DNA from: Eledone cirrhosa | Taxonomy: Eukaryota | Direction: 5' to 3' | NCBI GenBank assembly: GCA_964016885.1 | Contig: OZ024744.1 | Location: forward strand, 115,382,001 to 115,446,000 | DNA length: 64,000 bases | In this document: positions 1 to 64,000 of the stretch, piece by piece | How the letters are laid out: each line of letters opens with the position of its first letter | Numbering within the stretch: the first letter of the stretch is position 1 | The notes under the pieces: model-generated | Told to the model about the DNA's origin: nothing | Databases searched by the model: none | Seen by the model: the letters and a program-made list of their open reading frames with translations, nothing else | Position numbers and translations under genes: made by a program

Positions 1-1820
1 ATAACCTCTACATTAACTACCCATGTCTCACTACCATGTAACATTACATCAGATGTCCACTGAAACATGTTAGCTTCATGTCTCTCCAGTCTCTATATAA
101 CCTCTACATTAACTACCCATGTCTCACTACCATGTAACATTACATCAGATGTCCATTGAAACATGCTAGCTTCATTTCTCTCCAGTCTCTGTATAACCTC
201 CACAGTAACTACCCATATTTCACTACCATGTAACATTACATAAGATGTCCATTGAAACATGCTAGCTTCATTTCTCTCCAATCTCTATATAACCTCTACA
301 TTGACTACCCATGTCTCACTACCATGTAACATTACATCAGATGTCTATTGAAACATGCTAGCCTCATTTCTCTCCAGTCTCTATATAACCTCTACATTAA
401 CTACCCATGTCTCACTACCATGTAACATTACATCACAGGGCCATTGAAACATGCTAGCTTCATTTCTCTCCAATCTCTATATAACCTCTACATTAACTAC
501 CCATGTCTCACTACCATGTAACATTACATCACAGGGCCATTGAAACATGCTAGCTTCATTTCTCTCCAGTCTCTATATAACCTCTACAGTAACTACCCAT
601 ATCTCACTACCATGTAACATTACATCAGATGTCTATTGAAACATGTTAGCTTCATTTCTCCACAGTCTCTATATAACCTCTACATTAACTACCGATATCT
701 CACTACCATGTAACATTGCATCAGATGTCCATTGAAACATGCTAGCTTCATTTCCCTCCAGTCTCTATGGAACCTCTACATTAACTACTCATGTCTCACT
801 ACCATGTAACATTACATAAGATGTCCATTGAAACATGCTAGCTTCATGTCTCTCTCGTCTCTATATAACCTCTACATTAACTACCCATGTCTCACTACCA
901 TGTAACACTACATCAGATGTCTATTGAAACATGCTAGCTTCATTTCTCTCCAGTCTCTATATAACCTCTAGCTTAACTACCCATATCTCACTACCATGTA
1001 ACATTACATCAGATGTCCATTGAAACATGTTAGCTTCATTTCCCTCCAGTCTCTACATAACCTCTACATTAACTACTCATGTCTCACTACCATGTAACAT
1101 TACATAAGATGTCCATTGAAACATGCTAGCTTCATTTCTCTCCAGTCTCTGTATAACCTCTATGTTAACTACCCATGTCTCACTACCATGTAACATTACA
1201 TCACAGGGCCATTGAAGCATGCTAGCTTCATTTCTCTCCAGTCTCTATATAACCTCTACATTAACTACCCATGTCTCACTACCATGTAACACTACATCAC
1301 AGGGCCATTGAAACATGCTAGCTTCATTTCTCTCCAGTCTCTATATAACCTCTACATTAACTACCCATGTCTCAGTACCATGTAACATTACATCAGATGT
1401 CTATTGAAACATGCTAGCTTCATTTCTATCTTGTCTCTATATAACCTCTACATTAACTACCCATGTCTCACTACCATGTAACATTACATCACAGGGCCAT
1501 TGAAACATGCAAGCTTCATTTCTCTCCAATCTCTATATAACCTCTACATTAACTACCCATGTCTCACTACCATGTAACATTACATCACAGGGCCATTGAA
1601 ACATGTTAGCTTCATTTCTCTCCAGTCTCTATATAACCTCTACACTAACTACCCATGTCTCACTACCAGGTAACATTACATTACAGGGCCATTGAAACAT
1701 GCTAGCTTCATTTCTCTCCAGTCTCTATATAACCTCTACATTAACTACCCATGTCTCACTACCATGTAACATTACATCAGATGTCCATTGAAACATGCTA
1801 GCTTCATGTCTCTCCAGTCT

Positions 1821-2039
1821 CTATATAACCTCTACATTAACTACCCATGTCTCACTACCATGTAACATTACATTACAAGGCCATTGAAACATGCTAGCTT
1901 CATATCTCTCCAGTCTCTGTATAACCTCTACAGTAACTACCCATGTCTCACTACCATGTAACATTACATTACAGGGACATTGAAACATGCTAGCTTCAAT
2001 CTCTCCAGTCTCTGTATAACCTCTACAGTAACTACCCAT
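1821..2039 (-). pseudogene. Cluster of the most LINE-like monomers (open codon CAG, VVTVE, WPCNV); not an expressed CDS
   Basis: Monomers carry ctctGtat (CAG instead of TAG), acaGtaact (Thr) and caTtacagg/caTtacaagg (Cys-Asn-Val) together. ORF track 1821..2039. Confidence 0.55.
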
Positions 2040-5000
2040 ATCTCACTACCATGTAACATTACATCAGATGTCTATTGAAACATACTAGCTTCATTTCTCT
2101 CCAGTCTCTATATAACCTCTACATTAACTACCCATAGCGCACTACCATGTAACATTACATCAGAAGTCCATTGAAACATGCTAGCTTCATTTCTCTCCAG
2201 TCTCTATATAACCTCTACATTAACTACCCATGTCTCACTACCATGTAACATTACATCAGATGTCCATTGAAACATGCTAGCTTCATTTCTCTCCAGTCTC
2301 TATATAACCTCTACATTAACTACGCATATCTCACTACCATGTAACATTACATAAGATGTCCATTGACACATGCTAGCTTCATTTCTCTCCAGTCTCTATA
2401 TAACCTCTACATTAACAACCCAGGTCTCACTACCATGTAACATTACATCAGATGTCCATTGAAACATGTTAGCTTCATGTCTCTCCAGTCTCTATATAAC
2501 CTCTACATTAACTACTCATGTCTCACTACCATGTAACATTACATAAGATGTCCATTGAAACATGCTAGCTTCATTTCTCTCCAGTCTCTATATAACCTCT
2601 ACATTAACTACCCATGTCTCACTACCATGTAACATTACATCACAGGGCAATTGAAACATATTAGCTTCATTTCTCTCCAGTCTCTATATAACCTCTACAG
2701 TAACTACCCATGTCTCACTACCATGTAACATTACATCACATGTCCATTGAAACATGTTAGCTTCATGTCTCTCCAGTCTCTATATAACCTCTACATTAAC
2801 TACCATGTAACATTACATCAGATGACCATGTAACATGCTAGCTTCATGTCTCTCCAGTCTCTATATAACCTCTACATTAACTACCCATGTCTCACTAGCA
2901 TGTAGCATTACATCAGATGTCCATTGAAACATGTTAACTTCACGTCTCTCTAGTCTCTATATAACCTCTACATTAACTACCCATGTCTCACTACCATGTA
3001 ACATTACATCAGATGTCCATTGAAACATGTTAGCTTCATGTCTCTCCAGTCTCTATATAACCTCTACATTAACTACCCATGTCTCACTACCATGTAACAT
3101 TACATCAGATGTCCATTGAAACATGCCAGCTTCATTTCTCTCCAGTCACTATATAACTCCTACATTAACTACCCATGTCTCACTACCATGTAACATTACA
3201 TCACAGGGCTATTGAAACATACTAGCTTCATTTCTCTCCAGTCTCTATATAACCTCTACATTAACTACACATCTCTCACTACCATGTAACATTACATCAG
3301 ATGTCCATTGAAACATGCTAGCTTCATTTCTCTCCAGTCTCTATATAACCTCTACATTAACTACCCATTTCGCACTACCATGTAACATTACATCAGAAGT
3401 CCATTGAAACATGCTACCTTCATTTCTCTCCAGTCTCTATATAACCTCTACATTAACTACCCATATCTCACTACCATGTAACATTACATCAGATGTCTAT
3501 TGAAACATGCTAGCTTCATTTCTCTCCAGTCTCTATATAACCTCTAGCTTAACTACCCATATCTCACTACCATGTAACATTACATCAGATGTCCATTGAA
3601 ACATGTTAGCTTCATTTCCCTCCAGTCTCTATATAACCTCTACATTAACTACTCATGTCTCACTACCATGTAATATTACATCACAGGGCCATTGAAACAT
3701 GCTAGCTTCATGTCTCTCCAGTCTCTATATAACCTCTACATTAACTACCCATGTCTCACTACCATGTAACATTACATCACAGGGCCATTGTAACATGCTA
3801 GCTTCATGTCTCTTCAGTCTCTATATAACCTTTACATTAACTACCCATGTCTCACTACCATGTAACATTACATCAGATGTCCATTGAAACATAGTAGCTT
3901 CATTTCTCACCAGTCTCTATATAACCTCTACATTAACTACCCATGTCTCACTACCATGTAACATTACATCACAGGGCCATTGAAACATGTTAGCTTCATT
4001 TCTCTCCAGTCTCTATATAACCTCTACATTAACTACCCATGTCTCACTACCATGTAACACTACATCAGATGTCCATTGTAACATGCTAGCTTCATGTCTC
4101 TCCAGTCTTTATATAAACTCTACATTAACTACCCATGTCTCACTACCATGTAACACTACATCAGATGTCCATTGTAACATGCTAGCTTCATGTCTCTCCA
4201 GTCTCTATATAACCTCTACATTAACTACCATGTCTCACTACCATGTAACATTACATCAGATGTCTATTGAAACATGCTAGCTTCATTTCTCTCCAGTCTC
4301 TATATAACCTCTACATTAACTACCCATGTCTCACTACCATGTAACACTACATCAGATGTCCATTGAAACATGCTAGCTTCATTTCTCTCCAGTCTCTATA
4401 TAACCTCTACATTAAATCCCCATGTCTCACTACCATGTAACATTACATCAGATGTCCATTGAAACATGCTAGCTTCATTTCTCTCCAGTCTCTATATAAC
4501 CTTTACATTAACTACCCATATCTCACTACCATGTAACATTACATCAGATGTCCATTGAAACATGCTAGCCTCATTTCTCTCCAGTCTCTATATAACCTCT
4601 ACATTAACTACCATGTCTCACTACCATGTAACATTACATCAGATGTCTATTGAAACATGCTAGCTTCATTTCTCTCCAGTCTCTATATAACCTCTACATT
4701 AACTACCCATGTCTCACTACAATTTAACATTACATCAGATGTCCATTGAAACATGCTAGCTTCATTACTCTCCAGTCTCTATATAACCTCTATATTAACT
4801 ACCCATGTCTCACTACCATGTAGCATTACATCAGATGTCCATTGAAACATGCTAGCTTCATTTCTCTCCAGTCTCTATATAACCTTTACATTAACTACCC
4901 ATGTCTCACTACCATGTAACATTACATCACAGGGCCATTGAAACATGCTAGCTTCATTTCTCTCCAGTCTCTATATAACCTCTACATTAACTACCCATAT

Positions 5001-6602
5001 TTCACTACCATGTAACATTACATCAGATGTCCAATGAAACATGTTAGCTTCATTTCCCTCCAGTCTCTATATAACCTCTACATTAACTACTCATGTCTCA
5101 CTACCATGTAACATTACATAAGATGTCCATTGAAACATGCTAGCTTCATTTCTCTCCAGTCTCTGTATAACCTCTACATTGACTACCCATGTCTCACTAC
5201 CATGTAACATTACATCACAGGGCCATTGAAACATGTTAGCTTCATGTCTCTCCAGTCTCTATATAACCTCTACATTAACTACCCATGTCTCACTACCATG
5301 TAACATTACATCAGATGTCCATTGCAACATGCTAGCTTCATGTCTCTCCAGTCTCTATATAATCTCTACAGTAACTACCCATGTCTCACTACCATGTAAC
5401 ATTACATAAGATGTCCATTGAAACATGCTAGCTTCATTTCTCTCCAATCTCTATATAACCTCTACATTAACTACCCATAGGGCACTACCATGTAACATTA
5501 CATCAGATGTCTATTGAAACACGCTATCTTCATTTCTCCACAGTCTCCATATAACCTCTACATTAACTACCCATGTCTCACTACCATGTAACATTACATC
5601 AGATGTCTATTGAAACATGCTAGCTTCATTTCCCTCCAGTCTCTATGTAACCTCTACATTAACTACCCATGTCTCACTACCATGTAACATTACATCACAG
5701 GTCAATTGAAACATGTTAGCTTCATTTCTCTCCAGTCTCTATATAACCTCTACATTAACTACCCATATCTCACTACCATGTAACATTACATCAGATGTCT
5801 ATTGAAACATGCTAGCTTCATTTCTCTCCAGTCTCTATATAACCTCTAGCTTAACTACCCATATCTCACTACCATGTAACATTACATCAGATGTCCATTG
5901 AAACATGTTAGCTTCATTTCCCTCCAGTCTCTATATAACCTCTACATTAACTACTCATGTCTCACTACCATGTAACATTACATAAGATGTCCATTGAAAC
6001 ATGCTAGGTTCATTTCTCTCCAGTCTCTGTATAACCTCTACAGTAACTACCTATGTCTCACTACCATGTAACATTACATCACAGGGCCATTGAAACATGC
6101 TAGCTTCATGTCTTTCCAGTCTCTCTATAACCTCTATGTTAACTACCCATGTCTCACTACCATGTAACATTACATCACAGGGCCATTGAAGCATGCTAGC
6201 TTCATTTCTCTCCAGTCTCTATATAACCTCTACATTAACTACCCATGACTCACTACCATGTAACACTACATCACAGGGCCATTGAAACATCCTAGCTTCA
6301 TTTCTCTCCAGTCTCTATATAATCTCTACATTAACTACCCATGTCTCACTACCATGTAACATTACATCAGATGTCTATTGAAACATGCTAGCTTCATTTC
6401 TACCTTGTCTCTATATAACCTCTACATTAACTACCCATGTCTCACTACCATGTAACAATACATCACAGGGCCATTGAAACATGCTAGCTTCATTTCTCTC
6501 CAATCTCTATATAACCTCTACATTAACTACCCATGTCTCACTACTATGTAACATTACATCAGATGTCCATTGAAACATACTAGCTTCATGTCTCTCCAGT
6601 CT

Positions 6603-6842
6603 CTATATAACCTCTACATTAACTACCCATGTCTCACTACCATGTAACATTACATTACAAGGCCATTGAAACATGCTAGCTTCATATCTCTCCAGTCTCT
6701 GTATAACCTCTACAGTAACTACCCATGTCTCACTACCATGTAACATTACATTACAGGGACATTGAAACATGCTAGCTTCATATCTCTCCAGTCTCTGTAT
6801 AACCTCTACAGTAACTACCCATATCTCACTACCATGTAACAT
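6603..6842 (-). pseudogene. Second copy of the LINE-like open monomer cluster; not an expressed CDS
   Basis: Same linked variants as 1821-2039 (ttacaaggcc, catatctc, ctctgtat, acagggacatt), offset 4782 bp. Confidence 0.55.
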
Positions 6843-9800
6843 TACATCAGATGTCTATTGAAACATGCCAGCTTCATTTCTCCACAGTCTCTTTATAATC
6901 TCTACATTAACTACCATGTCTCACTACCATGTAACATTGCATCAGATGTCCATTGAAACATGCTAGCTTCATTTCTCTCCAGTCTCTATATAAGCTCTAC
7001 ATTAACTCCCCATGTCTCACTACCATGTAACATTACATCAGATGTCCATTGAAACATGCTAGCTTCATATCTCCCCAGTCTCTATATAACCTCTACATTA
7101 ACTACCCATGTCTCACCACCATGTAACATTACATCAGATGTCCATTGAAACATGCTAGCTTCATTTATCTCCAGTCTCTATATAACCTCTACATTAACTA
7201 CCCATGTCTCACTACCATGTAACACTACATCAGATGTCCATTGTAACATGCTAGCTTCATGTTTCTCCAGTCTCAATATAACCTCTACATTAACTACCCA
7301 TGTCTCACTACCATGTAACACTACATCAGATGTCCATTGTAACATGCTAGCTTCATGTCTCTCCAGTCTCTATATAACCTCTACATTAACAACCCATGTC
7401 TCACTACCAAGTAACACTACATCAGATGTCCATTGAAACATGCTAGCCTCATTTTTCTCCAGTCTCTATATAACCTCTACATTAACTACCATGTCTCACT
7501 ACCATGAAACATTACATCAGATGTCTATTGAAACATGCTAGCTTCATTTCTCTCCAGTCTCTATATAACCTGTACATTAACTACCCATGTCTCACTACCA
7601 TGTAACACTACATCAGATGTCCATTGAAACATGTTAGTTTCATTTCTCTCCAGTCTCTATATAACCTCTACATTAACTACCAATGTCTCACTACCATATA
7701 ACATTACATTACAGGGCCATTGAAACACGCTAGCTTCATTTCTCACCAGTCTCTATATAACCTCTACATTAACTACCCATGTCTCACTACCATGTAACAT
7801 TACATCACAGGGCCATTGAAACACGCTAGCTTCATTTCTCACCAGTCTCTATATAACCTCTACATTAACTACCCATGTCTCACTACCATGTAACATTACA
7901 TCAGATGTCCATTGAAACATGCTAGCTTCATTTCTCTCCAGTCTCTATATAACCTCTACATTAACTACCCATGTCTCACTACCATGTAACATTACATCAC
8001 AGGGCCATTGAAACATGCTAGCTTCATGTCTCTCCAGTCTCTATATAACCTCTACATTAACTACCCATGTCTCACTACCATGTAACACTACATCAGATGT
8101 CTATTGAAACACGCTAGCTTCATTTCTCCAGTCTCTATATAACCTCTACATTAACTACCCATGTCTCACTACCATGTAACATTATATCAGATGTCTATTG
8201 AAACATGCTAGCTTCATTTCTCCACAGTCTCTTTATAACCTCTACATTAACTACCATGTCTCAGTACCATGTAACATTACATCAGATGTCCATTGAAACA
8301 TGTTAGCTTCATTTCCCTCCAGTCTCTATATAACCCCTACATTAACTACTCATGTCTCACTACCATGTAACATTACATAAGATGTCCATTGAAACATGCT
8401 AGCTTCACGTTTCTCTCGTCTCTATATAACCTCTACATTAATGACCCATGTCTCACTACCATGTAATATTACATCACAGGGCCATTGAAACATGCTAGCT
8501 TCATGTCTCTCCAGTCTCTATATAACCTCTACATTAACTACCCATGTCTCACTACCATGTAACATTACATCACAGGGCCATTGTAACATGCTAGCTTCAT
8601 GTCTCTTCAGTCTCTATATAACCTGTACATTAACTACCCATGTCTCACTACCATGTAACATTACATCAGATGTCCATTGAAACATAGTAGCTTCATTTCT
8701 CACCAGTCTCTATATAACCTCTACATTAACTACCCATGTCTCACTACCATGTAACATTACATCACAGGGCCATTGAAACATGTTAGCTTCATTTCTCTCC
8801 AGTCTCTATATAACCTCTACATTAACTACCCATGTCTCACTACCATGTAACACTACATCAGATGTCCATTGTAACATGCTAGCTTCATGTCTCTCCAGTC
8901 TTTATATAAACTCTACATTAACTACCCATGTCTCACTACCATGTAACACTACATCAGATGTCCATTGAAACATGCTAGCCTCATTTCTCTCCAGTCTCTA
9001 TATAACCTCTACATTAACTACCATGTCTCACTACCATGTAACATTACATCAGATGTCTATTGAAACATGCTAGCTTCATTTCTCTCCAGTCTCTATATAA
9101 CCTCTACATTAACTACCCATGTCTCACTACCATGTAACACTACATCAGATGTCCATTGAAACATGCTAGCTTCATTTCTCTCCAGTCTCTATATAACCTC
9201 TACATTAACTACCCATGTCTCACTACCATGTAACACTACATCAGATGTCCATTGAAACATGTTAGTTTCATTTCTCTCCAGTCTCTATATAACCTCTACA
9301 TTAACTACCAATGTCTCACTACCATGTAACACTACATCAGATGTCCATTGAAACATGCTAGCTTCACTTCTCTCCAGTCTCTATATAACCTATACATTAA
9401 CTACCCATGTCTCACTACCTTGTAACATTACATCAGATGTCCATTGAAACATACTAGCTTCATGTCTCTCCAGTCTCTATATAACCTCTACATTAACTAC
9501 CATGTCTCACTACTATGTAACATTACATAAGATGTCCATTGAAACATGCTAGCTTCATGTCTCTCTCGTCTCTATGTAACCTCTACATTAACTACCCATG
9601 TCTCACTACCAGGTAATATTACATCACAGGGCCATTGAAATATGCTAGCTTCATGTCTCTCCAGTCTCTATATAACCTCTACATTAACTACCCATGTCTC
9701 ACTACCATGTAACATTACATGACAGGGCCATTGAAACATGCTAGCTTCATTTCTCTCCAATCTCTATATAACATCTACATTAACTACCCATGTCTCACTA

Positions 9801-10299
9801 CCATGTAACATTACATCACAGGGCCATTGAAACATGTTAGCTTCATTTCTCTCCAGTCTCTCTATAACCTCTACATTAACTACCCATGTCTCACTACCAT
9901 GTAACACTACATCAGATGTCCATTGAAACATGCTAGCTTCATGTCTCTCCAGTCTCTATATAACCTCTACATTAACTACCCATGTCTCACTACCATGTAA
10001 CACTACATCAGATGTCCATTGAAACATGCTAGCTTCACTTCTCTCCAGTCTCTATATAACCTATACATTAACTACCCATGTCTCACTACCTTGTAACATT
10101 ACATCAGATGTCCATTGAAACATACTAGCTTCATGTCTCTCCAGTCTCTATATAACCTCTACATTAACTACCATGTCTCACTACTATGTAACATTACATC
10201 AGATGTCCATTGAAACATGTTAGCTTCATTTCTCGCCGTCTTTATATAACCTCTACATTAACTAATCATGTCTCACTACCATGTAACATTACATCAGAT

Positions 10300-13200
10300 G
10301 TCCATTGAAACATGTTAGCTTCATTTCTCTCAAGTCTCTATATAACCTCTACATTAACTACCCATGTCTCACTATCATGTAACATTACATCAGATGTCCA
10401 TTGAAACATGCTAGCTTCATGTCTCTCCAGTCTCTATATAACCTCTACATTAACTACCCATGTCTCACTACCATGTAACACTACATCAGATGTCCATTGA
10501 AACATGCTAGCTTCATTTCTCTCCAGTCTCTATATAACCTCTATATTAACTACCCATGTCTCACTACCATGTAACACTACATCGGATGACCATGTAACAT
10601 GCTAGCTTCATTTCTCTCCAGTCTCTATATAACCTCTACATTAACTACCCATGTCTCACTACCATGTAACACTACATCAGATGTCCATTGAAACATGCTA
10701 GCTTCATTTCTCTCCAGTCTCTATATAACCTATACATTAACTACCCATGTCTCACTACCATGTAACATTACATCAGATGTCCATTGAAACATACTAGCTT
10801 CATGTCTCTCCAGTCTCTATATAACCTCTACGTTAACTACCATGTCTCACTACCATGTAACATTACATCAGATGTCCATTGAAACATGTTAGCTTCATTT
10901 CTCTCCGTCTTTATATAACCTCTACATTAACTAACCATGTCTCACTACCATGTAACATTACATCAGATGTCCATTGAAACATGCTAGCTTCATGTCTCTC
11001 CAGTCTCTATATAACCTCTACATTAACTACCCATGTCTCACTACCATGTAACATTACATCAGATGTCCATTGAAACATAGTAGCTTCATTTCTCACCAGT
11101 CTCTATATAACCTCTACATTAACTACCCATGTCTCACTTCCATGTAACATTACATCACAGGGCCATTGAAACATGTTAGCTTCATTTCTCTCCAGTCTCT
11201 ATATAACCTCTACATTAACTACCCATGTCTCACTACCATGTAACATTACATCACATGTCCATTGAAACATGCTAGCTTCATTTCTCTTCAGTCTCTATAT
11301 AACCTCTACATTAACTACCCATGTCTCACTACCATGTAACACTACATCAGATATCCATTGAAACATGTTAGTTTCATTTCTCTCCAGTCTCTATATAACC
11401 TCTACATTAACTACCAACGTCTCACTACCATGTAACATTACATTACAGGGCCATTGAAACACGCTAGCTTCATTTCTCTCCAGTCTCTATATAACCTCTA
11501 CAGTAACTACCCATGTCTCACTACCATGTAACATTACATCAGATGTCCATTGAAACATGCTAGCTTCATGTCTCTCCAGTCTCTATATAACCTCTACATT
11601 AACTACCCATGTCTCACTACCATGTAACATTACATCAGATGTCCATTGAAACATTCTAGCTTCATGTCTCTCCAGTCTATATATAACCTCTACATTAACT
11701 ACCCATGTCTCACTACCATGTAACATTACATCAGATGTCCATTGAAACATGCTAGCTTCATTTCTCTCCAGTCTCTATATAACCTCTACAGTAACTACCC
11801 ATGTCTCACTACCATGTAACATTACATCACAGGGCCATTGAAACACGCTAGCTTCATTTCTCACCAGTCTCTATATAACCTCTACATTAACTACCCATGT
11901 CTCACTACCATGTAACATTACATCAGATGTCTATTGAAACATGCTAGCTTCATGTCTCTCCAGTCTCTATATAACCTCTACATTAACTACCCATGTCTCA
12001 CTACCATGTAACATTACATCAGATGTCCATTGAAACATGCTAGCTTCATGTCTCTCTCGTCTCTATATAACCTCTACATTAACTACCCATGTCTCACTAC
12101 CATGTAACACTACATCAGATGTCCATTGAAACATCCTAGCCTCATTTCTCTCCAGTCTCTATATAACCTCTACATTAACTACCCATGTCTCACTACCATG
12201 TAACATTACATCAGATGTCCATTGAAACATGCTAGCTTCATTTCTCTCCAGTCTCTATATAACCTCTACATTAACTACCCATGTCTCACTACCATGTAAC
12301 ATTACATCACATGTCCATTGAAACATGTTAGCTTCATTTCTCTCAAGTCTCTATATAACCTCTACATTAACTACCCATGTCTCACTATCATGTAACATTA
12401 CATCAGATGTCCATTGAAACATGCTAGCTTCATGTCTCTCCAGTCTCTATATAACCTCTACATTAACTACCCATGTCTCACTACCATGTAACACTACATC
12501 AGATGTCCATTGAAACATGCTAGCTTCATTTCTCTCCAGTCTCTATATAACCTCTATATTAACTACCCATGTCTCACTACCATGTAACACTACATCGGAT
12601 GACCATGTAACATGCTAGCTTCATTTCTCTCCAGTCTCTATATAACCTCTACATTAACTACCCATGTCTCACTTCCATGTAACACAACATCAGATGTCCA
12701 TTGAAACATGCTAGCTTCATTTCTCTCCAGTCTCTATATAACCTATACATTAACTACCCATATCTCACTACCATGTAACACTACATCAGATGTCCATTGA
12801 AACATGCTAGCTTCATTTCTCTCCAGTCTCTATATAACCTATACATTAACTACCCATGTCTCACTACCATGTAACATTACATCAGATGTCCATTGAAACA
12901 TACTAGCTTCATGTCTCTCCAGTCTCTATATAACCTCTACGTTAACTACCATGTCTCACTACCATGTAACATTACATCAGATGTCCATTGAAACATGTTA
13001 GCTTCATTTCTCTCCGTCTTTATATAACCTCTACATTAACTAACCATGTCTCACTACCATGTAACATTACATCAGATGTCCATTGAAACATGCTAGCTTC
13101 ATGTCTCTCCAGTCTCTATATAACCTCTACATTAACTACCCATGCCTCACTACCATGTAACATTACATCAGATGTCCATTGAAACATAGTAGCTTCATTT

Positions 13201-16200
13201 CTCACCAGTCTCTATATAACCTCTACATTAACTACCCATGTCTCACTTCCATGTAACATTACATCACAGGGCCATTGAAACATGTTAGCTTCATTTCTCT
13301 CCAGTCTCTATATAACCTCTACATTAACTACCCATGTCTCACTACCATGTAACATTACATCACATGTCCATTGAAACATGCTAGCTTCATTTCTCTTCAG
13401 TCTCTATATAACCTCTACATTAACTACCAATGTCTCACTACCATGTAACACTACATCAGATATCCATTGAAACATGTTAGTTTCATTTCTCTCCAGTCTC
13501 TATATAACCTCTACATTAACTACCAACGTCTCACAACCATGTAACATTACATTACAGGGCCATTGAAACACGCTAGCTTCATTTCTCTCCAGTCTCTATA
13601 TAACCTCTACAGTAACTACCCATGTCTCACTACCATGTAACATTACATCAGATGTCCATTGAAACATGCTAGCTTCATGTCTCTCCAGTCTCTATATAAC
13701 CTCTACATTAACTACCCATGTCTCACTACCATGTAACATTACATCAGATGTCCATTGAAACATGCTACCTTCATGTCTCTCCAGTCTATATATAACCTCT
13801 ACATTAACTACCCATGTCTCACTACCATGTAACATTACATCAGATGTCCATTGAAACATGCTAGCTTCATTTCTCTCCAGTCTCTATATAACCTATACAG
13901 TAACTACCCATGTCTCACTACCATGTAACATTACATTACAGGGCCATTGAAACACGCTAGCTTCATTTCTCACCAGTCTCTATATAACCTCTACATTAAC
14001 TACCCATGTCTCACTACCATGTAACATTACATCAGATGTCTATTGAAACACGCTAGCTTCATTTCTCCAGTCTCTATATAACCTCTACATTAACTACCCA
14101 TGTCTCACTACCATGTAACATTACATCAGATGTCTATTGAAACATGCTAGCTTCATGTCTCTCCAGTCTCTATATAACCTCTACATTAACTACCCATGTC
14201 TCACTACCATGTAACATTACATCAGATGTCCATTGAAACATGCTAGCTTCATTTCTCCACAGTCTCTATATAACCTCTACATTAACTACCCATGTCTCAC
14301 TACCATGTAACATTACATCAGATGTCCATTGAAACATGCTAGCTTCATGTCTCTCTCGTCTCTATATAACCTCTACATTAACTACCCATGTCTCACTACC
14401 ATGTAATATTACATCACAGGGCCATTGAAACATGCTAGCTTCATGTCTCTCCAGTCTCTATATAACCTCTACATTAACTACCCATGTCTCACTACCATGT
14501 AACATTACATCACAGGGCCATTGAAACATGCTAGCTTCATGTCTCTCCAGTCTCTATATAACCTCTACATTAACTACCCATGTCTCACTACCATGTAACA
14601 CTACATCAGATGTCCATTGAAACATGCTAGCCTCATTTCTCTCCAGTCTCTATATAACCTCTACATTAACTACCCATGTCTCACTACCATGTAACATTAC
14701 ATCAGATGTCCATTGAAACATGCTAGCTTCATTTCTCTCCAGTCTCTATATAACCTCTACATTAACTACCCATGACTCACTACCATGTAACATTACATCA
14801 GATGTCCATTGAAACATGTTAGCTTCATTTCTCTCCAGTCTCTATATAACCTTTACATTAACTACCCATGTCTCACTACCATGTAACATTACATCACAGG
14901 GCCATTGAAACATGCTAGCTTCATGTCTCTCCAGTCTCTATATAACCTCTACATTAACTACCCATGTCTCACTACCATGTAACACTACATCAGATGTCCA
15001 TTGAAACATGCTAGCCTCATTTCTCTCCAGTCTCTATATAACCTCTACATTAACTACCCATGTCTCACTACCATGTAACATTACATCAGATGTCCATTGA
15101 AACATGCTAGCTTCATTTCTCTCCAGTCTCTATATAACCTCTACATTAACTACCCATGACTCACTACCATGTAACATTACATCAGATGTCCATTGAAACA
15201 TGCTAGCCTCATTTCTCTCCAGTCTCTATATAACCTCTACATTAACTACCCATGTCTCACTACCATGTAACATTACATCAGATGTCTATTGAAACATGCT
15301 AGCTTCATGTCTCTCCAGTCTCTATATAACCTCTACATTAACTACCCATGTCTCACTATCATGTAACATTACATCAGATGTCCATTGAAACATGTTAGCT
15401 TCATTTCTCTCCAGTCTCTATATAACCTATACATTAACTACCCATATCTCACTACCATGTAACACTACATCAGATGTCCATTGAAACATGCTAGCTTCAT
15501 TTCTCTCCAGTCTCTATATAACCTATACATTAACTACCCATGTCTCACTACCATGTAACATTACATCAGATGTCCATTGAAACATACTAGCTTCATGTCT
15601 CTCCAGTCTCTATATAACCTCTACGTTAACTACCATGTCTCACTACCATGTAACATTACATCAGATGTCCATTGAAACATGTTAGCTTCATTTCTCTCCG
15701 TCATTATATAACCTCTACATTAACTAACCATGTCTCACTACCATGTAACATTACATCAGATGTCCATTGAAACATGCTAGCTTCATGTCTCTCCAGTCTC
15801 TATATAACCTCTACATTAACTACCCATGTCTCACTACCATGTAACATTACATCAGATGTCCATTGAAACATAGTAGCTTCATTTCTCACCAGTCTCTATA
15901 TAACCTCTACATTAACTACCCATGTCTCACTTCCATGTAACATTACATCACAGGGCCATTGAAACATGTTAGCTTCATTTCTCTCCAGTCTCTATATAAC
16001 CTCTACATTAACTACCCATGTCTCACTACCATGTAACATTACATCACATGTCCATTGAAACATGCTAGCTTCATTTCTCTTCAGTCTCTATATAACCTCT
16101 ACATTAACTACCCATGTCTCACTACCATGTAACACTACATCAGATATCCATTGAAACATGTTAGTTTCATTTCTCTCCAGTCTCTATATAACCTCTACAT

Positions 16201-17600
16201 TAACTACCAACGTCTCACAACCATGTAACATTACATTACAGGGCCATTGAAACACGCTAGCTTCATTTCTCTCCAGTCTCTATATAACCTCTACAGTAAC
16301 TACCCATGTCTCACTACCATGTAACATTACATCAGATGTCCATTGAAACATGCTAGCTTCATGTCTCTCCAGTCTCTATATAACCTCTACATTAACTACC
16401 CATGTCTCACTACCATGTAACATTACATCAGATGTCCATTGAAACATGCTACCTTCATGTCTCTCCAGTCTATATATAACCTCTACATTAACTACCCATG
16501 TCTCACTACCATGTAACATTACATCAGATGTCCATTGAAACATGCTAGCTTCATTTCTCTCCAGTCTCTATATAACCTCTACAGTAACTACCCATGTCTC
16601 ACTACCATGTAACATTACATTACAGGGCCATTGAAACACGCTAGCTTCATTTCTCACCAGTCTCTATATAACCTCTACATTAACTACCCATGTCTCACTA
16701 CCATGTAACATTACATCAGATGTCTATTGAAACACGCTAGCTTCATTTCTCCAGTCTCTATATAACCTCTACATTAACTACCCATGTCTCACTACCATGT
16801 AACATTACATCAGATGTCTATTGAAACATGCTAGCTTCATGTCTCTCCAGTCTCTATATAACCTCTACATTAACTACCCATGTCTCACTACCATGTAACA
16901 TTACATCAGATGTCCATTGAAACATGCTAGCTTCATTTCTCCACAGTCTCTATATAACCTCTACATTAACTACCCATGTCTCACTACAATGTAACATTAC
17001 ATCAGATGTCCATTGAAACATGCTAGCTTCATGTCTCTCTCGTCTCTATATAACCTCTACATTAACTACCCATGTCTCACTACCATGTAATATTACATCA
17101 CAGGGCCATTGAAACATGCTAGCTTCATGTCTCTCCAGTCTCTATATAACCTCTACATTAACTACCCATGTCTCACTACCATGTAACATTACATCACAGG
17201 GCCATTGAAACATGCTAGCTTCATGTCTCTCCAGTCTCTATATAACCTCTACATTAACTACCCATGTCTCACTACCATGTAACACTACATCAGATGTCCA
17301 TTGAAACATGCTAGCCTCATTTCTCTCCAGTCTCTATATAACCTCTACATTAACTACCCATGTCTCACTACCATGTAACATTACATCAGATGTCCATTGA
17401 AACATGCTAGCTTCATTTCTCTCCAGTCTCTATATAACCTCTACATTAACTACCCATGACTCACTACCATGTAACATTACATCAGATGTCCATTGAAACA
17501 TGTTAGCTTCATTTCTCTCAAGTCTCTATATAACCTCTACATTAACTACCCATGTCTCACTATCATGTAACATTACATCAGATGTCCATTGAAACATGCT
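10300..17600. repeat. Three related higher-order blocks with spacings of 2109 bp (22-mer) and 2684 bp (28-mer)
   Basis: Marker cgttaactaccatg at 10831, 12940 and 15624, each followed by the same ordered variants (ctccgtc, tagtagc, cacttcc, gatatcc, accaacg). Confidence 0.85.
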
Positions 17601-18800
17601 AGCTTCATGTCTCTCCAGTCTCTATATAACCTCTACATTAACTACCCATGTCTCACTACCATGTAACATTACATCAGATGTCCATTGAAACATGCTAGCT
17701 TCATTTCTCTCCAGTCTCTATATAACCTCTACAGTAACTACCCATGTCTCACTACCATGTAACATTACATTACAGGGCCATTGAAACACGCTAGCTTCAT
17801 TTCTCACCAGTCTCTATATAACCTCTACATTAACTACCCATGTCTCACTACCATGTAACATTACATCAGATGTCTATTGAAACACGCTAGCTTCATTTCT
17901 CCAGTCTCTATATAACCTCTACATTAACTACCCATGTCTCACTACCATGTAACATTACATCAGATGTCTATTGAAACATGCTAGCTTCATGTCTCTCCAG
18001 TCTCTATATAACCTCTACATTAACTACCCATGTCTCACTACCATGTAACATTACATCAGATGTCCATTGAAACATGCTAGCTTCATTTCTCCACAGTCTC
18101 TATATAACCTCTACATTAACTACCCATGTCTCACTACCATGTAACATTACATCAGATGTCCATTGAAACATGCTAGCTTCATGTCTCTCTCGTCTCTATA
18201 TAACCTCTACATTAACTACCCATGTCTCACTACCATGTAATATTACATCACAGGGCCATTGAAACATGCTAGCTTCATGTCTCTCCAGTCTCTATATAAC
18301 CTCTACATTAACTACCCATGTCTCACTACCATGTAACATTACATCACAGGGCCATTGAAACATGCTAGCTTCATGTCTCTCCAGTCTCTATATAACCTCT
18401 ACATTAACTACCCATGTCTCACTACCATGTAACACTACATCAGATGTCCATTGAAACATGCTAGCCTCATTTCTCTCCAGTCTCTATATAACCTCTACAT
18501 TAACTACCCATGTCTCACTACCATGTAACATTACATCAGATGTCCATTGAAACATGCTAGCTTCATTTCTCTCCAGTCTCTATATAACCTCTACATTAAC
18601 TACCCATGACTCACTACCATGTAACATTACATCAGATGTCCATTGAAACATGTTAGCTTCATTTCTCTCAAGTCTCTATATAACCTCTACATTAACTACC
18701 CATGTCTCACTATCATGTAACATTACATCAGATGTCCATTGAAACATGCTAGCTTCATGTCTCTCCAGTCTCTATATAACCTCTACATTAACTACCCATG
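16500..18800. repeat. Tandem 1150-bp (12-mer) duplication
   Basis: The 2-bp deletion monomer (cacgctagcttcatttctccag) near 16741 and 17891, and catgactc near 17455 and 18605, share a 1150-bp offset. Confidence 0.85.
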
Positions 18801-21534
18801 TCTCACTACCATGTAACATTACATCAAATGTCCATTGAAACATGTTAGCTTCATTTCTCTCCAGTCTCTATATAACCTCTACATTAACTACCCATGTCTC
18901 ACTACCATGTAACATTACATCACATGTCCATTCAAACATGCTAGCTTCATTTCTCTTCAGTCTCTATATAACCTCTACATTAACTACCCATGTCTCACTA
19001 CCATGTAACACTACATCAGATGTCCATTGAAACATGTTAGTTTCATTTCTCTCCAGTCTCTATATAACCTCTACATTAACTACCAATGTCTCACTACCAT
19101 GTAACATTACATTACAGGGCCGTTGAAACATGCTAGCTTCATTTCTCTCCAGTCTCTATATAACCTCTACAGTAACTACCCATGTCTCACTACCATGTAA
19201 CATTACATCAGATGTCCATTGAAACATGCTAGCTTCATGTCTCTCCAGTCTCTATATAACCTCTACATTAACTACCCATGTCTCACTACCATGTAACATT
19301 ACATCAGATGTCCATTGAAACATGCTAGCTTCATGTCTCTCCAGTCTATATATAACCTCTACATTAACTACCCATGTCTCACTACCATGTAACATTACAT
19401 CAGATGTCCATTGAAACATGCTAGCTTCATTTCTCTCCAGTCTCTATATAACCTCTACAGTAACTACCCATGTCACACTACCATGTAACATTACATCACA
19501 GGGCCATTGAAACACGCTAGCTTCATTTCTCACCAGTCTCTATATAACCTCTACATTAACTACCCATGTCTCACTACCATGTAACATTACATCACAGGGC
19601 CATTGAAACATGCTAGCTTCATGTCTCTCCAGTCTCTATATAACCTCTACATTAACTACCCATGTCTCACTACCATGTAACATTACATCAGATGTCTATT
19701 GAAACACGCTAGCTTCATTTCTCCAGTCTCTATATAACCTCTACATTAACTACCCATGTCTCACTACCATGTAACATTACATCAGATGTCTATTGAAACA
19801 TGCTAGCTTCATGTCTCTCCAGTCTCTATATAACCTCTACATTAACTACCCATGTCTCACTACCATGTAACATTACATCAGATGTCCATTGAAACATGCT
19901 AGCTTCATTTCTCTCCAGTCTCTATATAACCTCTACAGTAACTACCCATGTCTCACTACCATGTAACATTACATCACAGGGCCATTGAAACACGCTAGCT
20001 TCATTTCTCACTACTCTCTATATAACCTCTACATTAACTACCCATGTCTCACTACCATGTAACATTACATCAGATGTCTATTGAAACATGCTAGCTTCAT
20101 GTCTCTCCAGTCTCTATATAACCTCTACATTAACTACCCATGTCTCACTACCATGTAACATTACATCAGATGTCCATTGAAACATGCTAGCTTCATTTCT
20201 CTCCAGTCTCTATATAACCTCTACATTAACTACCCATGTCTCACTACCATGTAACACTACATCGGATGACCATGTAACATGCTAGCTTCATGTCTCTCCA
20301 GTCTCTATATAACCTCTACATTAACTACCCATGTCTCACTACCATGTAACACTACATCAGATGTCCATTGAAACATGCTAGCCTCATTTCTCTCCAGTCT
20401 CTATATAACCTCTACATTAACTACCCACGTCTCACTACCATGTAACATTACATCAGATGTCCATTGAAACATGCTAGCTTCATTTCTCTCCAGTCTCTAT
20501 ATAACCTCTACATTAACTACCCATGACTCACTACCATGTAACATTACATCAGATGTCCATTGAAACATGTTAGCTTCATTTCTCTCAAGTCTCTATATAA
20601 CCTCTACATTAACTACCCATGTCTCACTATCATGTAACATTACATCAGATGTCCATTGAAACATGCTAGCTTCATGTCTCTCCAGTCTCTATATAACCTC
20701 TACATTAACTACCCATGTCTCACTACCATGTAACATTACATCAAATGTCCATTGAAACATGTTAGCTTCATTTCTCTCCAGTCTCTATATAACCTCCACA
20801 TTAACTACCCATGTCTCACTACCATGTAACACTACATCAGATGTCCATTGAAACATGCTAGCTTCATTTCTCTCCAGTCTCTATATAACCTCTATATTAA
20901 CTACCCATGTCTCACGACCATGTAACACTACATCGGATGACCATGTAACATGCTAGCTTCATTTCTCTCCAGTCTCTATATAACCTCTATATTAACTACC
21001 CATGTCTCACTACCATGTAACACTAAATCAGATGTCCATTGAAACATGCTAGCTTCATTTCTCTCCAGTCTCTATATAACCTATACATTAACTACCCATG
21101 TCTCACTACCATGTAACATTACATCAGATGTCCATTGAAACATACTAGCTTCATGTCTCTCCAGTCTCTATATAACCTCTACGTTAACTACCATGTCTCA
21201 CTACCATGTAACATTACATCAGGTGTCCATTGAAACATGTTAGCTTCATTTCTCTCCGTCTTTATATAACCTCTACATTAACTAACCATGTCTCACTACC
21301 ATGTAACATTACATCAGATGTCCATTGAAACATGCTAGCTTCATGTCTCTCCAGTCTCTATATAACCTCTACATTAACTACCCATGTCTCACTACCATGT
21401 AACATTACATCAGATGTCCATTGAAACATAGTAGCTTCATTTCTCACCAGTCTCTATATAACCTCTACATTAACTACCCATGTCTCACTTCCATGTAACA
21501 TTACATCACAGGGCCATTGAAACATGTTAGCTTC

Positions 21535-24500
21535 ATTTCTCTCCAGTCTCTATATAACCTCTACATTAACTACCCATGTCTCACTACCATGTAACATTAC
21601 ATCACATGTCCATTGAAACATGCTAGCTTCATTTCTCTTCAGTCTCTATATAACCTCTACATTAACTACCCATGTCTCACTACCATGTAACACTACATCA
21701 GATGTCCATTGAAACATGTTAGTTTCATTTCTCTCCAGTCTCTATATAACCTCTACATTAACTACCAATGTCTCACTACCATGTAACATTACATTACAGG
21801 GCCATTGAAACACGCTAGCTTCATTTCTCTCCAGTCTCTATATAACCTCTACAGTAACTACCCATGTCTCACTACCATGTAACATTACATCAGATGTCCA
21901 TTGAAACATGCTAGCTTCATGTCTCTCCAGTCTCTATATAACCTCTACATTAACTACCCATGTCTCACTACCATGTAACATTACATCAGATGTCCATTGA
22001 AACATGCTACCTTCATGTCTCTCCAGTCTATATATAACCTCTACATTAACTACCCATGTCTCACTACCCTGTAACATTACATCAGATGTCCATTGAAACA
22101 TGCTAGCTTCATTTCTCTCCAGTCTCTATATAACCTCTACAGTAACTACCCATGTCTCACTACCATGTAACATTACATCACAGGGCCATTGAAACACGCT
22201 AGCTTCATTTCTCACCAGTCTCTATATAACCTCTACATTAACTACCCATGTCTCACTACCATGTAACATTACATCAGATGTCTATTGAAACACGCTAGCT
22301 TCATTTCTCCAGTCTCTATATAACCTCTACATTAACTACCCATGTCTCACTACCATGTAACATTACATCAGATGTCTATTGAAACATGCTAGCTTCATGT
22401 CTCTCCAGTCTCTATATAACCTCTACATTAACTACCCATGTCTCACTACCATGTAACATTACATCAGATGTCCATTGAAACATGCTAGCTTCATTTCTCC
22501 ACAGTCTCTATATAACCTCTACATTAACTACCCATGTCTCACTACCATGTAACATTACATCAGATGTCCATTGAAACTTGCTAGCTTCATGTCTCTCTCG
22601 TCTCTATATAACCTCTACATTAACTACCCATGTCTCACTACCATGTAATATTACATCACAGGGCCATTGAAACATGCTAGCTTCATGTCTCTCCAGTCTC
22701 TATATAACCTCTACATTAACTACCCATGTCTCACTACCATGTAACATTACATCACAGGGCCATTGAAACATGCTAGCTTCATGTCTCTCCAGTCTCTATA
22801 TAACCTCTACATTAACTACCCATGTCTCACTACCATGTAACACTACATCAGATGTCCATTGAAACATGCTAGCCTCATTTCTCTCCAGTCTCTATATAAC
22901 CTCTACATTAACTACCCATGTCTCACTACCATGTAACATTACATCAGATGTCCATTGAAACATGCTAGCTTCATTTCTCTCCAGTCTCTATATAACCTCT
23001 ACATTAACTACCCATGACTCACTACCATGTAACATTACATCAGATGTCCATTGAAACATGTTAGCTTCATTTCTCTCAAGTCTCTATATAACCTCTACAT
23101 TAACTACCCATGTCTCACTATCATGTAACATTACATCAGATGTCCATTGAAACATGCTAGCTTCATGTCTCTCCAGTCTCTATATAACCTCTACATTAAC
23201 TACCCATGTCTCACTACCATGTAACATTACATCAAATGTCCATTGAAACATGTTAGCTTCATTTCTCTCCAGTCTCTATATAACCTCTACATTAACTACC
23301 CATGTCTCACTACCATGTAACATTACATCACATGTCCATTCAAACATGCTAGCTTCATTTCTCTTCAGTCTCTATATAACCTCTACATTAACTACCCATG
23401 TCTCACTACCATGTAACACTACATCAGATGTCCATTGAAACATGTTAGTTTCATTTCTCTCCAGTCTCTATAAAACCTCTACATTAACTACCAATGTCTC
23501 ACTACCATGTAACATTACATTACAGGGCCGTTGAAACACGCTAGCTTCATTTCTCTCCAGTCTCTATATAACCTCTACAGTAACTACCCATGTCTCACTA
23601 CCATGTAACATTACATCAGATGTCCATTGAAACATGCTAGCTTCATGTCTCTCCAGTCTCTATATAACCTCTACATTAACTACCCATGTCTCACTACCAT
23701 GTAACATTACATCAGATGTCCATTGAAACATGCTAGCTTCATGTCTCTCCAGTCTATATATAACCTCTACATTAACTACCCATGTCTCACTACCATGTAA
23801 CATTACATCAGATGTCCATTGAAACATGCTAGCTTCATTTCTCTCCAGTCTCTATATAACCTCTACAGTAACTACCCATGTCACACTACCATGTAACATT
23901 ACATCACAGGGCCATTAAAACACGCTAGCTTCATGTCTCTCCAGTCTCTATATAACCTCTACATTAACTACCCATGTCTCACTACCATGTAACATTACAT
24001 CAGATGTCTATTGAAACACGCTAGCTTCATTTCTCCAGTCTCTATATAACCTCTACATTAACTACCCATGTCTCACTACCATGTAACATTACATCAGATG
24101 TCTATTGAAACATGCTAGCTTCATGTCTCTCCAGTCTCTATATAACCTCTACATTAACTACCCATGTCTCACTACCATGTAACATTACATCAGATGTCCA
24201 TTGAAACATGCTAGCTTCATTTCTCTCCAGTCTCTATATAACCTCTACAGTAACTACCCATGTCTCACTACCATGTAACATTACATCACAGGGCCATTGA
24301 AACACGCTAGCTTCATTTCTCACCACTCTCTATATAACCTCTACATTAACTACCCATGTCTCACTACCATGTAACATTACATCAGATGTCTATTGAAACA
24401 TGCTAGCTTCATGTCTCTCCAGTCTCTATATAACCTCTACATTAACTACCCATGTCTCACTACCATGTAACATTACATCAGATGTCCATTGAAACATGCT

Positions 24501-27500
24501 AGCTTCATTTCTCTCCAGTCTCTATATAACCTCTACATTAACTACCCATGTCTCACTACCATGTAACACTACATCGGATGACCATGTAACATGCTAGCTT
24601 CATGTCTCTCCAGTCTCTATATAACCTCTACATTAACTACCCATGTCTCACTACCATGTAACACTACATCAGATGTCCATTGAAACATGCTAGCCTCATT
24701 TCTCTCCAGTCTCTATATAACCTCTACATTAACTACCCACGTCTCACTACCATGTAACATTACATCAGATGTCCATTGAAACATGCTAGCTTCATTTCTC
24801 TCCAGTCTCTATATAACCTCTACATTAACTACCCATGACTCACTACCATGTAACATTACATCAGATGTCCATTGAAACATGTTAGCTTCATTTCTCTCAA
24901 GTCTCTATATAACCTCTACATTAACTACCCATGTCTCACTATCATGTAACATTACATCAGATGTCCATTGAAACATGCTAGCTTCATGTCTCTCCAGTCT
25001 CTATATAACCTCTACATTAACTACCCATGTCTCACTACCATGTAACACTAAATCAGATGTCCATTGAAACATGCTAGCTTCATTTCTCTCCAGTCTCTAT
25101 ATAACCTCTACATTAACTACCCATGTCTCACTACCATGTAACACTACATCAGATGTCCATTGAAACATGCTAGCTTCATTTCTCTCCAGTCTCTATATAA
25201 CCTCTATATTAACTACCCATGTCTCACTACCATGTAACACTACATCGGATGACCATGTAACATGCTAGCTTCATTTCTCTCCGTCTTTATATAACCTCTA
25301 CATTAACTAACCATGTCTCACTACCATGTAACATTACATCAGATGTCCATTGAAACATGCTAGCTTCATGTCTCTCCAGTCTCTATATAACCTCTACATT
25401 AACTACCCATGTCTCACTACCATGTAACATTACATCAGATGTCCATTGAAACATAGTAGCTTCATTTCTCACCAGTCTCTATATAACCTCTACATTAACT
25501 ACCCATGTCTCACTTCCATGTAACATTACATCACAGGGCCATTGAAACATGTTAGCTTCATTTCTCTCCAGTCTCTATATAACCTCTACATTAACTACCC
25601 ATGTCTCACTACCATGTAACATTACATCACATGTCCATTGAAACATGCTAGCTTCATTTCTCTTCAGTCTCTATATAACCTCTACATTAACTACCCATGT
25701 CTCACTACCATGTAACACTACATCAGATGTCCATTGAAACATGTTAGTTTCATTTCTCTCCAGTCTCTATATAACCTCTACATTAACTACCAATGTCTCA
25801 CTACCATGTAACATTACATTACAGGGCCATTGAAACACGCTAGCTTCATTTCTCTCCAGTCTCTATATAACCTCTACAGTAACTACCCATGTCTCACTAC
25901 CATGTAACATTACATCAGATGTCCATTGAAACATGCTAGCTTCATGTCTCTCCAGTCTCTATATAACCTCTACATTAACTACCCATGTCTCACTACCATG
26001 TAACATTACATCAGATGTCTATTGAAACATGCTAGCTTCATGTCTCTCCAGTCTCTATATAACCTCTACATTAACTACCCATGTCTCACTACCATGTAAC
26101 ATTACATCAGATGTCCATTGAAACATGCTAGCTTCATTTCTCTCCAGTTTCTATATAACCTCTACAGTAACTACCCATGTCTCACTACCATGTAACATTA
26201 CATCACAGGGCCATTGAAACACGCTAGCTTCATTTCTCACCAGTCTCTATATAACCTCTACATTAACTACCCATGTCTCACTACCATGTAACATTACATC
26301 ACAGGGCCATTGAAACATGCTAGCTTCATGTCTCTCCAGTCTCTATATAACCTATACATTAACTACCCATGTCTCACTACCATGTAACATTACATCAGAT
26401 GTCTATTGAAACACGCTAGCTTCATTTCTCCAGTCTCTATATAACCTCTACATTAACTACCCATGTCTCACTACCATGTAACATTACATCAGATGTCTAT
26501 TGAAACATGCTAGCTTCATGTCTCTCCAGTCTCTATATAACCTCTACATTAACTACCCATGTCTCACTACCATGTAACATTACATCAGATGTCCATTGAA
26601 ACATGCTAGCTTCATTTCTCCACAGTCTCTATATAACCTCTACATTAACTACCCATGCCTCACTACCATGTAACATTACATCAGATGTCCATTGAAACAT
26701 GCTAGCTTCATGTCTCTCTCGTCTCTATATAACCTCTACATTAACTACCCATGTCTCACTACCATGTAATATTACATCACAGGGCCATTGAAACATGCTA
26801 GCTTCATGTCTCTCCAGTCTCTATATAACCTCTACATTAACTACCCATGTCTCACTACCATGTAACATTACATCACAGGGCCATTGAAACATGCTAGCTT
26901 CATTTCTCTCCAATCTCTATATAACCTCTACATTAACTACCCATGTCTCACTACCATGTAACAATACATCACAGGGCCATTGAAACATGTTAGCTTCATT
27001 TCTCTCCAGTCTCTCTATAACCTCTACATTAACTACCCATGTCTCACTACCATGTAACATTATGTTACAGGTCCATTGAAACATGCTAGCTTCATTTCTC
27101 TCCAGTCTCTATATAACCTCTACATTAACTACCCATGTCTCTCTACCATGTAACATTACATCACATGTCCATTGAAACAGGCTAGCTTCATTTCTCTCCA
27201 GTCTCTATATAACCTCTACAGTAACTACCCATGTCTCACTACCATGTAACATTACATAATATGTCCATTGAAACATGCTAGCTTCATATCTCTCCAGTCT
27301 CTATATAACCTCTACATTAACTACCCATATCTCACTACCATGTTACATTACATTAAATGTCCATTGAAACATGCTAGCTTCATTTCTCTCCAGTCTCTAT
27401 ATAACCTCTATATTAACTACACATGTCTCACTCCCATGTAACATTACATCAGATGTCCATTGAAACATGCTAGCTTCATTTCTCTCCAGTCTCTATATAA

Positions 27501-30500
27501 CCTCTACATTAACTACCCATGTCTCACTACCATGTAACATTACATCACATGTCCATTGAAACATGCTAGCTTCATTTCTCTTCAGTCTCTATATAACCTC
27601 TACATTAACTACCCATGTCTCACTACCATGTAACACTACATCAGATGTCCATTGAAACATGTTAGTTTCATTTCTCTCCAGTCTCTATATAACCTCTACA
27701 TTAACTACCAATGTCTCACTACCATGTAACATTACATTACAGGGCCATTGAAACACGCTAGCTTCATTTCTCTCCAGTCTCTATATAACCTCTACAGTAA
27801 CTACCCATGTCTCACTACCATGTAACATTACATCAGATGTCCATTGAAACATGCTAGCTTCATGTCTCTCCAGTCTCTATATAACCTCTACATTAACTAC
27901 CCATGTCTCACTACCATGTAACATTACATCAGATGTCCATTGAAACATGCTACCTTCATGTCTCTCCAGTCTATATATAACCTCTACATTAACTACCCAT
28001 GTCTCACTACCATGTAACATTACATCAGATGTCCATTGAAACATGCTAGCTTCATTTCTCTCCAGTCTCTATATAACCTCTACAGTAACTACCCATGTCT
28101 CACTACCATGTAACATTACATCACAGGGCCATTGAAACACGCTAGCTTCATTTCTCACCAGTCTCTATATAACCTCTACATTAACTACCCATGTCTCACT
28201 ACCATGTAACATTACATCAGATGTCTATTGAAACACGCTAGCTTCATTTCTCCAGTCTCTATATAACCTCTACATTAACTACCCATGTCTCACTACCATG
28301 TAACATTACATCAGATGTCTATTGAAACATGCTAGCTTCATGTCTCTCCAGTCTCTATATAACCTCTACATTAACTACCCATGTCTCACTACCATGTAAC
28401 ATTACATCAGATGTCCATTGAAACATGCTAGCTTCATTTCTCCACAGTCTCTATATAACCTCTACATTAACTACCCATGTCTCACTACCATGTAACATTA
28501 CATCAGATGTCCATTGAAACATGCTAGCTTCATGTCTCTCTCGTCTCTATATAACCTCTACATTAACTACCCATGTCTCACTACCATGTAATATTACATC
28601 ACAGGGCCATTGAAACATGCTAGCTTCATGTCTCTCCAGTCTCTATATAACCTCTACATTAACTACCCATGTCTCACTACCATGTAACATTACATCACAG
28701 GGCCATTGAAACATGCTAGCTTCATGTCTCTCCAGTCTCTATATAACCTCTACATTAACTACCCATGTCTCACTACCATGTAACACTACATCAGATGTCC
28801 ATTGAAACATGCTAGCCTCATTTCTCTCCAGTCTCTATATAACCTCTACATTAACTACCCATGTCTCACTACCATGTAACATTACATCAGATGTCCATTG
28901 AAACATGCTAGCTTCATTTCTCTCCAGTCTCTATATAACCTCTACATTAACTACCCATGACTCACTACCATGTAACATTACATCAGATGTCCATTGAAAC
29001 ATGTTAGCTTCATTTCTCTCAAGTCTCTATATAACCTCTACATTAACTACCCATGTCTCACTATCATGTAACATTACATCAGATGTCCATTGAAACATGC
29101 TAGCTTCATGTCTCTCCAGTCTCTATATAACCTCTACATTAACTACCCATGTCTCACTACCATGTAACATTACATCAAATGTCCATTGAAACATGTTAGC
29201 TTCATTTCTCTCCAGTCTCTATATAACCTCTACATTAACTACCCATGTCTCACTACCATGTAACATTACATCACATGTCCATTCAAACATGCTAGCTTCA
29301 TTTCTCTTCAGTCTCTATATAACCTCTACATTAACTACCCATGTCTCACTACCATGTAACACTACATCAGATGTCCATTGAAACATGTTAGTTTCATTTC
29401 TCTCCAGTCTCTATATAACCTCTACATTAACTACCAATGTCTCACTACCATGTAACATTACATTACAGGGCCGTTGAAACACGCTAGCTTCATTTCTCTC
29501 CAGTCTCTATATAACCTCTACAGTAACTACCCATGTCTCACTACCATGTAACATTACATCAGATGTCCATTGAAACATGCTAGCTTCATGTCTCTCCAGT
29601 CTCTATATAACCTCTACATTAACTACCCATGTCTCACTACCATGTAACATTACATCAGATGTCCATTGAAACATGCTAGCTTCATGTCTCTCCAGTCTAT
29701 ATATAACCTCTACATTAACTACCCATGTCTCACTACCATGTAACATTACATCAGATGTCCATTGAAACATGCTAGCTTCATTTCTCTCCAGTCTCTATAT
29801 AACCTCTACAGTAACTACCCATGTCACACTACCATGTAACATTACATCACAGGGCCATTAAAACACGCTAGCTTCATGTCTCTCCAGTCTCTATATAACC
29901 TCTACATTAACTACCCATGTCTCACTACCATGTAACATTACATCAGATGTCTATTGAAACACGCTAGCTTCATTTCTCCAGTCTCTATATAACCTCTACA
30001 TTAACTACCCATGTCTCACTACCATGTAACATTACATCAGATGTCTATTGAAACATGCTAGCTTCATGTCTCTCCAGTCTCTATATAACCTCTACATTAA
30101 CTACCCATGTCTCACTACCATGTAACATTACATCAGATGTCCATTGAAACATGCTAGCTTCATTTCTCTCCAGTCTCTATATAACCTCTACAGTAACTAC
30201 CCATGTCTCACTACCATGTAACATTACATCACAGGGCCATTGAAACACGCTAGCTTCATTTCTCACCACTCTCTATATAACCTCTACATTAACTACCCAT
30301 GTCTCACTACCATGTAACATTACATCAGATGTCTATTGAAACATGCTAGCTTCATGTCTCTCCAGTCTCTATATAACCTCTACATTAACTACCCATGTCT
30401 CACTACCATGTAACATTACATCAGATGTCCATTGAAACATGCTAGCTTCATTTCTCTCCAGTCTCTATATAACCTCTACATTAACTACCCATGTCTCACT

Positions 30501-33420
30501 ACCATGTAACACTACATCGGATGACCATGTAACATGCTAGCTTCATGTCTCTCCAGTCTCTATATAACCTCTACATTAACTACCCATGTCTCACTACCAT
30601 GTAACACTACATCAGATGTCCATTGAAACATGCTAGCCTCATTTCTCTCCAGTCTCTATATAACCTCTACATTAACTACCCACGTCTCACTACCATGTAA
30701 CATTACATCAGATGTCCATTGAAACATGCTAGCTTCATTTCTCTCCAGTCTCTATATAACCTCTACATTAACTACCCATGACTCACTACCATGTAACATT
30801 ACATCAGATGTCCATTGAAACATGTTAGCTTCATTTCTCTCAAGTCTCTATATAACCTCTACATTAACTACCCATGTCTCACTATCATGTAACATTACAT
30901 CAGATGTCCATTGAAACATGCTAGCTTCATGTCTCTCCAGTCTCTATATAACCTCTACATTAACTACCCATGTCTCACTACCATGTAACACTAAATCAGA
31001 TGTCCATTGAAACATGCTAGCTTCATTTCTCTCCAGTCTCTATATAACCTCTACATTAACTACCCATGTCTCACTACCATGTAACACTACATCAGATGTC
31101 CATTGAAACATGCTAGCTTCATTTCTCTCCAGTCTCTATATAACCTCTATATTAACTACCCATGTCTCACTACCATGTAACACTACATCGGATGACCATG
31201 TAACATGCTAGCTTCATTTCTCTCCGTCTTTATATAACCTCTACATTAACTAACCATGTCTTACTACCATGTAACATTACATCAGATGTCCATTGAAACA
31301 TGCTAGCTTCATGTCTCTCCAGTCTCTATATAACCTCTACATTAACTACCCATGTCTCACTACCATGTAACATTACATCAGATGTCCATTGAAACATAGT
31401 AGCTTCATTTCTCACCAGTCTCTATATAACCTCTACATTAACTACCCATGTCTCACTTCCATGTAACATTACATCACAGGGCCATTGAAACATGTTAGCT
31501 TCATTTCTCTCCAGTCTCTATATAACCTCTACATTAACTACCCATGTCTCACTACCATGTAACATTACATCACATGTCCATTGAAACATGCTAGCTTCAT
31601 TTCTCTTCAGTCTCTATATAACCTCTACATTAACTACCCATGTCTCACTACCATGTAACACTACATCAGATGTCCATTGAAACATGTTAGTTTCATTTCT
31701 CTCCAGTCTCTATATAACCTCTACATTAACTACCAATGTCTCACTACCATGTAACATTACATTACAGGGCCATTGAAACACGCTAGCTTCATTTCTCTCC
31801 AGTCTCTATATAACCTCTACAGTAACTACCCATGTCTCACTACCATGTAACATTACATCAGATGTCCATTGAAACATGCTAGCTTCATGTCTCTCCAGTC
31901 TCTATATAACCTCTACATTAACTACCCATGTCTCACTACCATGTAACATTACATCAGATGTCCATTGAAACATGCTAGCTTCATGTCTCTCCAGTCTCTA
32001 TATAACCTCTACATTAACTACCCATGTCTCACTACCATGTAACATTACATCAGATGTCCATTGAAACATGCTAGCTTCATTTCTCTCCAGTTTCTATATA
32101 ACCTCTACAGTAACTACCCATGTCTCACTACCATGTAACATTACATCACAGGGCCATTGAAACACGCTAGCTTCATTTCTCACCAGTCTCTATATAACCT
32201 CTACATTAACTACCCATGTCTCACTACCATGTAACATTACATCACAGGGCCATTGAAACATGCTAGCTTCATGTCTCTCCAGTCTCTATATAACCTATAC
32301 ATTAACTACCCATGTCTCACTACCATGTAACATTACATCAGATGTCTATTGAAACACGCTAGCTTCATTTCTCCAGTCTCTATATAACCTCTACATTAAC
32401 TACCCATGTCTCACTACCATGTAACATTACATCAGATGTCTATTGAAACATGCTAGCTTCATGTCTCTCCAGTCTCTATATAACCTCTACATTAACTACC
32501 CATGTCTCACTACCATGTAACATTACATCAGATGTCCATTGAAACATGCTAGCTTCATTTCTCCACAGTCTCTATATAACCTCTACATTAACTACCCATG
32601 CCTCACTACCATGTAACATTACATCAGATGTCCATTGAAACATGCTAGCTTCATGTCTCTCTCGTCTCTATATAACCTCTACATTAACTACCCATGTCTC
32701 ACTACCATGTAATATTACATCACAGGGCCATTGAAACATGCTAGCTTCATGTCTCTCCAGTCTCTATATAACCTCTACATTAACTACCCATGTCTCACTA
32801 CCATGTAACATTACATCACAGGGCCATTGAAACATGCTAGCTTCATTTCTCTCCAATCTCTATATAACCTCTACATTAACTACCCATGTCTCACTACCAT
32901 GTAACAATACATCACAGGGCCATTGAAACATGTTAGCTTCATTTCTCTCCAGTCTCTCTATAACCTCTACATTAACTACCCATGTCTCACTACCATGTAA
33001 CATTACGTTACAGGTCCATTGAAACATGCTAGCTTCATTTCTCTCCAGTCTCTATATAACCTCTACATTAACTACCCATGTCTCTCTACCATGTAACATT
33101 ACATCACATGTCCATTGAAACAGGCTAGCTTCATTTCTCTCCAGTCTCTATATAACCTCTACAGTAACTACCCATGTCTCACTACCATGTAACATTACAT
33201 AAGATGTCCATTGAAACATGCTAGCTTCATATCTCTCCAGTCTCTATATAACCTCTACATTAACTACCCATATCTCACTACCATGTTACATTACATTAAA
33301 TGTCCATTGAAACATGCTAGCTTCATTTCTCTCCAGTCTCTATATAACCTCTATATTAACTACACATGTCTCACTCCCATGTAACATTACATCAGGTGTC
33401 CATTGAAACATGCTAGCTTC
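21535..33420. repeat. Tandem near-identical 5943-bp (62-mer) duplication, junction near 27480
   Basis: ORFs 23250/29193, catgcctc 26657/32600, gttacag 27064/33007 and acatgtctcactccc 27421/33364 are all offset by 5943 bp. Confidence 0.92.
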
Positions 33421-35640
33421 ATGTCTCTCTCGTCTCTATATAACCTCTACATTAACTACCCATGTCTCACTACCATGTAATATTACATCAGATGTCCACT
33501 GACACATGCTAGCTTCATTTCTCTCCAGTCTCTATATAACCTCTACATTAACTACTCATGTCTCACTACCATGTAACATTACATAAGATGTCCATTGAAA
33601 CATGCTAGCTTCATGTCTCTCTCGTCTCTATATAACCTCTACATTAACTACCCATGTCTCACTACCATGTAATATTACATCAGATGTCCACTGACACATG
33701 CTAGCTTCATTTCTCTTCAGTCTCTATATAACCTCTACATTAACTACCCATGTCTCACTACCATGTAACACTACATCAGATGTCCATTGAAACATGTTAG
33801 TTTCATTTCTCTCCAGTCTCTATATAACCTCTACATTAACTACCAATGTCTCACTACCATGTAACATTACATTACAGGGCCATTGAAACACGCTAGCTTC
33901 ATTTCTCTCCAGTCTCTATATAACCTCTACAGTAACTACCCATGTCTCACTACCATGTAACATTACATCAGATGTCCATTGAAACATGCTAGCTTCATGT
34001 CTCTCCAGTCTCTATATAACCTCTACATTAACTACCCATGTCTCACTACCATGTAACATTACATCAGATGTCCATTGAAACATGCTAGCTTCATGTCTCT
34101 CCAGTCTCTATATAACCTCTACATTAACTACCCATGTCTCACTACCATGTAACATTACATCAGATGTCCATTGAAACATGCTAGCTTCATTTCTCTCCAG
34201 TTTCTATATAACCTCTACAGTAACTACCCATGTCTCACTACCATGTAACATTACATCACAGGGCCATTGAAACACGCTAGCTTCATTTCTCACCAGTCTC
34301 TATATAACCTCTACATTAACTACCCATGTCTCACTACCATGTAACATTACATCACAGGGCCATTGAAACATGCTAGCTTCATGTCTCTCCAGTCTCTATA
34401 TAACCTATACATTAACTACCCATGTCTCACTACCATGTAACATTACATCAGATGTCTATTGAAACACGCTAGCTTCATTTCTCCAGTCTCTATATAACCT
34501 CTACATTAACTACCCATGTCTCACTACCATGTAACATTACATCAGATGTCTATTGAAACATGCTAGCTTCATGTCTCTCCAGTCTCTATATAACCTCTAC
34601 ATTAACTACCCATGTCTCACTACCATGTAACATTACATCAGATGTCCATTGAAACATGCTAGCTTCATTTCTCCACAGTCTCTATATAACCTCTACATTA
34701 ACTACCCATGCCTCACTACCATGTAACATTACATCAGATGTCCATTGAAACATGCTAGCTTCATGTCTCTCTCGTCTCTATATAACCTCTACATTAACTA
34801 CCCATGTCTCACTACCATGTAATATTACATCACAGGGCCATTGAAACATGCTAGCTTCATGTCTCTCCAGTCTCTATATAACCTCTACATTAACTACCCA
34901 TGTCTCACTACCATGTAACATTACATCACAGGGCCATTGAAACATGCTAGCTTCATTTCTCTCCAATCTCTATATAACCTCTACATTAACTACCCATGTC
35001 TCACTACCATGTAACAATACATCACAGGGCCATTGAAACATGTTAGCTTCATTTCTCTCCAGTCTCTCTATAACCTCTACATTAACTACCCATGTCTCAC
35101 TACCATGTAACATTACGTTACAGGTCCATTGAAACATGCTAGCTTCATTTCTCTCCAGTCTCTATATAACCTCTACATTAACTACCCATGTCTCTCTACC
35201 ATGTAACATTACATCACATGTCCATTGAAACAGGCTAGCTTCATTTCTCTCCAGTCTCTATATAACCTCTACAGTAACTACCCATGTCTCACTACCATGT
35301 AACATTACATAAGATGTCCATTGAAACATGCTAGCTTCATATCTCTCCAGTCTCTATATAACCTCTACATTAACTACCCATATCTCACTACCATGTTACA
35401 TTACATTAAATGTCCATTGAAACATGCTAGCTTCATTTCTCTCCAGTCTCTATATAACCTCTATATTAACTACACATGTCTCACTCCCATGTAACATTAC
35501 ATCAGATGTCCATTGAAACATGCTAGCTTCATGTCTCTCTCGTCTCTATATAACCTCTACATTAACTACCCATGTCTCACTACCATGTAATATTACATCA
35601 GATGTCCACTGACACATGCTAGCTTCATTTCTCTCCAGTC
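31600..35640. repeat. 2110-bp (22-mer) duplication nested at the end of the 62-mer block
   Basis: catgcctc 32600/34710, gttacag 33007/35117 and cagtttct near 32090/34200. Confidence 0.88.
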
Positions 35641-38600
35641 TCTATATAACCTCTACATTAACTACCCATGTCTCACTACCATGTAACATTACATCACAGG
35701 GCCATTGAAACATGTTAGCTTCATTTCTCTCCAGTCTCTCTATAAACTCTACATTAACTACCCATGTCTCACTACCATGTAACACTACATCAGATGTCCA
35801 TTGAAACATGCTAGCTTCATGTCTCTCCAGTCTCCATATAACCTCTACATTAACTACCCATGTCTCACTACCATGTAACACTACATCAGATGTCCATTGA
35901 AACATGCTAGCTTCACTTCTCTCCAGTCTCTATATAACCTCTACATTAACTACCATGTCTCACTACCATGTAACATTACATCAGATGTCCATTGAAACAT
36001 GTTAGCTTCATTTCTCGCCGTCTTTATATAACCTCTACATTAACTAACCATGTCTCACTACCATGTAACATTACATCAGATGTCCATTGAAACATGCTAG
36101 CTTCATGTCTCTCCAGTCTCTATATAACCTCTACATTAACTACCCATGTCTCACTACCATGTAACATTACATCAGATGTCCATTGAAACATAGTAGCTTC
36201 ATTTCTCACCAGTCTCTATATAACCTCTACATTAACTACCCATGTCTCACTACCATGTAACACTACATCGGATGACCATGTAACATGCTAGATTCATGTC
36301 TCTCCAGTCTCTATATAACCTCTACATTAACTACCCATGTCTCACTACCATGTAACACTACATCAGATGTCCATTGAAACATGATAGCCTCATTTCTCTC
36401 CAGTCTCTATATAACCTCTACATTAACTACCCATGTCTCACTACCATGTAACATTAAATCAGATGTCCATTGAAACATGCTAGCTTCATTTCTCTCCAGT
36501 CTCTATATAACCTCTACATTAACTACCCATGTCTCACTACCATGTAACACTACATCGGATGACCATGTAACATGCTAGATTCATGTCTCTCCAGTCTCTA
36601 TATAACCTCTACATTAACTACCCATGTCTCACTACCATGTAACACTACATCAGATGTCCATTGAAACATGCTAGCCTCATTTCTCTCCAGTCTCTATATA
36701 ACCTCTACATTAACTACCCATGTCTCACTACCATGTAACATTACATCAGATGTCCATTGAAACATGCTAGCTTCATTTCTCTCCAGTCTCTATATAACCT
36801 CTACATTAACTACCCATGACTCACTACCATGTAACATTACATCAGATGTCCATTGAAACATGTTAGCTTCATTTCTCTCAAGTCTCTATATAGCCTCTAC
36901 ATTAACTACCCATGTCTCACTATCATGTAACATTACATCGGATGACCATGTAACATGCTAGATTCATGTCTCTCCAGTCTCTATATAACCTCTACATTAA
37001 CTACCCATGTCTCACTACCATGTAACATTACATCAGATGTCCATTGAAACATAGTAGCTTCATTTCTCACCAGTCTCTATATAACCTCTACATTAACTAC
37101 CCATGTCTCACTTCCATGTAACATTACATCAGATGTCCATTGAAACATGCTAGCTTCATTTCTCTCCAGTCTCTATATAACCTCTATATTAACTACCCAT
37201 GTCTCACTACCATGTAACACTACATCGGATGACCATGTAACATGCTAGCTTCATTTCTCTCCAGTCTCTATATAACCTCTATATTAACTACCCATGTCTC
37301 ACTACCATGTAACACTACATCAGATGTCCATTGAAACATGCTAGCTTCATTTCTCTCCAATCTCTATATAACCTATACATTAACTACCCATGTCTCACTA
37401 CCATGTAACATTACATCAGATGTCCATTGAAACATACTAGCTTCATGTCTCTCCAGTCTCTATATAACCTCTACGTTAACTACCATGTCTCACTACCATG
37501 TAACATTACATCAGGTGTCCATTGAAACATGTTAGCTTCATTTCTCTCCGTCTTTATATAACCTCTACATTAACTAACCATGTCTCACTACCATGTAACA
37601 TTACATCAGATGTCCATTGAAACATGCTAGCCTCATGTCTCTCCAGTCTCTATATAACCTCTACATTAACTACCCATGTCTCACTACCATGTAACATTAC
37701 ATCAGATGTCCATTGAAACATAGTAGCTTCATTTCTCACCAGTCTCTATATAACCTCTACATTAACTACCCATGTCTCACTTCCATGTAACATTACATCA
37801 CAGGGCCATTGAAACATGTTAGCTTCATTTCTCTCCAGGCTCTATATAACCTCTACATTAACTACCCATGTCTCACTACCATGTAACATTACATCACATG
37901 TCCATTGAAACATGCTAGCTTCATTTCTCTTCAGTCTCTATATAAATTCTACATTAACTACCCATGTCTCACTACCATGTAACACTACATCAGATGTCCA
38001 TTGAAACATGTTAGTTTCATTTCTCGCCAGTCTCTATATAACCTCTACATTAACTACCCATGTCTCACTACCATGTAACACTACATCAGATGTCCATTGA
38101 AACATGTTAGTTTCATTTCTCTCCAGTCTCTATATAACCTCTACATTAACTACCAATGTCTCACTACCATGTAACATTACATTACAGGGCCATTGAAACA
38201 CGCTAGCTTCATTTCTCTCCAGTCTCTATATAACCTCTACAGTAACTACCCATGTCTCACTACCATGTAACATTACATCAGATGTCCATTGAAACATGCT
38301 AGCTTCATGTCTCTCCAGTCTCTATATAACCTCTACATTAACTACCCATGTCTCACTACCATGTAACATTACATCAGATGTCCATTGAAACATGCTAGCT
38401 TCATTTCTCTCCAGTCTCTATATAACCTCTACAGTAACTACCCATGTCTCACTACCATGTAACATTACATCACAGGGCCATTGAAACACGCTAGCTTCAT
38501 TTCTCACCAGTCTCTATATAACCTCTACATTAACTACCCATGTCTCACTACCATGTAACATTACATCACAGGGCCATTGAAACATGCTAGCTTCATGTCT

Positions 38601-41600
38601 CTCCAGTCTCTATATAACCTCTACATTAACTACCCATGTCTCACTACCATGTAACATTACATCAGATGTCTATTGAAACATGCTAGCTTCATGTCTCTCC
38701 AGTCTCTATATAACCTCTACATTAACTACCCATGTCTCACTACCATGTAACATTACATCAGATGTCCATTGAAACATGCTAGCTTCATGTCTCTCTCGTC
38801 TCTATATAACCTCTACATTAACTACCCATGTCTCACTACCATGTAATATTACATCACAGGGACATTGAAACATGCTAGCTTCATGTCTCTCCAGTCTCTA
38901 TATAACCTCTACATTAACTACCCATGTCTCACTACCATGTAACACTACATCAGATGTCCATTGAAACATGCTAGCTTCATGTCTCTCCAGTCTCTATATA
39001 ACCTCTACATTAACTACCCATGTCTCACTACCATGTAACACTACATCAGATGTCCATTGAAACATGCTAGCTTCATGTCTCTCCAGTCTCTATATAACCT
39101 CTACATTAACTACCCATGTCTCACTACCATGTAACATTACATCACAGGGCCATTGAAACACGCTAGCTTCATTTCTCACCAGTCTCTATATAACCTCTAC
39201 ATTAACTACCCATGTCTCACTACCATGTAACATTACATCACAGGGCCATTGAAACATGCTAGCTTCATGTCTCTCCAGTCTCTATATAACCTATACATTA
39301 ACTACCCATGTCTCACTACCATGTAACATTACATCAGATGTCTATTGAAACACGCTAGCTTCATTTCTCCAGTCTCTATATAACCTCTACATTAACTACC
39401 CATGTCTCACTACCATGTAACATTACATCAGATGTCTATTGAAACATGCTAGCTTCATGTCTCTCCAGTCTCTATATAACCTCTACATTAACTACCCATG
39501 TCTCACTACCATGTAACATTACATCAGATGTCCATTGAAACATGCTAGCTTCATTTCTCCACAGTCTCTATATAACCTCTACATTAACTACCCATGCCTC
39601 ACTACCATGTAACATTACATCAGATGTCCATTGAAACATGCTAGCTTCATGTCTCTCTCGTCTCTATATAACCTCTACATTAACTACCCATGTCTCACTA
39701 CCATGTAATATTACATCACAGGGCCATTTAAACATGCTAGCTTCATGTCTCTCCAGTCTCTATATAACCTCTACATTAACTACCCATGTCTCACTACCAT
39801 GTAACATTACATCACAGGGCCATTGAAACATGCTAGCTTCATTTCTCTCCAATCTCTATATAACCTCTACATTAACTACCCATGTCTCACTACCATGTAA
39901 CAATACATCACAGGGCCATTGAAACATGTTAGCTTCATTTCTCTCCAGTCTCTCTATAACCTCTACATTAACTACCCATGTCTCACTACCATGTAACATT
40001 ACGTTACAGGTCCATTGAAACATGCTAGCTTCATTTCTCTCCAGTCTCTATATAACCTCTACATTAACTACCCATGTCTCTCTACCATGTAACATTACAT
40101 CACATGTCCATTGAAACAGGCTAGCTTCATTTCTCTCCAGTCTCTATATAACCTCTACAGTAACTACCCATGTCTCACTACCATGTAACATTACATAAGA
40201 TGTCCATTGAAACATGCTAGCTTCATATCTCTCCAGTCTTTATATAACCTCTACATTAACTACCCATATCTCACTACCATGTTACATTACATTAAATGTC
40301 CATTGAAACATGCTAGCTTCATTTCTCTCCAGTCTCTATATAACCTCTATATTAACTACACATGTCTCACTACCATGTAACATTACATCAGATGTCCATT
40401 GAAACATGCTAGCTTCATGTCTCTCTCGTCTCTATATAACCTCTACATTAACTACCCATGTCTCACTACCATGTAATATTACATCAGATGTCCATTGACA
40501 CATGCTAGCTTCATTTCTCTCCAGTCTCTATATAACCTCTACATTAACTACTCATGTCTCACTACCATGTTACATTACATAAGATGTCCATTGAAACATG
40601 CTAGCTTCATGTCTCTCTCGTCTCTATGTAACCTCTACATTAACTACCCATGTCTCACTACCATGTAATATTACATCACAGGGCCATTGAAACATGCTAG
40701 CTTCATGTCTCTCCAGTCCCTATATAACCTCTACATTAACTACCCATGTCTCACTACCATGTAACATTACATCACAGGGCCATTGAAACATGCTAGCTTC
40801 ATTTCTCTCTGATCTCTATATAACCTCTACATTAACTACCCATGTCTCACTACCATGTAACATTACATCACAGGGCCATTGAAACATGTTAGCTTCATTT
40901 CTCTCCAGTCTCTCTATAAACTCTACATTAACTACCCATGTCTCACTACCATGTAACACTACATCAGATGTCCATTGAAACATGCTAGCTTCATGTCTCT
41001 CCAGTCTCTATATAACCTCTACATTAACTACCCATTCTCACTACCATGTAACACTACATCAGATGTCCATTGAAACATGCTAGCTTCATGTCTCTCCAGT
41101 CTCTATATAACCTCTACATTAACTACCCATGTCTCACTACCATGTAACATTACATCACAGGGCCATTGAAACACGCTAGCTTCATTTCTCACCAGTCTCT
41201 ATATAACCTCTACATTAACTACCCATGTCTCACTACCATGTAACATTACATCACAGGGCCATTGAAACATGCTAGCTTCATGTCTCTCCAGTCTCTATAT
41301 AACCTATACATTAACTACCCATGTCTCACTACCATGTAACATTACATCAGATGTCTATTGAAACACGCTAGCTTCATTTCACCAGTCTCTATATAACCTC
41401 TACATTAACTACCCATGTCTCACTACCATGTAACATTACATCAGATGTCTATTGAAACATGCTAGCTTCATGTCTCTCCAGTCTCTATATAACCTCTACA
41501 TTAACTACCCATGTCTCACTACCATGTAACATTACATCAGATGTCCATTGAAACATGCTAGCTTCATTTCTCCACAGTCTCTATATAACCTCTACATTAA

Positions 41601-44600
41601 CTACCCATGCCTCACTACCATGTAACATTACATCAGATGTCCATTGAAACATGCTAGCTTCATGTCTCTCTCGTCTCTATATAACCTCTACATTAACTAC
41701 CCATGTCTCACTACCATGTAATATTACATCACAGGGCCACTGAAACATGCTAGCTTCATGTCTCTCCAGTCTCTATATAACCTCTACATTAACTACCCAT
41801 GTCTCACTACCATGTAACATTACATCACAGGGCCATTGAAACATGCTAGCTTCATTTCTCTCCAATCTCTATATAACCTCTACATTAACTACCCATATCT
41901 CACTACCATGTTACATTACATTAAATGTCCATTGAAACATGCTAGCTTCATTTCTCTCCACTCTCTATATAACCTCTATATTAACTACACATGTCTCACT
42001 ACCATGTAACATTACATCAGATGTCCATTGAAACATGCTAGCTTCATGTCTCTCTCGTCTCTATATAACCTCTACATTAACTACCCATGTCTCACTACCA
42101 TGTAATATTACATCAGATGTCCATTGACACATGCTAGCTTCATTTCTCTCCAGTCTCTATATAACCTCTACATTAACTACTCATGTCTCACTACCATGTA
42201 ACATTACATAAGATGTCCATTGAAACATGCTAGCTTCATGTCTCTCTCGTCTCTATGTAACCTCTACATTAACTACCCATGTCTCACTACCATGTAATAT
42301 TACATCACAGGACCGTTGAAACATGCTAGCTTCATGTCTCTCCAGTCCCTATATAACCTCTACATTAACTACCATGTCTCACTACCATGTAACATTACAT
42401 CACAGGGCCATTGAAACATGCTAGCTTCATTTCTCTCCGATCTCTATATAACCTCTACATTAAATACCCATGTCTCACTACCATGTAACATTACATCACA
42501 GGGCCATTGAAACATGTTAGCTTCATTTCTCTCCAGTCTCTCTATAAACTCTACATTAACTACCCATGTCTCACTACCATGTAACACTACATCAGATGTC
42601 CATTGAAACATGCTAGCTTCATGTCTCTCCAGTCTCTATATAACCTCTACATTAACTACCCATGTCTCACTACCATGTAACACTACATCAGATGTCCATT
42701 GAAACATGCTAGCTTCATGTCTCTCCAGTCTCTATATAACCTCTACATTAACTACCCATGTCTCACTACCATGTAACACTACATCAGATGTCCATTGAAA
42801 CATGCTAGCTTCACTTCTCTCCAGTCTCTATATAACCTCTACATTAACTACCATGTCTCACTACCATGTAACATTACATCAGATGTCCATTGAAACATGT
42901 TAGCTTCATTTCTCGCCGTCTTTATATAACCTCTACATTAACTAACCATGTCTCACTACCATGTAACATTTAATCAGATGTCCATTGAAACATGCTAGCT
43001 TCATGTCTCTCCAGTCTCTATATAACCTCTACATTAACTACCCATGTCTCACTACCATGTAACATTACATCAGATGTCCATTGAAACATAGTAGCTTCAT
43101 TTCTCACCAGTCTCTATATAACCTCTACATTAACTACCCATGTCTCACTACCATGTAACACTACATCGGATGACCATGTAACATGCTAGATTCATGTCTC
43201 TCCAGTCTCTATATAACCTCTACATTAACTACCCATGTCTCACTACCATGTAACACTACATCAGATGTCCATTGAAACATGATAGCCTCATTTCTCTCCA
43301 GTCCCTATATAACCTCTACATTAACTACCCATGTCTCACTACCATGTAACATTACATCAGATGTCCATTGAAACATGCTAGCTTCATTTCTCTCCAGTCT
43401 CTATATAACCTCTACATTAACTACCCATGTCTCACTACCATGTAACACTACATCGGATGACCATGTAACATGCTAGATTCATGTCTCTCCAGTCTCTATA
43501 TAACCTCTACATTAACTACCCATGTCTCACTACCATGTAACACTACATCAGATGTCCATTGAAACATGCTAGCCTCATTTCTCTCCAGTCTCTATATAAC
43601 CTCTACATTAACTACCCATGTCTCACTACCATGTAACATTACATCAGATGTCCATTGAAACATGCTAGCTTCATTTCTCTCCAGTCTCTATATAACCTCT
43701 ACATTAACTACCCATGACTCACTACCATGTAACATTACATCAGATGTCCATTGAAACATGTTAGCTTCATTTCTCTCAAGTCTCTATATAACCTCTACAT
43801 TAACTACCCATGTCTCACTATCATGTAACATTACATCAGATGTCCATTGAAACATGCTAGCTTCATGTCTCTCCAGTCTCTATATAACCTCTACATTAAC
43901 TACCCATGTCTCACTACCATGTAACATTACATCAAATGTCCATTGAAACATGTTAGCTTCATTTCTCTCCAGTCTCTATATAACCTCTACATTAACTACC
44001 CATGTCTCACTACCATGTAACATTACATCAGATGTCCATTGAAACATGCTAGCTTCATTTCTCTCCAGTCTCTATATAACCTCTATATTAACTACCCATG
44101 TCTCACTACCATGTAACACTACATCGGATGACCATGTAACATGCTAGCTTCATTTCTCTCCAGTCTCTATATAACCTCTATATTAACTACCCATGTCTCA
44201 CTACCATGTAACACTACATCAGATGTCCATTGAAACATGCTAGCTTCATTTCTCTCCAATCTCTATATAACCTATACATTAACTACCCATGTCTCACTAC
44301 CATGTAACATTACATCAGATGTCCATTGAAACATACTAGCTTCATGTCTCTCCAGTCTCTATATAACCTCTACGTTAACTACCATGTCTCACTACCATGT
44401 AACATTACATCAGGTGTCCATTGAAACATGTTAGCTTCATTTCGCTCCGTCTTTATATAACCTCTACATTAACTAACCATGTCTCACTACCATGTAACAT
44501 TACATCAGATGTCCATTGAAACATGCTAGCTTCATGTCTCTCCAGTCTCTATATAACCTCTACATTAACTACCCATGTCTCACTACCATGTAACATTACA

Positions 44601-47600
44601 TCAGATGTCCATTGAAACATAGTAGCTTCATTTCTCACCAGTCTCTATATAACCTCTATATTAACTACCCATGTCTCACTTCCATGTAACATTACATCAC
44701 AGGGCCATTGAAACATGTTAGCTTCATTTCTCTCCAGGTTCTATATAACCTCTACATTAACTACCCATGTCTCACTACCATGTAACATTACATCACATGT
44801 CCATTGAAACATGCTAGCTTCATTTCTCTTCAGTCTCTATATAACCTCTACATTAACTACCCATGTCTCACTACCATGTAACACTACATCAGATGTCCAT
44901 TGAAACATGTTAGTTTCATTTCTCTCCAGTCTCTATATAACCTCTACATTAACTACCAATGTCTCACTACCATGTAACATTACATTACAGGGCCATTGAA
45001 ACACACTAGCTTCATTTCTCTCCAGTCTCTATATAACCTCTACAGTAACTACCCATGTCTCACTACCATGTAACATTACATCAGATGTCCATTGAAACAT
45101 GCTAGCTTCATGTCTCTCCAGTCTCTATATAACCTCTACATTAACTACCCATGTCTCACTACCATGTAACATTACATCAGATGTCCATTGAAACATGCTA
45201 GCTTCATGTCTCTCCAGTCTCTATATAACCTCTACATTAACTACCCATGTCTCACTACCATGTAACATTACATCAAATGTCCATTGAAACATGCTAGCTT
45301 CATTTCTCTCCAGTCTCTATATAACCTCTACAGTAACTACCCATGTCTCACTACCATGTAACATTACATCACAGGGCCATTGAAACACGCTAGCTTCATT
45401 TCTCACCAGTCTCTATATAACCTCTACATTTACTACCCATGTCTCACTACCATGTAACATTACATCACAGGGCCATTGAAACATGCTAGCTTCATGTCTC
45501 TCCAGTCTCTATATAACCTCTACATTAACTACCCATGTCTCACTACCATGTAACATTACATCAGATGTCTATTGAAACACGCTAGCTTCATTTCTCCAGT
45601 CTCTATATAACCTCTACATTAACTACCCATGTCTCACTACCATGTAACATTACATCAGATGTCTATTGAAACATGCTAGCTTCATGTCTCTCCAGTCTCT
45701 ATATAACCTCTACATTAACTACCCATGTCTCACTACCATGTAACATTACATCAGATGTCCATTGAAACATGCTAGCTTCATGTCTCTCTCGTCTCTAGAT
45801 AACCTCTACATTAACTACCCATGTCTCACTACCATGTAATATTACATCACAGGGCCATTGAAACATGCTAGCTTCATGTCTCTCCAGTCTCTATATAACC
45901 TCTACATTAACTACCCATGTCTCACTACCATGTAACATTACATCACAGGGCCATTGAAACATGCTAGCTTCATTTCTCTCCAATCTCTATATAACCTCTA
46001 CATTAACTACCCATGTCTCACTACCATGTAACATTACATCACAGGGCCATTGAAACATGTTAGCTTCATTTCTCTCCAATCTCTCTATAACCTCTACATT
46101 AACTACCCATGTCTCACTACCATGTAACATTAAGTTACAGATCCATTGAAACATGCTAGCTTCATTTCTCTCCAGTCTCTATATAACCTCTACATTAACT
46201 ACCCATGTCTCTCTACCATGTAACATTACATCACATGTCCATTGAAACAGGCTAGCTTCATTTCTCTCCAGTCTCTATATAACCTCTACAGTAACTAGCC
46301 ATGTCTCACTACCATGTAACATTACATAAGATGTCCATTGAAACATGCTAGCTTCATATCTCTCCAGTCTCTATATAACATCTACATTAACTACCCATAT
46401 CTCACTACCATGTAACATTACAATAAATGTCCATTGAAACATGCTAGCTTCATTTCTCTCCAGTCTCTATATAACCTCTATATTAACTACACATGTCTCA
46501 CTACCATGTAACATTACATCAGATGTCCATTGAAACATTCTAGCTTCATTTCTCTCCAGTCTCTATATAACCTCTACATTAACAACCCATGTCTCACTAC
46601 CATGTAACATTACATCAGATGTCCATTGAAACATGTTAGCTTCATTTCTCTCCAGTCTCTATATAACCTCTACATTAACTACCCATGTCTCACTACCATG
46701 TAACATTACAACAGATGTCCATTGAAACATGCTAGCTTCATTTCTCTCCAGTCTCTATATAACCTCTACATTAACTACCCATGTCTCACTACCATGTAAC
46801 ATTACATCAGATGTCCATTGAAACATGCTAGCTTCATTTCTCCACAGTCTCTATATAACCTCTACATTAACTACCCATGTCTCACTACCATGTAACATTA
46901 CATCAGATGTCCACTGAAATATGCTAGCTTCATTTCTCTTCAGTCTCTATATAACCTCTACATTAACTACCCATGTCTCACTACCATGTAACACTACATC
47001 AGATGTCCATTGAAACATGTTAGCTTCATTTCTATCTTCTCTATATATAACCTCTACATTAACTACCCATGTCTCTCTACCATGTAACATTACATTACAG
47101 GGCCATTGAAACATGCTAGCTTCATGTCTCTTCAGCCTCTATATAACCTCTACATTAACTACCCATGTCTCACTACCATGTAACATTACATCAGATGTCC
47201 ATTGAAACATGCTACCTTCATTTCTCTCCAGTCTCTATATAACCTCTACATTAACTACCCAAGTCTCACTACCATGTAACATTACATCAGATGTCCATTG
47301 AAACATGTTATCTTCATGTCTCTCAAGTCTCTATATAACCTCTACATTAACTACCCATGTCTCACTACCATGTAACACTACATCAGATGTCCATTGAAAC
47401 ATGCTAGCTTCATTTCTCTCCAGTCTCTATATAACCTCTACATTAACTACCCATGTCTCACTACCATGTAACATTACATCAGATGTCCATTGAAACATGT
47501 TAGCTTCATTTCTCTCAAGTCTCTATATAACCTCTACATTAACTACCCATATCTCACTATCATGTAACATTACATCAGATGTCCATTGAAACATGCTAGC

Positions 47601-50489
47601 TTCATGTCTCTCCAGTCTCTATATAACCTCTACATTAACTACCCATGTCTCACTACCATGTAACATTACATTAAATGTCCATTGAAACATGTTAGCTTCA
47701 TTTCTCTCCAGTCTCTATATAACCTCTACATTAACTACCCATGTCTCACTACCATGTAACACTACATCAGATGTCCATTGAAACATGCTAGCTTCATTTC
47801 TCTCCAGTCTCTATATAACCTCTATATTAACTACCCATGTCTCACTACCATGTAACACTACATCGGATGACCATGTAACGTGCTAGCTTCATTTCTCTCC
47901 AGTCTCTATATAACCTCTACATTAACTACCCATGTCTCACTACCATGTAACACTACATCAGATGTCCATTGAAACATGCTAGCTTCATGTCTCTCCAGTC
48001 TCTATATAACCTCTACATTAACTACCCATGTCTCACTACCATGTAACACTACATCAGATGTCCATTGAAACATGCTAGCTTCACTTCTCTCCAGTCTCTA
48101 TATAACCTATACATTAACTACCCATGTCTCACTACCTTGTAACATTACATCAGATGTCCATTGAAACATACTAGCTTCATGTCTCTCCAGTCTCTATATA
48201 ACCTCTACATTAACTACCATGTCTCACTACCATGTAACATTACATCAGATGTCCATTGAAACATGTTAGCTTCACTTCTCGCCGTCTTTATATAACCTCT
48301 ACATTAACTAACCATGTCTCACTACCATGTAACATTACATCAGATGTCCATTGAAACATGCTAGCTTCATGTCTCTCCAGTCTCTATATAACCTCTACAT
48401 TAACTACCCATGTCTCACTACCATGTAACACTACATCAGATGTCCATTGAAACATGCTAGCTTCACTTCTCTCCAGTCTCTATATAGCCTATACATTAAC
48501 TACCCATGTCTCACTACCTTGTAACATTACATCAGATGTCCATTGAAACATACTAGCTTCATGTCTCTCCAGTCTCTATATAACCTCTACATTAACTACC
48601 ATGTCTCACTACCATGTAACATTACATCAGATGTCCATTGAAACATGTTAGCTTCATTTCTCGCCGTCTTTATATAACCTCTACATTAACTAACCATGTC
48701 TCACTACCATGTAACATTACATCAGATGTCCATTGAAACATGCTAGCTTCTTGTCTCTCCAGTCTCTATATAACCTCTACATTAACTACCCATGTCTCAC
48801 TACCATGTAACATTACATCAGATGTCCATTGAAACATGTTAGCTTCTTTTCTTCAAGTCTCTATATAACCTCTACATTAACTACCCATGTCTCACTATCA
48901 TGTAACATTACATCAGATGTCCATTGAAACATGCTAGCTTCATTTCTCTCCAGTCTCTATATAACCTCTACATTAACTACCCATGTCTCACTACCATGTA
49001 ACACTACATCAGATGTCCATTGAAACATACTAGCTTCATGTCTCTCCAGTCTCTATATAACCTCTACATTAACTACCATGTCTCACTACCCTGTAACACT
49101 ACATCAGATGTCCATTGAAACATGCTAGCTTCATTTCTCTCCAGTCTCTATATAACCTCTATATTAACTACCCATGTCTCACTACCATGTAACACTACAT
49201 CGGATGACCATGTAACATGCTAGCTTCATTTCTCTCCAGTCTCTATATAACCTCTACATTAACTACCCATGTCTCAACACCATGTAACACTACATCAGAT
49301 GTCCATTGAAACATGCTAGCTTCATGTCTCTCCAGTCTCTATATAACCTCTACATTAACTACCCATGTCTCATTACCATGTAACACTACATCAGATGTCC
49401 ATTGAAACATGCTAGCCTCATTTCTCTCCAGTCTCTATATAACCTCTACATTAACTACCCATGTCTCACTACCATGTAACATTACATCATATGTCCACTG
49501 AAATATGCTAGCTTCATTTCTCTTCAGTCTCTATATAACCTCTACATTAACTACCCATGTCTCACTACCATGTAATATTACATCAGATGTCCATTGACAC
49601 ATGCTAGCTTCATTTCTCTCCAGTCTCTATATAACCTCTACATTAACTACTCATGTCTCACTACCAAGTAACATTACATAAGATGTCCATTGAAATATGC
49701 TAGCTTCATTTCTCTTCAGTCTCTATATAACCTCTACATTAACTACCCATGTCTCACTACCATGTAATATTACATCAGATGTCCATTGACACATGCTAGC
49801 TTCATGTCTCTCTCGTCTCTATGTAACCTCTACATTAACTACCCATGTCTCACTACCATGTAATATTACATCACAGGGCCATTGAAACATGCTAGCTTCA
49901 TGTCTCTCCAGTCCCTATATAACCTCTACATTAACTACCCATGTCTCACTACCATGTAACATTACATCACAGGGCCATTGAAACATGTTAGCTTCAATTC
50001 TCTCCAGTTTCTCTATAAACTCTACATTAACTACCCATGTCTCACTACCATGTAACACTACATCAGATGTCCATTGAAACATGCTAGCTTCATGTCTCTC
50101 CAGTCTCTATATAACCTCTACATTAACTACCCATGTCTCACTACCATGTAACACTACATCAGATGTCCATTGAAACATGCTAGCTTCATGTCTCTCCAGT
50201 CTCTATATAACCTCTACATTAACTACCCATGTCTCACTACCATGTAACACTACATCAGATGTCCATTGAAACATGCTAGCTTCACTTCTCTCCAGTCTCT
50301 ATATAACCTCTACATTAACTACCATGTCTCACTACCATGTAACATTACATCAGATGTCCATTGAAACATGTTAGCTTCATTTCTCGCCGTCTTTATATAA
50401 CCTCTACATTAACTAACCATGTCTCACTACCATGTAACATTACATCAGATGTCCATTGAAACATGCTAGCTTCATGTCTCTCCAGTCTC

Positions 50490-53400
50490 TATATAACCTC
50501 TACATTAACTACCCATGTCTCACTACCATGTAACATTACATCAGATGTCCATTGAAACATAGTAGCTTCATTTCTCACCAGTCTCTATATAACCTCTACA
50601 TTAACTACCCATGTCTCACTACCATGTAACACTACATCGGATGACCATGTAACATGCTAGATTCATGTCTCTCCAGTCTCTATATAACCTCTACATTAAC
50701 TACCCATGTCTCACTACCATGTAACACTACATCAGATGTCCATTGAAACATGCTAGCCTCAATTCTCTCCAGTCTCTATATAACCTCTACATTAACTACC
50801 CATGTCTCACTACCATGTAACATTACATCAGATGTCCATTGAAACATGCTAGCTTCATTTCTCTCCAGTCTCTATATAACCTCTACATTAACTACCCATG
50901 TCTCACTACCATGTAACACTACATCGGATGACCATGTAACATGCTAGATTCATGTCTCTCCAGTCTCTATATAACCTCTACATTAACTACCCATGTCTCA
51001 CTACCATGTAACACTACATCAGATGTCCATTGAAACATGCTAGCCTCATTTCTCTCCAGTCTCTATATAACCTCTACATTAACTACCCATGTCTCACTAC
51101 CATGTAACATTACATCAGATGTCCATTGAAACATGCTAGCTTCATTTCTCTCCAGTCTCTATATAACCTCTACATTAACTACCCATGACTCACTACCATG
51201 TAACATTACATCAGATGTCCATTGAAACATGTTAGCTTCATTTCTCTCAAGTCTCTATATAACCTCTACATTAACTACCCATGTCTCACTATCATGTAAC
51301 ATTACATCAGATGTCCATTGAAACATGCTAGCTTCATGTCTCTCCAGTCTCTATATAACCTCTACATTAACTACCCATGTCTCACTACCATGTAACATTA
51401 CATCAAATGTCCATTGAAACATGTTAGCTTCATTTCTCTCCAGTCTCTATATAACCTCTACATTAACTACCCATGTCTCACTACCATGTAACATTACATC
51501 AGATGTCCATTGAAACATACTAGCTTCATGTCTCTCCAGTCTCTATATAACCTCTACGTTAACTACCATGTCTCACTACCATGTAACATTACATCAGGTG
51601 TCCATTGAAACATGTTAGCTTCATTTCTCTCCGTCTTTATATAACCTCTACATTAACTAACCATGTCTCACTACCATGTAACATTACATCAGATGTCCAT
51701 TGAAACATGCTAGCTTCATGTCTCTCCAATCTCTATATAACCTCTACATTAACTACCCATGTCTCACTACCATGTAACATTACATCAGATGTCCATTGAA
51801 ACATAGTAGCTTCATTTCTCACCAGTCTCTATATAACCTCTACATTAACTACCCATGTCTCACTTCCATGTAACATTACATCACAGGGCCATTGAAACAT
51901 GTTAGCTTCATTTCTCTCCAGGCTCTATATAACCTCTACATTAACTACCCATGTCTCACTACCATGTAACATTACATCACATGTCCATTGAAACATGCTA
52001 GCTTCATTTCTCTTCAGTCTCTATATAACCTCTACATTAACTACCCATGTCTCACTACCATGTAACACTACATCAGATGTCCATTGAAATATGTTAGTTT
52101 CATTTCTCTCCATGGTCTATATAACCTCTACATTAACTACCAATGTCTCACTACCATGTAACATTACATTACAGGGCCATTGAAACACGCTAGCTTCATT
52201 TCTCTCCAGTCTCTATATAACCTCTACAGTAACTACCCATGTCTCACTACCATGTAACATTACATCAGATGTCCATTGAAACATGCTAGCTTCATGTCTC
52301 TCCAGTCTCTATATAACCTCTACATTAACTACCCATGTCTCACTACCATGTAACATTACATCAGATGTCCATTGAAACATGCTAGCTTCATGTCTCTCCA
52401 GTCTCTATATAACCTCTACATTAACTACCCATGTCTCACTACCATGTAACATTACATCAAATGTCCATTGAAACATGCTAGCTTCATTTCTCTCCAGTCT
52501 CTATATAACCTCTACAGTAACTACCCATGTCTCACTACCATGTAACATTACATCACAGGGCCATTGAAACACGCTAGCTTCATTTCTCACCAGTCTCTAT
52601 ATAACCTCTACATTAACTACCCATGTCTCACTACCATGTAACATTACATCACAGGGCCATTGAAACATGCTAGCTTCATGTCTCTCCAGTCTCTATATAA
52701 CCTCTACATTAACTACCCATGTCTCACTACCATGTAACATTACATCAGATGTCTATTGAAACACGCTAGCTTCATTTCTCCAGTCTCTATATAACCTCTA
52801 CATTAACTACCCATGTCTCACTACCATGTAACATTACATCAGATGTCTATTGAAACATGCTAGATTCATGTCTCTCCAGTCTCTATATAACCTCTACATT
52901 AACTACCCATGTCTCACTACCATGTAACATTACATCAGATGTCCATTGAAACATGCTAGCTTCATGTCTCTCTCGTCTCTATATAACCTCTACATTAACT
53001 ACCCATGTCTCACTACCATGTAATATTACATCACAGGGCCATTGAAACATGCTAGCTTCATGTCTCTCCAGTCTCTATATAACCTCTACATTAACTACCC
53101 ATGTCTCACTACCATGTAACATTACATCACAGGGCCATTGAAACATGCTAGCTTCATTTCTCTCCAATCTCTATATAACCTCTACATTAACTACCCATGT
53201 CTCACTACCATGTAACATTACATCACAGGGCCATTGAAACATGTTAGCTTCATTTCTCTCCAATCTCTCTATAACCTCTACATTAACTACCCATGTCTCA
53301 CTACCATGTAACATTAAGTTACAGATCCATTGAAACATGCTAGCTTCATTTCTCTCCAGTCTCTATATAACCTCTACATTAACTACCCATGTCTCACTAC

Positions 53401-56400
53401 CATGTAACATTACATCAGATGTCCATTGAAACATGTTAGCTTCATTTCTCTCAAGTCTCTATATAACCTCTACATTAACTACCCATGTCTCACTATCATG
53501 TAACATTACATCAGATGTCCATTGAAACATGCTAGCTTCATGTCTCTCCAGTCTCTATATAACCTCTACATTAACTACCCATGTCTCACTACCATGTAAC
53601 ACTACATCAGATGTCCATTGAAACATGCTAGCTTCATTTCTCTCCAGTCTCTATATAACCTCTATATTAACTACCCATGTCTCACTACCATGTAACACTA
53701 CATCGGATGACCATGTAACATGCTAGCTTCATTTCTCTCCAGTCTCTATATAACCTCTACATTAACTACCCATGTCTCACTACCATGTAACACTACATCA
53801 GATGTCCATTGAAACATGCTAGCTTCATGTCTCTCCAGTCTCTATATAACCTCTACATTAACTACCCATGTCTGACTACCATGTAACATTACATCAGATG
53901 TCCATTGAAACATGCTAGCTTCACTTCTCTCCAGTCTCTATATAACCTCTACATTAACTACCCATGTCTCACTACCATGTAACATTACATCAGATGTCCA
54001 TTGAAACATAGTAGCTTCATTTCTCACCAGTCTCTATATAACCTCTACATTAACTACCCATGTCTCACTACCATGTAACACTACATCGGATGACCATGTA
54101 ACATGCTAGATTCATGTCTCTCCAGTCTCTATATAACCTCTACATTAACTACCCATGTCTCACTACCATGTAACACTACATCAGATGTCCATTGAAACAT
54201 GCTAGCCTCAATTCTCTCCAGTCTCTATATAACCTCTACATTAACTACCCATGTCTCACTACCATGTAACATTACATCAGATGTCCATTGAAACATGCTA
54301 GCTTCATTTCTCTCCAGTCTCTATATAACCTCTACATTAACTACCCATGTCTCACTACCATGTAACACTACATCGGATGACCATGTAACATGCTAGATTC
54401 ATGTCTCTCCAGTCTCTATATAACCTCTACATTAACTACCCATGTCTCACTACCATGTAACACTACATCAGATGTCCATTGAAACATGCTAGCCTCATTT
54501 CTCTCCAGTCTCTATATAACCTCTACATTAACTACCCATGTCTCACTACCATGTAACATTACATCAGATGTCCATTGAAACATGCTAGCTTCATTTCTCT
54601 CCAGTCTCTATATAACCTCTACATTAACTACCCATGACTCACTACCATGTAACATTACATCAGATGTCCATTGAAACATGTTAGCTTCATTTCTCTCAAG
54701 TCTCTATATAACCTCTACATTAACTACCCATGTCTCACTATCATGTAACATTACATCAGATGTCCATTGAAACATGCTAGCTTCATGTCTCTCCAGTCTC
54801 TATATAACCTCTACATTAACTACCCATGTCTCACTACCATGTAACATTACATCAAATGTCCATTGAAACATGTTAGCTTCATTTCTCTCCAGTCTCTATA
54901 TAACCTCTACATTAACTACCCATGTCTCACTACCATGTAACATTACATCAGATGTCCATTGAAACATACTAGCTTCATGTCTCTCCAGTCTCTATATAAC
55001 CTCTACGTTAACTACCATGTCTCACTACCATGTAACATTACATCAGGTGTCCATTGAAACATGTTAGCTTCATTTCTCTCCGTCTTTATATAACCTCTAC
55101 ATTAACTAACCATGTCTCACTACCATGTAACATTACATCAGATGTCCATTGAAACATGCTAGCTTCATGTCTCTCCAATCTCTATATAACCTCTACATTA
55201 ACTACCCATGTCTCACTACCATGTAACATTACATCAGATGTCCATTGAAACATAGTAGCTTCATTTCTCACCAGTCTCTATATAACCTCTACATTAACTA
55301 CCCATGTCTCACTTCCATGTAACATTACATCACAGGGCCATTGAAACATGTTAGCTTCATTTCTCTCCAGGCTCTATATAACCTCTACATTAACTACCCA
55401 TGTCTCACTACCATGTAACATTACATCACATGTCCATTGAAACATGCTAGCTTCATTTCTCTTCAGTCTCTATATAACCTCTACATTAACTACCCATGTC
55501 TCACTACCATGTAACACTACATCAGATGTCCATTGAAATATGTTAGTTTCATTTCTCTCCATGGTCTATATAACCTCTACATTAACTACCAATGTCTCAC
55601 TACCATGTAACATTACATTACAGGGCCATTGAAACACGCTAGCTTCATTTCTCTCCAGTCTCTATATAACCTCTACAGTAACTACCCATGTCTCACTACC
55701 ATGTAACATTACATCAGATGTCCATTGAAACATGCTAGCTTCATGTCTCTCCAGTCTCTATATAACCTCTACATTAACTACCCATGTCTCACTACCATGT
55801 AACATTACATCAGATGTCCATTGAAACATGCTAGCTTCATGTCTCTCCAGTCTCTATATAACCTCTACATTAACTACCCATGTCTCACTACCATGTAACA
55901 TTACATCAAATGTCCATTGAAACATGCTAGCTTCATTTCTCTCCAGTCTCTATATAACCTCTACAGTAACTACCCATGTCTCACTACCATGTAACATTAC
56001 ATCACAGGGCCATTGAAACACGCTAGCTTCATTTCTCACCAGTCTCTATATAACCTCTACATTAACTACCCATGTCTCACTACCATGTAACATTACATCA
56101 CAGGGCCATTGAAACATGCTAGCTTCATGTCTCTCCAGTCTCTATATAACCTCTACATTAACTACCCATGTCTCACTACCATGTAACATTACATCAGATG
56201 TCTATTGAAACACGCTAGCTTCATTTCTCCAGTCTCTATATAACCTCTACATTTACTACCCATGTCTCACTACCATGTAACATTACATCAGATGTCTATT
56301 GAAACATGCTAGATTCATGTCTCTCCAGTCTCTATATAACCTCTACATTAACTACCCATGTCTCACTACCATGTAACATTACATCAGATGTCCATTGAAA

Positions 56401-59400
56401 CATGCTAGCTTCATGTCTCTCTCGTCTCTATATAACCTCTACATTAACTACCCATGTCTCACTACCATGTAATATTACATCACAGGGCCATTGAAACATG
56501 CTAGCTTCATGTCTCTCCAGTCTCTATATAACCTCTACATTAACTACCCATGTCTCACTACCATGTAACATTACATCACAGGGCCATTGAAACATGCTAG
56601 CTTCATTTCTCTCCAATCTCTATATAACCTCTACATTAACTACCCATGTCTCACTACCATGTAACATTACATCACAGGGCCATTGAAACATGTTAGCTTC
56701 ATTTCTCTCCAATCTCTCTATAACCTCTACATTAACTACCCATGTCTCACTACCATGTAACATTAAGTTACAGATCCATTGAAACATGCTAGCTTCATTT
56801 CTCTCCAGTCTCTATATAACCTCTACATTAACTACCCATGTCTCACTACCATGTAACATTACATCAGATGTCCATTGAAACATGTTAGCTTCATTTCTCT
56901 CAAGTCTCTATATAACCTCTACATTAACTACCCATGTCTCACTATCATGTAACATTACATCAGATGTCCATTGAAACATGCTAGCTTCATGTCTCTCCAG
57001 TCTCTATATAACCTCTACATTAACTACCCATGTCTCACTACCATGTAACACTACATCAGATGTCCATTGAAACATGCTAGCTTCATTTCTCTCCAGTCTC
57101 TATATAACCTCTATATTAACTACCCATGTCTCACTACCATGTAACACTACATCGGATGACCATGTAACATGCTAGCTTCATTTCTCTCCAGTCTCTATAT
57201 AACCTCTACATTAACTACCCATGTCTCACTACCATGTAACACTACATCAGATGTCCATTGAAACATGCTAGCTTCATGTCTCTCCAGTCTCTATATAACC
57301 TCTACATTAACTACCCATGTCTGACTACCATGTAACATTACATCAGATGTCCATTGAAACATGCTAGCTTCACTTCTCTCCAGTCTCTATATAACCTCTA
57401 CATTAACTACCCATGTCTCACTACCATGTAACATTACATCAGATGTCCATTGAAACATGCTAGCTTCATTTCTCTCCAGTCTCTATATAACCTCTACATT
57501 AACTACCCATGTCTCACTACCATGTAACACTACATCGGATGACCATGTAACATGCTAGATTCATGTCTCTCCAGTCTCTATATAACCTCTACATTAACTA
57601 CCCATGTCTCACTACCATGTAACACTACATCAGATGTCCATTGAAACATGCTAGCCTCATTTCTCTCCAGTCTCTATATAACCTCTACATTAACTACCCA
57701 TGTCTCACTACCATGTAACATTACATCAGATGTCCATTGAAACATGCTAGCTTCATTTCTCTCCAGTCTCTACATAACCTCTACATTAACTACCCATGAC
57801 TCACTACCATGTAACATTACATCAGATGTCCATTGAAACATGTTAGCTTCATTTCTCTCAAGTCTCTATATAACCTCTACATTAACTACCCATGTCTCAC
57901 TATCATGTAACATTACATCAGATGTCCATTGAAACATGCTAGCTTCATGTCTCTCCAGTCTCTATATAACCTCTACATTAACTACCCATGTCTCACTACC
58001 ATGTAACATTACATCAAATGTCCATTGAAACATGTTAGCTTCATTTCTCTCCAGTCTCTATATAACCTCTACATTAACTACCCATGTCTCACTACCATGT
58101 AACATTACATCAGATGTCCATTGAAACATACTAGCTTCATGTCTCTCCAGTCTCTATATAACCTCTACGTTAACTACCATGTCTCACTACCATGTAACAT
58201 TACATCAGGTGTCCATTGAAACATGTTAGCTTCATTTCTCTCCGTCTTTATATAACCTCTACATTAACTAACCATGTCTCACTACCATGTAACATTACAT
58301 CAGATGTCCATTGAAACATGCTAGCTTCATGTCTCTCCAATCTCTATATAACCTCTACATTAACTACCCATGTCTCACTACCATGTAACATTACATCAGA
58401 TGTCCATTGAAACATAGTAGCTTCATTTCTCACCAGTCTCTATATAACCTCTACATTAACTACCCATGTCTCACTTCCATGTAACATTACATCACAGGGC
58501 CATTGAAACATGTTAGCTTCATTTCTCTCCAGGCTCTATATAACCTCTACATTAACTACCCATGTCTCACTACCATGTAACATTACATCACATGTCCATT
58601 GAAACATGCTAGCTTCATTTCTCTTCAGTCTCTATATAACCTCTACATTAACTACCCATGTCTCACTACCATGTAACACTACATCAGATGTCCATTGAAA
58701 TATGTTAGTTTCATTTCTCTCCATGCTCTATATAACCTCTACATTAACTACCAATGTATCACTACCATGTAACATTACATTACAGGGCCATTGAAACACG
58801 CTAGCTTCATTTCTCTCCAGTCTCTATATAACCTCTACAGTAACTACCCATGTCTCACTACCATGTAACATTACATCAGATGTCCATTGAAACATGCTAG
58901 CTTCATGTCTCTCCAGTCTCTATATAACCTCTACATTAACTACCCATGTCTCACTACCATGTAACATTACATCAGATGTCCATTGAAACATGCTAGCTTC
59001 ATGTCTCTCCAGTCTCTATATAACCTCTACATTAACTACCCATGTCTCACTACCATGTAACATTACATCAAATGTCCATTGAAACATGCTAGCTTCATTT
59101 CTCTCCAGTCTCTATATAACCTCTACAGTAACTACCCATGTCTCACTACCATGTAACATTACATCACAGGGCCATTGAAACACGCTAGCTTCATTTCTCA
59201 CCAGTCTCTATATAACCTCTACATTAACTACCCATGTCTCACTACCATGTAACATTACATCACAGGGCCATTGAAACATGCTAGCTTCATGTCTCTCCAG
59301 TCTCTATATAACCTCTACATTAACTACCCATGTCTCACTACCATGTAACATTACATCAGATGTCTATTGAAACACGCTAGCTTCATTTCTCCAGTCTCTA

Positions 59401-60550
59401 TATAACCTCTACATTAACTACCCATGTCTCACTACCATGTAACATTACATCAGATGTCTATTGAAACATGCTAGATTCATGTCTCTCCAGTCTCTATATA
59501 ACCTCTACATTAACTACCCATGTCTCACTACCATGTAACATTACATCAGATGTCCATTGAAACATGCTAGCTTCATGTCTCTCTCGTCTCTATATAACCT
59601 CTACATTAACTACCCATGTCTCACTACCATGTAATATTACATCACAGGGCCATTGAAACATGCTAGCTTCATGTCTCTCCAGTCTCTATATAACCTCTAC
59701 ATTAACTACCCATGTCTCACTACCATGTAACATTACATCACAGGGCCATTGAAACATGCTAGCTTCATTTCTCTCCAATCTCTATATAACCTCTACATTA
59801 ACTACCCATGTCTCACTACCATGTAACATTACATCACAGGGCCATTGAAACATGTTAGCTTCATTTCTCTCCAATCTCTCTATAACCTCTACATTAACTA
59901 CCCATGTCTCACTACCATGTAACATTAAGTTACAGATCCATTGAAACATGCTAGCTTCATTTCTCTCCAGTCTCTATATAACCTCTACATTAACTACCCA
60001 TGTCTCACTACCATGTAACATTACATCAGATGTCCATTGAAACATGTTAGCATCATTTCTCTCAAGTCTCTATATAACCTCTACATTAACTACCCATGTC
60101 TCACTATCGTGTAACATTACATCAGATGTCCATTGAAACATGCTAGCTTCATGTCTCTCCAGTCTCTATATAACCTCTACATTAACTACCCATGTCTCAC
60201 TACCATGTAACACTACATCAGATGTCCATTGAAACATGCTAGCTTCATTTCTCTCCAGTCTCTATATAACCTCTATATTAACTACCCATGTCTCACTACC
60301 ATGTAACACTACATCGGATGACCATGTAACATGCTAGCTTCATTTCTCTCCAGTCTCTATATAACCTCTACATTAACTACCCATGTCTCACTACCATGTA
60401 ACACTACATCAGATGTCCATTGAAACATGCTAGCTTCATGTCTCTCCAGTCTCTATATAACCTCTACATTAACTACCCATGTCTGACTACCATGTAACAT
60501 TACATCAGATGTCCATTGAAACATGCTAGCTTCACTTCTCTCCAGTCTCT
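50490..60550. repeat. Tandem triplet of higher-order units: 3449 bp (36-mer), 3449 bp and 3162 bp (33-mer)
   Basis: Markers cgttaac 51557/55006/58168, taagttacagatcc 53318/56767/59929, tctgactacc 53871/57320/60482 and catgg/catgc 52111/55560/58722. Confidence 0.92.
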
Positions 60551-60659
60551 ATATAACCTATACATTAACTACCCATGTCTCACTACCTTGTAACATTACA
60601 TCAGATGTCCATTGAAACATACTAGCTTCATGTCTCTCCAGTCTCTATATAACCTCTAC

Positions 60660-63600
60660 ATTAACTACCATGTCTCACTACCCTGTAACACTACATCAGA
60701 TGTCCATTGAAACATGCTAGCTTCATTTCTCTCCAGTCTCTATATAACCTCTATATTAACTACCCATGTCTCACTACCATGTAACACTACATCGGATGAC
60801 CATGTAACATGCTAGCTTCATTTCTCTCCAGTCTCTATATAACCTCTACATTAACTACCCATTTCTCAACACCATGTAATACTACATCAGATGTCCATTG
60901 AAACATGCTAGCTTCATGTCTCTCCAGTCTCTATATAACCTCTACATTAACTACCCATGTCTCATTACCATGTAACACTACATCAGATGTCCATTGAAAC
61001 ATGATAGCTTCATTTCTCTCCAGTCTCTATATAACCTATACATTAACTACCCATCTCTCACTACCATGTAACATTACATCAGATGTCCATTGAAACATAC
61101 TAGCTTCATGTCTCTCCAGTCTCTATATAACCTCTACATTAACTACCATGTCTCACTATCATGTAACATTACATCAGATGTCCATTGAAACATGCTAGCT
61201 TCATGTCTCTCCAGTCTCTATATAACCTCTACATTAACTACCCATGTCTCACTACCATGTAACATTACATCAGATGTCCATTGAAACATGCTAGCTTCTT
61301 GTCTCTCCAGTCTCTATATAACCTCTACATTAACTACCCATGTCTCACTACCATGTAACATTACATCAGATGTCCATTGAAACATGTTAGCTTCATTTCT
61401 TCAAGTCTCTATATAACCTCTACATTAACTACCCATGTCTCACTATCATGTAACATTACATCAGATGTCCATTGAAACATGCTAGCTTCATTTCTCTCCA
61501 GTCTCTATATAACCTCTACATTAACTACCCATGTCTCACTACCATGTAACACTACATCAGATGTCCATTGAAACATGCTAGCTTCATTTCTCTCCAGTCT
61601 CTATATAACCTCTATATTAACTACCCATGTCTCACTACCATGAAACACTACATCGGATGACCATGTAACATGCTAGCTTCATTTCTCTCCAGTCTCTATA
61701 TAACCTCTACATTAACTACCCATGTCTCATTACCATGTAACACTACATCAGATGTCCATTGAAACATGCTAGCTTCATTTCTCTCCAGTCTCTATATAAC
61801 CTATACATTAACTACCCATGTCTCACTACCATGTAACATTACATCAGATGTCCATTGAAACATACTAGCTTCATGTCTCTCCAGTCTCTATATAACCTCT
61901 ACATTAACTACCATGTCTCACTACCCTGTAACACTACATCAGATGTCCATTGAAACATGCTAGCTTCATTTCTCTCCAGTCTCTATATAACCTCTATATT
62001 AACTACCCATGTCTCACTACCATGTAACACTACATCGGATGACCATGTAACATGCTAGCTTCATTTCTCTCCAGTCTCTATATAACCTCTACATTAACTA
62101 CCCATGTCTCAACACCATGTAACACTACATCAGATGTCCATTGAAACATGCTAGCTTCATGTCTCTCCAGTCTCTATATAACCTCTACATTAACTACCCA
62201 TGTCTCATTACCATGTAACACTACATCAGATGTCCATTGAAACATGCTAGCTTCATTTCTCTCCAGTCTCTATATAACCTATACATTAACTACCCATGTC
62301 TCACTACCATGTAACATTACATCAGATGTCCATTGAAACATGCTAGCTTCATGTCTCTCCAGTCTCTATATAACCTCTACATTAACTACCATGTCTCACT
62401 ACCCTGTAACACTACATCAGATGTCCATTGAAACATGCTAGCTTCATTTCTCTCCAGTCTCTATATAACCTCTACATTAACTACTCATGTCTCACTACCA
62501 TGTAACACTACATCAGATGTCCATTGAAACATGTTAGCTTCATTTCTATCTTGTCTCTATATAACCTCTACATTAACTACCCATATCTCACTACCATGTA
62601 ACATTACAACAGATGTCCATCGTAACATGTTAGCTTCATATCTCTCCAGTCTCTGTATAACCTCTACATTAACTACCCATGTCTCACTACCATGTAACAT
62701 TACATTACATGGCCATTGAAACATGCTAGCTTCATGTCTCTTCAGCCTCTATATAACCTCTACATTAACTACCCATGTCTCACTACCATGTAACATTATA
62801 TCAGATGTCCATTGAAACATGCTACCTTCATTTCTCTCCAGTCTCTATATAACCTCTACATTAACTACCCAAGTCTCACTACCATGTAACATTACATCAG
62901 ATGTCCATTGAAACATGTTAGCTTCATGTCTCTCAAGTCTCTATATAACCTCTACATTAACTACCCATGTCTCACTACCATGTAACACTACATCAGATGT
63001 CCATTGAAACATGCTAGCTTCATTTCTCTCCAGTCTCTATATAACCTCTACATTAACTACCCATGTCTCACTACCATGTAACATTACATCAGATGTCCAT
63101 TGAAACATGTTAGCTTCATTTCTCTCAAGTCTCTATATAACCTCTACATTAACTACCCATGTCTCACTATCATGTAACATTACATCAGATGTCCATTGAA
63201 ACATGCTAGCTTCATGTCTCTCCAGTCTCTATATAACCTCTACATTAACTACCCATGTCTCACTACCATGTAACATTACATTAAATGTCCATTGAAACAT
63301 GTTAGCTTCATTTCTCTCCAGTCTCTATATAACCTCTACATTAACTACCCATGTCTCACTACCCTGTAACACTACATCAGATGTCCATTGAAACATGCTA
63401 GCTTCATTTCTCTCCAGTCTCTATATAACCTCTATATTAACTACCCATGTCTCACTACCATGTAACACTACATCGGATGACCATGTAACATGCTAGCTTC
63501 ATTTCTCTCCAGTCTCTATATAACCTCTACATTAACTACCCATTTCTCAACACCATGTAATACTACATTACATGGCCATTGAAACATGCTAGCTTCATGT

Positions 63601-64000
63601 CTCTCCAGTCTCTATATAACCTCTACATTAACTACCCATGTCTCATTACCATGTAACACTACATCAGATGTCCATTGAAACATGATAGCTTCATTTCTCT
63701 CCAGTCTCTATATAACCTATACATTAACTACCCATCTCTCACTACCATGTAACATTACATCAGATGTCCATTGAAACATACTAGCTTCATGTCTCTCCAG
63801 TCTCTATATAACCTCTACATTAACTACCATGTCTCACTATCATGTAACATTACATCAGATGTCCATTGAAACATGCTAGCTTCATGTCTCTCCAGTCTCT
63901 ATATAACCTCTACATTAACTACCCATGTCTCACTACCATGTAACATTACATCAGATGTCCATTGAAACATGCTAGCTTCTTGTCTCTCCAGTCTCTATAT
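60660..64000. repeat. Block at ~60660-61320 repeated 2681 bp (28 monomers) downstream at ~63340-64000
   Basis: atttctcaacaccatgtaatact 60861/63542, atgatagctt 61001/63682 and ccatctctca 61051/63732. Confidence 0.85.

What the first reader, a model, noticed from the sequence alone, without database searches (positions are those of the whole stretch)
1..64000. A large satellite array born from 32 codons of a LINE reverse-transcriptase ORF
Seen: the monomer is 96 bp and translates on the minus strand to MLHGSETWVVNVEVI*RLERNEASMFQWTSDV with a single stop. Known: 'YGSETW...RLE..E.RMLRW' is a conserved segment after the RT core of RTE-type and related non-LTR retrotransposons, and satellites can arise from transposon pieces. 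Inference: a short internal coding fragment, rather than a UTR or terminal region, was tandemly amplified to at least 64 kb. The wording MLHGSETW/LERNEASM resembles RTE elements I recall from octopus genomes, but that attribution is from memory and unverified.
Basis: partly seen in the sequence, partly recalled or inferred. Interest (0 to 1): 0.75.

Follow-up and report, generated by a model that had tools for sequence, protein, structure and literature searches.

The report
Intronic satellite from dead LINE slice
A 111-kb tandem repeat in the introns of an octopus-type synergin-gamma gene is built from a 96-base slice of the coding part of a decayed jumping gene (LINE); it shows no sign of selection to encode protein and likely moved between introns by recombining with leftover LINE fragments.

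Summary
Observation confirmed. It is part of a 111.5-kb array (about 1,140 units) in two neighbouring introns of a synergin-gamma gene of an octopod. The unit is collinear with residues 885-916 of an intact host LINE ORF (endonuclease + RT; BLASTP E 3e-12) and up to 77/96 identical to copies of an older, decayed family. The predicted flanks are not at the outer ends of the big array. Downstream LINE sequence is joined to a 12-copy array 223 kb away in the same gene. The big array's exon-side end is a LINE/satellite chimera joined in register. There is no coding constraint: a stop in 1,069 of 1,139 units and synonymous variants at chance level. The same LINE core also forms 40-, 42-, 47-, 69/73- and 83-bp arrays elsewhere, but a positional hotspot is not shown (2 of 15 vs 1 of 60, p=0.10). 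Transposon-derived satellites, some from ORFs, are in print. This scan already reported this phenomenon on other DNA of this genome. Verdict: a real, well-documented new variant of a known kind.

The parts
1..64000 (-). 96-bp satellite, 668 units, LINE sense on the minus strand. The window is the middle of a 111.5-kb array (G000:C28:115,368,283-115,479,793; 1,139 units aligned, 474 distinct) that runs about 13.7 kb past the left end and 33.8 kb past the right end. Parts outside the window (chimeric end, exon island, 12-copy and 16-copy arrays) are listed under Noticed in passing and in the full report
1..64000 (-). Part of one ~110-kb intron of a synergin-gamma gene on the minus strand; the flanking exon matches lie at C28:115,477,451-115,477,648 (right) and 115,366,843-115,367,007 and 115,366,293-115,366,454 (left)
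48..143 (-). One unit in LINE register (Val-Met-Leu-His-Gly-Ser-Glu-Thr-Trp ... Trp-Thr-Ser-Asp), matching residues ~884-915 of the intact host LINE ORF
   Evidence: register; match
6663..6770 (-). Stop-free 36-residue stretch used for the protein comparisons; 20/33 identical to the host LINE ORF
35645..35929 (-). Longest stop-free run in the LINE frame (95 residues), where neighbouring units lost the stop by point change; no Pfam family reaches its cut-off
21554..33400 (.). Recent tandem block duplication of 62 units (about 5.9 kb; 61 consecutive unit pairs differ by at most 1 base); the end coordinate is approximate
2784..2864 (.). The single 81-bp unit (15-bp deletion)

Best explanation
This is a satellite with no sign of coding constraint whose whole unit is a 96-bp slice of a decayed LINE ORF; it likely arose by a short-homology duplication inside one dead copy, likely moved between introns of one gene by recombining with resident LINE fragments, and likely grew by unequal exchange of multi-kilobase blocks. 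Shown: the LINE origin; the intronic position; the lack of coding constraint; two different LINE-joined ends, in two introns separated by host exons; recent block duplications. Inferred: (1) the parent copy was already dead, since 17 of the 20 differences from the old-family majority are in at least 95% of units and the stop is in 94%; (2) the first duplication used a short imperfect repeat at the junction, where an in-register 96-bp slip and a 91-bp slip plus a 5-bp stutter predict the same letters, so the preserved frame is likely luck; (3) at least one of the two LINE-joined ends is a landing site, because host exons in conserved order lie between them; (4) the 12-copy array is the likelier birthplace (about 55%). 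Confidence: LINE origin 0.97, non-coding 0.9, homology-guided move 0.7.
For: Collinear match to the host ORF; old copies reach 70-77/96. The intact element has Exo_endo_phos and RVT_1 above cut-off. Exons of synergin gamma lie in order on both sides of the array and up to the 12-copy array. Synonymous share of variant alleles 0.18-0.21 vs 0.19 expected; codon positions hit equally 42/39/41; stop in 1,069 of 1,139 units. Chimeric end unit: LINE state at 6 of 6 sites, then satellite state at 9 of 9, while 0 of 1,139 array units carry more than one LINE-state base at those six sites. The downstream flank of the 12-copy array scores 40-87 against 6 of 8 old copies, shuffle maxima 26-31; the two misses are copies whose downstream part looks cut short. 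17 runs of 15 or more near-identical units at lags of 22-108 units, and no array-wide higher-order repeat. Nascent arrays with LINE flanks exist for the same core: L114, L119, L187 upstream; L089, L115, L187, L199 downstream.
Against: No site holds the 96-bp array with both full LINE flanks. The 5' flank of the 12-copy array shows no significant LINE match (score 24 vs background about 17-27). The 12-copy array shares a deletion variant (4 of 11 units) with 4-5% of the big array, so it has exchanged sequence recently and could be a recipient. The junction repeat is no stronger than chance (11/14; codon shuffles reach 11 or more in 195 of 200). No public contig bridged the seed junction. Six minus-strand matches of the diagnostic motif lie at a fourth site that I could not locate.
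Confidence: 0.72

Rival explanations
1. One spreading core: the 40-, 42-, 47-, 69/73-, 83- and 96-bp arrays are not independent births. They descend from one repeat core that is copied from dead LINE copy to dead LINE copy by gene-conversion-like repair, and is then re-cut to new unit lengths by local duplication. This extends the best explanation rather than excluding it.
For: The base before the CATGG core is A in most units of 14 of 14 array loci but G in 22 of 25 single copies. The 73-bp array found by walking 81 kb to the right matches unit positions 4-43 at 40/40; unselected single copies average 29.4/40 (range 24-34; the 29 of 60 that reached 24). Flanks of array-bearing copies are no more alike (63%, 15 pairs from 6 of 9 flanks) than those of single copies (70%), so they are not one subfamily. 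In L187 the first unit has the host G and the later units have A. The same 69/73-bp unit sits on C25 and C28.
Against: Most arrays were found with a motif designed from this satellite, which fixes unit positions 17-44. G>A and C>T changes are the commonest decay (13 of 20 differences), so some sharing can be convergent. The A could come from downstream sequence at the junction. A 40-bp core is too short for a tree.
Confidence: 0.5
2. Independent births at an intrinsic hotspot: this ORF segment is unusually prone to slip, so each array arose in place from its own LINE copy.
For: At least six unit lengths from one core. 12 of the first 20 loci of the satellite-derived motif are tandem, two of them near-identical duplicates. 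7 of the 15 scored vs 1 of 60 control loci, p=2e-5.
Against: With a motif taken from the family majority the excess is not significant: 2 of 15 vs 1 of 60, p=0.10; by listing, 2 of 19 vs 4 of 161, p=0.12. None of the 60 copies anchored on flanking motifs had this core amplified, while other parts were. The segment has fewer short direct repeats than the ORF average and no outstanding self-match.
Confidence: 0.3
3. The repeat was made by the element's own reverse transcriptase (template jumps during insertion), or spread as a repeat-bearing LINE subfamily.
For: Small arrays sit in register inside LINE copies. Ahmed and Liang suggest that tandem repetition can be triggered during retrotransposition (PMC3389668, passages).
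Against: The units carry decay changes and a stop shared by nearly all copies, so amplification followed decay. Flanks do not define a subfamily. No LINE tail lies at the LINE-3' end of the big or the inverted array.
Confidence: 0.08
4. The array has a selected function (peptide, centromere-like or regulatory).
For: The unit is a whole number of codons, lies on the sense strand of a host gene and would be part of its pre-mRNA.
Against: No coding constraint. 762 of 768 motif matches lie at three sites on one contig, in a mosaic of unrelated satellites.
Confidence: 0.07

Closest known systems
SINE-derived satellites (sSat) of squamates (Vassetzky et al. 2023, PMC10702118; abstract and Discussion read)
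   Same: Tandem repeats of an internal piece of an abundant retroposon; a terminal unit that continues into the parent element on one side; loci from a few to about 1000 units; several unit variants from one element.
   Different: Here the parent is a LINE and the piece is ORF sequence; the host is an octopod; the array is intronic; and one end is a chimera with a second resident copy.
Satellites containing LINE ORF2 sequence: chicken HinfI (CR1), Phodopus PROsat (L1); gag-derived rye and Aegilops repeats (as listed in reviews PMC9659126 and PMC6947457; passages read, primary papers not seen)
   Same: Coding sequence of a retroelement ends up in a tandem repeat.
   Different: As the review describes them, those contain a partial ORF beside UTR, or match over a small region. 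Here the entire 96-bp unit is one ORF slice. The review states that non-coding parts prevail as sources.
Rsp-like satellite spreading into 1.688 clusters in Drosophila (Sproul et al. 2020, PMC7403614; abstract and one Discussion section read)
   Same: A rare satellite joins an abundant dispersed repeat by homology-mediated repair, forms hybrid units, and expands by unequal exchange.
   Different: The landing pads here would be dead copies of the satellite's own parent LINE, with longer in-register homology; no cross-species synteny or eccDNA data here.
TE-derived minisatellites and TE-internal hotspots in human (Ahmed and Liang 2012, PMC3389668; passages read)
   Same: Duplication inside a TE copy followed by local expansion; some TE regions over-represented.
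   Different: Most human cases have about two units (Alu means 2.3-2.4); this one reached about 1,140.
RTE-clade LINEs, e.g. octopus RTE-2_OV (Petrosino et al. 2022, PMC9115989; passages read)
   Same: Single ORF of about 1,000-1,100 residues with endonuclease, RT and a zinc finger; octopod host.
   Different: No sequence comparison was possible. The finger here scores as PHD and follows the Pfam RT match. The satellite's parent is an older decayed family.

Membership tests
Satellite DNA | Long head-to-tail array of a homogeneous unit | tested here: met
   111.5 kb, 1,139 units, 6.8% mean pairwise difference
Satellite DNA | Heterochromatic or centromeric location | not testable with these tools
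   Lies in introns within a satellite-rich stretch; chromatin state unknown
TE-derived satellite | Unit collinear with part of a dispersed element of the same genome | tested here: met
   Ungapped 67/96 to the young element and up to 77/96 to old copies; E 3e-12 at protein level
TE-derived satellite | Array end continuous with the parent element | tested here: met
   Met on one side at the 12-copy array and at the chimeric end of the main tract; not met at the outer ends of the big array or at the inverted array
Non-LTR retrotransposon, APE type (source element) | Endonuclease plus RT in one ORF | tested here: met
   Exo_endo_phos 29 bits and RVT_1 104.5 bits, both above cut-off; best PDB match L1 ORF2p, E 4e-27
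RTE clade (source element) | Single ORF, no ORF1 (PMC13295347, passage) | tested here: met
   One 1,024-residue frame; no plus-strand frame over 96 residues in the 1.5 kb upstream; tested on the young family only
RTE clade (source element) | Microsatellite-like 3' tail (PMC13295347, passages) | tested here: met
   Trinucleotide tail directly after the stop in 2 of 2 intact copies
RTE clade (source element) | Target-site duplication | tested here: inconclusive
   Only 6-bp matches in 2 of 2 copies
RTE clade (source element) | RT phylogeny groups with named RTE elements | not testable with these tools
   No Repbase or Dfam; the 120 listed homologues were nearly all unnamed
Higher-order-repeat satellite | Fixed multi-unit period across the array | tested here: not met
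   Divergence flat at 6.4-6.8% for lags 1-79; only local blocks
Protein-coding tandem repeat | Open frame with an excess of synonymous change | tested here: not met
   Stop in 1,069 of 1,139 units; synonymous share at chance

The most novel reading that the evidence does not exclude
Dead LINE copies form a genome-wide network of landing pads. One short ORF core is passed between them by homology-directed repair and re-cut into satellites of new unit length (40 to 96 bp), some reaching over 100 kb inside introns. Satellite birth, transfer and expansion could then be read step by step, at base resolution, in one genome.
Probability: 0.5. Interest if true: 0.62.

Novelty: new variant of a known kind. 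Interest (0 to 1): 0.4.

Why it matters
How satellites start is still poorly resolved; Ahmed and Liang could explain only 6% of TE-derived tandem repeats by known models (PMC3389668, abstract passage). Here the parent family, nascent arrays of 5-20 units, a chimeric junction and a 1,140-unit array coexist, so the order of events can be tested by comparing octopod genomes. It also shows satellites inflating a conserved gene to at least 348 kb, and warns that such arrays can pass for RT fragments in annotation. It is not a new mechanism class, and no function is shown.

Tried and rejected
Pfam on five stop-free array peptides: nothing reaches a cut-off, so Pfam alone does not show the origin. 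Search of 1.84 billion representatives with a 36-residue stretch: 4 hits; 3 read as LINE-like fragments with the same motif and 1 looks unrelated. LINE flanks at the outer ends of the big array: none. A tblastn extension at the right end (residues 839-916) was rejected because DNA scores there are background; the score of 53 on the left comes from a stretch filled by the 48-bp satellite and was not pursued. The idea that the big and the 12-copy arrays are one split array was rejected because host exons lie between them in order. Cryptic direct repeats or a hairpin as the cause of a hotspot: no excess; folding energy is only about 1.3-1.8 SD below shuffles. Repeat-bearing subfamily: not supported by flanks. 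Three pattern searches for the fourth site failed. Sequencing runs: no RNA holder listed. Reads laid on the seed junction: the unit is in contigs of X1 and X2 (one sample, possibly the assembly's own), no record bridges the junction, and RAD reads of two other samples fit only partly; no conclusion drawn. The identity column printed for L184-L199 was off by one base and was redone. Paper searches listed no paper on a cephalopod LINE-ORF satellite; most subscription journals and all supplements were unseen, so this is weak.
Full report
1. Observation. The whole window is one 96-bp array of 668 units. 586 of 667 intervals are 96 bp, 80 are 94-95 bp and one is 81 bp; full-length units differ by 6.0% pairwise. 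The majority unit translates on the minus strand to the quoted peptide with one stop. In the host assembly (G000, 3.0 Gb; the window is C28:115,382,001-115,446,000) the array spans C28:115,368,283-115,479,793, 111.5 kb, broken by two 468-bp inserts and a 1.09-kb island. A 26-base diagnostic motif has 750 plus and 18 minus matches. Of these, 744 are in this array, 6 in a 12-copy array at 115.144 Mb, 12 in an inverted 16-copy array at 113.57 Mb, and 6 are unlocated.

2. Source. The genome is full of a LINE with a single 1,024-residue frame (120,215 first-look candidates, 150 scored). It carries endonuclease, RT and a PHD finger and has L1 ORF2p as best solved relative. The unit aligns without gaps to residues 885-916, after the Pfam RT match (541-743): BLASTP E 3e-12, protein score 100 vs shuffle maximum 45, other frames 20-27. 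An older decayed family is closer: 13 of 14 copies picked by a majority motif reach 70-77/96, and one with a deletion 54/96; the majority of 17 copies picked from 60 anchored on flanking motifs is 78/96. 13 of 20 differences from the old-family majority are C>T or G>A, and 17 of 20 are in at least 95% of units, so the parent had likely decayed before amplification. The RTE label fits the single ORF and trinucleotide tail (features from PMC13295347, passages) but was not tested by a tree.

3. Setting. An EH-domain exon left of the array is 94-96% identical to synergin gamma of Octopus vulgaris, O. bimaculoides and Argonauta hians. tblastn places 13 exon matches of the O. vulgaris protein in order on the minus strand from 115,494,673 to 115,146,070 (only part of that interval was fetched). 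The main tract fills a ~110-kb intron. The 1.09-kb island holds the exon for residues 403-468, with 15 more units in the intron before it. The 12-copy array lies about 760 bp past the exon for residues 1245-1263. The region is a mosaic of other satellites.

4. Ends. Two inner ends are informative. The 12-copy array runs, after a gap of about 20 bp, into ~170 bp of downstream LINE including the WYGHVM motif (scores 40-87 against 6 of 8 old copies vs shuffle maxima 26-31). The main tract begins 67 bp from the exon end with a unit that has old-LINE bases at 6 of 6 diagnostic sites (positions 29-50) and satellite bases at 9 of 9 sites from 54 on; none of the 1,139 aligned units has more than one such LINE base. 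Because host exons separate these two ends, they are two LINE copies, and at least one was likely a landing site for homology-directed repair (inference). The 12-copy array is more diverse (9.2% vs 6.8%, partly inflated by alignment round an indel) and keeps the longer flank, but shares a deletion variant with the big array. The birthplace is therefore only likely.

5. No coding role. 1,069 of 1,139 units have TAG or TAA at the same codon. Variant alleles are synonymous in 18-21% of cases vs 19% possible, and codon positions are hit equally. The junction can be read as an in-register 96-bp slip or a 91-bp slip plus a 5-bp stutter; both predict the same letters, and the 91-bp self-match (11/14) is no better than shuffles.

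6. Growth. There is no array-wide higher-order period, but 17 runs of 15 or more near-identical units occur at lags of 22-108 units, the largest a 62-unit tandem block. A 468-bp insert is duplicated 4.66 kb apart with its neighbours. This fits unequal exchange or break-induced block duplication (inference).

7. Sister arrays. A motif from the unit found 809 matches. The first 100 rows cover 20 loci, 12 of them tandem, with units of 33-73 bp; an 83-bp duplication and a 42-bp array also turned up. Several sit in register inside LINE copies. A 73/69-bp array of about 35 kb or more starts 81 kb right of this one and matches unit positions 4-43 at 40/40; unselected copies average 29.4/40. Arrays share an A where 22 of 25 single copies have G, while their flanks are no more alike than those of single copies. 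This favours a core that spreads between dead copies, but most arrays were found with a biased motif. With a majority motif the excess over two control motifs is 2 of 15 vs 1 of 60 (p=0.10). None of 60 flank-anchored copies had this core amplified, and other ORF parts also seed arrays, e.g. a 97-bp array with both flanks. A hotspot is not shown.

8. Comparison. TE-derived satellites are known, including ORF-derived cases (reviews PMC9659126 and PMC6947457, passages). Squamate SINE-derived satellites have the same anatomy (PMC10702118, abstract and Discussion). Rsp-like shows homology-mediated spread into a resident repeat (PMC7403614, abstract and one section). Human data show TE-internal hotspots (PMC3389668, passages). 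An O. vulgaris repeat annotation has no word starting with 'satellite' in its text (PMC13282606, passages). Seven searches listed no paper on this case; supplements and most subscription journals were not seen. Earlier unreviewed notes of this scan report the same phenomenon at other places in this genome; none matched this unit or place. They pointed me to three papers and to the spread hypothesis, which I then tested in part.

9. Verdict. Real and correctly interpreted in its core. It is a member of the TE-derived satellites; its source works like an RTE LINE, with membership tested only by anatomy. What is less usual is a unit made wholly of ORF, more than 100 kb inside a conserved gene, with a readable chimeric junction. 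New variant of a known kind; interest 0.4.

Noticed in passing
G000:C28:115,477,301-115,477,384 (L019, minus strand; 31 kb right of the window): Belongs to the finding: chimeric first unit of the main tract, with old-LINE bases at 6 of 6 sites then satellite bases at 9 of 9, 67 bp from a synergin-gamma exon (115,477,451-115,477,648) that has satellite on both sides.
   Followed up: yes
G000:C28:115,144,007-115,145,307 (L121, L122): Belongs to the finding: 12-copy array of the same unit joined to ~170 bp of downstream LINE, in a later intron of the same gene; candidate birthplace.
   Followed up: yes
G000:C28:113,568,491-113,569,998 (L026): Belongs to the finding: inverted 16-copy array of the same unit, 1.8 Mb away, without LINE flanks.
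   Followed up: yes
G000:C28:115,469,303-115,469,770 and 115,473,962-115,474,429 (L018): Two copies of a 468-bp insert (3' end of another LINE; CR1-like, label recalled), 4.66 kb apart, duplicated along with the array.
   Followed up: partly
G000:C28:115,561,158 to at least 115,596,000 (L065-L067, L214) and C25:1,816,500-1,831,750 (L109, L110, L224): A 73/69-bp satellite from the same LINE core plus upstream sequence, present on two contigs; 40/40 identical to the 96-bp unit over positions 4-43.
   Followed up: partly
L068:1918-4359: A 97-bp array of about 25 units from ORF residues ~506-534, sitting inside a LINE copy with both flanks kept.
   Followed up: partly
L019:4012-4986, L020:5632-7000, L215:8959-10000: A 64/65-bp satellite that reads like the WYGHVVRM segment of another LINE family; score 43 against the young ORF is not significant.
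   Followed up: partly
L014:5192-6281, L065:2874-3592, L219:5196-5984: A 48-bp satellite abutting the array's left end; 35/48 similar to a stretch of the young LINE's 5' region and matching a dispersed repeat.
   Followed up: partly
L059:2313-5387 (residues 757-800): A PHD finger follows the Pfam RT match in the young LINE; thousand-residue open frames are common among the 150 copies scored. Earlier notes already cover the finger.
   Followed up: no
G000:C28:115,146,070-115,494,673: The synergin-gamma gene spans at least 348 kb, with introns filled by many unrelated satellites (20, 29, 45, 55, 72, 96 bp and others).
   Followed up: partly
L119 (C1:5.82 Mb), L136, L177: Other short arrays that appear to come from neighbouring LINE segments: a 24-bp repeat directly after a 47-bp one; 21- and 16-bp repeats near the ORF end.
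   Followed up: no
L020:8962 to L064:2313 and L027-L028: A 59-bp satellite of over 50 kb right of the array also occurs beside the inverted array 1.8 Mb away, which suggests exchange between the two regions.
   Followed up: no
P0001, P0002: Unnamed proteins from other sources in which the same post-RT motif is repeated within one predicted protein; possible tandem duplications of this segment in other genomes.
   Followed up: no
L012-L013 (C28:115,348,000-115,353,400): A 29-bp satellite with repeated strand inversions every 0.5-1 kb.
   Followed up: no
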